Below are positions 1 to 64,000 of a stretch of 64,000 nucleotides of DNA, piece by piece. Origin of the DNA: a virus. Below the pieces are notes generated by a model. It saw nothing but the letters and a program-made list of their open reading frames with translations, ran no database searches and was not told the origin of the DNA. A program made the position numbers and the translations under genes. The stretch lies in the IMG/VR virus record IMGVR_UViG_3300004154_000012, one strand, 5' to 3'. How positions within the stretch are numbered: the stretch's first letter is position 1; every line of letters begins with the position of its first letter.

Positions 1-6
1 GTCGCC

Positions 7-288
7 ATGTTCATGGCCGGAACTGCTGCGGCGCAGACGCTCTACCCGCCGATGCCATGCTCCTATTACGCTCAGTCCGCCTATGGGTATGCAGTTGAGC
101 GGGATCGAGGATTCACGAAGGAATCGCGCTTGGCCGAGCTGGACCGGCCGCCGGCGGACAACAAAACCGCCATCGCGATCGAGCGGCAGATGATCGAGGA
201 CCTGTGGACCCGTCGGGACGTCACGCCTGATCAGGCCCTGTCATGGGCGCACGGCTGGTGCGGGTGGCGCGCCCTTCCTCGACGTTAG
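7..288 (+). CDS. hypothetical small protein, possibly secreted; N-terminus may be cut by the window edge
   Basis: 93-aa ORF whose frame stays open back to nt 1. MFMAGTAAAQ looks like the end of a signal peptide. Third codon positions are mostly G/C. It is the only plus-strand gene here, convergent with 285..623, and their stop codons overlap. Confidence 0.35.
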   Translation: MFMAGTAAAQTLYPPMPCSYYAQSAYGYAVERDRGFTKESRLAELDRPPADNKTAIAIERQMIEDLWTRRDVTPDQALSWAHGWCGWRALPRR

Positions 289-623
289 GCCCCCGCGTCA
301 GGGTCGATGATCGACACCAATTCCCCGTCGGGATTCTCCACCCGCCTGTCCGGGTGGGGAAAACGCGCGTTCGCCTGATATTCCAGAAACGCCGCACGCA
401 AGGTCTCCTCCAACCCCGCCGGCGGCACCATGGCCGCCGTTTCCGGATCCTGATAGTTGCCCAGCATGCCAAGCTGGTCCGGGCCATACCCGGCACGCTT
501 TAGGAGCGCCTTGACCGGCCACCAGTAGACCCCGAACAGCTTGTACCGTTGCGGCTCGATCTGGAGTTGGGAGAGCACGTTCCGCAGCGCTGCGTGGACA
601 TCCATCATCAGTGTCTGGCTCAT
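285..623 (-). CDS. hypothetical protein, last gene of the leftward packaging/head-accessory operon
   Basis: 112-aa ORF. Its start overlaps the stop of the 2126-aa gene by 4 nt. No motif recognised. Confidence 0.45.
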   Translation of the reverse strand: MSQTLMMDVHAALRNVLSQLQIEPQRYKLFGVYWWPVKALLKRAGYGPDQLGMLGNYQDPETAAMVPPAGLEETLRAAFLEYQANARFPHPDRRVENPDGELVSIIDPDAGA

Positions 624-3600
624 TTCGACAGCTCCTCATGCAGAGCGGCAGCCGCCTCATCGGTGCGCATCGCGTTCAACAGGAAGTCGCGCACAGAAAC
701 CCCGCTATCCGTGGTGCGGTAGGCGTTCCCGCGCTTGGCCACCCGGAACACCTCCGGATGCACCTTATCGTCGTTGAAGCTGGACAGCGGCACCACCTCC
801 TTAATGGGATGATCCAGAACGCCTAGCGCCTTGGCCTTGCGCGCAAGGGCCCGCGCTGTTTCCTCCGGCCACGCCTTGTCCTCCAGAGCGCCATTGGCGG
901 GGCGCGACAGGTCAAGGGTTGGCAGCGCTGACCGTACGGCGTCGTGGAAGGTCGGCGAGTCCTCGATGTTGGCCAGCGCCCGGCGATGCACTTCCTGGTC
1001 CGCTTCGGCTCGCGCCGACGGGTCGAACAGGTTGTGCATGATCGACGCCCACGGATTCCCTCGATCGGCTCCATATTCGAAGCCTGGATATGCCGGCTCG
1101 ATCCCAACCGCCTTCGCGCCTCCATACGTGGTGCGCCGACCTTCCGCATACCGCGTTTTAATCTTCCGCTTGAGCGCAGCCCGCACATAGCCCTCAATCG
1201 CCAGCCTCCGCCCTTCATCCGTCGGCACGATCAGGTCGTGTGTCCCAATCATCCTGCGACCGTCGAAACTGGCGTACGCCACAGGGTTTCCTGCCGCATC
1301 GATCATGCCATACGGACCGCTGTGCCCATGATCGCGATAATTTCGGATCGCATCCTTGAGTTGGAACTGGAGCGTGGGAGCCATTCGCTCCAGCATGTCT
1401 TTCGGCAGATGCTTCAGGGCCGCCGGTGTCGTGGCGGTGCCGACGCCGGATACCGCCTTAGCTTCAGCCGCCACCTGAATCTCCGCAGCCTCCGCGTCCT
1501 CGTCATAGCCGAACGGCGTCACTCCCGACTTCATTTTCCCGATCGGAATATCCAAGGTGTGGCCGTCCGCCCGCCCCCATTGACGGCAGTGCAGCTTGCC
1601 ATCCTCCAGGTCGACGCTCGTGACCACCCACTTCGACGGGGTGCTGCTCCAATTCACCGGCGCTTCCGAGCCTCCGACCATCTCGAAAGCTCTGTTCTTC
1701 GCCCAGGCGTGGTTCGTCACCGGCTCGATCAGGGCTGGCTCGCCACCATCCAGAAGGTCCTTGTGGTTGAAGTAGCGGCTATCGCGCAGAGCCTCGCGCA
1801 GCAAGGCCATTTTGACGGCGAGACGATCGGCTGCCCTCCCCTTTGCGCCAGAAGCATTCAGTTTTTTGAGACTGGCCGTCATCTCTTGGAAGCGACCGAA
1901 CATGTCAACCGCGCGGCCCCTCTCCTCCGCCGTCTTCCGCTCCGCCGCGGCGGCCTTGTCCGCCTCGTATTTTGCCCGCGCCTCCTCCGGGTGCGCCGCA
2001 AGCATGATGAGCATGTCCTGGCGGGAAAACGCCCCCTCGCGCGCCAGGTTCTCCACCCGATCGCCGCCGTTCCACAGCAGGTCCTGCCAGTCCTTCTTGG
2101 ACAGGATCGTCTGGTACCGGTAGCCATCGAACGACCCTTTGGCCATATACGTGTGGATGCGGACCGCCTCGCGGGTGTTCCCTTGCCGAAGCCCTCGACC
2201 GTTGCGTTGTTGCAGGGTCGAAGGCTCCCAGGGCAGATCGCAGTGATGAAGGTCCGTCGTCATCTTCTGGAGGTTGACGCCCTCCTCCATCGTCTTGTTG
2301 CCAATCACCACCTTCAGTTTGCCACTGTTGAAGTCGTCGGAAATCCTCTGCCGCGCGGCAGAGGTGGAAGCGGCCTTGGCGTTGATGATGCCGATCTGGT
2401 CGCGCGGGATGCCCGCCGCCACCAGGGCCGTGGCGATCTTCTCGTGCGCGGCGACAGCTTCGCAGAACACCACCTGCCCGCCATCGGTCGAGAGCTTGGC
2501 GACGTTCGCCGCCACAGCCTCGATCTTCGGCGAGCGCGCGCCCTTGTGCTGCGGGCCCAACAGCTCCAGGTCGAGCGACGCCTTCCCCATCTTGTCCATG
2601 ATGGAGAAAATATGGGCATCGCCGGTATCGTCACCGCTGGCCTTATCCGCAGCCGCTTGGCGCAGTTCCTGATAGACCGCCTCCTGTTCCGAGGTCATGT
2701 CGATCAGGTGCTGGTGGTCCTGGCGCGCGGGAAGCTGGAGGCCGACGTCGGCCGCCGTCTTCCGGTCGATGAAGCGGCGCATCACCTCCCGTAGCTCGCC
2801 GAGGTTCTTGAAGCCAGCCGTCACCAACGCTTCCTCGACTTGGCCGTCGACGGTCAGAATCGTGTCCTCCTTGAACTCGCAGAAGCGGTCCAGGAAATCC
2901 TCGCTGTTTTTGATGCCCATGCGCTCGAAAGCTTCCGGCGCGATGTGCGACAGCATCGAATAGATTTCGAGCGGGCTGTTCTTGGTCGGGGTGGCGGTCA
3001 GCATGTAGATGCCCTTGCCGCCGTTGGCGTCCCGCAACGAGCGCGACTTGAAATAAGTGTCCTGCGCCCGGTTCGATAACCCGGAACCGCCCAGGAACTT
3101 CGGCGACTCGCCGAAGCGATTCCGCGCCGCATAGAGGTTCTTGTATGCCTGCCCCTCGTCCATCAGCAGCATGTCGATGCCGAGGTCGTTGAAATAGACC
3201 GTCCCCTCCCGCTTGCCGAACTCGCGCTTCGCCAGCGCCTGTTCGTGCGCTGTCCTGATCTGGTTCAGCCGCTTGTCACCGGCATTGCCCAGCTTGTCGC
3301 CACGCTTGGTCCAGAAATCGTCGTTCGCATACTGCCCCTTGGTGATCGGGTCGACATCCAGATCATTCCAGGCCGGTTGCGAGATGAACACGAAATCATA
3401 TTCGTTCTGCTGCAACTCGTGATACTTGCGTCGGCGTGTCTCTTCATTGTCTGATTTCGAGACGAGGTTGCCGACTTTGTCGCGCGAGTAGGTTTCGCCG
3501 ATCACCAGGACCTTGGAGCCGGGAAACCAGAACTCCGCCTCCTTCACCCAATTCGCCAGCACCGACTTCGGCACCACGAAGGTCGGGCGCTTCGCCTGCC

Positions 3601-6600
3601 CAGTGACCTTCGCCAGCTTCGCCAGCATCAGCCCTCGACCGGTCTTTCCCAGACCAACATCGGCGGCGATGATCCCCTTGCCGGCCTCCAGCGCCCAGCG
3701 CAGACCAGCAAAGTGGTAGCCGTTGACGTCAAGGGCGGGGTTCAGGCCGGGAATCGCTATCGGCGCGTCGCTGTAGGCCTTCGGCACGAAGCCGCGATAG
3801 GTGCGATTATACGCCTCCTCGACTTGGTCGCGCCATTCTGAGCCCAGCAGCCAGTCGCGGAACTCCTTTTGCAGCCGCGCGACCTTATCCCGATCATCCT
3901 TCCGCACGCCAGCGCGGTTCAGGAACTTCTCCACCAGCTCCGCGTCGTGGTTGAAACCATCGGGGCGAAGCCTATAGAGGCCATCATCATAGCTGACGTC
4001 GACCGCGCCCGGCGCCCAGGACGCGCCCGGATGCTTCTCCATGAAAGTCGCCCGGCGCGCAGCGAACCACGCCGTCAACACCGTCGGCTTGATGAAGCCG
4101 CTGTTGAGGGAGATTTCCACGTCCTCCAACGACTGCGGCGCAATCGCCTCCTCCAGCGCCGCCACCTGTCGCTGGTACTTCCCACGGTAGGCATCGGACA
4201 GGCCCTCATGCGCCAGGGCAGCCTTAGCCGCGTCGTACCGCTGCCACAGGTCCCCCGAGAGGTAAGCATCCATCGTCGTCCAGGTCTGCCCGTCCGGATC
4301 CACAGCAAAGGCTGGTGACGCGAACAGGTGGTCGAGCACAGCCTCCCGGTCGCCATGCCCCCAGGCCGCGGCGAGCTGGTCTACCGTGAAGCCGCCGGAC
4401 TCCAGCGCGATCTTCGTCGCGATGGTGTCGAGGTCGGCTCCGCCAGCCTCGCGGGTTCGGCCGGTGACGAGGTCGGAATAGGTGCCGTCGTCATGCACGG
4501 CGCCCAGCAGGCGCGCGACGCGCCGACGGGCCCGATCAACGTCATAGGCATGGTCTTCGTCGCTCCGCCCCTTTTCCCGCAGGAGGATAGGTGCCTGAAG
4601 CCACTGCCGGAGGTCCTTGTTTCGGTGCGGCGCGCCGTGCGTCGCCACATAGTCGTCCAGCAGTTCGGCGAGTTGGGCGCGGGCGAACCGCGGGTCCTTG
4701 GCCCGGCCGTCCGCCAAGTCCTCCAGCAGTTCCGCGATGCGGTGCGCATCTTCGACCGCTGCGGGAGTTTCCTCCTCCGTCCGATGCCAGCGCGGCGGGT
4801 CGCCCTGGAGGATGTAACGCTCCCCGTTCACCACCTTGACGTCACCCGGCTTGGCGACCTGGTAGGGGTTCTTCAGCGCCGCGTTGACCGCGCGCCGCTT
4901 GGCTGCGGTGTCATCGCCCAGGTGTTTCAAAATCTGCGTTACAGTTGGCGACGTGCCGCCCATGTCCTCCGGCCGCCACGCGGCCAGCGCCTCCGGCACC
5001 CCCTCCATTGAGCCGCTGACGGTGATGTCCTGACCGATGCCGGCCTTGGCCCGCCACCCTTCCTCCAGGCGGCCCATGACGTGGCCAGCGCCGCGGCCAT
5101 CGCTGAAGTACGTGCCGCCCAGCATGTCAGCGTCCCACACGCCCAGCGCTTGAAGTTGGTCCTGCGTCAGGGTGGAAAGCGCGCCGGCCACATCCTGTGG
5201 ACGCTTCCGGAAGATCACGATGTCGCTGGTGACTGCCGTGTGTGCGGCGGAGAAGGCGGTGTTCGGGAGTCGATGAGCGCCCAGGAACTCTCCTTTACGC
5301 ATCAGGCGCTCGCGCACAGCGCGGCCATTCTGCGAGTCCATCAGGCCGGTGGGCACAATCAGCGCGACCAGCCCGCCATCGCGGCATTTGTCGAGAGCGG
5401 TGTCCACGAAATACGCCTCTGCCGTGGCCAAGTCCGGCTTGTCGTCTTTCACCACCGATCCGCGCAGGCCAAACGGCACGTTGCCGATCACGGCGTCGTA
5501 TTGCCGGCCATCCTGTGTTGCAAACCGCTCCAGGGACGCGGTGTGGACCTCGTGACCGGCCTGGGTGTGGAGGATGCGGGCGATGCGGCTGGAGATGGGG
5601 TCCATCTCCACCGCCGTCACGCGCGCCCCGGCCGGGGCGGTGTGGAGGAAAGCACCGGTGGCGCTGGACGGCTCCAGGACCTCCCCGCCGGTGAAGCCCA
5701 GGTTGGTCAGCATCGACCACATGGCCCCGGCGACGGCCGGATCGGTGTAGAACTCGTTCAAGGAATCGCCGACGCCACCGCGGCCGGTATACTGCGCCAG
5801 GACGGCGCGGTCCTCTGCCGTCATCTGGTCATCGGTTTTGTCCTTCAGAATCGCCAGCGCCCGTGCGTTCGCCGCCTTCCGTGCCTTCTTGGTCGTGCCG
5901 GTGGGGACACCCCACTGGAGCGGCTTTGCTTCTGCGCTGGCACCCTCGTTTGTGGGGGATGCAGATGGCGCCGCATTCTCCTTCGACCATGCCGCAGCGT
6001 TGGCCAGGGCCTTGCGTGCATTGGCGAACCAGACCTTCCGGCCCATGTCAGTGGTGCCTTGATGCAAGGCATTGCCCATGGCCTCCCGGACCTTGTGCTT
6101 CGGAATGCCAAGCACATCCTGAACCGCTGGAGACAACCATTCGAAGCGGGCGCTTCGCGGATTCAGGTTGAGCAGTTTGAGGTCCGCGTCGCTCAACTCC
6201 TGACCTGCCAGAAGACGTTCGCGAATGTCCGCTTTGTGGCGGGCCGACGTCTCCGCCTGTTTCGCCGAATGCAGGCGGTTGCTGTGCCACTGTCGCGCTT
6301 CAGCGACCGCCGCCTCCCGCGTGGCTTGGAAGTTGCCCAGCGGCTCGCCAGCGGCGTCCTTCACACGCCATTTCCCAGCGGCGAGGCCGCGCCCGTCCTG
6401 GTACAGACGCGCGCCCACCGGGAGACCGTCTACGTTCTCCAGTTCCTCCCCCTCATGCGGAACGTCTGGAGCGGGTTCGGGCGCGGGCATGGGATCACTT
6501 CCGCCATCAGCCGGCGCACGGAGGCCCAGCAGCGCCTCCACTTGGTGGATGTGGAGTCCCCCGATCTGCGCCATGAGCTGCACCGCCCGCGCGCGCTCCA

Positions 6601-7000
6601 TCGGCTTGGCGGCCTTCAGCTTCGCCGTCAGCGCATCCTTCCCGGCGTGCGCGGTGATGAACTCGGCCAGCTTCCGCAAGCCGTCGCCGACCGGAGCGAC
6701 AGCGTCGGACGGTTTCCTGGCGGGGGCAGGGGCAGCGTCACCGAACAGGGTCGGCTGCACTGCGGTCGGCTTGGGAGAGTCGAAGAGAGAGGCCTGTGCC
6801 GGACCAACCGCCGACGCCTGCCGTTTGTGCCGGACGCCGCGGTGGGGCGCCACATAGGTCCCCCGCTTGGTCGTATAGCCGGTGACGTCGACAGGTGTGG
6901 CGAACAGGTCGGAGGAGGCGCCTCCGGGGATGGCAGCCTTGAGAAGGATAATCACTGGACAGTCCCGCGCGTGATGGCCATGCGCGGAGTGTGCTGTCAC
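620..7000 (-). CDS. giant polyvalent protein: N6-adenine DNA methyltransferase plus SNF2/DEAD-like helicase (DarB-like)
   Basis: 2126-aa ORF. SAM-binding EPSSATGAFL and catalytic IGNVPFG motifs. Helicase Walker A ADVGLGKTG, DExx box LLMDEGQAYKN, TATP, and motif VI QQRNGRGLRQGN. The start is ambiguous: GTG 7000 (inside the GTCGTGAC motif) or GTG 6955. Confidence 0.9.
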   Translation of the reverse strand: MTAHSAHGHHARDCPVIILLKAAIPGGASSDLFATPVDVTGYTTKRGTYVAPHRGVRHKRQASAVGPAQASLFDSPKPTAVQPTLFGDAAPAPARKPSDAVAPVGDGLRKLAEFITAHAGKDALTAKLKAAKPMERARAVQLMAQIGGLHIHQVEALLGLRAPADGGSDPMPAPEPAPDVPHEGEELENVDGLPVGARLYQDGRGLAAGKWRVKDAAGEPLGNFQATREAAVAEARQWHSNRLHSAKQAETSARHKADIRERLLAGQELSDADLKLLNLNPRSARFEWLSPAVQDVLGIPKHKVREAMGNALHQGTTDMGRKVWFANARKALANAAAWSKENAAPSASPTNEGASAEAKPLQWGVPTGTTKKARKAANARALAILKDKTDDQMTAEDRAVLAQYTGRGGVGDSLNEFYTDPAVAGAMWSMLTNLGFTGGEVLEPSSATGAFLHTAPAGARVTAVEMDPISSRIARILHTQAGHEVHTASLERFATQDGRQYDAVIGNVPFGLRGSVVKDDKPDLATAEAYFVDTALDKCRDGGLVALIVPTGLMDSQNGRAVRERLMRKGEFLGAHRLPNTAFSAAHTAVTSDIVIFRKRPQDVAGALSTLTQDQLQALGVWDADMLGGTYFSDGRGAGHVMGRLEEGWRAKAGIGQDITVSGSMEGVPEALAAWRPEDMGGTSPTVTQILKHLGDDTAAKRRAVNAALKNPYQVAKPGDVKVVNGERYILQGDPPRWHRTEEETPAAVEDAHRIAELLEDLADGRAKDPRFARAQLAELLDDYVATHGAPHRNKDLRQWLQAPILLREKGRSDEDHAYDVDRARRRVARLLGAVHDDGTYSDLVTGRTREAGGADLDTIATKIALESGGFTVDQLAAAWGHGDREAVLDHLFASPAFAVDPDGQTWTTMDAYLSGDLWQRYDAAKAALAHEGLSDAYRGKYQRQVAALEEAIAPQSLEDVEISLNSGFIKPTVLTAWFAARRATFMEKHPGASWAPGAVDVSYDDGLYRLRPDGFNHDAELVEKFLNRAGVRKDDRDKVARLQKEFRDWLLGSEWRDQVEEAYNRTYRGFVPKAYSDAPIAIPGLNPALDVNGYHFAGLRWALEAGKGIIAADVGLGKTGRGLMLAKLAKVTGQAKRPTFVVPKSVLANWVKEAEFWFPGSKVLVIGETYSRDKVGNLVSKSDNEETRRRKYHELQQNEYDFVFISQPAWNDLDVDPITKGQYANDDFWTKRGDKLGNAGDKRLNQIRTAHEQALAKREFGKREGTVYFNDLGIDMLLMDEGQAYKNLYAARNRFGESPKFLGGSGLSNRAQDTYFKSRSLRDANGGKGIYMLTATPTKNSPLEIYSMLSHIAPEAFERMGIKNSEDFLDRFCEFKEDTILTVDGQVEEALVTAGFKNLGELREVMRRFIDRKTAADVGLQLPARQDHQHLIDMTSEQEAVYQELRQAAADKASGDDTGDAHIFSIMDKMGKASLDLELLGPQHKGARSPKIEAVAANVAKLSTDGGQVVFCEAVAAHEKIATALVAAGIPRDQIGIINAKAASTSAARQRISDDFNSGKLKVVIGNKTMEEGVNLQKMTTDLHHCDLPWEPSTLQQRNGRGLRQGNTREAVRIHTYMAKGSFDGYRYQTILSKKDWQDLLWNGGDRVENLAREGAFSRQDMLIMLAAHPEEARAKYEADKAAAAERKTAEERGRAVDMFGRFQEMTASLKKLNASGAKGRAADRLAVKMALLREALRDSRYFNHKDLLDGGEPALIEPVTNHAWAKNRAFEMVGGSEAPVNWSSTPSKWVVTSVDLEDGKLHCRQWGRADGHTLDIPIGKMKSGVTPFGYDEDAEAAEIQVAAEAKAVSGVGTATTPAALKHLPKDMLERMAPTLQFQLKDAIRNYRDHGHSGPYGMIDAAGNPVAYASFDGRRMIGTHDLIVPTDEGRRLAIEGYVRAALKRKIKTRYAEGRRTTYGGAKAVGIEPAYPGFEYGADRGNPWASIMHNLFDPSARAEADQEVHRRALANIEDSPTFHDAVRSALPTLDLSRPANGALEDKAWPEETARALARKAKALGVLDHPIKEVVPLSSFNDDKVHPEVFRVAKRGNAYRTTDSGVSVRDFLLNAMRTDEAAAALHEELSK

Positions 7001-7003
7001 GAC
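6996..7003 (-). promoter_or_regulatory. GTCGTGAC junction motif copy
   Basis: Minus strand reads GTCGTGAC-AGCACACTCCGCGC-ATG, 14 nt to ATG 6981. That ATG opens a 9-codon mini-ORF, not the giant ORF. Confidence 0.6.
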
Positions 7004-7054
7004 GGATTCGAGGCGCCCCAGGCGAACAGGTCCTGCTGCGCCGTCTCCCGGCGC

Positions 7055-7735
7055 TCATCGGTCGCGATAGCGAGGCTGCGCGCGGTGGCGTGCTCCGTCA
7101 TGCGCTTGCACCATGGCCCGCAGGAACAGAATCGAGCCGGCCTTGAGAAGGCGCGGCGCATCCCGAGTGGTCAGGACCTGCCGCTTGAACTCCACAACTG
7201 GCATTTCGGCGACACTGCCGAAAAACCGTGGGTCGTCGTACATACCGGCGAACGCCGCCCTGGCCTCCTCCTCGGTGTTGAAGCCCAGCAGGGCCTTCTG
7301 CTCGTCCTTCACGATGAAGGCGGGCGGCGCCATCGTGGTCACGACGTAGACAGTCGGCGCGTCCGGGTTCGGCCCCACCAGACAGTCGAAATGGTCGCCG
7401 TCGATGCCGAGCGTGCCCCGGATATAGCCGTAATGGTGCTGCATGGAGATGGCCCACTCGTGGCCACCGCAGTCCACACCCCGTCGGATGGAGCCCCGTG
7501 GGTTCTCGATCGTGATGTCGAGGCCCTGGAACTGGAGACGGTGCTTGCGGTAGTTCCCAGCGTCGAGCTGCGCTGACGTCGGAGCGTGGTCGACGTCGCG
7601 CGATGCCGCGTGAACGCGGAGGGAGATGGCGCGATCCTCCGCCGCCATCGCGACAGGATCGCCGCCGGTGCGGCGTGCGAGGAGCCGCTGATAGCGGGCC
7701 TCGATGTCGGATTTGCAGAGGAGGAGGATCGTCAT
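7055..7735 (-). CDS. head-accessory protein with inorganic-pyrophosphatase-like core (tentative)
   Basis: 226 aa. GNYRKHRLQFQGLDITIENPRGS block, and GIDGDHFDCLVGP resembles the PPase DGDPxDxLV metal site. The C-terminus carries LLKAGSILFLRAMVQAHDGARHR, a module shared with neighbouring genes. Confidence 0.6.
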   Translation of the reverse strand: MTILLLCKSDIEARYQRLLARRTGGDPVAMAAEDRAISLRVHAASRDVDHAPTSAQLDAGNYRKHRLQFQGLDITIENPRGSIRRGVDCGGHEWAISMQHHYGYIRGTLGIDGDHFDCLVGPNPDAPTVYVVTTMAPPAFIVKDEQKALLGFNTEEEARAAFAGMYDDPRFFGSVAEMPVVEFKRQVLTTRDAPRLLKAGSILFLRAMVQAHDGARHRAQPRYRDR

Positions 7736-7749
7736 GCCGGCAGTGTGCC

Positions 7750-7757
7750 GTCACGAC
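7750..7757 (-). promoter_or_regulatory. GTCGTGAC junction motif copy
   Basis: GTCGTGAC-GGCACACTGCCGGC-ATG, exactly 14 nt to ATG 7735. No Shine-Dalgarno in the spacer. The motif starts 7 nt after the MuF-like stop codon. Confidence 0.65.
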
Positions 7758-7763
7758 GGCGGA

Positions 7764-8954
7764 TCACCTCTTGGCTGCGGCCGCCTCGAATTGCTGGCGC
7801 TTGGATTCCGCGATCTTGCCCTTCAGCCAGGACTCGAACTCCGGCGACACCTCGGGCGGCCGCTCGCTGACCGGCGTCCAGGTCCCGCGACAATGCGGAT
7901 GCTGGACGCCGGCGGCCGGCCACCACATCTCCTCCGGCTCCCGCTCCACCAACTCCCCGCCCTCACGCTTGCGCGGTGCCGCCGACCGGCCGACGTTCGT
8001 CTTGCCGACCCACACCTCTTTCCAGCCGTCCTTGTCCGGCTTGTCCGCCGACACGACGGTCAGCACCAGACCGTTGATCGACTTGCAAAAGTCGCACGCG
8101 CCGCGATAGGCCTCCATCCGCTTGACGCGCTGGCCCGGCGTCTGCGCGGCGATGAAGCCCTGGCAGGTGCATTCCCCCGCCTCCGTCACCGCGATCCGGC
8201 GGAAGTCCCGGTTCAGGATCCCGAACGTGTCGAACAGTTCCTGCCGCAGCGCGCCGGTGGTGCCCTCCTTCTGGCCCAGCACCATCGCCTGGAGGTTTTC
8301 CCGCACGATCCGCTTCATGCGCGACCGCGCGCCCTCTGTGACGTCGGAAATATGCTGCGCCGCGCGTTCCTTCGCGAAGATCAGGATGGCGTGCTCCGTC
8401 GGGGTCAGCACGCGCGGCGGAACATGGGCGAACCGCGTGGGCAGCATCTCCGCCAGCGCGTGGATGGTCGCGTGGTCCGGCTGATGGGCCTCCATGACGG
8501 CCTGGACCTTGCCGGCCATGGCCGCCCGCACCGTCAGGTATTCGGCCTCCGTCTGGATCACCTCATCGGGCAGGTAGCGCTGCACCAGGTAATCGACCAG
8601 CAGCATCCAGTCCTCCAGCGTGTAGCTGGATGGAGGCTTGGCCTCCAGCCGCATCCGGACTTCCTGGAATCGCGTCTCGTCCCAGCGCAGCCAGGGCGGC
8701 AGGGACTTGGCCAACTCGCCGATCGGCTCCCCGGTCAGCGCTTTCGCCAGCGCGTCCTGGAGCGCCTGGAGGAGGCGTTGGAGCCGGCGCGTCACATCCT
8801 CGACGTGCTCCGTGATGTATGGGTTGTCGTGTCTGGCCCAAACACCATCAGCGTCGCCGGAGGGATTCTCCGACAACGCTTTATAGAGCTGGTCAAGATG
8901 ATGGTCGCAATGGCAGGCCGGAACGGCCCCTATATCAATCAAGAGGGGCGGCAT
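7764..8954 (-). CDS. MuF / SPP1 gp7-like head morphogenesis protein
   Basis: 396 aa, immediately after the portal-proximal gene. C-terminal CDFCKSINGLV ... HPHCRGTW matches the HPNCRC-type signature of MuF-family proteins. Confidence 0.75.
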   Translation of the reverse strand: MPPLLIDIGAVPACHCDHHLDQLYKALSENPSGDADGVWARHDNPYITEHVEDVTRRLQRLLQALQDALAKALTGEPIGELAKSLPPWLRWDETRFQEVRMRLEAKPPSSYTLEDWMLLVDYLVQRYLPDEVIQTEAEYLTVRAAMAGKVQAVMEAHQPDHATIHALAEMLPTRFAHVPPRVLTPTEHAILIFAKERAAQHISDVTEGARSRMKRIVRENLQAMVLGQKEGTTGALRQELFDTFGILNRDFRRIAVTEAGECTCQGFIAAQTPGQRVKRMEAYRGACDFCKSINGLVLTVVSADKPDKDGWKEVWVGKTNVGRSAAPRKREGGELVEREPEEMWWPAAGVQHPHCRGTWTPVSERPPEVSPEFESWLKGKIAESKRQQFEAAAAKR

Positions 8955-8955
8955 G

Positions 8956-10716
8956 TCACCGCCCCTTACGCAGGAAGAAGATTATTCGGCCGCCTGCGGG
9001 TAGGGCTTTCTGGAGGCCTTCGCCGCGACCATCTTTTTCAGCCAGTCCGGGCGCTCGATCGACGTCCGGTTGGCCAGCGGGCGGCTGTCCATCGAGTCCA
9101 TCTTCTCCATCTGCTCCGGCGTCAGCTTGGTCATTGCCCATCTCCGAAATCAGCTTGGGCGGTTGGCCCTTGTCAACATTATTGTCCCTAAAGCTCCAAA
9201 CGTCCACCAGAGATTTAACAGCGTCGAAAGACGCTTCGTTCCCGGTGTTGCCCAATACCACCTCAGGCGGTACGAACCGGCCGGTAGGCCCAAGGAAGCG
9301 CTCGATTGCACGCTTGGCGGCTTCCTGGCGCGGCAGATGCATATAATGTGCCTCCACCCGATAGCCGGCGGCCTGGAAGCCCTTCACGTTCTTGACCGCC
9401 TTCTCCTTTGTTTTCATGGTGGCGTCGTGGACGATGTTCAAGCCAAGATCCATTGCTGCCAGCGTGATTTCATCGAACAGTTCACCAGACTCTTCGTGAA
9501 CCTGAAAAGCGTTCCAGCCCTGATACTCCGGCAGCATGCCTTTGATTTCATCGGCATCCAGAACGATGACCTTCTTCGGATCGTAGACCTTCCCTTTAAA
9601 CCAGCTCTTGCCAGAACCGCCACGGCCGCCGAGCACCGTGAATGTCGGTGACTGTCCGTCCCCTGGCGTGGCCGCCTCCACGGCTGCCTGGTTCAGGAAG
9701 TGCTCAAAGATTTTGCCATGCAACGCCCGCCGCTCCTCGGTCCACCGGCCGTTGACCTTGTGTTGCTTGATGGTCTCCGGCAGGGCGGCAATGCGCTTTT
9801 GCACATCGGCAATCTTCTCCGCAGTGTCCGCTGGGAAACCCTTTAGAATGTCATCGACGGTCGCGTTCGGGTCGTTGGTCTTCGTGAAGTAGTCCGCCGC
9901 GGTGAACTTGTCCGGCGGAATTGTGCCATCACCACCGCCATCACCGCCGCCGCCGGCGGACGGCTTGGCCTCTACATTGTTATCTGCCGCCTTGTCCTGC
10001 TTGTCGGGCGTGGCATCGCCGGCATCGCCGGCGGAGGGGCTAAGGAGGTGCTCGTGGCGGACTTGGTGTTCCCGCCCGGTATGATCCTGCAAGGTGACTC
10101 CGTCCGTACCGCTGGCAACGATCTTCCCTTCACCCTGGACATCACCGTGCCGGAACGGGACGACGTCGCCATGCTTCATTGGCGTCGGACCCTTGTCGTT
10201 GGCCGGCTCCTCTTGAACCGTGCGGGTCCAGCGCTTCGTCTGATGCCCCGCCTTGTCGGTGACGTCCTTCAGCGCCAAGCCTGCGCGCTGGGCGATCGGA
10301 GCCGCCTTCAGGAACAGGATGCGGGTATCAGGAATCATGGTCGCCTCATTAGTCATGCTCTTTTGGAGGCGGTCGAGCCCGCCCAACAACGGATCGTCCC
10401 GCCCCGGTACCGTCGGCACCGGGGCGTCGGTAGTGTCCGGCAGCGCGCCAGTGACGAAGCGGCGGCACCCCTTGTCATCCTCCAGCAGGGCGCCGTCAGC
10501 CCCCTGGTCGATAATCCGCATCCGTTGAGTCATGCGCGTCTTATGACCGAGGTATGCGTCCCAGTGCAACTGATGGGATTTTCCTCGGTCGCAACGGGCC
10601 GTCATGCCGTCCTTGCCATGCGCAACCACCTTCACGGCCATCGGCCCATGCTGTGGATGCCGCACATAGACCTCATCGCCGGGCTCGACGTCCGGCCGCT
10701 GCGGCCGCTTGCTCAT
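8956..10716 (-). CDS. head-associated protein with C-terminal zeta-toxin-like P-loop kinase domain
   Basis: 586 aa. Walker A LGGRGGSGKSWF followed by VLDADEIK ... IVHDATMKTKEKA, the layout typical of zeta/AAA_33 kinases. The N-terminal half has two GD-x-V ... G-x-DG-x-T SH3-like repeats and an ILFLKA module. The gene lies between portal and MuF. Confidence 0.75.
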   Translation of the reverse strand: MSKRPQRPDVEPGDEVYVRHPQHGPMAVKVVAHGKDGMTARCDRGKSHQLHWDAYLGHKTRMTQRMRIIDQGADGALLEDDKGCRRFVTGALPDTTDAPVPTVPGRDDPLLGGLDRLQKSMTNEATMIPDTRILFLKAAPIAQRAGLALKDVTDKAGHQTKRWTRTVQEEPANDKGPTPMKHGDVVPFRHGDVQGEGKIVASGTDGVTLQDHTGREHQVRHEHLLSPSAGDAGDATPDKQDKAADNNVEAKPSAGGGGDGGGDGTIPPDKFTAADYFTKTNDPNATVDDILKGFPADTAEKIADVQKRIAALPETIKQHKVNGRWTEERRALHGKIFEHFLNQAAVEAATPGDGQSPTFTVLGGRGGSGKSWFKGKVYDPKKVIVLDADEIKGMLPEYQGWNAFQVHEESGELFDEITLAAMDLGLNIVHDATMKTKEKAVKNVKGFQAAGYRVEAHYMHLPRQEAAKRAIERFLGPTGRFVPPEVVLGNTGNEASFDAVKSLVDVWSFRDNNVDKGQPPKLISEMGNDQADAGADGEDGLDGQPPAGQPDVDRAPGLAEKDGRGEGLQKALPAGGRIIFFLRKGR

Positions 10717-12479
10717 TCGCCCACCGTGTAGATCACGGTCGACGCCGCCAACGCCTTGCCGAAATCGCCGCCGCCGTTCCCGCCCCCGAACTCGCCACCA
10801 GCCGGATCGGCACCGACGTTCCTATCCGGCTCGTCCTGCCCATCGACATCGCCCTGGTCGGGCTCATCCTGGCCATCGCCTCCAGCATCGTCGGGCGCCG
10901 CGCCAAAATCCACGCCAGCGCCGCCGCCAAAGTCTCGGCCCTGCTGCGCCGGCTGCTGCATCTGCATCCATGGCCCGATCAGCGAGGGGTTCAGCGGGGC
11001 CGCTCCGAGCTTATCGTCCGGATGCGCCTCATAGCCCATCTCCGCCCGCAGCTCGTCCACGGTCAGCACCAGCTTTTTGTTCTCCCAATCCCGCGCTTCG
11101 TCCTTCACGTCGAGGCCCAACCAGCGGAAGCAATACTTGTCGCTGAACTCCGAAACGATGAAGTCCGAGAACACTGACTCGAAATAGGACAGCAGAGGCC
11201 TCAGCCCTTTGTCCTTGCTATCGGCCAGTTTTTCAGCCGTATCGGACCCTGAAAGACTTGATTTTTGCGCGCTGAATGATTCGAAATTGATTTCATCCGG
11301 CGACATGCCGTAGATCGCGCAGATGATCGACGTCAGGAACGTCATCCATTTCGCGAAGTACATTTCATTGTACTCGATGCCGAAACGCTCAAAAGACGCC
11401 TTACTCTCTTGATCCTTCGACACCATGACAGGCAAGGCCCACGCGTTGTTGACGCCCTTCACCATGGCGTTCCAGTAACGCTTGAAGGCGTTCAGGTCCT
11501 CCTGCCCATAGTCGCCGGTCAGATGGAGGAGGCCCTTCGGAATCGCGTTTTGGTCGAACCCGGCGATGTTGTAGTTCATGGCGTTCAGGAACCCGGTGAC
11601 GGTGCGGATCAGCAGCTCCGTCTCGCCCAGGCCGTAGCCGGCCAGTCGCACATCGGACCGCGGATTCCGGGGCTCGTAGATGAGCTGGTCGCGGGTGTAG
11701 GCGGTGGCGATGCGACCTTGCACCACCTGGAGGGCGTAGATTTCGTCGTCGCCCTGGTAGTCGTCCTCCGCGCACAGGCGGATGGTCGCGCCGTCGACCG
11801 CATAGAAGCCGTCCATGCCCAGCGTGCGGTCGCGCTTGAACTCCGTCTCGATCGGCGCGCTGTCCATGGTCAGGCTGTCGCGGACCATCTTCGCCATGAA
11901 CTGGCTGAAATTGTCGCGCCGCAGCAGCTTGCGCTTGCGCGGGTTGAACTCCCATCCGCAGTTGGCGAAGAACTTCGCCAAGAGTTGCGTGCTCTCCTTC
12001 TCATCCGGCGTCAGCTTGTGCGTCTTGTCGACGTGCCGGATCTCGAAACCAGGGCCGCCGTCCTCGCTGATTTGGGTGAAGCGGCTCACCTGTCGGATGC
12101 GGGTCAACACGACGGCGTTCAGCACCGGGGTCTGGTCGACCATGGCCCGCAAACCGTCGAAGCCGAGCGGCGACGGCTTCTCCCAATAGTCGCCGTAGGC
12201 CTGGATTTGCAGGTTGTCGAGTTGTACCGACTGCATGCCGCGCGCCGGAGGCGGTCGCGTCCGACCGGGAAACTCGACGGCTTGCCCGCGCGCTTTCGCC
12301 AGCAGGCCCTGTTCCTCGAAAGAGGCGGCGATGAAGTCGATCACCGGCCGCATATGGTCAGCGGGGATCAGGTCGGACGCGGTTGGCCGATGCGCCTGTT
12401 GCAGCTCGGCATTGGCGTCATAGCGCTCGGCAGCCGGAGCGGCGGAATCGAACGCAATCTGGCGGGCATCATCGGTCAT
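10713..12479 (-). CDS. portal protein (assigned by position and size)
   Basis: 588-aa ORF directly downstream of terL and upstream of the MuF-like gene. Acidic Gly/Asp-rich C-terminal tail. The family cannot be verified without a search. Confidence 0.7.
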   Translation of the reverse strand: MTDDARQIAFDSAAPAAERYDANAELQQAHRPTASDLIPADHMRPVIDFIAASFEEQGLLAKARGQAVEFPGRTRPPPARGMQSVQLDNLQIQAYGDYWEKPSPLGFDGLRAMVDQTPVLNAVVLTRIRQVSRFTQISEDGGPGFEIRHVDKTHKLTPDEKESTQLLAKFFANCGWEFNPRKRKLLRRDNFSQFMAKMVRDSLTMDSAPIETEFKRDRTLGMDGFYAVDGATIRLCAEDDYQGDDEIYALQVVQGRIATAYTRDQLIYEPRNPRSDVRLAGYGLGETELLIRTVTGFLNAMNYNIAGFDQNAIPKGLLHLTGDYGQEDLNAFKRYWNAMVKGVNNAWALPVMVSKDQESKASFERFGIEYNEMYFAKWMTFLTSIICAIYGMSPDEINFESFSAQKSSLSGSDTAEKLADSKDKGLRPLLSYFESVFSDFIVSEFSDKYCFRWLGLDVKDEARDWENKKLVLTVDELRAEMGYEAHPDDKLGAAPLNPSLIGPWMQMQQPAQQGRDFGGGAGVDFGAAPDDAGGDGQDEPDQGDVDGQDEPDRNVGADPAGGEFGGGNGGGDFGKALAASTVIYTVGE

Positions 12480-12493
12480 GATGACAGGGTAGC

Positions 12494-12501
12494 GTCACGA
12501 C
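12494..12501 (-). promoter_or_regulatory. GTCGTGAC junction motif copy
   Basis: GTCGTGAC-GCTACCCTGTCATC-ATG, exactly 14 nt to portal ATG 12479. No SD in the spacer. Confidence 0.65.
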
Positions 12502-12524
12502 CGGACCGGGCGCGCACCTGCGCT

Positions 12525-12553
12525 GGTAGGTTGCTACCTACCTACTTAGCTAC
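12525..12553 (+). promoter_or_regulatory. dispersed GCTACCTACCTAGCTA-type element, copy a
   Basis: GGTAGGTTGCTACCTACCTACTTAGCTAC between the terL stop (12550) and the portal start. Contains GGTAGG-N6-CCTACC symmetry. Confidence 0.6.
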
Positions 12554-14595
12554 TCGCGTGGAATGAACACGACGCACGCCGGGTCCTTCGGCGCCACCGA
12601 GAAATGACGCTCGGTGCACTGCCCATCAACGAAGGCGGTGCATCGCCCGCACACCCCGGCCGGCAGATCGTCAATCAGCTTGACGACGTTGGCCGGCAGG
12701 CCCGGCATGGCCTCCACCAGTTTCTGAGCCACGGCCGCCTGTGGCCTCACGTCGGGCATGATGAAGGTGTTCGTGCCGTGTGCGCGCGCCCAGGCGACAT
12801 CGCACAGCATATTCGCGTATGAAAAGTGCGGGTCGATCCCCACCTTCTTGACCGACCGGCGGAAGGCGTTGGTCTCGTCATCCTTCTCCGCCACCAGCGC
12901 CGTCTTGGTGAAGTGGAGGAATGCGCGCGGCAGGACCGGCACCGTCTGCCGCACCCCCTTCTCCCGCACCTCCTGCACAAGCCCCTGACGGTCGGGGAAG
13001 AGGCAGATGGTCTGCGTGAGGCGGGCCATGGCGACCTGCATGCACTTGTACTGGTCGAGCCGGACGGTATAGCGGTCGCGCTCGGCCTCGGCGGTGCGGC
13101 GCTCGGACACATCGAGCCGTGGTGCATCCCCCCACTGGATCATGCCCTCCTTCAGCGACCCGTAAGAATCGCAGATGAAGACCTTGCCCTTGTGGCGGTT
13201 GGCGAAGCGCTTGGCGTCGTTGTAGTTCGGGTTGATTTCGACCACGCACGCCGCGACGCCATAGGTCTCCATCAGCTCCGAGCAGCGGGCGAAGGGATTT
13301 TCACTGTAGACCTCCTCAACATGGATCACCGCCTGCCGACCGTCGGGCAGGCGCTCTTTGATGATCACGCAGTTGAAATTGCCCATCTGGTCGATGCCCA
13401 TGAACGTGCCTTGCGCCCGCGTCTTCCAGACAAGCCCGGCGGCAATGCCGGTCTTCTCGCACGCGGCCAAATGCTCCAGCGTCACCGGGACTTGGCTGGG
13501 ATCGAGGTATGGCTTGCCCAGCTTTCGATTGTAAAAATTCTTCAGGTCCGTGGCAGAGTTGTAGGCATACAGGATTTCGCCGGCGGAAATTGTCGGGGAG
13601 AGGAACTGCGGGAAATGGATGCTGCGGATGCGGAGCGGCCGATCCTTCTTCGGAATCGCGTAGTCGATCGGCTGGTCTGCGTCTGGATTGTCCGCGATCC
13701 AGGCCCCCCGCTGCGGATCATCGATCCAGTGACCAGCCTCGCACACATACCGATCAGCGTGTCGGATCGGGTCCCATTTGATGCAGGCTGGGAAATAATC
13801 GTCCAGAGGTTTGCGCCGGCCGCACTCCGGGCATTCGGTGTGGAACCGGTATTGCGACCCTCGCTTGTACCAGTGGTTAATATCGGAATCTGGCCAGTTG
13901 GCCGTCGAGCCCATCAGCACGAAGCGGATCGGGGAAGCCGACAGACGTTCCAGCGTCTTCTCCATCTGTTCCAGGCTCATTTCCTGGACTTCATCGAAGG
14001 AGAGGACATCCATCGGGATCGACTCCGTGGTCGCCCGGCCGGAGGTCCACGAGAAGATGAACAACGCCTCACCAACGCGCCGACGGGTCACGTTGCCTTC
14101 GCCCGCCTTGCGGCCGCTGCCATCCTGCGCCTCATGCGTCATCAAGGCATGGACGGAGGGGACCGACCGGACGATCGGCATGAAGCGCTCGGTCGACTTC
14201 ACCCCGGCGAGGTTCATGTCGGGCAAGAACATGCCCACGGTGGCCGGGCCGAACCGGAGGCCCAGGTAGATGGTGGCCAACATCTCCATGACGGTAAATC
14301 CGACCTGCGCGCACTTCTGGAGGACCAGCACGAAACGATAGGCCTCGTCCTCCGTGCTGGGGACCTGGTCATAAATCCAGGCCATGGCCGGGCGGTCATC
14401 CAGCTTGAAGGCCTTCCCGTCGACCTTCATCCCCTCGTCCCCCAGCTTCTCGACCCACTGCCGGAACGTCATGCCGGGCGGGATCGGGCTCTTGAGGGCA
14501 CCGGTGGTCAGGTTCAGTTCGCGCTCCAGAGCCGCGATCATGCGGTTTTGCGCCGCCCGTGATGTCTCCAGAGGGTTCTGCCGCCCGACCGCCAT
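12550..14595 (-). CDS. terL: terminase large subunit (lambda GpA-like)
   Basis: 681 aa. ATPase signature LQKCAQVGFT (GpA-type K-x-A-Q/R-V-G), Walker B VLSFDEVQE, Cys-rich C-terminal tail. Sits between the small terminase and portal. Confidence 0.85.
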   Translation of the reverse strand: MAVGRQNPLETSRAAQNRMIAALERELNLTTGALKSPIPPGMTFRQWVEKLGDEGMKVDGKAFKLDDRPAMAWIYDQVPSTEDEAYRFVLVLQKCAQVGFTVMEMLATIYLGLRFGPATVGMFLPDMNLAGVKSTERFMPIVRSVPSVHALMTHEAQDGSGRKAGEGNVTRRRVGEALFIFSWTSGRATTESIPMDVLSFDEVQEMSLEQMEKTLERLSASPIRFVLMGSTANWPDSDINHWYKRGSQYRFHTECPECGRRKPLDDYFPACIKWDPIRHADRYVCEAGHWIDDPQRGAWIADNPDADQPIDYAIPKKDRPLRIRSIHFPQFLSPTISAGEILYAYNSATDLKNFYNRKLGKPYLDPSQVPVTLEHLAACEKTGIAAGLVWKTRAQGTFMGIDQMGNFNCVIIKERLPDGRQAVIHVEEVYSENPFARCSELMETYGVAACVVEINPNYNDAKRFANRHKGKVFICDSYGSLKEGMIQWGDAPRLDVSERRTAEAERDRYTVRLDQYKCMQVAMARLTQTICLFPDRQGLVQEVREKGVRQTVPVLPRAFLHFTKTALVAEKDDETNAFRRSVKKVGIDPHFSYANMLCDVAWARAHGTNTFIMPDVRPQAAVAQKLVEAMPGLPANVVKLIDDLPAGVCGRCTAFVDGQCTERHFSVAPKDPACVVFIPRE

Positions 14596-14599
14596 GTCG

Positions 14600-15208
14600 T
14601 TACATTCCGAATTGCGCGTTGACCTGCCGGAACTTCATCAAAATGCGCTCGACCAGGGCCGGGTCCTCCTCACGCAGCACCTGGAAAATCGCTTCATGGA
14701 ATCGCTCCACATGCACCACCGCCAGCATGGCCTCTTGGAGCTGGACCACGGTCTGTGCCGAGCGCCGCAGGTGTTCCGACGCCGCCAGCAGCAGCTTCAC
14801 GTTCCGCAGCTTCCCTTCTTCAGTCCGCGAGTGAGCCATGAGCTCCTCGGCGATAGCGATGCACTGCCGCAGCTTGTCGACCACCGACACCACCCCGCCG
14901 GTCTCGACCAGTGTGGAGACATCCGGCATCGGCGGCAGGACCTCGACCGCCTCCCGCGCCGCATCGGCGGCGGGGTCCGCCGTCCGCTGCGCCCGCGCCT
15001 CGGCCTCCCGCTGCACCACCTTGCCGAGGTGGGCGCCAGCGCGGCCGCTCTTCTCCAGAGCGTCCAGCCAGCGATAGAGGGTGCTCTGCCCGATCCCTCG
15101 GGATTTGAACTCGCCGACCAAGCCAGCCCGGTCGAATTGATCGCCGTATTGCTCGATCAGCTTCAGCGCTCGCGCTTCGAACTCTGCCCGATCTTCCTTC
15201 CGCGCCAT
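14600..15208 (-). CDS. terS: terminase small subunit (putative, HTH)
   Basis: Start refined to ATG 15208 (MARKEDRAEF...), which overlaps the TGA of the upstream gene (TGATG). HTH-like GIGQSTLYRWLDALEKS. Directly precedes terL. Confidence 0.6.
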   Translation of the reverse strand: MARKEDRAEFEARALKLIEQYGDQFDRAGLVGEFKSRGIGQSTLYRWLDALEKSGRAGAHLGKVVQREAEARAQRTADPAADAAREAVEVLPPMPDVSTLVETGGVVSVVDKLRQCIAIAEELMAHSRTEEGKLRNVKLLLAASEHLRRSAQTVVQLQEAMLAVVHVERFHEAIFQVLREEDPALVERILMKFRQVNAQFGM

Positions 15209-15765
15209 CAGATTGCCCCACCTTGCCGAAGAGCGTCGATGAAGCTGCGAATGTCGGGAGCCCACGCGCCATAGCGCTTCACGACCGCATTGAACTCCTC
15301 CATGTCGTGTCCGGCGATGGCCCACACGGGCCGACCGTCATCCCGAAATTTGGGTTCGCCTTCTTTATCGAGGGCCACGGTGCAATGCGACAGCTCGTGA
15401 TAGACCAGGATTTCGCGCTGGCGCGGCGTGGCGACGCTCCACCACCCCTTATCAAGGGTGATGATATAGTCCGGCACTCCCTGGAACATGCACGCCAGCA
15501 TCCAGGTGCAGAACGGCTTGGTCGATCCTTGGAAGACGGGCCGCCAGCATTCGCCCAGGATCATGCGTCCTTGGCGCACCTTCGGCTCGCACCGGATGAG
15601 GAACAGCAACCGCGCCTCTCCTTCGCGCAGAAACACGAACTCCGGCAGATCGGCGACCAAGCGCGCGGCAATCTCGCGCGGCTCGTCCTGACCGTCAGTC
15701 GGCAGTTCGAACAACTCCTCGGGCGGCAGCTCCTCATCCACCGAACAGACCTCCATCCACGGCAA
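15208..15765 (-). CDS. putative phage metallopeptidase (HExxH)
   Basis: 185 aa with the zincin-like motif LVYHELSHC. Positioned upstream of terS, as in many phages. Confidence 0.65.
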   Translation of the reverse strand: MPWMEVCSVDEELPPEELFELPTDGQDEPREIAARLVADLPEFVFLREGEARLLFLIRCEPKVRQGRMILGECWRPVFQGSTKPFCTWMLACMFQGVPDYIITLDKGWWSVATPRQREILVYHELSHCTVALDKEGEPKFRDDGRPVWAIAGHDMEEFNAVVKRYGAWAPDIRSFIDALRQGGAI

Positions 15766-16030
15766 CAGGCCCCCTTGCCTTGCGCGTCAACTTGTCCGCC
15801 GCCGTCTCCTCGACCATTTGGGCAAGGATTTCGTAGGGATTGGCCGCCGTGCGCATGGGATTCGGCGCACAGCGGTATCCGGGCACGCCACAGGCGCACA
15901 GCGCGGCGACGCGCCCTTTGGCCTCGACGCCGCAGAGCGAGCATCGGAAGGTGCCATCCCGCTCCAGCACACGCCCGATCCCGCAGTGCCGACAACAGTG
16001 CGGGGTGAGTGTCCAGCCGCTGTCCCTCAC
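15734..16030 (-). CDS. small Cys-rich (zinc-ribbon-like) protein
   Basis: 98 aa with CCRHC...CSLC and CACG...C pairs. Overlaps both neighbours. Start uncertain. Confidence 0.4.
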   Translation of the reverse strand: MRDSGWTLTPHCCRHCGIGRVLERDGTFRCSLCGVEAKGRVAALCACGVPGYRCAPNPMRTAANPYEILAQMVEETAADKLTRKARGPVAVDGGLFGG

Positions 16031-16581
16031 AGGCCCAACTCCAACTGGACCGCAGCGGCAGCCGCCACCCGTGGGTGGCGGACCAGCGGCGCCGCTGGCC
16101 GACTGAACGCCAGAGATCCCGATCCGGTCGCCGCCCTGCCCAGCACCAGCATGCTCTCCGCCGCATTGGTGACGCGGCGCACGACATGGAGGCGCAGTAT
16201 GCCGTCACGGACGATCAGGACCTTGTCGTCATGCAGAATGGCGGTGAGCCGCGGCACGCCGCCTTTTGCGTTCCGCCCCCGCAGTGCCTCGCGCTCACGG
16301 TTGTAGCAGGAGACGCACAGGCGCCCGTTGATGAGACGCGAGGCCTGCCTCTGGCAGCGAGGGCACAGACACTGGAGTGATTCTACGGTGGCCGCAGTCG
16401 CCGGTAGCGGCTTGCCAGCATGGGCTGCCCCGATGGGGCAGGTCCGACAGTGCCAACGACCTTCCCACGGCTCCGGACGCTTGCGCTCCGCCGCTTGCCA
16501 AGACGCAGCGCAGCTCACCTTGGTGAGGCTCAGTGCGCGCCGGTCGCAGCGGAACAGCTCCAGTTCCATGGTTTGCCCCAT
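16027..16581 (-). CDS. Cys-rich protein with multiple CxxC pairs, function unknown
   Basis: Start refined to ATG 16581 (MGQTMELELF), with GGAG 9 nt upstream. Contains CRTC, CPRC and CVSC pairs. First gene downstream of the 16593-16689 regulatory region. Confidence 0.5.
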   Translation of the reverse strand: MGQTMELELFRCDRRALSLTKVSCAASWQAAERKRPEPWEGRWHCRTCPIGAAHAGKPLPATAATVESLQCLCPRCQRQASRLINGRLCVSCYNREREALRGRNAKGGVPRLTAILHDDKVLIVRDGILRLHVVRRVTNAAESMLVLGRAATGSGSLAFSRPAAPLVRHPRVAAAAAVQLELGL

Positions 16582-16592
16582 CGGTGTAACTC

Positions 16593-16689
16593 CGTAGGGC
16601 ATAGGAATATCACTCGGACATAGGGTGACGCAATGCGCCACTCTATTTTTGTCAAGCTGTTATGAATGATTGCATAGGAAAATCCTATG
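16593..16689. promoter_or_regulatory. cluster of C(G/A)TAGGA half-sites
   Basis: CGTAGGG 16593, CATAGGAAT 16600, CATAGGGTG 16619, and the perfect palindrome CATAGGA-AAA-TCCTATG at 16673-16689, which overlaps the holin stop. Minus-strand TTGACA at 16651-16656. Confidence 0.45.
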
Positions 16690-17263
16690 GCTTGCCTTTT
16701 CGCCCAAGCATGCCCAGCAAGTCGAGAGGACTGCCGCCGTTCTTGTCCTTGCTTCGCTGCACCACCGACACGCCCAGCACCGCGAGCGACGTCACCCACG
16801 GGATGGTCATGGCGTCGACCAGAGAGGCGATCCCGGCCAGAATTTCTCGCGCCTCCGTCGCATGCCCCATCATACCGGCGATGGTGGCGCCGACGACAGA
16901 GATACAGACAGCAAACGTCTGCGCCACCCATGCTCGGGCCGACCAGTAGCCCCAATACGGTCGCCAGCGCCGCACGTATTCGTCAGCGCTGTTGGCCTCC
17001 GCGCGGATGGTCTCATTGACGATCCGTAAGCGCTCGGTGTCCTCACGCTCGACAGCCAGTAGCGCGTCGCTCGCAATCTTCTGCGCCTGAAGTAGGAGGG
17101 TGGGATCGGCTTTGAGCGCGGCGACAGCCGCCTCCGGTTCCGTTTGGCCGGTGAGCGCTTGCACGGCCGGCACCAAGGCCCCCGCGACTTTACCGGCTTT
17201 TTCATCGGCCAAGCCGATCAGATTTGGGATTAGCGGCAGCAACGCCATGAGAAAACCGAGCAT
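16685..17263 (-). CDS. holin, 3-TM type (GTA-holin/DUF3154-like)
   Basis: 192 aa. N-terminal amphipathic region, then ANSADEYVRRWRPYWGYW followed by hydrophobic helices, the pattern I associate with 3TM holins. Adjacent to the endolysin gene. Confidence 0.6.
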   Translation of the reverse strand: MLGFLMALLPLIPNLIGLADEKAGKVAGALVPAVQALTGQTEPEAAVAALKADPTLLLQAQKIASDALLAVEREDTERLRIVNETIRAEANSADEYVRRWRPYWGYWSARAWVAQTFAVCISVVGATIAGMMGHATEAREILAGIASLVDAMTIPWVTSLAVLGVSVVQRSKDKNGGSPLDLLGMLGRKGKP

Positions 17264-17321
17264 GATGACCTCACATTGTCAGGTGCATGTTGTGACCGAC
17301 CTCCGCAGAGGCCTTCGGATT

Positions 17322-18185
17322 TCAGTCCAGGTCGCCATCAAACGCGGCGACCGTCTTCGGCCCGACGACACCGTCCGCAACAAGACGATGGTCGATCTGG
17401 AATTTTTCGACTGCGATTTCGGTGGCGCGACCAAATGCTCCATCAAGGGCCAAGTCCGCACCGTGCCGATTGAGCGCGGATTGCAGTCGTTTGACCGCCG
17501 GGCCACGCGCGCCGATGCGCAGCATCGCAACGGCGGACACCGACGACGTCGGGATGGCCTGAACCTGTCGAGCGGCCGTCGCACCCGCCCGCTCGACGGC
17601 TTCAGCGTAAGCGACGGCCAACTTGCTGTCGTACTGGTTCTCACGGTACCGAGCACCGTTGTAGCCCTCGGCGAAGGCTGCCCAATCATGAACGCGAAGC
17701 ACTGGCGCAAGCCCAGCGTGCAGCACAAACACGCCGAATGCCTGGAGTTGGGCGAACTCAGATTCTGCCATGGCCGCGACGAATTCCTCGACATCGGCGA
17801 ATCCGCAGGCGCGACAGTTCGCCCCCAAAACCTGGAACATGCCCCAGGACGCGGATTTCAGCGCCGCGGCGCGATCGAGGCCGACAGCCTCCTCCAGCCG
17901 GAGGTATTCCCCGGCCCCGCCCTTGTAGAGCTTGCGGTTCCAGGACGGCGAGGAGATGCCCGGGTGGGTCTCGTCATGCCGACCTTCGGTCGCGGCCGAG
18001 AACTTGTGCGCCTCAAACAGGATGCGCGGGCGGCCGGAGCCGTCGGAAAGGAAGCCGCCACAGCCGCCGGTCTCGACGGTCAGGACGGCTTGCACGGCGG
18101 GAAGATCGCAGCCCAACAGCGTCGCAACATACTGCATGTCGGCAGCGCCAAGCGGGCGGGCGGCGCCGGAGAAGGGGAGGGGCAT
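17322..18185 (-). CDS. endolysin: N-acetylmuramidase (DUF3380-like) plus C-terminal peptidoglycan-binding domain
   Basis: Start refined to ATG 18185 (GAGG SD). ILFEAHKF, ASWGMFQVLG and AEGYNGARYRENQYDSKL blocks. C-terminal GPAVKRLQSALN...DGAFGRATEIAVEKFQ...DGVVGPKT is PG_binding_1-like. Confidence 0.85.
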   Translation of the reverse strand: MPLPFSGAARPLGAADMQYVATLLGCDLPAVQAVLTVETGGCGGFLSDGSGRPRILFEAHKFSAATEGRHDETHPGISSPSWNRKLYKGGAGEYLRLEEAVGLDRAAALKSASWGMFQVLGANCRACGFADVEEFVAAMAESEFAQLQAFGVFVLHAGLAPVLRVHDWAAFAEGYNGARYRENQYDSKLAVAYAEAVERAGATAARQVQAIPTSSVSAVAMLRIGARGPAVKRLQSALNRHGADLALDGAFGRATEIAVEKFQIDHRLVADGVVGPKTVAAFDGDLD

Positions 18186-18225
18186 AGCAGCCTCGTGAGG
18201 GAGATGGGTACCCCACGAGTGTCGC

Positions 18226-18233
18226 GTCACGAC
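18226..18233 (-). promoter_or_regulatory. GTCGTGAC junction motif copy
   Basis: Starts 3 nt after the upstream TAG. 40 nt to endolysin ATG 18185, with a small hairpin (CTCGTGGGG...CCCTCACGAG) in between. Confidence 0.6.
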
Positions 18234-18236
18234 CGC

Positions 18237-18824
18237 CTATAGGGCGCTGGAGGCTGCTCGGCAGGCCAGCAGCAGCGCGCACCACTGCACCCCGCCCCAC
18301 AGCAGTTCGCCCCAGGCTGTTTCCGCGTCGACGGGCGCCTTGTCGCCGGCCGCACGCCAGGAATCCAGGACGGGCAGTTTCCACGCCAACCAGTAGAGCG
18401 GTCCCTGAAGGAACCCGGCCAGCACCAGCAGCAGCGCCGCCGGGTGGATCACGAAGCCGATGGGGAGGAGCATCCCATACAGCCGCTCGACACCGACGGC
18501 GGACATGGCGTGCAGATCGTCCGAAAGCCGACCGTCGATATGGGCGATGTCCATCCAGCGGCCATGGGTGTTCAGGAGCATCAGAAAGGCAAGCGCAGCC
18601 GTCAGGACGCCAACAGCGACATGGTCGAGCTGGAAGCCGACCAAAACGCCCGTCGGTATGGCCCAAATCAGTCGGGCTGGCAGGGTGCCGCCGGGGATGT
18701 AGCGGCCCAACCAGCCGCCGCGGATGCGATAGAGGATGGCGCCGACGACGAAGGCGCCGAGCAGGTCACGGGCCAGCAGCAGCCAATCGACGCTGAAGAG
18801 GAACGCGAGGATTTTGGGGAACAT
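18237..18824 (-). CDS. polytopic inner-membrane protein, function unknown
   Basis: Start refined to ATG 18824 (GGAGG SD). About 195 aa with several hydrophobic helices (FPKILAFLFSV..., AILYRI..., LIWAIPTGVLVGF...). First gene of the lysis block. Confidence 0.55.
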   Translation of the reverse strand: MFPKILAFLFSVDWLLLARDLLGAFVVGAILYRIRGGWLGRYIPGGTLPARLIWAIPTGVLVGFQLDHVAVGVLTAALAFLMLLNTHGRWMDIAHIDGRLSDDLHAMSAVGVERLYGMLLPIGFVIHPAALLLVLAGFLQGPLYWLAWKLPVLDSWRAAGDKAPVDAETAWGELLWGGVQWCALLLACRAASSAL

Positions 18825-18861
18825 GGTGGCCTCCAAGGAAGAGTTACCCCTCCATGAGGCC

Positions 18862-18869
18862 GTCACGAC
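18862..18869 (-). promoter_or_regulatory. GTCGTGAC junction motif copy
   Basis: 37 nt upstream of ATG 18824. Lies about 75 nt downstream (in the transcription sense) of element copy b. Confidence 0.6.
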
Positions 18870-18944
18870 CCGAACGAGAACGCCATCTTGCACAGGTCCT
18901 TCGCGGCGACCACGCGATCCAGCTCCGCCAGTGGGAGAATAGCA

Positions 18945-18988
18945 ACCTATATACCTATATACCTAGATAGCTACTTACCTAGCTATCT
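18945..18988 (+). promoter_or_regulatory. dispersed element copy b, and candidate recombinase core site
   Basis: Three tandem 8-mers (ACCTATAT, ACCTATAT, ACCTAGAT; 18945-18968), then the inverted repeat AGATAGCTA-cttacc-TAGCTATCT (18965-18988), which contains GCTACTTACCTAGCTA. Abuts the recombinase stop codon. Confidence 0.55.
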
Positions 18989-19608
18989 TAAATCAGCGCC
19001 ACGACTCGCCGCTTGGCATCGGAATCGCCCTCGATGTACCGCTGTGTGGTGGTGAGGTTGGAGTGCCCGGCCAGTTGCTGCACGTCGCGCAGCGAGCCGC
19101 CCGCCTTGCTGATCTGCCGTGCGGCCCGGGTGATGAAGGTCCGCCGACCGGAGTGACTGGAACACCCATGGAAGCCCAAGGCCCGGTACATCGCCTGGAA
19201 AAGCTGGACGATTGAACGGGGCGTCATGGATTGAACGCATGCCGTGCCGGGCTCGTGCGGGTCCTCCCGCACCGCCCGCTCCGACCGCACGAGCGGCCAT
19301 GCCGGCGACGCATCGTCCTCACCCAGCAGCTCCGCAATCGCATCCCGGAGGAGCGGGTGCATCGGCACCAAACGGCCGGAGCCCTTTTTACAGATCCGGT
19401 TCTCCAGGTGGATCACATCATCGACGGCGCCCAGCGCGTCGGTGACGTGATAGCGGCAGAGGCCGGCAATCTCCATCGCGCGGAGCCCGGCCTTCACCGA
19501 CAGCAGCACCACCACCTTGTTGCGCAGCGGGTAGCGCGCGGTCTCGCACCAGGCCAGCATCCGCTCGACCTGTGCATCAGAGAGGATTTTCGCTTGCTTA
19601 CCAGCCAT
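18988..19608 (-). CDS. short tyrosine recombinase, catalytic domain only
   Basis: 206 aa. R in AGLRAMEIAGL, HxxR in HSGRRTF, and LAGHSNLTTTQRY supplying the His and the nucleophile Tyr. No N-terminal arm-binding or SAM-like domain. Confidence 0.8.
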   Translation of the reverse strand: MAGKQAKILSDAQVERMLAWCETARYPLRNKVVVLLSVKAGLRAMEIAGLCRYHVTDALGAVDDVIHLENRICKKGSGRLVPMHPLLRDAIAELLGEDDASPAWPLVRSERAVREDPHEPGTACVQSMTPRSIVQLFQAMYRALGFHGCSSHSGRRTFITRAARQISKAGGSLRDVQQLAGHSNLTTTQRYIEGDSDAKRRVVALI

Positions 19609-19927
19609 GACGCATGTCCTCCGTCAGGCCCGCTGCGCGCAGCCGGTGTTCCGCCGGCACGCGCGCGAATAGTGCCTGAGTGTCGTGGAGATTGCGTTCC
19701 AGATTCTCAGCCAGCTTCCGCAGATCCTGCATAGCCGACACCAAGCCCGTGAACGCGTCGAGCGTGCCTTCAATCATCGCCGCAGCGTCCAAACTGACAG
19801 GATCGCCCCGCTCGCGCAGTTTGGCGCAAAGGTCCGATGCTTCCCCATGCGCTTTGTCTCGCTCGACATCCTCTACACGCGACCGCGTGGAGCCATGCCT
19901 TTTAACTGTCTTCAAAAAGCTCACCAT
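19598..19927 (-). CDS. hypothetical protein
   Basis: 109-aa ORF overlapping the recombinase start by 11 nt. No motif recognised. Confidence 0.4.
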   Translation of the reverse strand: MVSFLKTVKRHGSTRSRVEDVERDKAHGEASDLCAKLRERGDPVSLDAAAMIEGTLDAFTGLVSAMQDLRKLAENLERNLHDTQALFARVPAEHRLRAAGLTEDMRHGW

Positions 19928-20043
19928 GCGTTCATCCTGTGACTGTAGTCCTGTCGGCTCGTTTCCCGCCGGGACGTTGAATAGCCCTTAGAAGATGAAA
20001 GCCTTGGAAACCCTGGACTTTTGACCAGGATCACGCCCGGCTC

Positions 20044-20077
20044 AACTCAGTACAAAATACAGATTATGTCCTGAGTT
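20044..20077. promoter_or_regulatory. 34-bp imperfect palindrome, copy 1 of 2
   Basis: AACTCAGTACAAAATACAGATTATGTCCTGAGTT, AT-rich, in the gap upstream of 19927. Its partner is at 29289-29322. Confidence 0.5.
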
Positions 20078-20108
20078 TACGCCAGACGTCGCTCCTTGTC
20101 ATCTCCTG

Positions 20109-20354
20109 TCACGTTGCAGGCTGATCGCGCTCCCCTCCTGACTTGAATCGCCCGTGGTCGAAGATCACGGCGCCAGCGAACTCGCCGCACACGATCCGAA
20201 AAACGTGGCGACCGCTGGCCAGCCGCTCATGCCCCATGACGAGGCGCGGAAGAGGTTCCCCGCCGCAGCTCCAAAGGCCGTCGCTTGATCGAGCGAGCCA
20301 CACACCGACCCCACCCTTTATCTTGATCCACCTCCACCCTCTTTTCGGCAGCAT
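20109..20354 (-). CDS. hypothetical protein
   Basis: 81-aa ORF in the leftward early operon. No motif recognised. Confidence 0.35.
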   Translation of the reverse strand: MLPKRGWRWIKIKGGVGVWLARSSDGLWSCGGEPLPRLVMGHERLASGRHVFRIVCGEFAGAVIFDHGRFKSGGERDQPAT

Positions 20355-20364
20355 GCGCTCCTCC

Positions 20365-20703
20365 TCAACCCCGGCTGATCGGAGTCATTTTGCCGCAGTG
20401 GTGGCACTTGGTCCGGCTGCGCTCCATCAACCGCCGCATCTCGTCCTGATACTTCGCCCGCGTCTGGTGCCAGCGCGTTTCCTCCAGCGCCAGACGCTTC
20501 AGGACGTACATCGGATTCAGCCGCGTCCCGCATTGCTTGCAGGTGACGGTGTCCTCCTTCTCATTGACGACGAAGGGCCCGAAGTGCGAGCACTCGCCCA
20601 GGCTCTCGACCACCAGGAACGGCGCGTCGGCACCGGGTGGCTCCTTCCGCTTGACCGGCAGAACGAGGACATTGCCAGGGAGTTGGTCATCATCAACCGG
20701 CAT
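20365..20703 (-). CDS. hypothetical zinc-ribbon protein
   Basis: Start refined to ATG 20703 (ATGA overlap with the upstream stop). CKQC...CHHC pairs. Confidence 0.5.
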   Translation of the reverse strand: MPVDDDQLPGNVLVLPVKRKEPPGADAPFLVVESLGECSHFGPFVVNEKEDTVTCKQCGTRLNPMYVLKRLALEETRWHQTRAKYQDEMRRLMERSRTKCHHCGKMTPISRG

Positions 20704-21128
20704 CAGACCGATCCTTCGACACCACCGGGAGCCGTCAGCAACGGTTCGGCACCATCCTTGCGATACCGGTCCTTGAGGCGGACCGAAACGTTGGCATGAC
20801 GCTCCTCCCATTCCCGACGGTGCAGCTCGCTCTCCCTCTCCAGCACCTCCTGTCGCTTGGCCTCCAGCGCGCTATACTCTCCAGCCTCGACCAGAAGCTG
20901 ATAGACCAGAATGCCAGCTTTGGTAGGACGATATCGCGTGTGATTTACGTCGTCTGCGTAATGTTCAACGAGACCACGCCTGAGAAGCCCATGCATTTGG
21001 GTTCCACCGAAGCCGTAGGATGCGATTGCATCGCCTTTACACAGACTCGCTAACGTTTCAACATGACGCTCAGATAGATCAATTCTGAAAGAGCGCCCGA
21101 ACACATAGTTGCGGAAAGCATCATTCAT
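20703..21128 (-). CDS. hypothetical protein
   Basis: 141-aa ORF, coupled to its neighbours by 4-nt overlaps. Confidence 0.5.
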   Translation of the reverse strand: MNDAFRNYVFGRSFRIDLSERHVETLASLCKGDAIASYGFGGTQMHGLLRRGLVEHYADDVNHTRYRPTKAGILVYQLLVEAGEYSALEAKRQEVLERESELHRREWEERHANVSVRLKDRYRKDGAEPLLTAPGGVEGSV

Positions 21129-21598
21129 GCATCACCTCGCCTCGCCTTATTAAGCATCCGCGCGGCCTCACGCATAATAGGGTCTGCCGCGCTCAGACGT
21201 CGGCGCGCGGCATGAAGAGAATCGCGGGAAGACTGTGGGCCGCGACTTCCCATTGTCACCCGGTTGATCTCATTCAGGGCGTCAAGCAGGTCGCGCATGA
21301 CTTCCGCCTCTCGGGAGGTCTCGCCATTGAACCGCAGTCCGCGAGCCTTCATGTCGTTCACACACGCGGCCAATACGGCTTCCGGGTCCGGCTCCTTGGC
21401 GCATACGGCGAGAAGCACTTCACGGTCAACCGGGCCACGGACGATCACGCGACACATGTCCACGACGTGACCGGCAGTCAGGTGGTCATCCACGGATTCC
21501 CTCCTTTGGCTGGGGTGCATAGGCAGCCTAGCCATCACGCTCTCCGGGGTGTCGTCGCCCTGGGTCGCAGCGGGCGTTTCGGGGGTGGGGTTGGTCAT
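21125..21598 (-). CDS. hypothetical protein
   Basis: 157-aa ORF. Its ATG 21598 lies exactly 14 nt after an ATCGTGAC motif variant. Confidence 0.5.
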   Translation of the reverse strand: MTNPTPETPAATQGDDTPESVMARLPMHPSQRRESVDDHLTAGHVVDMCRVIVRGPVDREVLLAVCAKEPDPEAVLAACVNDMKARGLRFNGETSREAEVMRDLLDALNEINRVTMGSRGPQSSRDSLHAARRRLSAADPIMREAARMLNKARRGDA

Positions 21599-21612
21599 GG
21601 CTGGTCCTTTTC

Positions 21613-21620
21613 GTCACGAT
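21613..21620 (-). promoter_or_regulatory. junction motif variant ATCGTGAC
   Basis: ATCGTGAC-GAAAAGGACCAGCC-ATG, 14 nt to ATG 21598. Sits in a 105-nt gap that also holds a degenerate CCTACCTAG element (21674-21688). Confidence 0.5.
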
Positions 21621-21673
21621 TGGTTGGCCCTGCGGCGATGAACGCAGCAAAAAGACCGGCCAATATGAAAATT

Positions 21674-21688
21674 CCTAGGTAGGCAAGC
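21674..21688 (-). promoter_or_regulatory. possible sixth, degenerate copy of the dispersed element
   Basis: Reverse complement reads GCTTGCCTACCTAGG. It lies in the 21599-21703 gap, or in a doubtful 34-codon ORF. Confidence 0.3.
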
Positions 21689-21703
21689 GCGGCTTCCATG
21701 GCG

Positions 21704-22303
21704 TCACCCCTCCGCGCCTTCACCGGCCTTCTCCGCGACGGGAGGGGTGGGGAGGGAAATCCACCCGGCAATCCATTCGTCAGAGAATCCCCCATGACCG
21801 ACTGGGGCCGCGATGTTCCATCCAACATCGAACCCGTCGTCAGCCAATCCGGGGTGACGCAAAGGCAACTGAATTCCCGCAAAATTGCCGGGCATGTCGC
21901 GCCGCATCATAGCCCAGATAGTCGATCCGTCTTTGCGGGCTTCACCGATCGGACGCCACGGCGACGGCGCGGGCGGGGCGGCGGCAAGCATGGCGCGGTG
22001 GCAGAGAACGGCGGCATCGCCCTTGCTGGCGTAACCCGTCTCGCTGCGCCACCTTTCGAGTTCCACAGCCCCTGCCGTCCACATTTCGGGATTTGGCTCG
22101 ACCGGCACCAGCGCCCAACCTTCCTGCACCACCTCGCGGTCGTGCTCCAGGGCGTCGTGGGGGGCCGTCACGCCTTGGGGGTGATTGAGCGCATCCAGAA
22201 CCGAACGGATAGCGGATTCATCTTTCGGATCAAACATGCAGCGGCAAAGCTGTTCATCCAAATGCTTGGTTGCCGCGTACAGCGTCATCGTGTTGTCGTC
22301 CAT
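21704..22303 (-). CDS. hypothetical protein
   Basis: 199-aa ORF in the early operon. No confident motif. Confidence 0.5.
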   Translation of the reverse strand: MDDNTMTLYAATKHLDEQLCRCMFDPKDESAIRSVLDALNHPQGVTAPHDALEHDREVVQEGWALVPVEPNPEMWTAGAVELERWRSETGYASKGDAAVLCHRAMLAAAPPAPSPWRPIGEARKDGSTIWAMMRRDMPGNFAGIQLPLRHPGLADDGFDVGWNIAAPVGHGGFSDEWIAGWISLPTPPVAEKAGEGAEG

Positions 22304-22650
22304 CTCGGCGCTCCTTTGGATTGCATGGCGGTGAGTTCGAGAATCCAGCGTTGAAAGCCGGTCAGCACCGGAGCGACATTTTCATCGTCTGCCCAACCGG
22401 CGAAGCCGACGAACCCATCCGGATTGAAGGTCACGGCCTCCCGGTCGTCGAAATAGAAAGCTTTGCATCGGAGGGCCACGCATCCACGATCAGCCCATTT
22501 GCGGCGCATCCGATAAGTCCGGTCCATCAATCCGGATGCCCGCATTTCGGCGTCGATCAGGCTGATGAGGCGGCGCGCGGTCGCCGGGGTCAGGACTTCG
22601 TAGGTCAGTCCGCTGGATGTCCAGAGTGCGCGCGCGTCATTTCGGGTCAT
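22285..22650 (-). CDS. hypothetical protein
   Basis: 121-aa ORF, overlapping its neighbours. Confidence 0.45.
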   Translation of the reverse strand: MTRNDARALWTSSGLTYEVLTPATARRLISLIDAEMRASGLMDRTYRMRRKWADRGCVALRCKAFYFDDREAVTFNPDGFVGFAGWADDENVAPVLTGFQRWILELTAMQSKGAPRWTTTR

Positions 22651-23123
22651 GACCGATCCCCATCGGTCTGGCGGGGCAGCGTGCCTTCTTTCAGCGCGTC
22701 GAACTCATCCCGCAGCTTGGCCTGTTCGCGGGCGTCGCGGAGGATAGCCTCACCCTCGACGGTCAAGTCCCAAAGCGTTTCGGCTCCCCACTCTTCACGG
22801 GCCTCCTTTTCAGTCCCTGGGATTGGCTCAAGAAGCCCCAAGGCGACAAGCTGCGGGCCACAGACCACGCCGTCGGTGTCCGCCCAAGCCTGGATCATGT
22901 CGAGCTGGTCGATGATTTCCGCTGGTCGGCCCTGGCATTCTTCGCCGCTACCGCATTCACCTTTGGGACCGAGATCGCCCCCGTGACCGCACCATCCGCA
23001 TTCCGCGCAACGAACTGGCGCGTCTTGGTTGATGGCGACCTCGATAAGCACATGCTCCATAGCCGGAATGGCATGGCCGTAATCGGACCCGGTGAAATCT
23101 GATTTCATTGCATTTTCTCTCAA
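22647..23123 (-). CDS. hypothetical acidic protein with a Cys cluster
   Basis: 158 aa with CAECGWCGHGG...ECGSGEEC. Confidence 0.45.
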   Translation of the reverse strand: MRENAMKSDFTGSDYGHAIPAMEHVLIEVAINQDAPVRCAECGWCGHGGDLGPKGECGSGEECQGRPAEIIDQLDMIQAWADTDGVVCGPQLVALGLLEPIPGTEKEAREEWGAETLWDLTVEGEAILRDAREQAKLRDEFDALKEGTLPRQTDGDRS

Positions 23124-23173
23124 GAGGTGATTGCGCCACGTCGCAAAACGCCCTGGACTCGCGTCTTAGTCGG

Positions 23174-23782
23174 CTAGGTTCCGACCTTGTATTTCCCAAC
23201 CTCATCGCCCCATGTATCCCATCCGGGCGCGCCGGAGCGGCAGAACAGTTCCAGGTACGGCCCACCAACCAGCCGCTCGATCCGGCCATAGATCTCATCA
23301 GGCTTGCGGCTGTGCCCCCGCCGCCGAGAGCTGACCCATCTGCGAACATCCGCGTTCAGACGCTTGGGCCTGCCGCGTGTGGCCAACAGGCATTGTTCCG
23401 GATTCGCCCGCGTCCAGTACCCTGCCCCCATGAAATCCGAGCCGTCGGCATTCTCCTTGGTCCAGTAGAAGCCGACAGTTTTGTACGTAAAGCCCCAGGA
23501 CCGTATGACCTCGAACGCCTTGTCCAGCAGCGGGTCAGTCGCCCACATCAGCAGCACGCAGTCATCGGCCGCCAAGCTGGCGACCGGCAGGGCTTTGATC
23601 TGCTCCAGCGACATGCATCGGTAATGCCGATCCGGACTCCGGCCCGCACCCTTCACGCTGTACGACTTCCACCACCATGCCGGATCGGCATAAATCACGG
23701 GGTAACGCTTGCCAGCAGGTAGGTCGGCGAATGGAGGAGGGTGAGGTTGCATTGAAACGTCAGACGTCATGATCCACGACAT
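23174..23782 (-). CDS. MT-A70 family N6-adenine DNA methyltransferase
   Basis: VIYADPAWWW (DPPW-type catalytic motif), CVLLMWAT, GFYWTK, RGHSRKPDE. Confidence 0.85.
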   Translation of the reverse strand: MSWIMTSDVSMQPHPPPFADLPAGKRYPVIYADPAWWWKSYSVKGAGRSPDRHYRCMSLEQIKALPVASLAADDCVLLMWATDPLLDKAFEVIRSWGFTYKTVGFYWTKENADGSDFMGAGYWTRANPEQCLLATRGRPKRLNADVRRWVSSRRRGHSRKPDEIYGRIERLVGGPYLELFCRSGAPGWDTWGDEVGKYKVGT

Positions 23783-25487
23783 CCATCACAGCCCTCATGA
23801 ACTCGGCTGCAAGTTCCGGGTTGATCGCGTTTCCGGCGCCGCGTAGGAGGCCCACACGATGGGGTATCCCTGAAGCCAAAGGGAATGTGCTGGGTGCAAC
23901 TGGCCGCCAGCACTCATCTGTGCAGAAGAGCCAGTCAACAGTTCCCCATCCACCGTGACGCGTGCCGGGCCGTCCATCTTCGTGCGCCGCAACGTTAGAA
24001 GATGGACCGCTTGATTGTTCAGTTGTTCCCCCTTCGTCCCTCCCCCACGATCTGCAAACGGCGTCGCGTTCGCGTGGCGGAAGTCTCTTGCTGCCGGTGT
24101 CGCCCAGCCCACCAAGCGAGCTTGCTGCGCCGTGGACGATCCCGTCATGTTCTCGGTGATCGTCCCGCCGCGCTCCCCGTCCGTCGCGCTGGGCGTTGCC
24201 CACCCGCTCAACGCCGCCATCTGATCCAGAGGCACCCCGGTGTCCGTCGGCCTCGGCGGCAGGCTGCCCCGCGTCCCGTCCCTCGCAGTCGGCGTGCTCC
24301 ACCCTGCCAATTCCACCGTCTTCCGGCTGCTGTCCGTGTTCCCCGCCGCGTTGTACCCCTTCTGTGCAGGCGTCCCCGCCATGGGCGTTGGCCAACCGGC
24401 AATCTGGGCAACCGCATTCAGGCTGACCGTCGCTTTGCTTCCGTCCGGCCGCCTCCCCGTTGAACTGGCATGCTTGGCCGCCTGGTTGCCTGTGGCATTC
24501 CCGACCGTCGGAGTTGGCCAACCCGTCAGCATGGCGAAGTCGTTCAGATTCGCACCGTGTCGCTCCGATCCCGCCGCTCGCTTGGCTTGCCCCCCGCCCG
24601 ATCCGTCTTGCGCTTGGGGGGTGGGCCACGCCGCCAACATCGTGACGTCGTTGAGATTGGCCATGCCATGCCCCTGCCCCTTCTTGAGCGCCACATACTC
24701 TGCGGAGTGTGCCGGGTAATGATCCCGAGCTTGTGGCGTTGGCCAGGACGAAATCAGGGCCGCCTGGCAGAGATCCTGAGGGCTCCCCTTTCTGCTGATT
24801 TCGGTTAAGGCGCCTTCCAGGGTCCTGGTATTCTTCTCCCCATCGGTCGCCCGCGCGGTTGGCCACCCAGTACAGGCGCTGGCGAATGTTTGGAGCGCCT
24901 GCGACAATTTCTCGGCCAGCCCAATCGGCAAAATGACGCATTTCGGAGGCGAGGTTGGGATCTGGACAATGCAGAATGGCCCAGTCCAGCCATTGTGCTG
25001 CCGCTGTGGCTTGCCACTCCAGGCCGACGCCCGGAGAGCACAGATCGGCGGCCCCGCAGGCATATCCCATTGTTTCCAGGTCAGCTTGTACAGCAGAGTA
25101 CCACTCGCGCCCATCCGCGCTCGCAACCTGCTCTCCAGCGATCGTTGAAGGACCGCGCTCGGCGATAAGGTCGAAAAAAGCGGGCCAGAGGTGTCGCTCG
25201 TCTTCATGGCCTTTTCGTTGTCCCGCGCCCGAAAGCGGCTGACACGGGCAGGAGCCGGTCCAGATTGGCCTGTCGTCGGGCCACCCGGCGGAACGGAGGG
25301 CGAGCGACCACCCCCCAACCCCGGCGAAGAAGTGGTGCTGGGTGTATCCGACGAGGTCGTCGGCCCGAACATCGACAATTGAGCGCTCATCCACGTCACC
25401 GGGTGCGATTAGGTTTGCCGCGATCAGATTCCGAAGCCAACGTGCTGCGAAAGGATCGTATTCGTTGTAGTAGGCGCGACTGGTCAC
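23760..25487 (-). CDS. DNA cytosine-5 methyltransferase; frame A, with a long low-complexity middle
   Basis: FFAGVGGW (motif I), GSCPCQPLS (PCQ), AGEQV (ENV-like), GAPNIRQRLYWVA (motif VIII) and, at the extreme C-terminus, RVGLLRGAGNAINP (motif X). Residues about 215-510 are Arg/Gly/Asp/His/Cys-rich. Confidence 0.75.
   Translation of the reverse strand: MTSRAYYNEYDPFAARWLRNLIAANLIAPGDVDERSIVDVRADDLVGYTQHHFFAGVGGWSLALRSAGWPDDRPIWTGSCPCQPLSGAGQRKGHEDERHLWPAFFDLIAERGPSTIAGEQVASADGREWYSAVQADLETMGYACGAADLCSPGVGLEWQATAAAQWLDWAILHCPDPNLASEMRHFADWAGREIVAGAPNIRQRLYWVANRAGDRWGEEYQDPGRRLNRNQQKGEPSGSLPGGPDFVLANATSSGSLPGTLRRVCGAQEGAGAWHGQSQRRHDVGGVAHPPSARRIGRGASQASGGIGATRCESERLRHADGLANSDGRECHRQPGGQACQFNGEAAGRKQSDGQPECGCPDCRLANAHGGDACTEGVQRGGEHGQQPEDGGIGRVEHADCEGRDAGQPAAEADGHRGASGSDGGVERVGNAQRDGRGARRDDHREHDGIVHGAASSLGGLGDTGSKRLPPRERDAVCRSWGRDEGGTTEQSSGPSSNVAAHEDGRPGTRHGGWGTVDWLFCTDECWRPVAPSTFPLASGIPHRVGLLRGAGNAINPELAAEFMRAVMDVVDHDV
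23795..25399 (-). other. 534-codon ORF in the +1 frame, nested in the C5-MTase gene, encoding eight W-P-T-P repeats
   Basis: The repeats begin at residues 179, 219, 258, 294, 336, 367, 400 and 432 (nt about 24080-24867). Composition is more ordinary than frame A over the same nucleotides. Its status is unresolved: overlapping gene, frameshifted segment or by-product. Confidence 0.3.
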
Positions 25488-25939
25488 TGAGAGCTCGCTC
25501 CAGCGCGCAGCCGCGCCAGTTCGGTCACGGCGCCTTCGAATACCAGCGGCAGGGAGACCCTGGAGCGGACCTCCTGCATCATCCCCATCATGATCGCGAG
25601 GGCCACGCCGGCGTCGTCCACCGGCGTGGTGGAGTTGGCGATGGCCTCCTCGACGCGGGACGCCACGCGACGGAACTCCTCCGGGCTCGGATCGGCCAGG
25701 AGCTGGAGGAGCGGGTTCACGGGATAGATGGCCTCGCTCTCCGGGACGTTGACCAAGTCGAGCGGGTGTTCATCGGTGCCCGCATTGCCATCGGCCATGG
25801 TGTGGACCGTCCGCTCGCGGCCCGTGTCGTGAAGGTACAGGGCGATGATCGGGTACAGGCCCAGGCGATCGGCGCAAATGATCCGGGCGGGATAACCGCA
25901 ACGGGTCCGCACGGGCTTGGAGGTGTCGAGCACGTTCAT
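25484..25939 (-). CDS. hypothetical protein
   Basis: Start refined to ATG 25939 (MNVLDTSKP...), 3 nt after the upstream stop. Confidence 0.5.
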   Translation of the reverse strand: MNVLDTSKPVRTRCGYPARIICADRLGLYPIIALYLHDTGRERTVHTMADGNAGTDEHPLDLVNVPESEAIYPVNPLLQLLADPSPEEFRRVASRVEEAIANSTTPVDDAGVALAIMMGMMQEVRSRVSLPLVFEGAVTELARLRAGASSQ

Positions 25940-25941
25940 GG

Positions 25942-26427
25942 TCAATGTCTCCCGTATGTGGACAGCAGCGAGCGGGCGACTTCGCGGCCAAGCTCGGTCA
26001 GGAAGAAGAAGGCGCCGCACCACATGCCGGTGTTGCCATAGGCCTTCTCGCCATGCGGCCCGCTGAACAGCCCGAACTCCCACGACAAGCGGAGCAACCG
26101 GCGACCGTCGGAGGACGACGGATCGGTGCAAAAGTGGTTCCGATAGCCCTCTTTCCCCATAGGGACATCGGAGCCATAGGCATGCGCGATGATGTGGCGT
26201 TCTTTCGGGGTCAGATCGGCAACGAGGCGGTGTTCGTCGGGCAGGAGAACGTCGCTGTCGGGGGCGCGGCAGGCGCGCATATGGGACTTCCTTGCGTCAT
26301 GCGCGCCCACGTCATGCATGACCCGTAGCGTGGCGGCCTTTGCCTGGGCGGACGTGGGCGCGAAGACTGTTTCGCAACCATCGTACCCACGCACGATCAC
26401 CGCATAGGCCTTGCGCAGCCTCGGCAT
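25942..26427 (-). CDS. hypothetical protein
   Basis: Start refined to ATG 26427 (MPRLRKAY...), directly after the XRE gene stop. Confidence 0.5.
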   Translation of the reverse strand: MPRLRKAYAVIVRGYDGCETVFAPTSAQAKAATLRVMHDVGAHDARKSHMRACRAPDSDVLLPDEHRLVADLTPKERHIIAHAYGSDVPMGKEGYRNHFCTDPSSSDGRRLLRLSWEFGLFSGPHGEKAYGNTGMWCGAFFFLTELGREVARSLLSTYGRH

Positions 26428-26429
26428 GG

Positions 26430-26834
26430 TCACGCCTTCTGCGGTTCGCCCGCGACGGCGCTGGGGGCCATGGCGCGGCAGAGGTTGAAGATCGCGGTGC
26501 GGGCGCCGTCGTCCTGGATCAACGACCACTGATGCGCGAGCTTCCGAGCCGCCCGGTCGGTCGTGGCCAGGGTGTCGTCGCCCTGGTGCACGCCATCCAA
26601 CCCGTCGTAGAAGTAGGAGATTGGAACATCGAGGGCGCGGGCGAGCTGGACCAGCGCGCCAGCACTGATGCGGTTGCCGCCACGCTCGTACTTCTGCATC
26701 TGCTGGAACGAAACACCAACTTCGGCGCCAAGCTTCTGTTGGCTGACACCGCGCAGCTCGCGCAGCTCGCGCAACCGGTTCGCAATGTGCTGGTTGGCGA
26801 CCGCAGCGGCTGGGCATTTCAGGGCACGGGACAT
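26430..26834 (-). CDS. XRE-family helix-turn-helix regulator
   Basis: Start refined to ATG 26834. LRELRGVSQQKLGAEVGVSFQQMQKYERGGNRIS is a canonical Cro/CI-type HTH. Confidence 0.8.
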   Translation of the reverse strand: MSRALKCPAAAVANQHIANRLRELRELRGVSQQKLGAEVGVSFQQMQKYERGGNRISAGALVQLARALDVPISYFYDGLDGVHQGDDTLATTDRAARKLAHQWSLIQDDGARTAIFNLCRAMAPSAVAGEPQKA

Positions 26835-26842
26835 GGCGCAAT

Positions 26843-26872
26843 CCTTAGTAGGTAGGTAGCTAGGTATATATG
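26843..26872 (-). promoter_or_regulatory. dispersed element, copy c
   Basis: Reverse complement reads TATATACCTAGCTACCTACCTACTAAGG. It ends at the TAAGGA Shine-Dalgarno of the XRE gene. Confidence 0.6.
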
Positions 26873-26919
26873 GTTTAACCGGCCCACAGGGAGGGTGCGA
26901 GCCGGTCGCCGTTTGGACT

Positions 26920-27921
26920 TTAGTCGCGGCCGGAACGCGGGGTCTCCGGCCTGCCGAGGAACAGCGGCAGGCCGGTCTCCTCGCGGGCCTTCGCGCAGGC
27001 CTGCCGCAGCGCGTCATTGGACACCATGTCGGCACGGTAGAGTTCATAGAACCAGTTCAGGGTCGGGCCGACTTTCCGGTAGCGCAGCCGGACCACGACG
27101 CGGTACCGGGCGCCATGCTCGAAGACCGGGATGGCGATGCAGAAGAGGTTCGGCACATCCAGCTTCTGACCGGCGGAGTCGGTGTGCTCCGTCTCGAAGG
27201 TGATGTTGCCTTCACCGCTGGAGAGGTTCGTCGCCGCGACCACCTTGGCGTTCTCGTGGACCGCCAGACTGCGGGACAGGTCCATCAGGCGCTCGGGGCC
27301 CGCAAACCGGCCGTTGATCAGCGTGGCGAGGCGCTGGAGATGAGCATCGGCCTCCGAAATCTGCCCCTCGAAGGTCGGGGGCGGCAAAATGTCGATGCCA
27401 CGATCCTCCAGAAAGCTCGCGAACTCGGTCTGCGTCATCTTCCGACCGTTGTTCGTCGTCCAGGCCTTCCACTCGTCCGCCAGCGGGAACTCGTACAGGA
27501 CGCGGTGCCGGCCGAACCGGGGCAGGGCATCGGGGCGGAAATCTGTCAGGCCTTCGGTGTCGTCGGGGGCAGGCGGGACGTTGACACGCTCGTGATAGTC
27601 GAGCACGGCCAACAGCGACGGGCTGGGGGCGTTCGCATCGGCGAACAGGGCCGTGTTGTCGTCCTTGAAGCGGTTCGTCAGAGCGATGAAGGAGTCCAGG
27701 TCCTGCATCACAGCCGTGCCTTCGCGGCGATCCGGGCGCTGACGGTATTCCTCCAGGAAGGGCCGGACCGACTTGGCCTCAAGCCCCTTGGGCACGAGCA
27801 TGATCTCGACCTGCTCCTCGTGCCCGGCGACAAAGCCGACGCGCTGGAGAGCCGCGCCTTCGGACATATGCTGAAGAAGAAATTGGCCGAGACCGGCGAG
27901 GTTGCTTTCGGTGGGAACCAT
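26920..27921 (-). CDS. conserved phage protein (DUF2303/YfdQ-like, tentative)
   Basis: 333 aa. The DLDSFIALTNRFKDDNTALFAD...LAVLDYHE pattern resembles YfdQ-type proteins as I recall them. Confidence 0.55.
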   Translation of the reverse strand: MVPTESNLAGLGQFLLQHMSEGAALQRVGFVAGHEEQVEIMLVPKGLEAKSVRPFLEEYRQRPDRREGTAVMQDLDSFIALTNRFKDDNTALFADANAPSPSLLAVLDYHERVNVPPAPDDTEGLTDFRPDALPRFGRHRVLYEFPLADEWKAWTTNNGRKMTQTEFASFLEDRGIDILPPPTFEGQISEADAHLQRLATLINGRFAGPERLMDLSRSLAVHENAKVVAATNLSSGEGNITFETEHTDSAGQKLDVPNLFCIAIPVFEHGARYRVVVRLRYRKVGPTLNWFYELYRADMVSNDALRQACAKAREETGLPLFLGRPETPRSGRD

Positions 27922-27977
27922 AATTTGTCTCGCTGATGAAGGTGACAGGGCAGACCAGCGCCGGACGGCGCCGGCGA

Positions 27978-28343
27978 TTAGACGGCGCGCACGTCGGTTT
28001 CGCGGGCGTTCACGTCGCGGAAGGGCAGTTCCTGCTGCTTGGGGTTCTTCCGGGACAGGTGGTTGCCCGGGGTGGCGTACATGACCGTCTTGCGACGGTA
28101 CTGCTTGGGCTTTGTCACCTTGACGTCGGCCTTCGTTTCGATGACGCCGCTGTCCAGGACGAAATCAAGCTTCAGGACCAGCGTTCCCTTCGGCTTTCCG
28201 CCCTGATTGGCGACGGCGTCATTCAGGGCGGCGACAATTTCGCGCACCTGGTCGGACAGATCATTGGACAGATCGCCATCCTCAAGGGTGGCGATCAACG
28301 AGGCAAAGGACCGGCTGGCCTCGTCAGCGGGGGTTAAGGACAT
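27978..28343 (-). CDS. hypothetical protein
   Basis: Start refined to ATG 28343 (MSLTPADEAS...). 121 aa. Confidence 0.5.
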   Translation of the reverse strand: MSLTPADEASRSFASLIATLEDGDLSNDLSDQVREIVAALNDAVANQGGKPKGTLVLKLDFVLDSGVIETKADVKVTKPKQYRRKTVMYATPGNHLSRKNPKQQELPFRDVNARETDVRAV

Positions 28344-28430
28344 GGAGAACGCGCTCCGGTGGGGGCCAAGGCCCGTGGCGATAGGCGAAGACCACGGCGG
28401 GTCTCCTCCGGCTTGCGCGAGCACCTACTC

Positions 28431-28645
28431 CATAGGAATAATGGCGCTCGCCATTGTGTTTGCCCACAATGCCTATGCTCATTTCCTACGTCAAGGGCGG
28501 TTGCACAATCGTGGAAGATTCCGCTTAGAGGTGCGTATATAGACAAAAAAATGACCGGGTGGCATGCGCCGCCCCGGCCTGGAGGTGTGGGAGAACGATC
28601 GAGGATGCGACCGCGATACATAGGATATTACGGAACTTTCCTACG
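28431..28645. promoter_or_regulatory. early regulatory region with C(G/A)TAGGA half-sites and nested palindromes
   Basis: CATAGGAAT 28431, CCTATG 28472, TTTCCTACG 28483, CATAGGATAT 28619, TTTCCTACG 28637. Palindromes AATGGCG..CGCCATT and CATTGTG-N6-CACAATG. Minus-strand TTGACG at 28489-28494. Confidence 0.5.
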
Positions 28646-28813
28646 CACAATCATTCCGTGGTCGCCGTCAGGAGAATCGCCAGCCGACGCCGTATCGGCA
28701 AACAGCCACGCCAAGTCCCAGCGGTCATGTTCGGCCGTGCCATCCAGATAGGGGTTCGCCGCCCGTAGGAGCCCAGCCTGTCGGGCCGCGACGGCGACGG
28801 CGGCCTCGTTCAC
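28628..28813 (-). CDS. hypothetical small protein
   Basis: 61 aa. GTG start overlaps the upstream TGA (GTGA). Confidence 0.4.
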   Translation of the reverse strand: MNEAAVAVAARQAGLLRAANPYLDGTAEHDRWDLAWLFADTASAGDSPDGDHGMIVRRKVP

Positions 28814-28995
28814 TCTTCAGGCGCCCGGACGGCACAGCGACGGCGAGCCTTCTCCGGCTCATCCGCAACCGGCTTCTCCGCCGCCGGGAAGCGGTAATGG
28901 CGCGCGTTCAGGTCTCGCAGCTTCTGCATGCGTTCGATGCGCTTCCGCTCCAGCTCCGCCGCCAACCCGGCATGCTTGTTGGGCTGCCACGTCAC
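28810..28995 (-). CDS. hypothetical small basic protein
   Basis: GTG 28995 overlaps the TGA of the HTH gene (CTCGTGACG). VTWQPNKHAGLAAELERKRIE... Low support. Confidence 0.3.
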   Translation of the reverse strand: MTWQPNKHAGLAAELERKRIERMQKLRDLNARHYRFPAAEKPVADEPEKARRRCAVRAPEE

Positions 28996-29201
28996 GAGCG
29001 GGCCTCCTGCTGCGCGGCCAGCCATGTATCCAGGTCGGACGCGCGATAGCAGATGCGGCGCTCGCCGATGCGGACGAAGGGCGGGCCACCAGCTTCGGAT
29101 GCGCGAAGGCGCTGGAGGGTCCGACGGCTGATGCGGAGCGATGCGGCGGCCTCGTCCTGCGACAGCAGTTTCAAAGGGGACGCGATTGTCTCGGTGGTCA
29201 T
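28992..29201 (-). CDS. AlpA/excisionase-family HTH DNA-binding protein
   Basis: 69 aa. LLSQDEAAASLRISRRTLQRLRA...FVRIGERRICYRASDLDTWL is the typical AlpA/Xis-type winged HTH. Confidence 0.65.
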   Translation of the reverse strand: MTTETIASPLKLLSQDEAAASLRISRRTLQRLRASEAGGPPFVRIGERRICYRASDLDTWLAAQQEARS

Positions 29202-29241
29202 GGCGTGTCATGTCGTGGCCGATTATGACCCACAGGCTTCC

Positions 29242-29249
29242 GTCACGAC
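29242..29249 (-). promoter_or_regulatory. GTCGTGAC junction motif copy
   Basis: 40 nt upstream of ATG 29201, and 40 nt downstream of the 34-bp palindrome (29289-29322). Confidence 0.6.
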
Positions 29250-29288
29250 CCATCGCGGAATAGCGCCGTCGCGGCCCACTTGCTACCG

Positions 29289-29322
29289 AACTCAGTACGA
29301 AATGTATCTTTTGTACCGAGTT
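29289..29322. promoter_or_regulatory. 34-bp imperfect palindrome, copy 2 of 2
   Basis: AACTCAGTACGAAATGTATCTTTTGTACCGAGTT. It has the same length as 20044-20077 and the same ends (AACTCAGTAC...GAGTT). Confidence 0.5.
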
Positions 29323-29382
29323 GTGGACATGGAAAAGGGGGTGTACCAGCCGTACACCCCCTTTCCAACACCGCGCCGCCAG

Positions 29383-29613
29383 TCAGGTGGCGGGGGTGAA
29401 ATCCAGGAAGTACTCCTTGCCCTGCTCGAACAGGCCGAAGGCGGCGGGGTTGCTGATCGTCATGGTCAGGTTGCCGCCGGGCGTCGCGGTCGACCAGGTG
29501 TAATTCGGGTCGGCCGGGTCGCTGGAGTAGACCGCGTGGAGCTGGGCGGTTTCGGTCTTCCCGTCCTGGGACCGATAGACATAGAAGCAGCGGAATTTGG
29601 CCCGAACGGTCAT
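29383..29613 (-). CDS. hypothetical small protein
   Basis: 76 aa with a strong SD (AAGGAGGGG). Beta-rich composition. No motif recognised. Confidence 0.5.
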   Translation of the reverse strand: MTVRAKFRCFYVYRSQDGKTETAQLHAVYSSDPADPNYTWSTATPGGNLTMTISNPAAFGLFEQGKEYFLDFTPAT

Positions 29614-29686
29614 GATGATGGCCCCTCCTTGGGGCTGCGATGGTGCGTGGGTGCAATGCCTCGATCTTGAGGACCATCAGCTTCGC

Positions 29687-29694
29687 GTCACGAC
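29687..29694 (-). promoter_or_regulatory. GTCGTGAC junction motif copy
   Basis: Begins 6 nt after the terminator feature 29701-29740 (12 nt after the first U of its U-tract). 73 nt upstream of ATG 29613. Confidence 0.6.
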
Positions 29695-29700
29695 CGCTGG

Positions 29701-29740
29701 CCAGAAAAGCATAGGGCCGCCCGGTTGGGGCGGCCCTATG
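29701..29740 (-). terminator. intrinsic terminator
   Basis: Minus strand: CATAGGGCCGCCC-CAACC-GGGCGGCCCTATG (13-bp GC-rich stem) followed by CTTTTCTGG. Confidence 0.65.
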
Positions 29741-29872
29741 GCACGGTCGAGACCATTTCCCGCAAGCGCGCATCTACCCCTGAGAGGGCTCGATGGTCTC
29801 TTTGTTCGCCGCGGCGCCGGCACGCCACCCAGGATCTCCTCTCAGGCCCTGACCGCTCCCATGGGAGCCAGA

Positions 29873-30460
29873 TCAGAAGGTCGTCACGACCGGCCCAGCG
29901 CCATCATCAGCGTTGGCCCGGCGCAGAAGGATGTCCCCGTGGCAGGGGGAGCCCAAGCGACACCAGCAGCCCAAATTGCGCCCGCGGAGCTGGGGCAGGG
30001 CGTCGAGGACACGTCGGGCATGATCGGGAGCCGGCACGAAGGCCAGCACCACCCCCGTCTCCGGGCCGCACGCGAAGGTCTCGCCGCCCGGGTTGCTCAG
30101 GTATCGGTCATAGTAGGCGACTGCGGCCGCGACGTGCTCCGGGTTCTTGGGGTCGATCGGCCGGAACGGATTCCCCAATAGCTTGTTCGTGCGGTCGACC
30201 TTGACGGTTCCGGGCGGCAGCCGGGCACCGCGCCGACGGGAAAGTTGGAGGCGTTGGGGCTGGCCGGTCTCCAGCCCCCCCATGACAAGGGTGCGGCGGC
30301 ATCTCGGACAGGTCACAGCGTCGGGCCTGAGTGTCCATGTCGCACGGACCAGATCAACGGCGCGCGGTTTGACGAAGCACGCCGCTGAAACGCCTCCAGC
30401 ACCGTTGACAGCGGCGGCCATATGGACGATCCGCGTTGGCACCGTGGGGTGGTCATGCAT
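29873..30460 (-). CDS. DUF4326-like protein
   Basis: Start refined to ATG 30460. LLGNPFRP, then ...LRGRNLGCWCRLGSPCHGDILL at the C-terminus, matches the DUF4326 pattern as I recall it. Confidence 0.55.
   Translation of the reverse strand: MHDHPTVPTRIVHMAAAVNGAGGVSAACFVKPRAVDLVRATWTLRPDAVTCPRCRRTLVMGGLETGQPQRLQLSRRRGARLPPGTVKVDRTNKLLGNPFRPIDPKNPEHVAAAVAYYDRYLSNPGGETFACGPETGVVLAFVPAPDHARRVLDALPQLRGRNLGCWCRLGSPCHGDILLRRANADDGAGPVVTTF
29883..29890 (-). promoter_or_regulatory. GTCGTGAC motif copy in the last codons of the DUF4326-like gene
   Basis: Encodes ...PVVTTF*, so it may be coding coincidence or a functional copy ahead of the 260-nt gap. Confidence 0.35.
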
Positions 30461-31064
30461 GAGTTCGCTCCTCCGACCAGGACCGCCACAGCCGCGGTAC
30501 GATGCTGTCCGCGACATAGAGCGGGTGCCTCGGCACTCCATCGTGCGATTCCGCGATGGTGTACAGGTCATGGCCGGCTGCCTGGAGCATGCCGGCGACC
30601 GCCCATCCGCGCTGGCGGAGGGCGGCGACCTTTGGCTTCCCGTAGGCCATCACCACTAGGTCGGCTCGCGCCGCAGCCGTCAAAATGTGGGTATCGTTGT
30701 CCGGCCCGATCGGGTCCTCCACCTCCGCCAAGCGCGCCTGATCCTTGGCGCGGTAGGCGAAGGTATTGGCGACCACCAGCCGACCAAAGGCCCGCGGGAG
30801 GCCCTTCCAGGGCCAGCTCCGCACCTTCCTCGTGATGCCCTTGATCGTCATATCGTCGCGCAGCGGGTCAGCACAGCTCGGGTTCATCATCACGAACATG
30901 GCGGTCAGGCCGCCGAGCGACCATTCACGGGTGAGGAGATAGCGGTAGCAGTCCCGCTCCCCACCGAAGACGGCCGTTCCCTCGACATCGGGCGCCAGCG
31001 GGAACGAGCGCCCACCCGGATCATGAACGTCCGGCAGAAGGCCGGGAATGTTTGGGTTAGCCAT
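30453..31064 (-). CDS. DUF1643-like protein
   Basis: Start refined to ATG 31064 (MANPNIPG...). CYRYLLTREW, FVMMNPSCAD, DPIGPDND, VVMAYGKP and GVPRHPLY blocks. Confidence 0.6.
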   Translation of the reverse strand: MANPNIPGLLPDVHDPGGRSFPLAPDVEGTAVFGGERDCYRYLLTREWSLGGLTAMFVMMNPSCADPLRDDMTIKGITRKVRSWPWKGLPRAFGRLVVANTFAYRAKDQARLAEVEDPIGPDNDTHILTAAARADLVVMAYGKPKVAALRQRGWAVAGMLQAAGHDLYTIAESHDGVPRHPLYVADSIVPRLWRSWSEERTHA

Positions 31065-31129
31065 TACCCCGCTCCCTCCCATACGCCCACCACAGTTTCT
31101 CCGACAGCCGATCTTTCTCGTCCACAAGC

Positions 31130-31311
31130 GGACGGCCTGGCCCGCCTTGGTCAGCCCGACATACTTCGGCGCCGCCCTTTCCGCCCATACGCTCAAGGCG
31201 CGCGGCCTCGCCCATGGCATAGCAGTTGGTGCAGCCGAACGAGACCACAGAACAGCCGGCCAGCGGGTTCCAGGTCGCATCGGCCCACTCGATCCCGGTC
31301 TTGTCACCCAT
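31130..31311 (-). pseudogene. frameshifted 5' fragment of a second DUF5131 (gp37/gp68) gene
   Basis: MGDKTGIEWADATWNPLAGCSVVSFGCTNCYAMGEAARLERMGGKGGA parallels the intact copy at 34876. One extra nt after GGKGGA moves the homologous reading (KYVGLTKAGQ) into the DUF1643 ORF frame. Similarity then ends. Confidence 0.6.
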
Positions 31312-32746
31312 GGGTCTTCTCCTTCGGCTCGGCGTCCGTCGGCAGGGCCACCACCCAACGGTTCTTTTCTTGATCCAGAGTCATCGGCACCACGGCCGCC
31401 GCTTGGCGCACCGCGCGCTCCGGGGAATCGAGTGCTGCAAAGACAATGCGGGCCAGGGCCTCGTCCAGCGGCAAGTCCGGCGCGTTGGCCAGCTCGGACA
31501 GGTCTTCCAGCGTCAGATGCTGTCCGCCGGCCGCCGCAGGCGAAGCCTTCAGCGAGTCCCACAGTGCGATGATCCGCCGAAGGTCGGAGAAGGTGACTTT
31601 CATCGCACCCGACGCAAACCCTTCCGGCTCCTTCGCCCAGCCCACCAGGAGGCGTCGCGCGTGCCGCACGAAAGGATCAATTGCCTCCATGGCCTGGACC
31701 ACGTCGACGGCAGGTGCACTCCACACCATCGGCACCTGGAACTGCCCCGCGTCCTCCTCAATGGTTAGCATCTCGATGTCGTTGGGCTTCACCGGACCCT
31801 TGATAAAGGCTGCGGTAGGTGCTTTCAGCGCTTCCACCGCGCGCTCCATCCCCGCGACACGCACGAGCAACAGGTCGCGCTCTGCCTCCGCGTCCACGCA
31901 GCGCAGCACCACCCATCGCTCCAGCAGTTCCAGACGCTCCTTGTGCTTCGCCTCCGCCACCACTTTGAAGGCTCGACAGCGGCCGGGATAGCACCCGCCC
32001 AGCTCCTCGCGCAGACGCATCACCAGCTTCGGAGACGCATCCCCGTCGCCGTGCTCGACCCACAGGCGCTCCAGCTCGTCAGCAGCGGCATGCATGACCG
32101 TCACCCGGTCGCCGGCCTGCCGCTCCAGCTCGGTCGCCCGCCCTTCGGCCGCCTCCAGGCGCTCCAGCAACCAGACCACCAGGTCGGCATGGTCGGGCCA
32201 TTCCATGGCCCGGCCCGTGGCAGCCTGCCAACGCTCAATGGCCCGCACGTCCGCCCGTTGGCGCAGATCGAAGGACGCCGTCAGGTCGTCGGCCCGCGCC
32301 TCCGCCCGGCGCCGACGGTACATCTCGCACAACCGCGCATCCTCCAATTCCATGGTGCGGCGGCCCAATGCAGCCTCTGCGGCCCCCAGGTCGATCCGGA
32401 GGTCGGTGATGGTCCGCTCCAGGACCTGCCGACGCTGGACCTGCCGATTGCTCGCCTCACGCATCGCGTCGACACAACCGGCATGGGCCCTCCGCTCCTT
32501 CGCCAGATGCGCCAGCAGCACCCCCAACGCATTCGCCAGCACGAGCCCGCTCACGTCGGGGTGGAGGAAGCGGGGGACGAGCGCCGCTATCTCCTCCAGG
32601 TCGGATTCCGTCAGATCCTCCGGCCACTCGTTTCGCCGGCGCTTCGCCGGGTTGATGTACCAGCGCTGGAAAGCGTCGAAAGTCTTCCGCGCGGGGGCGT
32701 CCGCGACGGGCGCCACGGAAGGGGCGGCAGAGGGGACGGCGGTCAT
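31304..32746 (-). CDS. hypothetical coiled-coil protein
   Basis: About 480 aa (start ATG 32746, ATGA overlap). Long Arg/Glu/Ala-rich heptad-like stretches. No enzymatic motif. Confidence 0.55.
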   Translation of the reverse strand: MTAVPSAAPSVAPVADAPARKTFDAFQRWYINPAKRRRNEWPEDLTESDLEEIAALVPRFLHPDVSGLVLANALGVLLAHLAKERRAHAGCVDAMREASNRQVQRRQVLERTITDLRIDLGAAEAALGRRTMELEDARLCEMYRRRRAEARADDLTASFDLRQRADVRAIERWQAATGRAMEWPDHADLVVWLLERLEAAEGRATELERQAGDRVTVMHAAADELERLWVEHGDGDASPKLVMRLREELGGCYPGRCRAFKVVAEAKHKERLELLERWVVLRCVDAEAERDLLLVRVAGMERAVEALKAPTAAFIKGPVKPNDIEMLTIEEDAGQFQVPMVWSAPAVDVVQAMEAIDPFVRHARRLLVGWAKEPEGFASGAMKVTFSDLRRIIALWDSLKASPAAAGGQHLTLEDLSELANAPDLPLDEALARIVFAALDSPERAVRQAAAVVPMTLDQEKNRWVVALPTDAEPKEKTHG

Positions 32747-33462
32747 CAAGCGGCACTCCAAAGGGGGGTGAGATAGAACCCGGCGGCCGCCAGCCGTTGG
32801 CGCGCCCGGCGGGCGTGCTTGCGTGCTGTGGCCCCGCAGCGGTCGATGAGGGTGTTGTTGTGGTCGCCATGGGCTTCGCCGTCATCGAGGAGGCGGCGCA
32901 CAAGCGTGTTGTAGCCAAGGTCGTACCCACCGTTATCCGGATAGGTCCAAACCCGGCTGTCGAGGAGGTCCTGGTTAAGCAAGGCCACCAAGTGGAGCGG
33001 GGTAACGATCGTCCGGCCGACAAAGCCACCCAAAACGATGTTCTGCGCCCGGTCCAGTTCAGGCCGCCATGCCTCCTCCGGCAGCCCCATGAAGGGCGCG
33101 GACCATGCGCCTTCGAGGTTGGCCAGCACCTCCTCGATGAACTCGCGGTCGGTGACGGGATCCGTGGCAATAGCCTTGGCCAGCTCCCACGCCAGCCGGG
33201 CCGGCAGCGCCTTCTCGATCCGCGCGACCAAATCAGCCGAAATGGCCATCATGGTCATGCCCTCCAGAACTTGCACGGCGGCAGGCGGCCCAGACGGCCC
33301 AGCGGTCAGATGCTCGGCCACGGCCAGATCGGCAGCACCCCGGGCTAAGAAGGAGCGCTCAACCATGCCGCAGGCGAGGTCACTGAAGCGCTGGAGCGCT
33401 TGCGGATCGCCGACGTCGGGCACGCTTATGGTGCCGGTGGGGGCGAGGTTGATATGCTTCAT
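32746..33462 (-). CDS. hypothetical protein
   Basis: 238-aa ORF preceded by a 200-nt AT-richer gap. Confidence 0.5.
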   Translation of the reverse strand: MKHINLAPTGTISVPDVGDPQALQRFSDLACGMVERSFLARGAADLAVAEHLTAGPSGPPAAVQVLEGMTMMAISADLVARIEKALPARLAWELAKAIATDPVTDREFIEEVLANLEGAWSAPFMGLPEEAWRPELDRAQNIVLGGFVGRTIVTPLHLVALLNQDLLDSRVWTYPDNGGYDLGYNTLVRRLLDDGEAHGDHNNTLIDRCGATARKHARRARQRLAAAGFYLTPLWSAA

Positions 33463-33664
33463 GGGTCAATTCCCGTTAGGAATGGGTAAAGGACAGTTGT
33501 CCGCCTTGGAAAAGTGCCGATTTTCCATATATCATATTAGACGTTTTTGCTCGGCGGCAGAAAACCAGGGTTTACAAGGGGTCCAGAGATTATGAAGGTC
33601 GGTTGAAGATAGGACTATAATCAGCCACCATATCTTGGGGGTGGGGTGTCTCGCCGCCCCTCCG

Positions 33665-34876
33665 TCACCCGCTGGCCAGCGTCGGCACAGAGGACTGCGT
33701 CCCTATGCGTGCAACTTCCGCGACGAAGTAAACCGGAGGCATTTCGTCGTGGGTGCGACCATCCAATTCCTGGCCGGCGAGCCTCTTCCCCACTCGATAG
33801 ACCGTGTGCAACGCTGCACTGTCGTGGTTGGAGCGGATGGCCTCACTGCGGCGCGGGCCGTCGGGGTAGGCAAGGTCCGTCAAGCGGTAGAGCGCGCCGT
33901 CGTTGGCCAGCGCGAAGGCCTCGATCGGCTTCAGTGCGCCATCTTTGTCGCGCGGCCCGTACAAGCCCCAGCTCCCCCACTGCTTGAACAGGAAGGCGAC
34001 GCCGGCACGCGCGCAGGCATCACGAACCGCCCGCACCCAATCGGGATGCATCGGGCGCGGCCCGTTCTCTCCGCCGACGATCACCCAATCCAGTCGAGTC
34101 AGGCCGTCGGCGCCGCCGTGCCACCCTCGCAAGGCATTCATCGTCACCGGCGGCTTCCCACGCTCCGGCGCATCCGACGGCTTCAACACGACCCTGGTAA
34201 GGTCAACCAGTCTCAACAAAGGCTCCATGCTGACAAATCGCACAGCCGCCAGCGTGCGCAACAGGTCCGGGATACGCTCATCGGCGCGCGGCTGGTCCTC
34301 CACCGACACGCCCAACCAGACGTTCGGAACCGGCCATGCCGAGCGGTCGGCTTCGCTCGGGCGCCGCGGCCGTAACCCGAAGGCGCCCCGCAGATCGTCA
34401 ACCGAGTGGCGCGGGATCACCGAGACGCCGTCAGGACCGGTGCAACTCGCAATCGCACGCTCCCACGAGAACCCGGCGATGTAGGCCCGCATGCGAGCCG
34501 ATCGCTTGGTCAAAACCTGGAATGTGTGCCGAGCCGCGAGCGCCATCACGACGAACACGCGGTCAATCGCCTCATCGGGCACGGACTCGTGGAACAGGTC
34601 GGACATGGAGTTCACGAAGATGCGCCGAGCCCGGCCCCAACGCAGCGGCTGGGACAGCGACGGCGAATGCAGCCGAACCTCTCCTGTCCAGACCGGGCCC
34701 GCCTTGCTCGCCTTGGTCAGCCCGGCATATTTCGCCCCGCCCTTTCCGCCCATCCGCTCCAGCCGGGCGGCCTCCTTCATGGCGTAGCAGTTGGTGCAAC
34801 CGGGCGAGACCAAGGAACAGCCAGCCAGCGGATTCCAGGTCGCATCGGTCCACTCGATTCCGGTTTTGTCACCCAT
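33665..34876 (-). CDS. DUF5131 (phage Gp37/Gp68) family protein, three-Cys motif
   Basis: Start refined to ATG 34876. MGDKTGIEWTDATWNPLAGCSLVSPGCTNCYA is the family hallmark. NSMSDLFHE follows. Confidence 0.75.
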   Translation of the reverse strand: MGDKTGIEWTDATWNPLAGCSLVSPGCTNCYAMKEAARLERMGGKGGAKYAGLTKASKAGPVWTGEVRLHSPSLSQPLRWGRARRIFVNSMSDLFHESVPDEAIDRVFVVMALAARHTFQVLTKRSARMRAYIAGFSWERAIASCTGPDGVSVIPRHSVDDLRGAFGLRPRRPSEADRSAWPVPNVWLGVSVEDQPRADERIPDLLRTLAAVRFVSMEPLLRLVDLTRVVLKPSDAPERGKPPVTMNALRGWHGGADGLTRLDWVIVGGENGPRPMHPDWVRAVRDACARAGVAFLFKQWGSWGLYGPRDKDGALKPIEAFALANDGALYRLTDLAYPDGPRRSEAIRSNHDSAALHTVYRVGKRLAGQELDGRTHDEMPPVYFVAEVARIGTQSSVPTLASG

Positions 34877-34945
34877 GGGGTTGTCCCTTCTGGTTCGGTG
34901 TGAGGGCGAGGAGGCCGTCCAGGTCATAGCCGTGCTCGGCCAAGA

Positions 34946-35239
34946 TCATCGGCAACCGGGAGGTGGGTACCGCTGACAGCAAACCGGCGGCGTGCGCTCC
35001 GTCATAACGCGATGCACCCGCGCCAGCATCTCGGCGTGGGTCCGGTGGAGCGGCGCGCGGCACTGGTTGGCGGCCGTCGATGCCGCGATGAACAGGAAGA
35101 TCCAGGTATCATCCAGCGCCGACGCCAGATCAGCGGCAAGACGGGGCCAGTCGCCCCCAAAATGGCCGCTTATGCATTGTTTTTCCGAGAAATTTCCCGT
35201 TTCTCTCCCATTTTCCCGAACACTTCCCATTTTTCCCAT
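34946..35239 (-). CDS. hypothetical small protein with Lys/Glu/Gly-rich N-terminus
   Basis: Third positions are G/C-rich from DWPRLAADL onward. The start (35251, 35239 or 35230) lies inside a purine-rich tract. Confidence 0.35.
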   Translation of the reverse strand: MGKMGSVRENGRETGNFSEKQCISGHFGGDWPRLAADLASALDDTWIFLFIAASTAANQCRAPLHRTHAEMLARVHRVMTERTPPVCCQRYPPPGCR

Positions 35240-35247
35240 TTCCTTTC

Positions 35248-35835
35248 TCATTCTCGGCCGGCGTCTTGGACGCGCCGCAGATTTGGAAGCTGGACGACGT
35301 TCGCCGACCGCTCGTGCGAGGGGGCGCTGGCCTCCACGATCACGCGGAGCCGGTCGCGGGTTTTGAACTGTTCGGCGCACAGCCGCTGGCATTCCGCCCG
35401 GATGCCCGCCGGGGTCGGTCGCTTTTCCTCGCGGTTGATCCAGCGCCGACAGGCGTCCGTGACCACCCAATCGGGAAACTCGCCCAGCGCTTCGTGCCAG
35501 TCGTGTGCAACCACGCGCTGGAGCTGGACCGCCTGTTCCGCCCGGCTGGCCACGGTCGGTTGGTAATAGTGCTTGAGCATGCTGGCGACGCGTCCGGACA
35601 GCGCATGCGGCTCCATGGGGACGAGCGCCCGTTCGTAGACCGCCAAAGCCGACCGGCAGTCCTCCAGCACCGCCACAGGCAGCGTCGGCGGCGGTCGCCA
35701 GTCTTCGACGGTCCCCAAGTATTCCCCATCGTCACTGAACCGGCTGCGACCCGGGCGTCCGGTCATCAGCGGCTGCACCGAAGCCGGCAAGGAGGGCGTC
35801 GTCGGACGTGAAACGGCGGGCGTCAGGTCGGGCAT
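35248..35835 (-). CDS. hypothetical protein
   Basis: 195-aa ORF. The start is uncertain (ATG 35766 is an alternative) because 35835 overlaps the upstream gene by about 100 nt. Confidence 0.4.
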   Translation of the reverse strand: MPDLTPAVSRPTTPSLPASVQPLMTGRPGRSRFSDDGEYLGTVEDWRPPPTLPVAVLEDCRSALAVYERALVPMEPHALSGRVASMLKHYYQPTVASRAEQAVQLQRVVAHDWHEALGEFPDWVVTDACRRWINREEKRPTPAGIRAECQRLCAEQFKTRDRLRVIVEASAPSHERSANVVQLPNLRRVQDAGRE

Positions 35836-36607
35836 CGGTCTTCACCTCGGGCATGGGGGCGTTGCGTTCCGCAATCGCTCGCAGGATCGGCTTGTCGAAA
35901 TACTTCAGGCTGTCGGGAGGGGCTGGATCGGCGCGGTCCCGCATCACCCGGCGGACCACGCGGAGGATCAGTTCCTCGTCCGCGCCTTGGTTGAGCCAGG
36001 TCGTGATGCGAGTGTAGTCACCGAACCAGTTCGGGTTATCGGCCACGCCCAAGATTGTCGCGACCTCCTTCCCCACACGGAAGGCGTCACCGGCAGGCGG
36101 AGAAGCCGAATGCAATCCTGGAGGGGTCAGGGGCGTTGGTTCGGGCGCGCGCGCTTCACCACCACGTTCCTTCCCTTCCCTTCCCTTCCCTTCCCTTCCC
36201 GGAAGGGGGGTGTCCGGCGCGTGCCCGACGCGTGGATCACGCGTGCCGCACGCGTCGTCATCGGACGGCGACTGGACGGCGACGGGCGGAGACGGCAATT
36301 TCGACGCCGCTTCGCGGTTGTTGATGACCTGGTGCGTCGTAAAGGTCGGGATATAGGCGTAGGTAATGTCTCTAACCTCATAGAGAACAATGAGCTTTTG
36401 CCGGATCAACTGTCCGCACAGCTCTTCGATGTCGCAGTTGTCAGCGGGGAGGTACCGCATCTTCAGGGTCATGGGGCGCCACCGCATCCGGCCTTCGCGG
36501 TCGGCCTCGCACCAGGTGGCGATGAACAGAATCCGGGCGAGTGGGTGGAGCGAAACGACGTCCTCGCTGGTGAAGAAGTCGGGCTTGATCGAGCGGATAC
36601 GGGCCAT
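35732..36607 (-). CDS. conserved phage protein, possible replication organizer (DnaD-like C-terminus)
   Basis: MARIRSIKPDFFTSEDVVSLHPLARILFIATWCEADREGR is a widespread prophage N-terminal block. The two halves are joined by a Gly/Lys/Arg/Glu linker encoded by a pentanucleotide repeat. Confidence 0.55.
   Translation of the reverse strand: MARIRSIKPDFFTSEDVVSLHPLARILFIATWCEADREGRMRWRPMTLKMRYLPADNCDIEELCGQLIRQKLIVLYEVRDITYAYIPTFTTHQVINNREAASKLPSPPVAVQSPSDDDACGTRDPRVGHAPDTPLPGREGKGREGKERGGEARAPEPTPLTPPGLHSASPPAGDAFRVGKEVATILGVADNPNWFGDYTRITTWLNQGADEELILRVVRRVMRDRADPAPPDSLKYFDKPILRAIAERNAPMPEVKTDARPDARRFTSDDALLAGFGAAADDRTPGSQPVQ
36167..36200. repeat. pentanucleotide microsatellite (TTCCC)6 plus a partial unit, inside a CDS
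   Basis: The plus strand reads ttcc then ttccc x6, encoding GREGKGREGKER on the minus strand. Confidence 0.9.
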
Positions 36608-37590
36608 CAGCAGCAGCCCCCTTCCGGCGCGTCGAGCGTGGCGAACAGAGGCGTGTCGGAACCGTCCGGCACGCCATCGCCACTCGTGGGCGACGCGTCA
36701 TTCACGCGCGGCTCACGCGTGGTGGCAGGTGGAGCGCCGATCAAATCATGCTCCATGCGGTCGAGTTGGTGCCGGAGGAGATTGATCCGGTCCCGCACCT
36801 CTTCCGCATCGGCGCCGGGCTTCAATCGGCCGATGCGCCGATGCGCCTCCTCCATGGCCTGCCAGTCGGGCCATTTGTCCGCTTCCATGCCCAGCACAGC
36901 GGCAAGCGCCGCCCATGTCTTCTGCACCCGCCGTCCGTTGTAGGACAGGTTTTGGATAGCCCGTGTGAGCGCGTAGCTGCCATCCTCCTTGTCCGGCCGA
37001 CCGATGAGCCCCAGCAGCTCCGCAGCGGCCTTACGCACAGTGTCCGCGTTTTGGAACAGATCAGCGATGTCGCCGCCGATCTGCCTGGATACTGTATCTG
37101 CGGAACGCCAGCGGTTGATGTTGCGCGGCTCAATCGCCCGCCGCTTCTCCTGCCGCTCCAGACCGTCCCACATCAGCTTCTGCCACGCGGGCAGCGGCAG
37201 ATTCTCCATCACCTTTAGCGTTGGGGCCTTCACCATCCGCCAGCCGGCAGGGCCCCGCGCCATCAGCCCACAGCCATGAGGGATGTCGCCCTTTCCAACC
37301 AGCCCAGCCGGCACGGCGAAAACGACGGCACATGCGTAGGACAGGTAGCTCTGCCATTTTCCAGACGTGACGTCCGAACGAAAATCCGGGACGCTGACCT
37401 TCACCTCATAGGCGAGTGGCGCGAACAGGCTGTAGGTCCTGGGAATCGTGTAGACGTCAGGCCGCGGCGACCCGCTGGGGCCGAGTTGCATGTTGGTCCA
37501 CACCAGCCGCTCGGGCCCGTCCAGATGCGCCGCCAGATCGGCCGCGAGGTCATCGTGCTTCCATTTGATGGACGCCAGCGGGTCGGTCAT
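36607..37590 (-). CDS. PD-(D/E)xK-like (MmcB-like) nuclease-fold protein, tentative
   Basis: 327 aa. RPDVYTI...AYEVKVSVPDFRSDVTSGKW fits a D...E-x-K restriction-endonuclease-like core. Confidence 0.5.
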   Translation of the reverse strand: MTDPLASIKWKHDDLAADLAAHLDGPERLVWTNMQLGPSGSPRPDVYTIPRTYSLFAPLAYEVKVSVPDFRSDVTSGKWQSYLSYACAVVFAVPAGLVGKGDIPHGCGLMARGPAGWRMVKAPTLKVMENLPLPAWQKLMWDGLERQEKRRAIEPRNINRWRSADTVSRQIGGDIADLFQNADTVRKAAAELLGLIGRPDKEDGSYALTRAIQNLSYNGRRVQKTWAALAAVLGMEADKWPDWQAMEEAHRRIGRLKPGADAEEVRDRINLLRHQLDRMEHDLIGAPPATTREPRVNDASPTSGDGVPDGSDTPLFATLDAPEGGCC

Positions 37591-38909
37591 GGTCCGGCAC
37601 CATCGAAGCGAGCGCCGTTAACGTGCATGGCGAACTGCGGTCGCCCCTCGAAGCGAAGAGCGGCACCCTGCACGGATCTCAGCATCACCTCAGACGAGAG
37701 ATGACGACGCCCGAGTTCTTCCGCGACCATACCAGTCACGTTGCTCCCGGCCATCGGATCGTAGACCAGCTCCCCAGGCGCCGTGCAGGTCAAGATGATC
37801 GACCGCGGCACCTCTGCCGGGAACCGAGCGCTGTGCACCGGCAGGCCCGCGGCACGGCACCGGCGGCTGTAAGTGTCCGAGCCAGGGGCGCCGGCGGCGA
37901 CGATCAGGTTGCCGGGGAGGGCGCCATCGCCCTTCGGTTCGAACGCTGCCTCGCGAATGTCGTAACCGGAGGGGCGCATTCCCTTTTCCCGCTTGGCCTT
38001 TGCCCACCAACGCTGCGTGCTGGGACTGAACGGGACCGGCGGCAACCGCGTGATGTCCCAGGATGGATTCGCCGTCTTCGAGAGCAGGACGACATGCTCG
38101 ACCTGGTTCTTCGGCCGAACCTTCTTCGCGGCGGTCCACTGGATGTTGCCGACCTTGGTTGGGGAGAACCACGGCATCCTGCCGGCGAGGTGGAAGCCGC
38201 AGTCGTCGATCGCGTTCAGCACGTAGCGCTCGACATAGGGGCTGAGCGCCGGACTGCCCGGCACATGGACATCGCCCAAGTTCAGGGCCAGCGTGCCGGT
38301 GTCGGTCAGCAGGTCGCGCCACAGCAGTGTCAGGCGTTTCATCCAGTCCAGCCATGCCGGAACATCCACGCGACCGTAATCGCGCGAGACCACAGGATAA
38401 GGCGGGCTGGTCAGGATGAGGTTGACCGACTCCCGCTCTATCACCGACGCGGCGTCCTCGGCATGCGCCCATAGAGCCACCCCGAGGTCGGTCGAGTAGA
38501 TCAGCAGCGTGACGCCGCGCCGGGCGCGCAGCAGCTTCGCGTGACCGGGATCGGCCAGTTCCCAGATCCCGCGCGTGCCGTCGGCGATCAGCCCTTCCAT
38601 CACGGCAGTCTGACGCGCCCAACGAACCTGCTGCTCGAACACGACATAGCTCTGGCCATCGCCGCAGGTCCGGCGCTCCTGGCGGAGATCAACCGGCACG
38701 CCCAAGCGCTCGGCGAGTTGGTGGTAGAGGTCGCGGGGCCGGGCTTTGTCGCCGGCGTCCTCCAGCGTTTCCAGGAGTGGGAGTTGCAACATGCCCTGAA
38801 GCGACGCCTTGCTCGTGCGCTTTCGGGCTTCGGCTTCGACGGTTTCACCGCGACGGACCCGGCGGGCACGGGCCCTCATGGCGGCTTGGCTTGGAACGGA
38901 ATCGGTCAT
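37587..38909 (-). CDS. beta-class N6-adenine/N4-cytosine DNA methyltransferase with N-terminal winged-helix (Mrr_N-like)
   Basis: Start refined to ATG 38909 (ATGA overlap). LILTSPPYP catalytic motif precedes the SAM motif VYDPMAGSNVTG (beta order). Confidence 0.85.
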   Translation of the reverse strand: MTDSVPSQAAMRARARRVRRGETVEAEARKRTSKASLQGMLQLPLLETLEDAGDKARPRDLYHQLAERLGVPVDLRQERRTCGDGQSYVVFEQQVRWARQTAVMEGLIADGTRGIWELADPGHAKLLRARRGVTLLIYSTDLGVALWAHAEDAASVIERESVNLILTSPPYPVVSRDYGRVDVPAWLDWMKRLTLLWRDLLTDTGTLALNLGDVHVPGSPALSPYVERYVLNAIDDCGFHLAGRMPWFSPTKVGNIQWTAAKKVRPKNQVEHVVLLSKTANPSWDITRLPPVPFSPSTQRWWAKAKREKGMRPSGYDIREAAFEPKGDGALPGNLIVAAGAPGSDTYSRRCRAAGLPVHSARFPAEVPRSIILTCTAPGELVYDPMAGSNVTGMVAEELGRRHLSSEVMLRSVQGAALRFEGRPQFAMHVNGARFDGAGP

Positions 38910-40009
38910 GCCTGGTCCCTCACTCGCAGAGCCCATAGACGCTTGAGCATGTCGGAGGTGGAGCTGCCTTCAGCAGGTCGTACTGGCGCCCCCCCCCGGC
39001 TGGTCAGCGCCCAATCGACCATCGCGTCGATGTTGCAATAGCGGTACGCGTGGGCAGCGTCGCCGCCTTCGCCATCAGCGTGGTGGAGCAGGGTCGAGAA
39101 GCCCCGCTTGCTGGCCTGCCCGACCAGCCGCTCCATTTTGCGGATGCGGTCGATGTGTTCAGGCCAGCGAGCGGCCGCGTTGGCGATTTCGCCCTTGCCT
39201 GAATTGATGCAGAGCATACAGCCGACCCTGGAACACCCCAGCGAATACAGGCGGTTCAGCTTGACCCCGCGCGCCCGGATGAAATCGACCGTCTGTTGAG
39301 CGGTCCAGTCGACGATCGGCCGGACGATCTCCCATCCCTCGGGTGTCCATTCGCGCGCGGCGGCGTTGCGCCTCGCCTCGCTTTCGTCTCGGCGAACACC
39401 CTGCCAGCTCTCCAGTCGATGACCCTGCCGGATCAGGTCGACCATGTAGTCGTCAAGCGGGTAGCGCTTGAGGTGCTGCGTGCAGAATTGAGCCTTCCGC
39501 GACGGGAAGCGGCCCTTCCAAAGGCAAAGATCGAGGAAGGGGACGCCCGTCGGGTGCAGAACCTCCAGGGCGCGAGCCACGACCTCCGCAGCTTCGTCGG
39601 CCGACATCGGCCGGAGGGCCGCCGACCAGACCCACCCCCCTATCACGGAGCCAAGATAGGGGTTGACCGGGGGCGGCGGCTCCAGATCGTCTTCCTCGAC
39701 CGCCCCCAGACGCACCCACTTGCCCGACTTGCCGTTGACCAGCTTGCCGGGCCATTTCTCGGCGACATAGACGCGCTTGCGGGCGATGTCGTTGGCGAAG
39801 TCGGCCTTCACCACGTCGATCCGAGCGTTCAACCAGAGCGGCAGGTAATTTAACAGGTAATCAAGCGTTATTTCATGTTCATGTCCAGTATCCGCAAAAA
39901 CGAAGCGGCAGCGTTCTTGACCATATTCTTCAATGGCGCGGAGGGCCGTCGCGGTGCTGTCTTTTCCGCCCGAAACCGAGACAACAGCAATGGGTTGAGC
40001 GCGGCTCAT
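38906..40009 (-). CDS. PAPS-reductase / PP-loop ATPase family protein
   Basis: VVSVSGGKDSTATAL is a PP-loop (SGGKDS). 367 aa. Translationally coupled to the methyltransferase. Confidence 0.85.
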   Translation of the reverse strand: MSRAQPIAVVSVSGGKDSTATALRAIEEYGQERCRFVFADTGHEHEITLDYLLNYLPLWLNARIDVVKADFANDIARKRVYVAEKWPGKLVNGKSGKWVRLGAVEEDDLEPPPPVNPYLGSVIGGWVWSAALRPMSADEAAEVVARALEVLHPTGVPFLDLCLWKGRFPSRKAQFCTQHLKRYPLDDYMVDLIRQGHRLESWQGVRRDESEARRNAAAREWTPEGWEIVRPIVDWTAQQTVDFIRARGVKLNRLYSLGCSRVGCMLCINSGKGEIANAAARWPEHIDRIRKMERLVGQASKRGFSTLLHHADGEGGDAAHAYRYCNIDAMVDWALTSRGGAPVRPAEGSSTSDMLKRLWALRVRDQA

Positions 40010-40071
40010 AACGTTTTCCTGGCATCAAAGTTGATATGAGCACTGGGATTGCCAGCGCTGGAGAGACCGCT

Positions 40072-40452
40072 TCAGGCCACCTCCTCGATGACGATCACGG
40101 TCTTCTGCGCGCGCCGGTCCGCGGCCTTCACCGCCACCACCTCCAGCTCCAGGCAGGAGGGGCTGTCGTCGGCAACGAGGCCGAGACCGTGCGGGTGCCG
40201 AACGGAGAGCGGAAGTAGGCAGTCGATGACTTGCTTAGCGCCGCCAACCATGCCGTCATAGTCAGGCGTGCGGGTCGAATGCCGCTCGATCCGCACCTTC
40301 GCGCGACCGTACGGTTTCTCCGGCCGCTGTCCGGAGGTCGCGGCCCGGATCAACCACGCAAAGCGCGCGGCAAGTTTCCGGCGCTTCGACCAGTGCATGC
40401 GGAGCACGACATTCAGAAGTGGTGTAGGCTCGTCCAGCTCGAAGCGGATCAT
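40072..40452 (-). CDS. RusA-like Holliday junction resolvase
   Basis: Start refined to ATG 40452. PDYDGMVGGAKQVIDCL...GLVADDSP matches the RusA acidic motif spacing. Confidence 0.65.
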   Translation of the reverse strand: MIRFELDEPTPLLNVVLRMHWSKRRKLAARFAWLIRAATSGQRPEKPYGRAKVRIERHSTRTPDYDGMVGGAKQVIDCLLPLSVRHPHGLGLVADDSPSCLELEVVAVKAADRRAQKTVIVIEEVA

Positions 40453-40802
40453 CCCACCGCCTCCGTTCCAACCGTCCTTAGCGTCAGCACCGACACCGCG
40501 GCCTGCATCAGGTCTCCAGCCAGTTCCAGCGCGCGGTAAGGCGTCAGCAGGACAACCTGCGGCTCGCGATCGCCATAGACGCACAATGAAGGTGGGGTGG
40601 TGCCGTTCGGCTGCACCACCAGAATGCGGGTGGCGTCATCAACGACGGCTCGCGCCGGCGTCTCGCGTGCCTGCCGCTCGTATTTGTCCATCCATGCCAG
40701 CACCGCCGCTTCGGTCGCCGCGCGCAGCTTCCGACCGGTGCGGAGTTGGAAGACGAAGGCCGGATCCTTGAGGGCCAACCTTCCGAATTTCGTCGGGGAC
40801 AT
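40449..40802 (-). CDS. Cro-like early regulator (putative HTH)
   Basis: Start refined to ATG 40802 (GGGAG SD). MSPTKFGRLALKDPAFVFQLRTGR. Divergent from the CI-like gene. Confidence 0.5.
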   Translation of the reverse strand: MSPTKFGRLALKDPAFVFQLRTGRKLRAATEAAVLAWMDKYERQARETPARAVVDDATRILVVQPNGTTPPSLCVYGDREPQVVLLTPYRALELAGDLMQAAVSVLTLRTVGTEAVG

Positions 40803-40984
40803 AGGGTACTCCCGTAGGAACACCTCAACTCTTTTGCATAGGTTCGTCATGGATCGTAGGATTACCCCACGCTAGGCGTGCCGACAAGCCCGTTCCTATG
40901 GGTTGCGGCGACCCTCGATTGGAAATACCTTCGGAACCATGTATTGAGACGCTCCTACAGGGGCCAAACAGACAGGATGAACGA
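40803..40984. promoter_or_regulatory. divergent immunity promoter/operator region
   Basis: CGTAGGAA 40813, CATAGGTT 40837, CGTAGGAT 40855, palindrome CACGC-TAG-GCGTG 40868-40880, TTCCTATG 40893, CTCCTACAG 40953. Confidence 0.55.
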
Positions 40985-41653
40985 ATGTCGCAGCCGCTGG
41001 AGCCCCAGCGTCAGCTCGTGCTCGACCGCGTGCAGGAGCTGGGCCTTACTCTCAATGGGGTTAGCCGAGCGATCGGTCGCAACGCCGCCTATCTGCACCA
41101 GTTCGTTCACCGAAAGACACCGCGTTACCTGCCAAGAGATACCCGCGAGGCGCTGGCCGTTGTGCTTGGTGTACGGGAGGAGGTTCTGCGGTTTCCGGAC
41201 GAGCCAGCCCCTCCCCCGGCGTTGATGAGCGCGCGGACCTCACTGGCGCGGACACGAACCTTTGGGATTGCGAACCGGCCGACCCACCTGGAGGAAGCCC
41301 CGCGCGATGTTCCCCTGTTTCGTGAAACCGACCAGATTGAGCCTGCCATGGCGAGGGAGGCCGCTCTACGGCCGACCCATCTGCCAGCCGCTGGACCTCT
41401 GGTCGCGGTGTGGATCACCCGCCACTCGGGCCGCCTACGCCCTGGCGACCTTGCGTACATCAGCTTGTCTCAGCCGCCGCGACCTGGCGACATCGTTGTT
41501 GTGCTGAAGGACAAGCGGATTGCGGCCATTGGCGATCTGGTCGGGTTGACTAACGGAACCGCCTCTGTGCTCGCTGAGAGCGGGCGCGATCCGGAGGACT
41601 TCTCACGCGATTCGGTGGAGATCTGCAAGGTACTGGCTGTCACTCTTGCGTAG
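40985..41653 (+). CDS. CI-like repressor: N-terminal HTH plus S24/LexA-like C-terminal domain
   Basis: Start refined to ATG 40985. LNGVSRAIGRNAAYLHQFV HTH. The C-terminal LRPGDLAYISLSQPPRPGDIVVVL...KVLAV has an S24-like beta pattern, but I could not see a clear Ser-Lys dyad. Confidence 0.65.
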   Translation: MSQPLEPQRQLVLDRVQELGLTLNGVSRAIGRNAAYLHQFVHRKTPRYLPRDTREALAVVLGVREEVLRFPDEPAPPPALMSARTSLARTRTFGIANRPTHLEEAPRDVPLFRETDQIEPAMAREAALRPTHLPAAGPLVAVWITRHSGRLRPGDLAYISLSQPPRPGDIVVVLKDKRIAAIGDLVGLTNGTASVLAESGRDPEDFSRDSVEICKVLAVTLA

Positions 41654-41755
41654 AAATTTTCTGTCGTTCTGTTTCTGTTCCACCATCTGCCGCGACATTT
41701 TCACAATGTTGTTAACCCCAGGCTGACCCCCCAGGCGTTTTCTTTCGGCCATCAT

Positions 41756-41792
41756 CGTAGGATTTTACAATATCACTATTGTTGATCCTACG
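41756..41792. promoter_or_regulatory. operator-like palindrome CGTAGGAT-N21-ATCCTACG
   Basis: Perfect 8-bp arms flank an AT-rich spacer (TTTACAATATCACTATTGTTG), 56 nt upstream of the 41848 gene. Confidence 0.55.
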
Positions 41793-41847
41793 CCTTCCTC
41801 GTAGTCTGTCGGGCTAGAAATCGCCCACGCCAGACAAAGGAAAGACA

Positions 41848-42516
41848 ATGCTGGCAACCGTACCGACTCCCACGGAATCAGGTGCTGCGGTCAAGACTGG
41901 CACCCTGCCGATTGGCCCGATCAACACCCGCACGGTGTCGGCTCGCCTCGGTATTTCGGTTGCCTCTCCCGACATTACGCTCGACGGCCGCCCCTGTGGC
42001 CGGATTGTCAGGGAGGTCCAGGGGGCTCGTGGGGTGTGGGTCGCCACGTTGACTGACGTGGAAGGGCACCGTGGCGGGTTGATCGAGAATGGCTCCTTCG
42101 CCGAGGTCCAAAAGCAGGTGGTCCTGAAGGTGGTCGACATTTTACGTCGCCACTATCCAGACGCAGATTGGGGGGCGTTGACGCTGAATGCTACACCCGG
42201 CGAGCTGGCCGCAATCCGCGACGGCACGCGACGCGTGCTCCGATATGCATATGCCGCGCGTTTCAGCGGCAAAGCCTGTCCGGTGGGTCGCCATGTGATT
42301 ATCGCTAATTACTACCTGAGACGGCAGGATAGAGAATATCTGCATGGGAAAATTGTCGAAGCGAAGAAGGTTCCGCGTGAAAAAGTTGTTGCGGAAGACC
42401 CTAACTTGCGCTGGAGCTTTCCAAATGACAAATCAATAGCAGAGATATACTTTGATCTTTGTCCTTATGGATCGGCCTCAATAGAATTGTCTGAAGAAAT
42501 TCAGCACGAAAGCTGA
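41848..42516 (+). CDS. hypothetical protein, moron downstream of the repressor
   Basis: 222 aa, co-oriented with the CI-like gene. The 3' third is visibly AT-richer than its surroundings. No motif recognised. Confidence 0.55.
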   Translation: MLATVPTPTESGAAVKTGTLPIGPINTRTVSARLGISVASPDITLDGRPCGRIVREVQGARGVWVATLTDVEGHRGGLIENGSFAEVQKQVVLKVVDILRRHYPDADWGALTLNATPGELAAIRDGTRRVLRYAYAARFSGKACPVGRHVIIANYYLRRQDREYLHGKIVEAKKVPREKVVAEDPNLRWSFPNDKSIAEIYFDLCPYGSASIELSEEIQHES

Positions 42517-42553
42517 CGCCACGTTTACCAACAGGGCTGATGCCGTCCAGTCC

Positions 42554-42588
42554 GCTAGGTAGGTTGGTAGCGACCTAGCTAGTTACCT
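42554..42588 (-). promoter_or_regulatory. dispersed element, copy d
   Basis: Reverse complement of 42554-42571 reads GCTACCAACCTACCTAGC. CTAGGT-N12-ACCTAG symmetry. About 25 nt upstream of ATG 42614. Confidence 0.55.
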
Positions 42589-42613
42589 GCAATCCTATCA
42601 GTTCGAAGGATCT

Positions 42614-42808
42614 ATGATGGCCAAGCCCAGGTATCTCAATCAGCGCGAGGCCGCGAGGTACATCGGCCTATCGGAGCGGCATCTGCGCCACCTGGAGACC
42701 CGTGGTGAGGGGCCTCTCAGCGCCAAGATTGGACGCAGCAAGCGGTATGATGTTGCGGACCTGGATGCGTGGATGGAAGAGAGGAAGGCGCCGCACACGG
42801 GCGATTAG
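42614..42808 (+). CDS. AlpA/MerR-like HTH protein
   Basis: 64 aa. YLNQREAARYIGLSERHLRHLETRGEGP...RYDVADLDAWM. Confidence 0.6.
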   Translation: MMAKPRYLNQREAARYIGLSERHLRHLETRGEGPLSAKIGRSKRYDVADLDAWMEERKAPHTGD

Positions 42809-43134
42809 ATTGAACCGGCCTGCGCCTTGCCGGGATCAATTTCAGGCCGTGACAGATCGACGAGAGCATCAGCCACGAGCAGCCAATGTCGCTCGCTTTC
42901 CTCGCCTGCTACGCGAGCGTGGCGCAGGGCGATTGATATGCGTATGCAAGCGGTCAGTCGTCCATCCGGGCATGACTGAAGGTGGGATTCGAGTTCCTCT
43001 TCAATCTCTACGAGTTCCATGAACACTTTGTCGTGGTGTGCAGAGTCTTCTGCTGGCACCTGAACCACGCTGGCCAGCGCATCGGTGCGCGCCTGCAATA
43101 TCTTCCACTTGTCCCACAGCCGCTCGACCACCAC
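42805..43134 (-). CDS. hypothetical protein
   Basis: 109-aa ORF, convergent with 42614..42808 (4-nt overlap). Confidence 0.4.
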   Translation of the reverse strand: MVVERLWDKWKILQARTDALASVVQVPAEDSAHHDKVFMELVEIEEELESHLQSCPDGRLTACIRISIALRHARVAGEESERHWLLVADALVDLSRPEIDPGKAQAGSI

Positions 43135-43358
43135 CCGATACCCCCACCGCCTTGATGTCCAATCTGACCCATTGGGATGCGTGGGATTATCCTATAGGCG
43201 GCAGGTTGTTTCGTCATAGTTAAAATGTGTTGCGAAATCCGACGCGTGCATCGGGTTCACCCCACCCGCGTATCGCAATGCCCTGCGACACAGCAGCACA
43301 TCCTTAGGTGCCTAAGTTATTACAGGAATGTAATCCACGCAACAATGGAGCGGCAGGC

Positions 43359-43391
43359 GTTAGAAAGTTAGATTCTCTTGTTAGAAAGTTA
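43359..43391 (+). repeat. two 12-bp direct repeats, GTTAGAAAGTTA
   Basis: Copies at 43359-43370 and 43380-43391 (21-nt register), in the AT-rich part of the origin region. Palindromes CTTAGGTGCCTAAG (43303-43316) and ATTACAGGAATGTAAT (43319-43334) lie just upstream. Confidence 0.7.
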
Positions 43392-43435
43392 CAGGGCTGA
43401 AAACATCCATATTTCCAGCATGTTATGATGGTTTG

Positions 43436-43522
43436 AGGTTCGCGAAATACCGACGGTAGGTTCGCGAAATACCGATCCTTGAGGTTCGCGAAATACCGAC
43501 GGTAGGTTCGCGAAATACCGAT
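43436..43522 (+). repeat. oriV iterons: four copies of the 19-mer AGGTTCGCGAAATACCGA(C/T)
   Basis: Copies start at 43436, 43458, 43482 and 43504 (spacing 22/24/22 nt), directly 3' of repA. Confidence 0.9.
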
Positions 43523-43523
43523 C

Positions 43524-43541
43524 TAATCCACATATCCACAG
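43524..43541 (+). promoter_or_regulatory. two DnaA-box-like 9-mers
   Basis: TAATCCACA and TATCCACAG abut the last iteron (consensus TTATCCACA). Confidence 0.5.
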
Positions 43542-43582
43542 AGCAGGACGGCTTGTCGCTGTTTAGAAATCTGATGTGTGAA

Positions 43583-44443
43583 CTACTTCACTTGACGTAC
43601 GTGCGTATGCGGTTCTCTAGCGACGCGCGGCTCGAACAGGACTGTCGCGCGGTCTAGGATGTTGCGTCGGCCGATCGGAGTGATAAGGCTGATTCGGTAT
43701 GTCGGCAGGTTGTCGGCTTCGATGATCCGGCGCAGGTCGCTCGCGAAGAGCTTCAACGGTCGCGCGGTGCCGACCTTGTCGGCCAGTTTGCCGAGCCCAA
43801 TGGTCCATTCTTGCTGGTTGCCGAGGTGTTTACGCGCCAGCTCGTACAGCCGCCGTTCCAGGCCGCCAGTGAGGCCGAAATAATCGCGGCTGATAGCCAG
43901 GATGCGACGCTCTTCCACCAGAGCCCTGAACATCCACTCGTTGAGGGTAACTTCAATAGCAGTCATGACCCGCTTGCCGACCCGAGTGTCCCGCTCCACC
44001 ACCCGGTAGGTTTCGATCCAACCGAAGCCTCGGCGCTCGCGCTGATCTGCGGCTTCGATCGTCGTCTTGATATGCGTGCTTCGCAGCCTGTCCAGCGCGT
44101 CCAACAGCAGTTCATAGGCCCGCTTGCCGGTGCCACGGCCCGTGACTTTCAGCAGATCATGCGCCGCGAATTGGACTTTCCTGTCGACTGGCGCACCACG
44201 CTCCAGGCGGTCATTGAGGAGGCTGACGACGTAGATCATCACGTCCTTGTCCCATATCGTCGCGACGCCCTTGGCTCCAGGCTCGATGCGGATAGAGACC
44301 TTGCCGTCACAGAACTCCATCGGCGTCATTCGCGGTCGCTTCTCCAAGCTGAAGAACGGGAACTCCAACAGAGCGCGATCCTGTCGCAACGGCGTGTTGA
44401 CCACGCTGTCCAGAAAGAGGTCCACCTGCTGTTCCGTAGTCAT
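43583..44443 (-). CDS. repA: plasmid replication initiator RepA (RPA family)
   Basis: Start refined to ATG 44443. LLEFPFFSLEKRP, GVATIWDKDVMIYVVS and RRLYELARKHLGNQQEW are hallmark blocks. Iterons lie on both sides. Confidence 0.85.
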   Translation of the reverse strand: MTTEQQVDLFLDSVVNTPLRQDRALLEFPFFSLEKRPRMTPMEFCDGKVSIRIEPGAKGVATIWDKDVMIYVVSLLNDRLERGAPVDRKVQFAAHDLLKVTGRGTGKRAYELLLDALDRLRSTHIKTTIEAADQRERRGFGWIETYRVVERDTRVGKRVMTAIEVTLNEWMFRALVEERRILAISRDYFGLTGGLERRLYELARKHLGNQQEWTIGLGKLADKVGTARPLKLFASDLRRIIEADNLPTYRISLITPIGRRNILDRATVLFEPRVAREPHTHVRQVK

Positions 44444-44457
44444 GCTCCACTCCGCTG

Positions 44458-44538
44458 AAGTTCGCGATGTACCGACTCCGCAGCGCGGGGCGGGAATAGG
44501 TTCGTGATGTTCCGACCTCAGGTTCGCGTTATACCGAC
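44458..44538 (+). repeat. three degenerate iterons in the repA promoter region
   Basis: AAGTTCGCGATGTACCGAC (44458), AGGTTCGTGATGTTCCGAC (44498), AGGTTCGCGTTATACCGAC (44520). Confidence 0.8.
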
Positions 44539-44576
44539 TCTGTCCTTCCGGTCGCAAGCTCCTCATGCGATGCGAC

Positions 44577-44603
44577 ACCTACCTACCTAGCTATTTACCT
44601 CTA
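44577..44603 (+). promoter_or_regulatory. dispersed element, copy e (parA upstream)
   Basis: ACCTACCTACCTAGCTATTTACCTCTA, just upstream of a CATAAT hexamer (44608) and about 47 nt before the parA GTG. Confidence 0.6.
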
Positions 44604-44650
44604 TGGTCATAATGAGGTATCGTGTGGGTTCAACTGGAGGAGGTCTGATA

Positions 44651-45355
44651 GTGGCCGCAGAAATTGTAGTCGTTGGGAACGAGAAAGGTGGTGCGGGTAA
44701 AACCACAAACGCCTTCAATTTGGCCGCACAAGCGGTGACAGCCGGGCGCGATGTTCTGCTTCTGGACGCTGATCCTCGCCAAGAAAGCGTGTCGAAGCTT
44801 GTGGGCGCCCGGAAAGACTTTCACCCTGAAGCACCGACCATCCCTTGCGTCGCGCTGACGGGGAAGGACATCCGACCGGAGTTGCGTGACCAAGCCAAGC
44901 GCTATGAACTCCTGATCATCGACACCGGCGCTCAGGATTCGCCGGAGCTTCGAGCCGCCGTGACCCTGGCTGACACGCTGCTGATTCCCACGCCGGCTGA
45001 TCCGCTGGAGCTGTGGGAACTTCCGAAGTTGGAAGCGCTGTATGAGGCGGCCCGGATGCTCAATCCCAAGCTCCGGCCCGTCATCGTCATCAACCGGATC
45101 CCGTTCCAGAACATCGCGTCCGCGCCCGGGGAGGTCATGGACTGGATGCGTGAGCATGTGCCCGGGCTACCTCTCGACCATGTCGTGTCGACGGTCGGTC
45201 GGGCCGCCTATGGCCGCGCCGCGGCCGAAGGCCTCGCTGTGCACGAGGTCCAAAAGAGAGACACCAAGGCTGTCACCGAGATGCGGCGTCTTTATCGTGC
45301 GGTTTTCCAATCGCTCGCCCAGCAAGAGGAGGATGTGGTCCATGGCCGTTCCTAA
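44651..45355 (+). CDS. parA: ParA partition ATPase (small, type Ib-like)
   Basis: Start refined to GTG 44651 (GGAGGAGG SD). Deviant Walker A GNEKGGAGKTT. No N-terminal HTH. Confidence 0.9.
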   Translation: MAAEIVVVGNEKGGAGKTTNAFNLAAQAVTAGRDVLLLDADPRQESVSKLVGARKDFHPEAPTIPCVALTGKDIRPELRDQAKRYELLIIDTGAQDSPELRAAVTLADTLLIPTPADPLELWELPKLEALYEAARMLNPKLRPVIVINRIPFQNIASAPGEVMDWMREHVPGLPLDHVVSTVGRAAYGRAAAEGLAVHEVQKRDTKAVTEMRRLYRAVFQSLAQQEEDVVHGRS

Positions 45356-45638
45356 AGGCGGCGTGCCGCGCCGCGAACCTGCGGTAGACAACAGAAACGA
45401 CGACACTGCGGCAACGGCGTTCATTGCCGGCGCTTCCGGCAAAGAAGTCTACCCGTGGCAGCGCCCGGGAGTTCGCAACGACTTAGGAAAACAAACCAAC
45501 GTCACCATGCCAGAACGGCTCATGATGCAGATTGAATGGCTTTCCAATAGCAGTAAATCTACGAAGAAGGCGGTTATCGAGCGCGCGCTTCGCGAGTATG
45601 TGGAACGCGAACTATGCCGCTTGGGGATCGAGCCGTAG
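45342..45638 (+). CDS. ParG-like ribbon-helix-helix partition/centromere-binding protein (putative)
   Basis: ATG 45342 overlaps the parA end. The C-terminal NVTMPERLMMQIEWLSNSSKSTKKAVIERALREYV fits an RHH fold, with a disordered basic N-terminus. Confidence 0.6.
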   Translation: MAVPKGGVPRREPAVDNRNDDTAATAFIAGASGKEVYPWQRPGVRNDLGKQTNVTMPERLMMQIEWLSNSSKSTKKAVIERALREYVERELCRLGIEP

Positions 45639-45716
45639 GAACTGCGTTGTTAGCATAGGGGAATGCCTATTTACTTTCAGCGACTTCCCGCGACTATCTC
45701 ACCCTCGAAATCGGTC

Positions 45717-45742
45717 GCGCCGCCTCCGGCTTGGAGCGGCGC
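45717..45742 (+). terminator. GC-rich hairpin after the par operon (no clear U-tract)
   Basis: GCGCCGCCTCC-GGCTT-GGAGCGGCGC with one bulge. Confidence 0.35.
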
Positions 45743-45783
45743 TGATCGGAGATGCTGACACAACGCCATAAAGGAAGATTGCC

Positions 45784-46149
45784 GTGGAGCAATTAATGTT
45801 ATCAGATGAACAAATAAATGAATCCGCATTTCTAGCGTTCGGAGCACCATCACAAGAGAACCCAAATTCAACGCTCGCCGGAATAGGGCCGGTTATTGCG
45901 GGAAAAGATGATAAAGGAAATGCTGTTTACTACGTCGAGTTGTTGTATGACGATGGCCGCGTGGAGCGGCGCGTTTGGCCGAAGCCGGCCGGAAGGTTCG
46001 ATCGAGCGGCAAAAAATGCGGCCTATTACGCTCGGACGGCTCTCGCCAACTCTCACCGCGCGGAAGGGGTGGTGCTGTGCCACGACACGCACAGTTTCCG
46101 CGGCCTGGTCGTGGTGCTGGGCCGCCAGCGTGGGGGCAAGGAAGGGTAA
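45784..46149 (+). CDS. hypothetical protein (AT-richer 5' end)
   Basis: 121 aa. GTG start with AAGGAAG SD. No motif recognised. Confidence 0.45.
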   Translation: MEQLMLSDEQINESAFLAFGAPSQENPNSTLAGIGPVIAGKDDKGNAVYYVELLYDDGRVERRVWPKPAGRFDRAAKNAAYYARTALANSHRAEGVVLCHDTHSFRGLVVVLGRQRGGKEG

Positions 46150-46174
46150 GGGTCCGACGAGTAGCCTGGAGCCG

Positions 46175-46621
46175 TTACGGTGGACTACCGATAGGGACAG
46201 ACGGCACCTTCATGCCCTGACGCTGCATTTCAGAGCGGAGTTCGAGCAGTTCGAATCCCAGCTTGGTCACTTTCTCCTCTGCTGTCTTGCGGGCGGCGCG
46301 TTCCTCGTCCAACTCCTCACGCAGTTTGGCGGTGTCGTCCCGCAAGGTATTGACGACCTCCATGAGCTGTTTGAACGCAGCTTCGCGATCAACGCTGTCC
46401 TGGCGCTTGGCTTCCGTGTCGGCCTGGCGCGCCGCGACCAGGCCGTCGGTCTTTACCTTCTGGCGCTGGTAGAGGGAATTTAGCGCCTGTGTCACGACCA
46501 CGCTGACAAAGGCCCAGACTGCGGTGCCATCCAAGAGCTTCGAAAAATCCACAGCACCGATCCCAGCTTGATCTGCGCCCTTCTGGCGTGAGGTCAGAGT
46601 GCCGTCACGACCGCTTGACAC
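46175..46621 (-). CDS. membrane-anchored coiled-coil protein; start uncertain
   Basis: AVWAFVSVVVTQAL hydrophobic helix, then a heptad-like Glu/Lys/Arg-rich C-terminus. The true start may be GTG 46552. Confidence 0.4.
   Translation of the reverse strand: MSSGRDGTLTSRQKGADQAGIGAVDFSKLLDGTAVWAFVSVVVTQALNSLYQRQKVKTDGLVAARQADTEAKRQDSVDREAAFKQLMEVVNTLRDDTAKLREELDEERAARKTAEEKVTKLGFELLELRSEMQRQGMKVPSVPIGSPP
46604..46611 (-). promoter_or_regulatory. GTCGTGAC junction motif copy
   Basis: GTCGTGACGGCACTCTG, the extended consensus. Lies downstream of the 16-bp hairpin and upstream of the likely start of the 46175 gene. Confidence 0.55.
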
Positions 46622-46697
46622 AGCCGTCCTGGCCAGCTCGCCGCAATGTCGATTTCACAAATCGCCGCCTCAGACGGCGCCGCGTCGAGCGGGGTCA

Positions 46698-46737
46698 GCT
46701 TCCGATCAACTGGCCTCACGACCAGTTGATCGGAAGC
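46698..46737 (-). other. perfect 16-bp stem-loop spanning a stop codon
   Basis: GCTTCCGATCAACTGG / CCAGTTGATCGGAAGC with an 8-nt loop. One arm encodes the last residues (LPINWS*) of 46716..47366. The loop plus two stem bases holds GTCGTGAG. No U-tract. Confidence 0.5.
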
Positions 46738-47366
46738 AGGGCGTTCAGCGCCGCGAGGTCGTTGTCGTCGACAGCTTTGGTCGCTTTGACCGAGATGCCA
46801 CGTCGCTTGGCCTCGATGCGGGCGTTGATCAGAGTCCACTGCGCCTCGGTGGCGGCGACGCTCGCTGCGACAGCAGCGGGCGTGTCGTTGGTTTCCTCGG
46901 CCTCGGCGACGATGTAGGGGTAGCTCGCTGGATCGGGGTTCGGATCGGACAGGTAGCGCTTGGCTTCGTCAGCCTTGGCCTGATAAGTCGAAGTTTGGCC
47001 AACCACGACCGTGATATACAGGCTCCGCTGCTCGCCGGCCTCGCGGTTGGCAGTGTCGATGATCTCCAGGGCGCGGGCCTGCAACAGCGCCAGTTCCGCG
47101 CCAGCGCGCTCAGTGGCGTTCTCGTAAAGCTCGACGATCTCATAGGCTTGATGCCATCGGCCATTGGAGTCGATTTTAGGGGCGACCTCGCGCGCCGTTT
47201 GTGTTGGCCCGACGATGGGCGCTGGAACGGTGAACACCTCGTCGATTCCCAACAGGTCGAGGACACTTTGGTCCCACTCATGAGGCAGCGCCCCTGGGAA
47301 TCTGCTTGCGGCCTGTTCTCTGGTGATCGGATACTCGCCGGTGGCGCGGTCTCGATACACGCTCAT
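46716..47366 (-). CDS. putative tail-fibre assembly/chaperone-like protein (by position)
   Basis: 216-aa ORF immediately after the distal tail-fibre gene. Confidence 0.45.
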   Translation of the reverse strand: MSVYRDRATGEYPITREQAASRFPGALPHEWDQSVLDLLGIDEVFTVPAPIVGPTQTAREVAPKIDSNGRWHQAYEIVELYENATERAGAELALLQARALEIIDTANREAGEQRSLYITVVVGQTSTYQAKADEAKRYLSDPNPDPASYPYIVAEAEETNDTPAAVAASVAATEAQWTLINARIEAKRRGISVKATKAVDDNDLAALNALLPINWS

Positions 47367-47377
47367 ATCCTGGTTCC

Positions 47378-49279
47378 TTATGCCGAGGCCCAGCCGACAT
47401 ATGTCGCCGAGCCGGATGCGTTGATTATTCCGCCCGCCACGGCGTTGAAGCCGCCGGTAATCGGGTCGATGCTGTCGGCGTTGCTTTCAGCCGTAATCGT
47501 GTTGAGCGAAAACACTGGATCGCCAGTCGGGACAATGCCGCGAGCCGTGTCGAAGACGACCCAATCTCCTGCGACGTCGGTGCGCTTGATCATCACGAGC
47601 CGAGGTGTGAATCCCAGCGAAACGTAGACGTCCGATATTGAGCCGATATACGCGAAAGCCTTGCACAACCCTGGCGTATCGCCGAACAGATAAGCGGAGT
47701 AGACGACCCCGCTGGAATTGGTTGCGCTGACGCCAACGCTGAACACCGCATCAGTTGGCACAGTGTTGTTCCAGGCGGTGCTGCTTGCGGTAAAAATGTC
47801 GCTGCTGTTGAGGATCCCGTAATACCCAGCCCCTTGCGCCTTGTGGTAGACGTACCAGTTTCCCGAGCCTCTGGGTTTCACGATAAACATTCCAGGCACA
47901 GACATCAGGGAGTGAGCAAGTGTTCTTGCTGTGCCGCTGCCGACGAAACAAACCTCATCGAAGAATCCAGGCGCACGCTTCAACGCATAGGTTATCTGGG
48001 CAGACCCGTTTGTATTCATGAACGAGCCGGAGAACCCATAACCGCCAATCACATCGAACAATACTGATGCGCTTCCAGTTTGTTCGGAGTTTGCATTGCC
48101 AGTTTCGACTAGCTTGTTGTTTCCGTAAAGTCGCGAGACAATTGCCGGCGATGCGCCTCCAGCGCGGTAAAACGTCAACAAGAAATCTGCCGGAAACCCC
48201 GGAGCGGTCACTGTCCCCGCCGCGCCAGTGCCAGTACGAGCAACCGGGCAAAATACCCTGCTTGCGCCAATAAGGCTGGCGGGCTTGTTTGGGCGGCGAA
48301 TTGCCATGTAGGCAACCACAACTCCCGGATCGTATCCCCCCGCCTTCGCGATAAATCCTTTTGCCGAGGGACACTGCCAGGAAGGACTTACACCATACTC
48401 CGAGGCACTGCTATTAACAAAAAAGATGCGCTCTGCCGTCATATAGCATCCGCGACTAACGTCATGCAAAATCCAGTTAGAACTAATGGAAATTGGCCTT
48501 GTCAATAGGAACTGGATTTCACCACCAAGGTCAATTTCTTGGTCGGAGCTGGTTTGAGTGAAGGAGCCACACTGCACAAGCCAGTCTGAACTTGTGCTGT
48601 GCGCCCATGCGTAGACGACATACACGCCAGACGACACTGAAGAATGAATAACCGCGTTCGCTCCGTCAATATAGACGGATGCGCCTACTGCCGCCGACAT
48701 AGTATTCAGAAAAAGTGATTGGCCGGACGTTCCGCCTGCTCCAGTGAGAACCCGATGAGCAACACGCCAGTCACCAGGAATGTTCGTGGGCTTGGACACG
48801 AACATTCCGATAGTTCCAAGTTCAGAAAAATTAATGACAGTATTGCTTCCATTGGTATGGGTCACAAGGCGCTGAGAGAAAAACTTAGGGGCATTGCGGA
48901 AGGTCAAGGCAACATAATCACCTCCATATAGCGTCCCTGTGTTCCCATTCACTCCATAACCACCGTTTGTAACATCTGAAACCGTCATTCCAGTGTTGTC
49001 GTAAGCAGACACTCCGTAAGGAGCATCATTTATCTGAGCTTGCGCATCGGGGGTTGACAGCCTCATGCTTACACCACGCAAGCTGTCAAAACTTTCCATA
49101 GAGGCATTAGAATTACGGCTCTTAATCAGAGTCATAAAGCCTTTTGTTCGGTCAATTCCGTCCGTCAGTACTTGTGTCACGCCATTCCCCGTGTACGTGT
49201 AAGATGAGAACACATCATTGACGTAGACGGTGTCTTTGGCTTTCGTCGCGAACTCCTGTTCGATGAGAGCGGGGATCAT
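47378..49279 (-). CDS. tail fibre / receptor-binding protein
   Basis: 633 aa, Gly/Ser/Thr/Asn-rich and beta-rich. Visibly AT-richer between about 48300 and 49250. Follows a fibre-shaft gene. Confidence 0.6.
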   Translation of the reverse strand: MIPALIEQEFATKAKDTVYVNDVFSSYTYTGNGVTQVLTDGIDRTKGFMTLIKSRNSNASMESFDSLRGVSMRLSTPDAQAQINDAPYGVSAYDNTGMTVSDVTNGGYGVNGNTGTLYGGDYVALTFRNAPKFFSQRLVTHTNGSNTVINFSELGTIGMFVSKPTNIPGDWRVAHRVLTGAGGTSGQSLFLNTMSAAVGASVYIDGANAVIHSSVSSGVYVVYAWAHSTSSDWLVQCGSFTQTSSDQEIDLGGEIQFLLTRPISISSNWILHDVSRGCYMTAERIFFVNSSASEYGVSPSWQCPSAKGFIAKAGGYDPGVVVAYMAIRRPNKPASLIGASRVFCPVARTGTGAAGTVTAPGFPADFLLTFYRAGGASPAIVSRLYGNNKLVETGNANSEQTGSASVLFDVIGGYGFSGSFMNTNGSAQITYALKRAPGFFDEVCFVGSGTARTLAHSLMSVPGMFIVKPRGSGNWYVYHKAQGAGYYGILNSSDIFTASSTAWNNTVPTDAVFSVGVSATNSSGVVYSAYLFGDTPGLCKAFAYIGSISDVYVSLGFTPRLVMIKRTDVAGDWVVFDTARGIVPTGDPVFSLNTITAESNADSIDPITGGFNAVAGGIINASGSATYVGWASA

Positions 49280-50064
49280 GGCTTCACGTCCTTGGCGATC
49301 GACAGCTTGACAACGCTTCCGTCACCTTTGCGACGGAATAGGATTTCATCAACACCGGACGCTGTCAGCGTCCCGATCCCGACCGTTAAGCCACCGGAAG
49401 CCGCGTAGTTGGTCGGAAACGCGACGGCATAGGCCCCGCCGTTGGTCAGGCGCAGAAGAAAGTAGCTTTCACCGGCGGTCGGGGCGTTGGAAAGCACCAT
49501 GGAGGTGATGGCGGCGGTCGCCGTGTGGCTAAACACAGTTCCGGTCGCCCAATCCAGCGTGAGGGTTCCGTTGGAGAACGTTGACGTTCCTGGAGTCAAC
49601 GCCGACAACGACCGCCATTTCGCCGCCGCTGTCGTCGCATCGACGAGGGTGAACTCTTCATTGGTCGTCGTGTTGATCCAGCGCGTTCCGATCGGATAGC
49701 CATCGTCGCTGGTCGTCGGGTTGGCCGAGGCGGTAACGTAGAGCTTGTTGGCGATCACTGCGCGCGTGACATTCGTTAAGTCCCTGGTCGCCTTAGTCGC
49801 AAGCGCGTTGGTGATGGCCGTCGAGAAATTGACATCATTGCCCAGCGCCGCAGCCAGTTCGTTGAGCGTGTCGAGCGCCGCTGGGGCACTGGCCACAAGC
49901 GCTGCTATGGCCGCCTCGACGCTCATCAGCGACGCCTTGGTCTCCAGCGCAGCGTCGATGGCGGTCAGCGCCAATCGTAGCCGATCAGCGTCGTCCGCGA
50001 GCTGGTTCGCGCTGTTCGGTAGCGGCCAGTTGTTGTGGGGCGTCCGATCATCAATGATGGTCAT
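49276..50064 (-). CDS. tail fibre protein (shaft/adaptor)
   Basis: NWPLPNSANQLADDADRLRLAL...ALDTLNELAAALGNDVNFS is a motif common in phage tail-fibre N-termini. Confidence 0.6.
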   Translation of the reverse strand: MTIIDDRTPHNNWPLPNSANQLADDADRLRLALTAIDAALETKASLMSVEAAIAALVASAPAALDTLNELAAALGNDVNFSTAITNALATKATRDLTNVTRAVIANKLYVTASANPTTSDDGYPIGTRWINTTTNEEFTLVDATTAAAKWRSLSALTPGTSTFSNGTLTLDWATGTVFSHTATAAITSMVLSNAPTAGESYFLLRLTNGGAYAVAFPTNYAASGGLTVGIGTLTASGVDEILFRRKGDGSVVKLSIAKDVKP

Positions 50065-50077
50065 ATCTCACCATCCC

Positions 50078-51295
50078 TTACGTGACGTAGGCGCGGAGCT
50101 TGCGCGCCCGAGGCCGATGGATCGCAGACCCGCTCAGAGTCAGCTTGATCCGCGTGTTGACGGCGGTGAACGCTGTCAGCGTGTAGGTGCGCTCTTCCCA
50201 GCCATTGTCTACCGGTGCGGCCAGCGACAGGGTGAGGGGTGTCCAAGTGGCGCCGTCGGCGGCCAGCGCTTGCACCTGGACCGTGGATGTCCCGGGGGTG
50301 AAGGTCTCCAGAGACACAGTGACCTTGACGCCGCTTCCGGCCGGAATGGCGCGGCTGACGTAGGTGCCGGTGTCCTTGATCTTGCCCAGGATCGGCTGGA
50401 CGCCCGGGAACAGCACAGGCGACCGCAGCGCCGATCCTTTCAGCACTGCTGACACCGAGACGGCGCCAGTCACCGTGGTCGGCAGGCTGGCGACCTGTCC
50501 GCTGGCCACACGAACTTGGCTGTTGTCAGGCAGGGTGAACAAGAAGTCTACGTTGCAGTCTGCGGCAGGCCGCTCGACGCTGGCGACCGCGATAAGGTCG
50601 GAGGCATCGGTCGCCGAGATGGAGCCCAGAGGCACCGTTGCGGTCAGGCTGTTGAACCGGGCGCCCAGAAGCCGGAACGCCAAGTCGCGGTCGTTGTGGG
50701 GCGTCCAGGTTGAAGCGTTGGAACTGGAGAGCAAGACGCCGATCTGGTAGGGCTGTTCAGTGATCCAACCGCTCGCCGGATCATACTTGCCAAGCTCCGC
50801 CACCGCCAGCGCGTGGTCCGCGTCGTCGGTCAGCACGACGATCGCATACTCGGCGTTCGCGTCCACCCACAGCAGCGGGAATGTGACCCTTGTCGGCACG
50901 CCGCCTAACAGGATATCGCTGGCCTTGATGATGCCCTGCGCCAAGATGTCGCCATTCGGCACGCCGTTGACGACGTTGCGGATCTGAACCAGGACCGGCG
51001 CGTCGCCACCCTTGACAGTGAACCACAGGTCGACACCGCCGATGTGTCGGCCTGTGCTCAGGGCGAAGGTCTGCGCCAGTGGGTCGTGCCAGTTGCGTTC
51101 GATCGTCAGCACGCGACGGCGCGTTTCGTTGGTGATCTTGTTGCTGCCCACGAAGGTCGCTGTCCCATAGGACCCGCCAGCGCCGAAGAACTCGACCTTC
51201 TTGCTGCCGCCGGGGACATTGGGTGGAATCTGGAACGAGCCGGTGACGACGCCCGCCGAGTTTGCTTGCCGCTTTGCCATGTAAACCTCCCTCAA
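50078..51295 (-). CDS. virion structural protein (tail/baseplate-distal)
   Basis: 405-aa ORF in the structural operon. No specific motif. Confidence 0.5.
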   Translation of the reverse strand: MREVYMAKRQANSAGVVTGSFQIPPNVPGGSKKVEFFGAGGSYGTATFVGSNKITNETRRRVLTIERNWHDPLAQTFALSTGRHIGGVDLWFTVKGGDAPVLVQIRNVVNGVPNGDILAQGIIKASDILLGGVPTRVTFPLLWVDANAEYAIVVLTDDADHALAVAELGKYDPASGWITEQPYQIGVLLSSSNASTWTPHNDRDLAFRLLGARFNSLTATVPLGSISATDASDLIAVASVERPAADCNVDFLFTLPDNSQVRVASGQVASLPTTVTGAVSVSAVLKGSALRSPVLFPGVQPILGKIKDTGTYVSRAIPAGSGVKVTVSLETFTPGTSTVQVQALAADGATWTPLTLSLAAPVDNGWEERTYTLTAFTAVNTRIKLTLSGSAIHRPRARKLRAYVT

Positions 51296-53271
51296 ACCGG
51301 CGTGACATCAATGCCGTCGAACAGCAGCTTGGTCAGAACTTCGTTTGGCCCGAAGCCGTCAGCGCTGAAAGTAACGGTGATTTGGCGCAGGAACGTGTCT
51401 TGGGTCTGGCTGGACACCACGACGTCCGTATCCTCGACCACGCGTGATCCGATGAGCGTGCTGTTTCCCGGCACGAAATGGCCGGTTTCGAGGAAGCGCT
51501 GCGTGCTGTCGGACGTGAAAGTAGTGACCGTCTGCGTCCAGTAGTCCACTTCGGGCATCAGCGTGATCCGCGCAGGCACTGGCGAGAACGCCTGATACGG
51601 GTTAATTTTCATGCTGCCGGAGCGCTTAGGCTGTTCCAGCACTGGTTCCAGCACGAAATCGAGGACAACGCGTGAGGACCCGCGAGGATCGGAGATGTCC
51701 GCATCGATCGCGAGCATGAGTTGGCCGTTGAAGATGGCCGCCGTCTGAGCAATACCCTGATCGCGCAAATCGTCGTCCAGGAATGGGTCGGCAAAGACGC
51801 CTTTTTTCGAGGACGGGTCCGAGAGCGACACGTTGATCTGGAGCGCTTGTAGGCTGACGAGTTGATAAAGATTGTCGATCTGCGTCCGCATCATCTCCAG
51901 TTCATTCATCGGAATCGCGCGGATGGCGTTGCTGACCAGCAGCCGGTCAGCGCCCCAGGTCTGCTTGACGGTGGCGACCGGCAGCAGGCCGGAAGGAACG
52001 GTCGGCGATTGAAGGTTGCTGTCGCTGGCCACGCCCGTCAGCCACACAGCCTCACCCTCGCCATTGAGGCACAGGCGGTCGAGGCGCGGCAACGCCCATT
52101 GGTACGTCGTGTTGATCAGCGTCCCGGGCACCGCGCTGGTGACGGTGAAGCCGGTGGTGTCCGGCGATGACGGCGTAACCGTCTTGATATAGCGGTACAC
52201 CACCTTGTAGGCGCTGCCCGGGGCAATTTCGGCGCCCGGCAAGGACCAATCCAGTTTGTCGGATGTCAGTTTATAGTCGGTGCCCTGAACATAGGTGGTG
52301 CCGCCGGTGAAGGCCGCCCCGTTCCAGGTGCCGGCCTGGTTCACGGCGACGATGGAGACGACGGGCGTATCCGGCAGCGCGTCGAGGGCGCCAGCAAATC
52401 CGCCGTGCGTGACGTCGACCACTTTCTCTGCGGTGATGGCGACTTGGTCGATGGATACGACCGGCCCATGGTTCAGGTTCACGCGCTCAGCGCCACCGAC
52501 CGCGGTGTGCGGCTCGCTGATGACGGTCTTCAGGTCCGGCGCAGCCGCATAAACCAAGCGCTGCGCGTGTGTCAGCCGCACCTCGCGACCGTTGATGCGC
52601 GCCTCGCCTTCCTGGAGAGAATAGACTTGTTCACCAGTTCCCAGGTCGGCGAGTTGGGTGAGTTTCAGGCCGGAGGAGACGTAGTAGCCGCCGGCTGACT
52701 GCCGGTCGTAGCGTTCGATCGCAACCGACACGCCGTCGATCTGTGGAGGCGGCTCCTTGGTCTGGATGACGCCGTTGACCACGGTGTAGACCGGATAAAA
52801 CTCGCCGGTTTTCCCGTCGCCTTGGTAGCCCCAGGCCGTGTCGACGCGCAGGCGGGCGGCGCCGGGCTCGGAATAGTTCAGAACGTCTTGTGCAGGATCC
52901 TTGAGGCTCGGGTCCTCCAGTTCCGTCACCACCACGTCAGTGAGGTAGACGCCAACATACACCGTGCCGTTGACCGGGATGGTGAAGCTGCTCGGAGGGA
53001 CGCCACGCACGGCGCCCCGCAGATAAAGCGCGCCACTCTCGGCGATGGCCGCCCCGGTGTCGGGGTTGACGATCAACTGCGCATCCCGAATCAATGCGCC
53101 ATCCTTGAACAGCACGTCGCCGATCTGGCGCAAGCGGTTGATCGCCGCTTCCTGGGTCTCGTTCAGCTCCGCCGACTGGACGACGTGGCCGGTGCGGTAA
53201 AGCAGTCGTTCGTACAGGCGGTGATCGCCAGTCCCCCAGCGGCTGAAATAATCCTGTAGCTCGTTGGCCAT
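51292..53271 (-). CDS. virion structural protein (tail/baseplate-distal)
   Basis: 659-aa ORF with a 4-nt overlap with the next gene. Confidence 0.5.
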   Translation of the reverse strand: MANELQDYFSRWGTGDHRLYERLLYRTGHVVQSAELNETQEAAINRLRQIGDVLFKDGALIRDAQLIVNPDTGAAIAESGALYLRGAVRGVPPSSFTIPVNGTVYVGVYLTDVVVTELEDPSLKDPAQDVLNYSEPGAARLRVDTAWGYQGDGKTGEFYPVYTVVNGVIQTKEPPPQIDGVSVAIERYDRQSAGGYYVSSGLKLTQLADLGTGEQVYSLQEGEARINGREVRLTHAQRLVYAAAPDLKTVISEPHTAVGGAERVNLNHGPVVSIDQVAITAEKVVDVTHGGFAGALDALPDTPVVSIVAVNQAGTWNGAAFTGGTTYVQGTDYKLTSDKLDWSLPGAEIAPGSAYKVVYRYIKTVTPSSPDTTGFTVTSAVPGTLINTTYQWALPRLDRLCLNGEGEAVWLTGVASDSNLQSPTVPSGLLPVATVKQTWGADRLLVSNAIRAIPMNELEMMRTQIDNLYQLVSLQALQINVSLSDPSSKKGVFADPFLDDDLRDQGIAQTAAIFNGQLMLAIDADISDPRGSSRVVLDFVLEPVLEQPKRSGSMKINPYQAFSPVPARITLMPEVDYWTQTVTTFTSDSTQRFLETGHFVPGNSTLIGSRVVEDTDVVVSSQTQDTFLRQITVTFSADGFGPNEVLTKLLFDGIDVTPV

Positions 53272-53281
53272 TATAAGGTCC

Positions 53282-53764
53282 TCACAGGGTCAGCACGAAC
53301 TCGAAGCTTTGCCGGGTGGCGCCGCTGCGCACGATTTTCGGGATGCGTTGCAGAGCCAGAAGCGTGCCTGGACTGTTCAGGTCAGCCGACGCGAAATATG
53401 TTTGACCGGGCGGCAAGCTGCCCTTGACGACGGTGCCGATGAAGACGCCGACCTCGCGGATGTTCGCGGCGGCAGCATCGGCGTAGTCGAAGTTGAATCG
53501 GACGTAGAGGTGATTTGTCGGCGTCACGCTCTCGGCATAGCGGCCGGTCGGCACGATGATTTCGCCGGTGGGGTTCGGGATGCAGTATTTCAGCACCGAG
53601 ACCGCGCGCCTTCCCAGCTCTTGCACGAGCGCGGCAGCAGAGGTGGGTTCAGACTCCGGCGTGGTGTCCCACACCGCATTGCCCGCGCCCCACGCGAGGT
53701 GGATGGGCTGGGCCGCAACAGCAATGGCAATCGCTGTGCGGCCGCTCGTCGTCAGGATAGCCAT
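53282..53764 (-). CDS. virion structural protein
   Basis: Start refined to ATG 53764 (GGAG SD). 160 aa. Confidence 0.5.
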   Translation of the reverse strand: MAILTTSGRTAIAIAVAAQPIHLAWGAGNAVWDTTPESEPTSAAALVQELGRRAVSVLKYCIPNPTGEIIVPTGRYAESVTPTNHLYVRFNFDYADAAAANIREVGVFIGTVVKGSLPPGQTYFASADLNSPGTLLALQRIPKIVRSGATRQSFEFVLTL

Positions 53765-53807
53765 TATGATCGACTCCAAGGGCAAGCACCTTTGAGCCGA
53801 TCATGGC

Positions 53808-53815
53808 GTCACGAC
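53808..53815 (-). promoter_or_regulatory. GTCGTGAC junction motif copy
   Basis: 20 nt after the upstream TGA, and 43 nt before ATG 53764. Confidence 0.6.
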
Positions 53816-53835
53816 ATTCAGAATTAGACCGATCA

Positions 53836-54225
53836 TCACCACACGATGGCGTCGACTTCCTCAATGGTTGCTGCTGCGTCAATGGCCCCAATGAGCGTAT
53901 TGAGCTTCGTTCTCACCCCCGTCACGTCCTCATTGAACTTCACCCCAATGAGGGGATCCAGAAGAGCGCCCGGCATCCCAGCAAAGATGCTGACGTGAAA
54001 TTTGTTGATTCTGCTAATCGACATGGTTGCTTGGGCCGTCACGGCTTTGCGCTTCAGAATCTTGGCCTGGTCCAGGGGTGACGCAGCGGCATCAATGGTC
54101 AACGAGAACGGCGCCAAGGCAACCTCAGACGATGGGACCAGGACAGCAAGCCCGGCTTGCACCATCAGAACCCACTCATCACCCATCAACCCATTACTGA
54201 TACGATTCAGATCATTAATCTTCAT
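53836..54225 (-). CDS. hypothetical structural protein
   Basis: 129-aa ORF, AT-richer than its neighbours. Confidence 0.45.
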   Translation of the reverse strand: MKINDLNRISNGLMGDEWVLMVQAGLAVLVPSSEVALAPFSLTIDAAASPLDQAKILKRKAVTAQATMSISRINKFHVSIFAGMPGALLDPLIGVKFNEDVTGVRTKLNTLIGAIDAAATIEEVDAIVW

Positions 54226-55754
54226 GGCGCTTCAACCTCTATGAACAGGGCATTACCGTCACCATCCATCAATTGCTCGGCATTGTTGTCGGTGAGAGGG
54301 GTCGTAATAAGTGTGATGATTCTCGCGCTCACGATCGGATTGGGATAGGTAACGTGCCCCCATCGCCGCGAATCCCAACCGCCCGTCCAACCGCTCCCGT
54401 AGACATGCGGCGTTTCTACGTAAACGATGACCTCCACCCATGCGCTGGCAGCGTTAGCCAGCGGATCGACCTCACCGAAAATCCACTGTTCCGGAGACAC
54501 GTCGATTTGTAGGGGGTAGTCGAGAGCATCAATGCTTAGCGAGAACGGCACGCGCTCCGTCACCCACTCCAGGATCGGGCGCCAGTCCAGACCCCATTCG
54601 TAATCCGACAGGCGGCCCGAGTGGGACAAGCGCATAGGAGCGCCGCGCTCACGCCGCATCCGCCCAGGTAGGCGCGCCTGCGCCGTGCCTAGCGGGGCTT
54701 GTTCGCTGAGGACGATCTCGCCACGGCAGAACGTCCTTCGGGTGCTGATGGTCGAAGGGTTCGGCAGCGCGTCGTTCGACCCTGCCCAGGCGTCAAAGAT
54801 TGCGAACTGCGGATTTTTTCGCCGGAACGTGCCTGACGGGTAGAAGTTGTAGCCGAGAATGTGACCGTCGTAGTCCTTGATTCTCCAGGAGTAGACGTCC
54901 TCGCCGCCGAAGGAAACGCCGGTACCGGCGTTGATGGCTACAGGGTAGGGCGACGGCAGCGTCACAGGCGGGATCAGCAGAGTTCCGGCTGGCCGGTCAA
55001 GCTCCGCCTCCCGCATGATGGAGTCCCAATCCAGAAACTCCGGAGAGACGAGCTGGAGGGTGTGATAGCAGAACTCCCGACCGTCTGGCAGGCGATCAGG
55101 GCCGCCCAGGCGGGAGCGGCCCAGCACCATCATTTCGCGCCAGGGCTCCCGTGTCTGCACGCTGACGCCCAACATCTGCTTGATGTTGGAGCGCATCGCC
55201 ACGGGGTTCGACCGCGGACGCCGAGGCTCCCACACAACGCGCGCGGCCAAATCGGGGTCGATCTCGCTGGAGCGACGGCGCAGGCCGAAGTAGCTGGCCC
55301 ACAGCTCCAGCCAATCGCCTTCCGCTGTTGGCACCGAGAGTTGCTTCAGCGCTTCGGTGATGTCCGCTTTGGCCGTGTCCAGAACCCGGCCGACAGCATC
55401 TGTCCACCCCCATAGAATGGAGGTGTAGGCGTGGAGATGGTCCCCGTTGCTGGAATCCTGGTCCCCGGAGCCCGGCAGCAGGGCCTGTGCGCCGATGCGG
55501 TCCAATTCGGGATCCGTGTAGGCGATCTCCACGCCAGCCGCCGCCAGCTCCACCCGCACCTGTCCGATGCTGCTGTCGGCCAGAGGCAACACCAAGTCCG
55601 GTTGCGCCGGTCGACTGACCGTCAGTGTGTCGCCGGCAACTGTCCAACGCAGGCCGCCCGCGGACCTCAGGCGCAATGCCAGCACCGATCCCGGATTCCG
55701 ATTAAAGACCCGATGAAGTCGCGACAGCAGGCGGATTTGCATCAGCGCGCTCAT
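54222..55754 (-). CDS. baseplate/tail protein (gpI-position)
   Basis: Start refined to ATG 55754 (ATGA overlap with the baseplate J-like stop). Confidence 0.5.
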   Translation of the reverse strand: MSALMQIRLLSRLHRVFNRNPGSVLALRLRSAGGLRWTVAGDTLTVSRPAQPDLVLPLADSSIGQVRVELAAAGVEIAYTDPELDRIGAQALLPGSGDQDSSNGDHLHAYTSILWGWTDAVGRVLDTAKADITEALKQLSVPTAEGDWLELWASYFGLRRRSSEIDPDLAARVVWEPRRPRSNPVAMRSNIKQMLGVSVQTREPWREMMVLGRSRLGGPDRLPDGREFCYHTLQLVSPEFLDWDSIMREAELDRPAGTLLIPPVTLPSPYPVAINAGTGVSFGGEDVYSWRIKDYDGHILGYNFYPSGTFRRKNPQFAIFDAWAGSNDALPNPSTISTRRTFCRGEIVLSEQAPLGTAQARLPGRMRRERGAPMRLSHSGRLSDYEWGLDWRPILEWVTERVPFSLSIDALDYPLQIDVSPEQWIFGEVDPLANAASAWVEVIVYVETPHVYGSGWTGGWDSRRWGHVTYPNPIVSARIITLITTPLTDNNAEQLMDGDGNALFIEVEAP

Positions 55755-56848
55755 GCCCACTCCACCAGCAAGGTTCCGGGCATCAGAACCGCACTGGAGG
55801 GGCAATGCACAACCAGCGTCGGGGTGGCGATGTTGGCTCCTTGGACGGTCTGGAGTGGCAGCACCGCGTTGACCAAGTCAACGGGTCGCAGGTCGCCGCC
55901 GCTGCGGGTTGAGCGGATGACGCTCGCCAGCGCCGCCGCAATCTGCGCTCTGGTCTCGTCGGTCTGGTACAATGCTGTAACCTGCGCCTCGACCGTCACA
56001 TTAACCCGCAGTTCAGCCATTGCGACCACATCGACGCGCATTCCCGCCGGCCGGTAGCCGGGAACCAACTTGCCCTTTGCGTCCTCGTACCCCTCAATGA
56101 TGTTCCTGGCTGCCTGAGCGAGTTGGGCCGAGGTGTTGCCGACGCCGTTATGGATGTAGACCGCAACATGCCCGACCCCCTCCTGGACCGCCACGCGCGC
56201 CACGCGCTCCAGCGTTGTCGTGCCCGCAACGTCTGTTACACTCGCCAGCCGAGCCGCGTAGGCCAGCGAGCCGATCGTTCCGCGCGCCAATGAACGTATG
56301 AACTCAGCGAAACGCAGCTTACGCTCCGCTTCAGTCTCTTCGCCTCGACCGTTGGCCAGCGCCGCCGGGTTTGTGACACTGAGCACCCCTTCCACCGTGG
56401 AGACCAGGTGCGACACAGCGCCCGGCAGGGCGTTGCTGGCGGGGCCGACAGTGATGGCGGTAATCAGGACATCGACAGCGTTTTGCCCGACTGCGATGCT
56501 CGCGGCCTCCACCGTCTGGTATTCAATGTTGGAATCGCTGGCGACGCGCGTTCCGAGCGGGATTTCGATCCCATTATGGCCGTTGGCTCCGGTGAAGCGC
56601 GCCAGGCCAGCCGCCGGAACGGCTGGCAGCAAGGGGAAGTCGAACGACCGATAGATCGCCGTCGGAATGCCTTCGACCAAGCCGGCCAGATACTGCTGAT
56701 AGAGTTCGTCGATCTCGACGGCCGGCGCCTCGATCATGGTGCGTGCGACCGAGCCGACGTTGAAATCGGTGATTCTTGGGGAGGTCGCCCGCATATGATT
56801 GACCATGCCGGCCACGATCGACAGGAAATCCTTAATTTGAAAGGGCAT
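55751..56848 (-). CDS. baseplate J-like protein
   Basis: 365 aa. Position after the gp25/W-like gene, and N-terminal FQIKDFLSIVAGMVNHMRA..., fit gpJ/gp6-type wedge proteins. Confidence 0.6.
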   Translation of the reverse strand: MPFQIKDFLSIVAGMVNHMRATSPRITDFNVGSVARTMIEAPAVEIDELYQQYLAGLVEGIPTAIYRSFDFPLLPAVPAAGLARFTGANGHNGIEIPLGTRVASDSNIEYQTVEAASIAVGQNAVDVLITAITVGPASNALPGAVSHLVSTVEGVLSVTNPAALANGRGEETEAERKLRFAEFIRSLARGTIGSLAYAARLASVTDVAGTTTLERVARVAVQEGVGHVAVYIHNGVGNTSAQLAQAARNIIEGYEDAKGKLVPGYRPAGMRVDVVAMAELRVNVTVEAQVTALYQTDETRAQIAAALASVIRSTRSGGDLRPVDLVNAVLPLQTVQGANIATPTLVVHCPSSAVLMPGTLLVEWA

Positions 56849-57458
56849 TGCTCATCCCTACCGGCAGGTGCTGACCGTCCACGGTGATTGCGGTGGCGGA
56901 CACGGCGACGGCGTCCCCGGTGATCGTGGCCGAGGTGTTTTCGACGCGCGCGACGCGCCGGTCCGTGCCCAGGGTGCTCGCGACGAATGCCGCCGCGAGC
57001 TGGTTGTTCACCTCGTCCGCTCCGCGACCGATCAGCGCACGTACCGAGCAGCCATACCGTGCATGGAAAAGCAGCTCCCCCGGTTCCGTCGCCAGCGCGT
57101 GGCGCAGCGCCTGGAGCAGGTTGTCCGTGCCGGCCACGAGCGCCATGTCGCCGCTAGCGGTCGCCTCAATTTGACCCCGCGCCAGAGCGATATCGCGACC
57201 GAACACACTGTCGGCGGCCGCCACCCCCGTCGGTGTGGGAGCGCTGGCAGGCAGCATGATCGGATCGCCGGACAGCAAGACAGTGGGACCGGCGGACGCG
57301 GGATCGTCGGTGATGTAGGGCGGAAGAAGCTTGTTGATCTGCGCGAGGTCCGGCCATCGGCTGGCGTCGCCCAACTCGCGCGCGGCGATGGCCTGGAGGC
57401 TGTCGCCAACCCGCGTCTCGGCGCGCCGGTAGCCGGCCAGAGACTTCGTCCAGCTCAT
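56832..57458 (-). CDS. LysM plus GPW/gp25-like baseplate wedge protein
   Basis: N-terminal RVGDSLQAIAARELGDASRWPDLAQINKL (LysM-like). C-terminal LLQALRHALATEPGELLFHARYGCSVRALIG (gp25-like). Confidence 0.6.
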   Translation of the reverse strand: MSWTKSLAGYRRAETRVGDSLQAIAARELGDASRWPDLAQINKLLPPYITDDPASAGPTVLLSGDPIMLPASAPTPTGVAAADSVFGRDIALARGQIEATASGDMALVAGTDNLLQALRHALATEPGELLFHARYGCSVRALIGRGADEVNNQLAAAFVASTLGTDRRVARVENTSATITGDAVAVSATAITVDGQHLPVGMSNALSN

Positions 57459-58585
57459 GACACGGTAACTCCTGCCGGCAGGGCCGCCAGTGCCTGTGTG
57501 GCCACCGCCGGGATCAGGGTGAGGGGATCGCGCCGCAGCGTGTCCAGCGCGTCACGCCCGCCAGCGGACACCGTCAGCCGCGAGGACACTGGAGGGAACA
57601 TGCTGTTGAACGGGTTCTTCTGCTGTTCGGCGAAAGTCGACCAGGGTCGACCGCCGCCGGTGGATGAGCAGGAGCTGGCGCCGAACAGATCATCGTACGA
57701 GCGGAAGTAGCGGCCAGTGTCGAATCCGTGATTGATCGTGCATGAGATGTCGTTCATGGCGCTGGCGGCCCGCATGAGGACGCTCTTGATCGAAAAGGAG
57801 GTCTGCGCCCGAGCCAGAGCGGCGAACCCGTTTCGGGTCGCTTCCGACACCAACTGGACCGTCTGGAGGATCGGAGCCGTCAGTTCGTCAACCAGCCCGC
57901 CACCCGCGTCGATCGTGTCCAGCACAAGCTGCACGCACCCTTGGACGAACGCACAGACATCCGTGACAATGTCGACAATGTCCGAGTACAGTTGCTTGAT
58001 GTCGGAGATGATCCCGCCGATTTCATCAAATAGATTTTCGAGACCAAGCTTGGCCGCAAGCCAGCGCAACGGATTGAAGAGCGCGCCGGTAATCGCATCG
58101 TTGATGCTTCCCGGCTTTGCCGCATCATCCAGAACCACCAATTGGATTTGGTACCTCATCAACAGCGGTGAAGATTTCGACCGCCGCAAGCTGAACGATT
58201 TCGGAGCCACCAGCGCGGTGATTTTGTCGAGCGTGTCGGCAAAGAACAGCTTTACATTGTCCGGGTCCTGCCCGCGAGCGGCAGCTACCGCGCGCCGTTC
58301 GTGCCAGTCCGTGAACACGGTGGCGCGCAGTTTTTCGAATTGCGCAGCCCCATCGCCGCCCACGCCACCGCGCCAGCCAGTATGGCCGGCGAGCGTGATG
58401 GACTGCACCCCACGGTCAAAAGAATCCACCCAGGCACCGCCCAGCGTCTGCTGAACGGCCAACCTGGAGGGTTCCTGCCGGGTCAGCTCTTCGGGGCGGA
58501 TCACGAAGTTCCATGTCTTCGTGCCGCCACCGCCGCCTTCCAGGTAGAAGCCGATCTTGCGGTGTTTTTGGGATGGAGGCGCCAT
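57455..58585 (-). CDS. virion structural protein
   Basis: 376-aa ORF. ATG 58585 lies exactly 14 nt after the GTCGTGAT motif variant (GGAGG in the spacer). Confidence 0.5.
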   Translation of the reverse strand: MAPPSQKHRKIGFYLEGGGGGTKTWNFVIRPEELTRQEPSRLAVQQTLGGAWVDSFDRGVQSITLAGHTGWRGGVGGDGAAQFEKLRATVFTDWHERRAVAAARGQDPDNVKLFFADTLDKITALVAPKSFSLRRSKSSPLLMRYQIQLVVLDDAAKPGSINDAITGALFNPLRWLAAKLGLENLFDEIGGIISDIKQLYSDIVDIVTDVCAFVQGCVQLVLDTIDAGGGLVDELTAPILQTVQLVSEATRNGFAALARAQTSFSIKSVLMRAASAMNDISCTINHGFDTGRYFRSYDDLFGASSCSSTGGGRPWSTFAEQQKNPFNSMFPPVSSRLTVSAGGRDALDTLRRDPLTLIPAVATQALAALPAGVTVS

Positions 58586-58599
58586 ACCTCCATCCTGCC

Positions 58600-58607
58600 A
58601 TCACGAC
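58600..58607 (-). promoter_or_regulatory. junction motif variant GTCGTGAT
   Basis: GTCGTGAT-GGCAGGATGGAGGT-ATG, 14 nt to ATG 58585. Begins 2 nt after the spike gene TGA. Confidence 0.5.
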
Positions 58608-58609
58608 CG

Positions 58610-59401
58610 TCAGCCGCTGCCCGGCCCGGTGGAGCCACTCTGTGCGTCAGGGTGGGTGTGCGTCTTCAGCCCGACGCCGTCGGCTGTGACGTTGCCGTTG
58701 GCCACCGTCACGTTGCCCTGGATGGCGGCGGCGACGCCTTCGCCGCCGGAGCCGGACATGCCGCCCTGGTAGGTCAGCAGCCCGTTCACCGTCACCGCCC
58801 CGGTGAAGGTCGATTGCGGCGCGTCGACGGTGACAGCCGGCGTGGTGATTGTGACCGAGGTGTCAGCGACCATGGTGGCGGTTCCGCCCGGCGTCACCGT
58901 CAACTTGAAGCCGGCGGTCGCCACCGTGATCTGCGCCGGGGCGTTTCCTGGCAGGGTCCAGCCGCCGGCGGCCTTCCCGCCAAGGTCCTCGTGGTCGCCG
59001 GTGCCGATGCGCAGATAGGCGCCGCCCGAGTGGAAAATTTCCACCGAGCCGTCCGGTCCAACAGTCCAGTAGGTACCGGAGGGGTGCCGACGCATCTCCC
59101 GATTCTGTTCGGTGAACCCCATCTCGCCGGTTAGCGGGTTCACCCAGCCGACGACGATAGGAACCCCCTCCAGGAAGCCGCACAGGGCGAGGAGAGTGCG
59201 GCCGCCCCGGCTGTACCCGCCGGCGTCCGCCTCGTTGGCGGGACGCGGCACGTCCGGCACATCCCATGATCCGGCGTCCGAGCTGGCAGAGCCGGTGGCG
59301 ACCAGGACATTCACCGCCCGCCAACCGTCGTCAACGAACACCAAGTCGACCCGCCGGCGCGACGGATGCACGGCGACCACCTGTGCGATGCGCAGGCTCA
59401 T
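58610..59401 (-). CDS. baseplate central spike (gpV/gp45-like)
   Basis: Start refined to ATG 59401 (ATGA overlap). N-terminal OB-like RIAQVVAVHPSRRRVDLVF. Beta-helical VT-rich repeats and an apex GLKTHTHPD (HxH). Confidence 0.65.
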   Translation of the reverse strand: MSLRIAQVVAVHPSRRRVDLVFVDDGWRAVNVLVATGSASSDAGSWDVPDVPRPANEADAGGYSRGGRTLLALCGFLEGVPIVVGWVNPLTGEMGFTEQNREMRRHPSGTYWTVGPDGSVEIFHSGGAYLRIGTGDHEDLGGKAAGGWTLPGNAPAQITVATAGFKLTVTPGGTATMVADTSVTITTPAVTVDAPQSTFTGAVTVNGLLTYQGGMSGSGGEGVAAAIQGNVTVANGNVTADGVGLKTHTHPDAQSGSTGPGSG

Positions 59402-60813
59402 GTATAAGGCCCTCTGCGTCCTTCGTCCCAATAGGGATTGGAGGTGTGCTTGGCGCGCGCCAGGAAGCCGGTGCCGCGCTCGATCGTGATGTCGCTCGTC
59501 CAGGTGCGCAGCGCCGCAATGGTGTGCGTCACGCGCGTCACATAGCCTTCGGCCGTCAGCCCGCCGCGCTCCAGCCGCAGATACCGGCCGGGCCGCAAAT
59601 CCTCGCTTCCCTTCACCGTCGCCATGACATCTTCCAAGACGCTGTTGTCGCGGTTCATGGCCTTGAGCTGCTGTCCGCGGGTGATGTGCCACTGGACATA
59701 TTTCTCGCCCATGCTGGGCCGCAGGGCAGGCGCCGCCGCGGTCAGAGGAATCGGAATGTCCGGCACCAACCGAGACGGCACTTCCATCTTCTTGATCCCG
59801 TACAGGTCCTCGCGGCTGTTCGGGTGCGTCAAATCGAGTTGCATCCCCTCCCGAAGGGATTGCCGGTTGAGCCAAGCGTTGGTGTCGAGGGAAGATGACC
59901 CTGGCGGCACCCAATACCAGTTGGCCACCCGTCCGTCCGTCCGGCTGGCCGACCAAGTGACCACATCGTCATCGGTGAGGGTGACGCTGCCTGGATCCTT
60001 AGCCCCCGGCATGATGAGCTTGCCGTAGAGGTCCTTGTACGGGGCAGGACGGAAGCGCACGACCGGCCCGTCCTCCTCATCCTCGACATACAGCTCGTTC
60101 CAGGGGCGGTCGGCATAGGTCTCCATCAGCCGCCACACCGGCCCATTCATAGGCGCGATCATGCCGGGGGTGAGAGAGCCGTCCGTTACCGAAGCATCCA
60201 CCCTGAACCCTTTCGCCACCTTCCCGGACACCGCAAACAGGCCGCGGACCTTCGGATTTGCCACCTCCTTGATGACCGATTCCATGAACTCCCCGATCCG
60301 CATGACCTTGACGGCCATGCCTGTCGTGGTCTGGAGCATGAACTGGCTCAGGAACGGCTGGTCGGTCAGCCACGCCATTTCGAAGAAGATTTGGTTGATC
60401 TGGAGGAGCTTCCCCGAATCTTGACCCGAGATGACAACGGTCCGTTGAGGTTCGCCATTTGCGCCCATGGATTCGGCGCGATGCACGGTCGAGACGAACC
60501 CGCGCATGATGAGTGGGAGCTTGTCCGCGTTGGTCGGCGCCCGGGCCGCCCGGATTTCGACCATGTCCATCGGCTCCGCCAGCGCGTAGAGCGTGTCGAA
60601 CCCATCGCGCGACCCGTCTGCGAAACTGATGCTGAACGCCCCAGCCGGATCCGCGAGGCCCTTGACGGTGCGCACCGCTCCGCCGTCGCCCAGGTATGGC
60701 GTCAAGTCGATGTCGCGCGCGGCCGCAGCGTGCCGCTCGGCGACACCGTCTCGTCTGGCAACCAGCTTGATCAGCCGGATCTGGAACTGGGGGGTATAGG
60801 TCCGAACCGTCAC
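59398..60813 (-). CDS. baseplate hub / tail tip protein (by position)
   Basis: GTG 60813 overlaps the tape-measure TGA (GCGTGACGG). 471 aa between the tape measure and the spike. Confidence 0.5.
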   Translation of the reverse strand: MTVRTYTPQFQIRLIKLVARRDGVAERHAAAARDIDLTPYLGDGGAVRTVKGLADPAGAFSISFADGSRDGFDTLYALAEPMDMVEIRAARAPTNADKLPLIMRGFVSTVHRAESMGANGEPQRTVVISGQDSGKLLQINQIFFEMAWLTDQPFLSQFMLQTTTGMAVKVMRIGEFMESVIKEVANPKVRGLFAVSGKVAKGFRVDASVTDGSLTPGMIAPMNGPVWRLMETYADRPWNELYVEDEEDGPVVRFRPAPYKDLYGKLIMPGAKDPGSVTLTDDDVVTWSASRTDGRVANWYWVPPGSSSLDTNAWLNRQSLREGMQLDLTHPNSREDLYGIKKMEVPSRLVPDIPIPLTAAAPALRPSMGEKYVQWHITRGQQLKAMNRDNSVLEDVMATVKGSEDLRPGRYLRLERGGLTAEGYVTRVTHTIAALRTWTSDITIERGTGFLARAKHTSNPYWDEGRRGPYT

Positions 60814-63548
60814 GCAAGCCCCCACGGCCGTGGCGCTCCGACCTGAGTAACCGGCAGGTGTTCGACGCTCTCCACCGTGCCGTCCTGCCCCTCCCGCACA
60901 ACGCGCAACGGGTCGATCCGAAAGGAGAGGCTCGTGCTCCCAACGGCGGTCGGCGATGCCCCACCTGGAGCGGGGGTTCCCGTTGGCGGCCCTTCCATGC
61001 GCGGGATCATCGGTGTCTGTCCGCCGTCCTGCTGCGGCAGCAGCATGGGAGCCGTTACGGGCGCGCCAGCGCTCGGTTGGTACGGGAATCCGAACTTCGC
61101 CCCAAAGAGCCGCTTCCACTGGCCGACGTTCATCCCCTTGAGGTACGGATTTGCTGTGACGGCATCCTCGGATAGAACGTTTTCCATCAACTCCGTGTCG
61201 CCGGCTTGCATGACCTTTGGCCCGCCCCCGGCGCCGAAATGCCAGCCTGCATAGAGCGACAGCGGCGTCACATCGACTCCAGCCCCCTTCAAACTGGGGA
61301 CCAAGTCCTTGTTGATGTGCAGGGACGCCATGTCCCGGCTGAATTCCTTGTTGAAGCGCAAGGCCAGAATCTCGTCTTCGGTCATGCCCGCGACGCGGTC
61401 GCCTGCATGCTTCCGGACGGTGTTCAGCCATGTTCCTTTCGTGAATTGGTGCCACCCGCGGGCGCTGCTGCCCGGCGCGACCATTGCCGCACCGTTCGCG
61501 CTCTCGACCCGCTCCAGAGCGAGCAGATAATCGACGCTGGCCGTCTGTTCGGAGGAGAGAGAACCGGGTGCGGGCGCCGGTCCGACAGTCGGATCGGGCG
61601 CGCCAGGTGCTCGCGGAGGCGTTGGAGGAATTGCGTTGGGATTCACTGCCGCCGGCGGGGGGGGCGGGGTGAAGGGAAGCACGGAACCGGGGCCGGTCGG
61701 AGGCACGAGTTGGGCCGAGCCGGGCGTGCTGAAACGCGTGTTCCAGGCTCCCACCATGCTGCTGATGCCATCGGCCAGTTGCCGAATGTCGTTGCGCAGC
61801 GGTAGGAGCTGTTCACCGACGCTGGTCAGCGCATTGGTCAGCGCCGCAGTGGCATCAATCGTCTTCTGCCCCTCTGTCTTTTCCAGACCGTATTGCGCCA
61901 GAAGGCGGACCATCTCCTCGCGCAGCCCATCCCCGCTCAACCCGATCAGTTTGGCCGCATCCGTCTCTGCGACGTCCTTGCGGCCCATGATCCTCTGGCG
62001 CCAATCGTCCAGTCCGGCATCGTCCGCATGCGAGACTGCGGCGATGTCGTTGATGGCGCCGGCATTGACGGTGGACAGCGACAGGCCAGCGCGCCCCAGC
62101 ACACGCTCCACCTGCCCGATTTCGCCATAGTGCATCTGGTCCAGCGCGGCTGCCTGCCGCATGTTGATGCCCATCTGGAGCGACATCGCGTTCCAGCGCC
62201 GGTACGGATCGTCCTTGTTTTCCTCTGCGGTGCCGAACATGCGGTTGACCTGTTCCCGCATGATCTCGAAGTTCGTGGCATCGTCCGCCACGCCGACGTC
62301 GCGCGGCTTACCGAAGGCGCCGCCTTCCAGAAGGTACTGGAGCTTGTAGGGATCGGTCACACCGTGCCGGGCGAAGGCGTTCATGGTGACGTATTTCGAC
62401 GCTTCGCCGAAAGCGCCGCCCTGCGTTACAGCCGCGTTGATGCGGTTGATCAGCTCTTCCGCCCCGCCCCCCTTCAGCCCAGGCAGGCCGGTGGCGTTCA
62501 AACCGGCGTACATCGCGGCGAAGCTCTCGGCTCCCGTGCCGGTGACGGCGCTGCGGCTCATGTGCTCAGACCAGCGCAGCACCGCCTGCATGGTCTCCTG
62601 CACCTGCCCGGTCATCCCGCCGCTCTGCGCCGCATCCGCGATCATCGCGGCGAACCGCTTGGGGTCTTCGCCAAGGAAAGCGGCCCGGCCCATACCCTGG
62701 ACGACAGCCGACGGATCGAGGCCGTAGCCACGGGCAAAACCGGCGCCGAACCGCACCTGATCCTGGATGTTGCCGGCACGCGTCTCGTTGGTCAGGTTGG
62801 CCCAGGCGAGGCTGAGGCGCTGCGCCTCTTGATAGGTCAGCCCCAGACCGTCCGTGGTCTTTCGCACTGACAACAACAGCTTGTCGAAGTCGGTGGAGCC
62901 GTCCCGCAATGTGCGATACAGCCCGTCGTTCGCCCTGCTCTCCTCCGACGCGTTCTCCATGGCCGTCGAGAACGCGGAGCCGATGGCCTGGAGCCCGCCG
63001 ATCAGCATCATGTAAGGCATGGCGCCGCGGCCAAGAGACATGGCCGCAGACATCATTCCTCCGCCGTTGGAGCCGCCGCCCGGGGTTCCTCCCCCCCCAG
63101 GACCGCCTCCACCGGGCGTTCCGCCGCCCGGCTCTCCTCCTCCGGGCCCCCCACCTCCACCCGGAGCGCCACCGCCAGGAGCTGGCGGCGGAGGAGGGGC
63201 ATAGCGTGACCCCTGGAGGATGTACCGACCGGCGGTTCGGAAGTGCCGAACGCGGTCCCCTTCATCTGGGAAAGCCTGCGCGTGCTGGTCATACCAGCCC
63301 AGCCAATCATTGGCGCCGATTCCGCGCACGGCTGCCGCCGTCTGGCCACGGCCCATGCGTTGCAAACTCTCATAATTCGTCTGCAACCGCTTCAGATCCT
63401 CCGAAACCGCCTTTAGTTCCGGATGCGACAGGTCGAGGTCTGCAAAGGCCTTGCCTTCTTGCCCAGCACGGCGCAGAGCAGTGCGGATTTGCTCGAAGGC
63501 GCTGGTGACGCTGGAAGCGTCAGCGGAAATCGGTATACGGACGGACAC
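60810..63548 (-). CDS. tape measure protein with lytic transglycosylase-like domain
   Basis: 912 aa. Gly/Pro low-complexity run near the N-terminus, long helical middle, and ALERVESANG...SARGWHQFTKGTW (SLT-like catalytic Glu) near the C-terminus. Confidence 0.75.
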   Translation of the reverse strand: MSVRIPISADASSVTSAFEQIRTALRRAGQEGKAFADLDLSHPELKAVSEDLKRLQTNYESLQRMGRGQTAAAVRGIGANDWLGWYDQHAQAFPDEGDRVRHFRTAGRYILQGSRYAPPPPPAPGGGAPGGGGGPGGGEPGGGTPGGGGPGGGGTPGGGSNGGGMMSAAMSLGRGAMPYMMLIGGLQAIGSAFSTAMENASEESRANDGLYRTLRDGSTDFDKLLLSVRKTTDGLGLTYQEAQRLSLAWANLTNETRAGNIQDQVRFGAGFARGYGLDPSAVVQGMGRAAFLGEDPKRFAAMIADAAQSGGMTGQVQETMQAVLRWSEHMSRSAVTGTGAESFAAMYAGLNATGLPGLKGGGAEELINRINAAVTQGGAFGEASKYVTMNAFARHGVTDPYKLQYLLEGGAFGKPRDVGVADDATNFEIMREQVNRMFGTAEENKDDPYRRWNAMSLQMGINMRQAAALDQMHYGEIGQVERVLGRAGLSLSTVNAGAINDIAAVSHADDAGLDDWRQRIMGRKDVAETDAAKLIGLSGDGLREEMVRLLAQYGLEKTEGQKTIDATAALTNALTSVGEQLLPLRNDIRQLADGISSMVGAWNTRFSTPGSAQLVPPTGPGSVLPFTPPPPPAAVNPNAIPPTPPRAPGAPDPTVGPAPAPGSLSSEQTASVDYLLALERVESANGAAMVAPGSSARGWHQFTKGTWLNTVRKHAGDRVAGMTEDEILALRFNKEFSRDMASLHINKDLVPSLKGAGVDVTPLSLYAGWHFGAGGGPKVMQAGDTELMENVLSEDAVTANPYLKGMNVGQWKRLFGAKFGFPYQPSAGAPVTAPMLLPQQDGGQTPMIPRMEGPPTGTPAPGGASPTAVGSTSLSFRIDPLRVVREGQDGTVESVEHLPVTQVGAPRPWGLA

Positions 63549-63589
63549 GGCTTTGGCCCATGCGGTGAGGCTGCATGGGCCAGCATGCC

Positions 63590-63597
63590 GTCACGAC
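63590..63597 (-). promoter_or_regulatory. GTCGTGAC junction motif copy
   Basis: 41 nt upstream of tape-measure GTG 63548. A 9-bp hairpin (GGCCCATGC...GCATGGGCC) fills the spacer. Confidence 0.6.
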
Positions 63598-63611
63598 GAC
63601 GGGCAGGCCGA

Positions 63612-63938
63612 TCATTCGTAAGTTTCGTCCGCCACCTCCTGCCATTCGGTGGGATCATCGGACGCGCTTGCCGCAGCATCCATCTCCGCAAACTCTGCGT
63701 CGAAGTCTGGATTGATCGCCTCGTCTCTTAGCTTTGGATCATCACAGAACCGATGTGCCCACCAGTCAACCAGCATTTCATCGGTGCCCGTGTCCAGGAA
63801 GCGAGGGTCGCTTGGAGAGAGGTTGTACCGCCGTCGGAACAGGAACTCTACGGTTCCACTTAGTTCCAATCCCCAAGCCCGCGCGTTACGGCTTAGCTGC
63901 GCGGCGAAAGGTCTCCTCCTCGCCGAGGAGCCTCCCAT
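63612..63938 (-). CDS. hypothetical acidic protein, possible tail assembly chaperone (by position)
   Basis: 108-aa ORF directly upstream of the tape measure, with an acidic C-terminus. The start may lie further upstream. Confidence 0.4.
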   Translation of the reverse strand: MGGSSARRRPFAAQLSRNARAWGLELSGTVEFLFRRRYNLSPSDPRFLDTGTDEMLVDWWAHRFCDDPKLRDEAINPDFDAEFAEMDAAASASDDPTEWQEVADETYE

Positions 63939-64000
63939 GAACCTTGTAGAGGGTGGCGACGTCGTCGGCGTCGAGCGGGTCGAGCGTTTCGACGTTCCAA

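Follow-up and report, generated by a model that had tools for sequence, protein, structure and literature searches.

Five arrays of tandem 4-bp units, each with 5-11 units of the form NNTA (mostly CCTA, GGTA or GCTA), were detected in a 64-kb stretch of viral DNA (the window), and comparison of sequences from related phages and from bacterial partition loci suggested that they are likely to be the cognate DNA sites of the element's own type Ib partition system, bound by its 98-aa ribbon-helix-helix (RHH) protein. The element is a phage-plasmid that combines Dolphis-like myovirus structural genes with a plasmid module (RepA, 24-nt iterons belonging to it, and a small ParA) and the RHH protein. 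The source genome is a circle of 82,044 bp, of which 18 kb lie outside the window, and the whole circle contains seven arrays, at about 12.5, 18.9, 26.8, 42.6, 44.6, 68.4 and 73.5 kb; the two beyond the window are at positions 294-329 and 5380-5415 of L107. If our reading is true, the plasmid segregation machinery may also bear on the regulatory and late genes of the phage.

Tandem arrays in the phage-plasmid genome

A preliminary description of the window had listed five intergenic copies of a fixed 16-bp element, and all five sequences were found at the positions it gave. The 16-mer consensus was indeed strongly enriched, with 10 matches at three or fewer mismatches (0.07 expected), all within the five loci, and CCTACCTA occurred six times compared to 0.19 expected from dinucleotide shuffles. 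However, a tandem array of 4-bp units described these loci better than a fixed consensus. A scan for NCTA units (at least three of five consecutive units) returned the five loci alone in the window (shuffle mean of 0.1), and a search for TA recurring every 4 bp (at least four of five units) returned the identical five loci and none in 30 first-order Markov simulations. TA accounts for only 1.6% of dinucleotides in this genome, which has a GC content of 63%. The copies had been said to vary in orientation, and both CCTA and GGTA units do occur, but they share one phase in the NNTA register, indicating that the varying orientation is variation within a single array type. A weak sixth copy, suggested at 21674-21688, was dropped: it contains two units only, it falls within a 34-codon ORF preceded by a strong SD, and nothing equivalent was seen in relatives.

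Array 1 (GGTA GGTT GCTA CCTA CCTA CTTA GCTA; 12525-12556) is found between terL (12550-14595, minus strand) and the portal gene (10713-12479, minus strand), with the terL stop codon in its first unit; the dyad GGTAGG-N6-CCTACC noticed earlier at 12525 was conserved in the one relative available. Array 2 (18938-18989), the longest, has about 11 units (CCTA TATA CCTA TATA CCTA GATA GCTA CTTA CCTA GCTA) and is present between the gene for a 206-aa tyrosine recombinase (18988-19608, minus strand) and the 195-aa/muramidase lysis cluster. Array 3 (26843-26874) follows a hairpin behind a DUF2303 gene (26920-27921, minus strand) and abuts the SD of the gene for a 134-aa XRE-type regulator (26430-26834, minus strand), called with HTH_31/HTH_3 in the source contig. 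The nine units of array 4 (GCTA GGTA GGTT GGTA GCGA CCTA GCTA GTTA CC; 42552-42587) keep one register and end about 25 nt ahead of the ATG of a downstream gene for a small HTH_17 (excisionase/MerR-like) DNA-binding protein of 64 aa (42614-42808, plus strand). Array 5 (CCTA CCTA CCTA GCTA TTTA CC; 44570-44601) is located between repA and parA, where it both immediately precedes and overlaps the predicted -35 element of parA. Outside the window, one of the two extra arrays occupies an entire 30-nt intercistronic gap. The view that all copies are promoter-proximal was therefore not upheld, given array 1 at the terL stop and the array in the 30-nt gap. No regulatory logic is obvious for the arrays that lie within late operons. 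As a group, the arrays are the AT-richest tracts of the genome.

The arrays could also be viewed as translational stops in all frames which insulate neighbouring genes from read-through, as (TAGN)n places TAG in three frames. Arrays 1, 2 and 4 read TAGN repeatedly on the coding strand, and the terL stop is the first unit of array 1. Arrays 3 and 5, however, are oppositely oriented relative to the downstream gene, and both the count of 5-11 units and the association with bacterial par loci described below would be left unexplained, making this reading scarcely credible.

Array positions in related phages

Conservation of the element at syntenic gaps in relatives had been proposed as a check, and the arrays were in fact kept in three phage lineages. 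Lineages B, C and D, with RHH proteins of 77-83% identity, had an array at every syntenic gap covered, and no additional arrays were found in approximately 100 kb of sequence from these lineages. Unit order, number and orientation varied across the phage lineages and the 4-bp TA phase persisted. Thus, array 1 was kept at the same gap in the relative L081/L082 with unit substitutions that preserve the TA phase, and array 3 was kept in both lineage B and lineage C, where units had been gained or changed. The gap of array 4 contained an array in lineages B, C and D with a strongly diverged unit order, and array 5 was the best-conserved block in its half of the repA-parA gap in four lineages. The genes for the XRE and HTH_17 proteins are as conserved as that for the RHH protein across the phage lineages, and comparison within the phages therefore cannot separate these proteins as candidates for binding.

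Lineage B retained array 2 with its units in another order. In lineage C, a 91-aa gene has been inserted between the array and the recombinase gene, and the array has remained beside the lysis cluster downstream of it. This bears on the proposal that the arrays are targets of the 206-aa tyrosine recombinase, acting in multimer resolution, or else iterons or origin elements used by RepA. In its favour, a perfect 9-6-9 dyad (AGATAGCTA-N6-TAGCTATCT) is found within array 2, the array immediately behind the recombinase gene, and array 5 is in the repA-parA gap. The dyad, reported earlier at 18965, is present in the window but was not conserved in relatives, being missing in lineages B and C. A tyrosine-recombinase core site should have conserved inverted arms on either side of a 6-8 bp spacer and be linked to the recombinase gene. 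Array 2 was rejected as such a site, since neither the inverted arms (lineages B and C) nor the linkage to the recombinase gene (lineage C) was conserved.

With respect to replication, repA (43583-44443, minus strand) encodes an initiator of the RPA family, 286 aa in length as called in relatives (Pfam PF10134, E = 2e-74), and three direct repeats, each about 24 nt long (44455-44540; consensus AGGTTCGYGWTRTWCCGAC), are found between repA and parA; they are kept in four lineages and are candidate RepA iterons. Their sequence is unrelated to that of the arrays. We therefore rejected the arrays as RepA iterons, for which direct repeats of about 17-24 bp beside rep and conserved with it are expected; RepA is accounted for by these distinct 24-nt repeats. 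Moreover, seven dispersed copies fit neither a recombination nor a replication role, and we consider either role very unlikely.

ParA, its RHH partner and the parA promoter

The parA gene (44651-45355, plus strand; start as called in relatives) encodes a Walker-type ATPase of 234 aa, the size expected of type Ib, with a deviant Walker A motif (GNEKGGAGKTT) near the N-terminus and without an N-terminal DNA-binding domain. It matched the Pfam families MipZ, AAA_31, CbiA, ParA and VirC1, ParA-like proteins in PHROG, and the structures of Soj and ParF in the PDB. The ORF that follows (45342-45638, plus strand) overlaps the end of parA by 14 nt and, on the basis of the RHH_1 profile and its homologues, encodes the 98-aa candidate centromere-binding protein. 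Its sequence consists of a conserved basic N-terminus (MAVPKGGVPRR), an FIAGA motif, a variable linker, a beta-strand (KQTNVTMP) and two helices. RHH_1 (profile positions 2-39) matched all six family members examined, with E-values down to 1.4e-4 but scores below the Pfam gathering threshold, and a profile of the family matched CopG structures with E-values of 0.02-0.05. An AF2 monomer model was of low confidence (pLDDT of 57.8), with a disordered N-terminus and helices at residues 56-70 and 74-94. At the level of sequence profiles, therefore, a small putative RHH partner with a flexible N-terminal tail is found directly 3' of parA.

This protein had been described as ParG-like. A Pfam scan of the six members at E ≤ 1 listed RHH_1, VapB_antitoxin, CopG_antitoxin and DUF4197, and the ParG family was absent, so that the term is valid for the architecture alone.

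The predicted parA promoter (44594-44623, plus strand) has a -35 hexamer TTTACC (44594-44599), an 18-nt spacer and a -10 hexamer TATCGT (44618-44623), and is followed by the SD GGAGGAGG (44636-44643). The hexamers and their spacing were kept in four lineages and the sequence of the spacer varied. We scanned arrays 3, 4 and 5 for sigma-70 promoters (-35 and -10 hexamers with at least 9 of 12 consensus positions and 16-18 nt spacing), and no match was observed; the putative parA promoter agrees with the consensus at 8 of 12 positions, below this threshold. Array 5 overlaps its putative -35 element, and an array overlapping the operon promoter is a feature of type Ib systems.

Arrays accompany the RHH family in bacteria

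Homologues of the RHH protein (30-44% identity) were encoded in 10 bacterial par loci, and all 10 carry NCTA-type period-4 arrays flanking parA-RHH. These loci, on unrelated replicons, came from Acetobacteraceae, Azospirillaceae, a Nitrospiraceae MAG, a Pseudoxanthomonas MAG and one metagenome contig. The arrays are located 30-75 bp ahead of the parA Walker A codons and up to about 100 bp past the RHH stop codon, and in 100 kb of a Roseomonas plasmid that was scanned they were confined to the 1.9-kb par locus. Two par loci in which ParA is equally similar (40-42%) but the small partner protein is a different one had no NCTA arrays, and at least one of them, from Trichlorobacter, is flanked at either end of the operon by repeats of another kind. 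Among the loci compared, the arrays are exclusively associated with this RHH family. Since 10 of 10 loci with an RHH homologue are flanked by arrays and loci with a differing partner lack them, the arrays are most likely the cognate sites of the RHH protein. The earlier suggestion that this protein binds the scattered sites, by analogy with N15, is hence the reading best supported by the comparative evidence, where binding itself is inferred from co-occurrence.

In the par loci of Acetobacteraceae and Azospirillaceae plasmids, such as Roseomonas marmotae p1318-1 and Skermanella rosea pSR-4, both ParA (35-39%) and the RHH protein (30-44%) are homologous to those of the phage-plasmid. As far as we could find, these loci are uncharacterised and their products are annotated as hypothetical proteins. 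Period-4 NCTA arrays are present beside parA, as in the phage-plasmid, but are clustered on both sides of the operon. Directly downstream of the phage RHH gene, unlike in all 10 bacterial loci, there is no array and only a few TA units are in register. The bacterial arrays contain GCTAGCTAG with AAAG/CTTT units and show a clear 8-bp period; they are similar but not identical to the CCTA/GGTA arrays of the phage, and a common mode of recognition would therefore be an extrapolation. In the RHH protein, the putative DNA-facing residues Q51 and N53 are invariant. At beta-strand position 55, by comparison, the phage clade has T and the bacterial clade K, a difference that parallels CCTA-rich arrays in the former and arrays rich in GCTA and AAAG/CTTT in the latter.

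The bacterial loci were informative with regard to a second candidate for the binding protein. The preliminary description had offered the arrays as operators of the XRE protein, and the XRE-type or the HTH_17 protein could be a master regulator of both lysogeny and the late genes. Array 3, adjoining the XRE SD, and array 4, with its end 25 nt ahead of the HTH_17 gene, occupy typical positions for autoregulation, and both genes and both arrays are conserved across all lineages examined. However, the phage has no more than ParA and the RHH protein in common with the bacterial par loci: HTH_17 is missing from all 10 array-flanked parA-RHH loci, and the single bacterial locus with an XRE homologue has no array upstream of that homologue. 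HTH proteins usually bind dyads of 14-20 bp, unlike these runs of 5-11 four-bp units in mixed orientation, and the dyads in the window were mostly not conserved. Regulation by either protein through the arrays is therefore improbable.

We also considered that the arrays are promoter or structural DNA read by host factors, with no dedicated binding protein encoded by the phage-plasmid. Candidates would be repeats of a -10-like TAnnTA hexamer, AT-richer tracts resembling UP elements, or nucleoid-protein sites with flexibility at their TA steps. That the AT-richest tracts of a genome with 63% GC and 1.6% TA are involved would agree with this, as would the location of arrays 3, 4 and 5 where promoters must be; in bacteria, the arrays abut the parA SD, so that the promoter must be embedded in them. 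On the other hand, the sigma-70 scan was empty at arrays 3-5, array 1 begins at a stop codon inside an operon, and an extra array fills a 30-nt intercistronic gap. A generic site would, moreover, neither be confined to par in a 100-kb plasmid nor track one family of partner proteins. We therefore regard host factors as an unlikely explanation, with the qualification that it overlaps with binding by the RHH protein because operators commonly overlap promoters.

Discussion

The co-occurrence of the arrays and the RHH family suggests how a partition complex might be assembled on this replicon. Adjacent RHH dimers would bind cooperatively along runs of 4-bp NNTA units, with one dimer probably spanning two units, or about 8 bp. 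The array at the parA -35 element would serve as both an autoregulatory operator and a centromere; stimulation of ParA at this site would fall to the basic peptide conserved at the N-terminus of the RHH protein. A single array is located at par and the other six are spread around the 82-kb circle, at the starts of the XRE and HTH_17 genes, ahead of the lysis cluster and between cistrons of the packaging and structural operons. These six would supply several nucleation points for the partition complex. Where arrays lie over promoters or gene starts, they would allow the partition protein to repress or modulate genes in the plasmid-prophage state. Centromere activity and an effect on transcription are, like cooperative binding, inferred from this co-occurrence.

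[quoted passage not shown] The ACTC boxes of TP228 have an 8-bp spacing, whereas the NNTA units lack regular AT-rich 4-bp spacers; the TP228 array is clustered upstream of the operon and those of the phage-plasmid are scattered over the whole replicon. The phage-plasmid protein also lies outside the ParG family, having a sub-threshold RHH_1 match only.

Contiguous short repeats in mixed orientation, in separate arrays over the promoters of different genes, are bound by an RHH protein in the delta-omega-parS system of pSM19035, where Omega binds arrays of 7-10 heptads overlapping three promoters and needs at least four contiguous repeats for the activation of ParA (PMC9499535). The phage-plasmid arrays, with 5-11 units, exceed this minimum in number, and by analogy a dual role of one protein in partition and regulation would apply to the phage-plasmid RHH protein. 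pSM19035, however, is a Firmicute plasmid with 7-bp heptads and all of its sites at the promoters of maintenance genes, whereas several of the phage-plasmid arrays are in phage late operons and some are away from promoters.

Centromere sites at separate single loci rather than in one cluster are known from the phage-plasmid N15, which has four SopB sites, IR1-4 (PMC7205306). The seven arrays, as candidate centromeres, are likewise at several separate loci. Work by Ravin, Rech and Lane from 2008 reportedly placed some of the N15 sites near replication and late-gene elements, and Sop is said to affect late gene expression. The N15 system, however, is of type Ia, with a large HTH protein of the ParB family (SopB) that spreads, and with 16-bp palindromes, and its lambdoid siphovirus backbone is unrelated to the Dolphis-like myovirus backbone seen here. 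A 98-aa RHH partner and a 234-aa ParA rule out membership of the Sop type, making N15 an analogue. Sites of a partition protein that are spread around a replicon and also regulatory are mentioned in PMC3597684 for KorB-OB of RK2/RP4, where KorB acts in global regulation as well; KorB is a ParB-family HTH protein with 13-bp palindromes, encoded by a conjugative plasmid rather than a phage.

Tandem arrays of 4-bp units in the window

The five intergenic sites listed in the preliminary description were all found, with the quoted sequences at the positions claimed for them. CCTACCTA occurred 6 times against an expectation of 0.19, and the 16-mer consensus, allowing up to 3 mismatches, gave 10 matches where 0.07 were expected. 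Read in register, however, the sites consisted of tandem 4-bp units and not of one repeated 16-mer, as in array 1 (GCTA CCTA CCTA CTTA GCTA). Because the order of units differed at every site and in every lineage, the fixed 16-bp consensus proposed earlier was replaced by a period-4 array, although the enrichment itself stood. A scan for at least three NCTA units in five identified only five loci in the window (0.1 in shuffled sequences), and searching for TA with a 4-bp period returned exactly those five, with none in Markov simulations; TA makes up 1.6% of the dinucleotides of the genome. In an NNTA register, CCTA, GGTA (apparently in the opposite orientation) and the self-complementary GCTA share one phase, and array 4 is a single run of nine units. 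The differences in orientation noted previously reflect the choice of units within one type of array. A sixth, weak copy had been proposed at 21674; it was dropped, since it consists of two units only, falls within an ORF that has a strong SD, and is not matched in relatives. This 34-codon ORF (MEAALAYLGIFILAGLFAAFIAAGPTNRDEKDQP; 21595-21699, minus strand) occupies a gap left empty by the gene caller of the source, and encodes a small hydrophobic peptide.

Array 1 (12525-12556) starts at the stop codon of terL and ends 46 nt ahead of the portal start, and array 2 (18938-18989) follows the stop codon of a 206-aa tyrosine recombinase gene and precedes a lysis cluster encoding a 195-aa protein and a muramidase. 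Array 3 (26843-26874) lies after the hairpin behind a DUF2303 gene and adjoins the SD of the gene for a 134-aa XRE-type regulator; array 4 (42552-42587) ends about 25 nt before the gene for a 64-aa HTH_17 protein, and array 5 (44570-44601) is within the repA-parA gap. Two more arrays were present in the 18 kb of the circle outside the window, both in the head/neck gene region, at source contig 294-329 (GTAT CGTA AATA CCTA TTTA CCTA GGTA GCTA) and 5380-5415 (GGTA GCAA GGTA AGTA TCTA TAAA GGTA GGTA GCTA). The latter occupies the whole 30-nt gap between two structural genes and reaches the next ATG. Some arrays do have the (TAGN)n property that would place stop codons in all three frames, but their orientation and length argue against such a function, and we rejected this reading.

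Directly after array 5 is TTTACC-N18-TATCGT, with the SD GGAGGAGG and the GTG of parA downstream. Both hexamers and their spacing are kept in four lineages, and the spacer sequence is variable. This element falls below the threshold of a generic sigma-70 scan, and we take it as the putative parA promoter, the -35 of which would be overlapped by array 5.

Persistence of the arrays in related phages

Three relatives of the RHH protein, the 98-aa candidate centromere-binding protein encoded directly after parA, showed 77-83% identity to it. Their contigs, together with contigs found through other proteins of the window, provided three further phage lineages (B, C and D). Conservation at syntenic gaps, suggested earlier as a check on the sites, was borne out: every covered gap carried an array, namely all five in lineage B, four (2-5) in lineage C and two (4 and 5) in lineage D, and the approximately 100 kb of sequence from these lineages contained no others.

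The units themselves were far from constant. Gap 2 showed three unit orders in three lineages, with (GGTA GGTA GGTA AATA) present twice in lineage C, and gap 4 differed in unit orientation and order across all four lineages. The number of units varied between lineages at gaps 3 and 5; at gap 1, substitutions fell at free unit positions, and the imperfect TAAG became TAGA. Across lineages the arrays kept their position, a minimum length of 5 units and their TA phase, and this persistence is the pattern that would be expected of a degenerate, multi-unit binding array.

Array 2 was also considered as a site for the adjacent recombinase, given a 9-6-9 dyad described within it. The dyad is gone in both relatives (lineages B and C), and an inserted gene separates the array from the recombinase gene in lineage C. 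The idea was removed on these grounds.

No CCTA/GCTA-type arrays were detected among 80 IMG/VR loci sharing terL (at most 75% amino acid identity) or in positions 1-50 kb of the Pseudomonas putida phage Dolphis, and gene order downstream of terL in the distant relatives was too variable for a comparison gap by gap. A Dolphis-like 93.5-kb IMG/VR contig (L002) carries arrays of 8-bp period at 16727-16758 and 17479-17502, built on a different unit, CCTATGTA, in three copies; these could be operators bound by a different protein, in a relative that integrates.

Arrays accompany a family of ParA partner proteins

Searching plasmids with the RHH protein (tblastn), and scanning bacterial genomes and metagenomes with a profile, identified homologues of 30-44% identity at 10 loci, from Roseomonas, Pseudoroseomonas, Skermanella, an Acetobacteraceae bacterium, two MAGs and one metagenome contig. 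In all ten, the homologue is encoded downstream of a ParA gene, and period-4 arrays of GCTA, TCTA, CCTA/GGTA and AAAG/CTTT units lie immediately 5' of parA (for example, GCTAGCTAGAAAGCTAGCTAGCTTTCTA). Arrays were also detected just 3' of the RHH gene at eight of the loci by the NCTA scan, which gave no match there in the Skermanella and Nitrospiraceae loci, where the arrays are more degenerate. Only three extra arrays scored elsewhere in the 10 loci, within about 1 kb, and the Roseomonas marmotae plasmid, over its first 100 kb, carries arrays in the 1.9-kb par locus alone. ParA and the RHH protein are the only proteins common to the phage and the ten loci. As controls we used two plasmids with a ParA as similar to that of the phage (40-42%) and a different small downstream partner, and NCTA arrays were found in neither. 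The ten loci and the controls indicate that the type of array tracks the family of the partner protein, and not ParA, RepA or the phage backbone.

These observations bear on other readings of the arrays. A generic promoter or host-factor element was rejected, as it accounts neither for the confinement of arrays to par loci nor for arrays placed at stop codons and in 30-nt gaps. Operators of the XRE protein, the alternative offered in the preliminary description, or of the HTH_17 protein are possible for arrays 3 and 4; the association with par loci is left unexplained by such a reading, and no array precedes the one XRE homologue, which is in Skermanella. Like the recombinase-site idea, a reading as RepA iterons failed specific tests.

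Searches of IMG/VR with ParA and with the RHH profile gave no matches, and the scan of metagenomes with that profile returned one further locus only. At 45634-45680 of the window, just past the RHH stop codon, four of 11 units in one 4-bp register end in TA (CGTA, CATA, CCTA and TTTA). A downstream array like that seen at most of the homologous bacterial loci may have decayed to these units, which are not significant alone. In Trichlorobacter lovleyi pGLOV01, one of the two control plasmids, a palindromic repeat (TTGTATATACAA and variants; L116 about 2390-2480 and 3561-3580) sits 5' of parA and just 3' of the small partner gene, a two-sided layout with another motif. FIAGA near the N-terminus is common to this partner and the phage RHH protein.

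The RHH protein

Members of the family share a basic N-terminus, MA[VI]..[MV]P.[RK][RK], followed by FI[AS]GA, a variable linker, PW..P.VR.DL, and a beta-strand and two helices. All six members tested matched the Pfam RHH_1 model over the whole profile, with E-values down to 1.4e-4, just below the gathering score; the same scan of six members gave no match to the ParG family. Comparison of the family profile with known structures returned CopG-family matches (E 0.02-0.05). An AF2 monomer model built from a four-sequence alignment was of low confidence (pLDDT 57.8), with the N-terminal third disordered and helices at 56-70 and 74-94; this is the picture that an RHH protein existing as an obligate dimer would give, and we take no more than that from the model. 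Strand residues Q51 and N53 are invariant in the family. The phage clade has T at position 55 and CCTA/GGTA-rich arrays, and the bacterial clade has K and GCTA/AAAG-rich arrays, a parallel that offers a weak but coherent hint of specificity.

A phage-plasmid of probable myovirus descent

The genome is a circle of 82,044 bp, of which the window is 64 kb, with a GC content of approximately 63%. Its assembly comes from JGI metagenome 3300027796 (contig Ga0209373_10000348), and Logan assemblies also contain it. The gpA-type large terminase gene terL (12550-14595, minus strand) has 76% nucleotide identity to the P. putida phages Dolphis and Jeremy, and portal, contractile-tail, baseplate, muramidase and CI-like repressor genes are also present. 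The plasmid module comprises an RPA-family repA (43583-44443, minus strand), parA (44651-45355, plus strand; 234 aa) and the RHH gene that overlaps it (45342-45638, plus strand). Upstream of repA, a direct repeat of about 24 nt (AGGTTCGYGWTRTWCCGAC) is present in three copies (44455-44540), which are kept in four lineages and are probably RepA iterons and origin. A megablast of 20 kb against plasmids gave no match.

The first 50 kb of Dolphis lacks the RepA/ParA module and has an integrase instead. The element is thus best read as a phage-plasmid, and we infer its descent from an integrative myovirus lineage; it would be an uncultivated relative of Dolphis-type myoviruses of Pseudomonas in which the module has replaced integration. 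No full-length integrase was found among the gene calls examined. At 206 aa, the tyrosine recombinase (18988-19608, minus strand) falls far short of the length of phage integrases; it may serve to resolve plasmid multimers.

A predicted partition system with dispersed sites

Phage-plasmids must reconcile plasmid maintenance with the gene programme of a phage. To our knowledge, N15, with its ParB-type protein, is the only well-studied case of scattered partition sites in a phage genome that affect late genes, and an effect of these sites on late gene expression was reportedly described by Ravin, Rech and Lane in 2008. The dispersed centromere sites of N15 are known as IR1-4 (PMC7205306), and RK2 KorB offers a parallel for dispersed sites on a plasmid (PMC3597684). 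N15 pairs its protein with palindromes, in contrast to the RHH protein and arrays of 4-bp units of the present element, which would be a second, independent solution, employing the other main class of centromere-binding protein.

The preliminary description had proposed chiefly that the RHH protein binds the scattered sites, and the comparative evidence supports this. Binding of the arrays by the RHH protein appears quite likely, and the element would then be a type Ib RHH partition system with sites dispersed through a phage-plasmid. This partner family is uncharacterised and occurs mainly in Acetobacteraceae and related alphaproteobacterial replicons; its recognition code is probably one of 4-bp-phased NCTA units. 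These predictions are directly testable with one 98-aa protein and short DNA arrays.

Characterised type Ib systems suggest how the arrays would work. Degenerate ACTC tetramer boxes, direct or inverted, make up the arrays coated by ParG; the promoter-proximal one is an operator, and the two arrays both function as centromeres (PMC3130281). For the omega protein of pSM19035, the binding sites are runs of 7-10 contiguous heptads at three promoters, and at least 4 contiguous repeats are needed for ParA activation (PMC9499535). By analogy, RHH dimers would coat the arrays cooperatively, with the parA-proximal array serving as operator and centromere and the six others as extra nucleation sites. 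We are less confident of any particular role for the scattered copies than of binding. Arrays 3 and 4 are positioned where repression of XRE and HTH_17 could occur, and those in late operons might be roadblocks or purely centromeric.

A bolder proposal, which we regard as rather unlikely, is that the RHH protein is a genome-wide silencer or coordinator that couples segregation to lysis-lysogeny, through a dispersal of sites that would be an adaptation particular to phage-plasmids and arisen independently of N15. RHH protein on arrays at the XRE and HTH_17 promoters, before the lysis cluster and between genes in the packaging and head operons would form partition complexes that restrain lytic functions during plasmid life. 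These functions would be freed when the protein is lost or titrated, as might happen with a rising copy number after induction. If true, segregation and the lysis-lysogeny programme would be mechanically coupled via a single 98-aa protein.

Other features of the genome

A fused protein of about 2,111 aa with N6-methylase-like and SNF2 helicase domains is encoded at 620-7000 (minus strand), and a 586-aa protein with a zeta-toxin/AAA_33 kinase domain at 8956-10716 (minus strand), adjoining the portal gene. DNA methyltransferases of MT-A70, C5 and N6/N4 types are also encoded. The window holds 7 exact copies of the motif GGTCGTGACG and 16 with one mismatch, where the expectation is 8.45. The exact copies (12493-12502, 18225-18234, 18861-18870, 29241-29250, 29686-29695, 29882-29891 and 46603-46612; minus strand throughout) are all on the coding strand at gene junctions, about 14-45 nt before the start codon where examined. 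GTCGTGAC follows three of the arrays (1, 2 and the one at source contig 294-329), and stands directly after terL in distant IMG/VR relatives too. The GGTCGTGACG/GTCGTGAC motif could be a late promoter or an RNA element in this family of phages.
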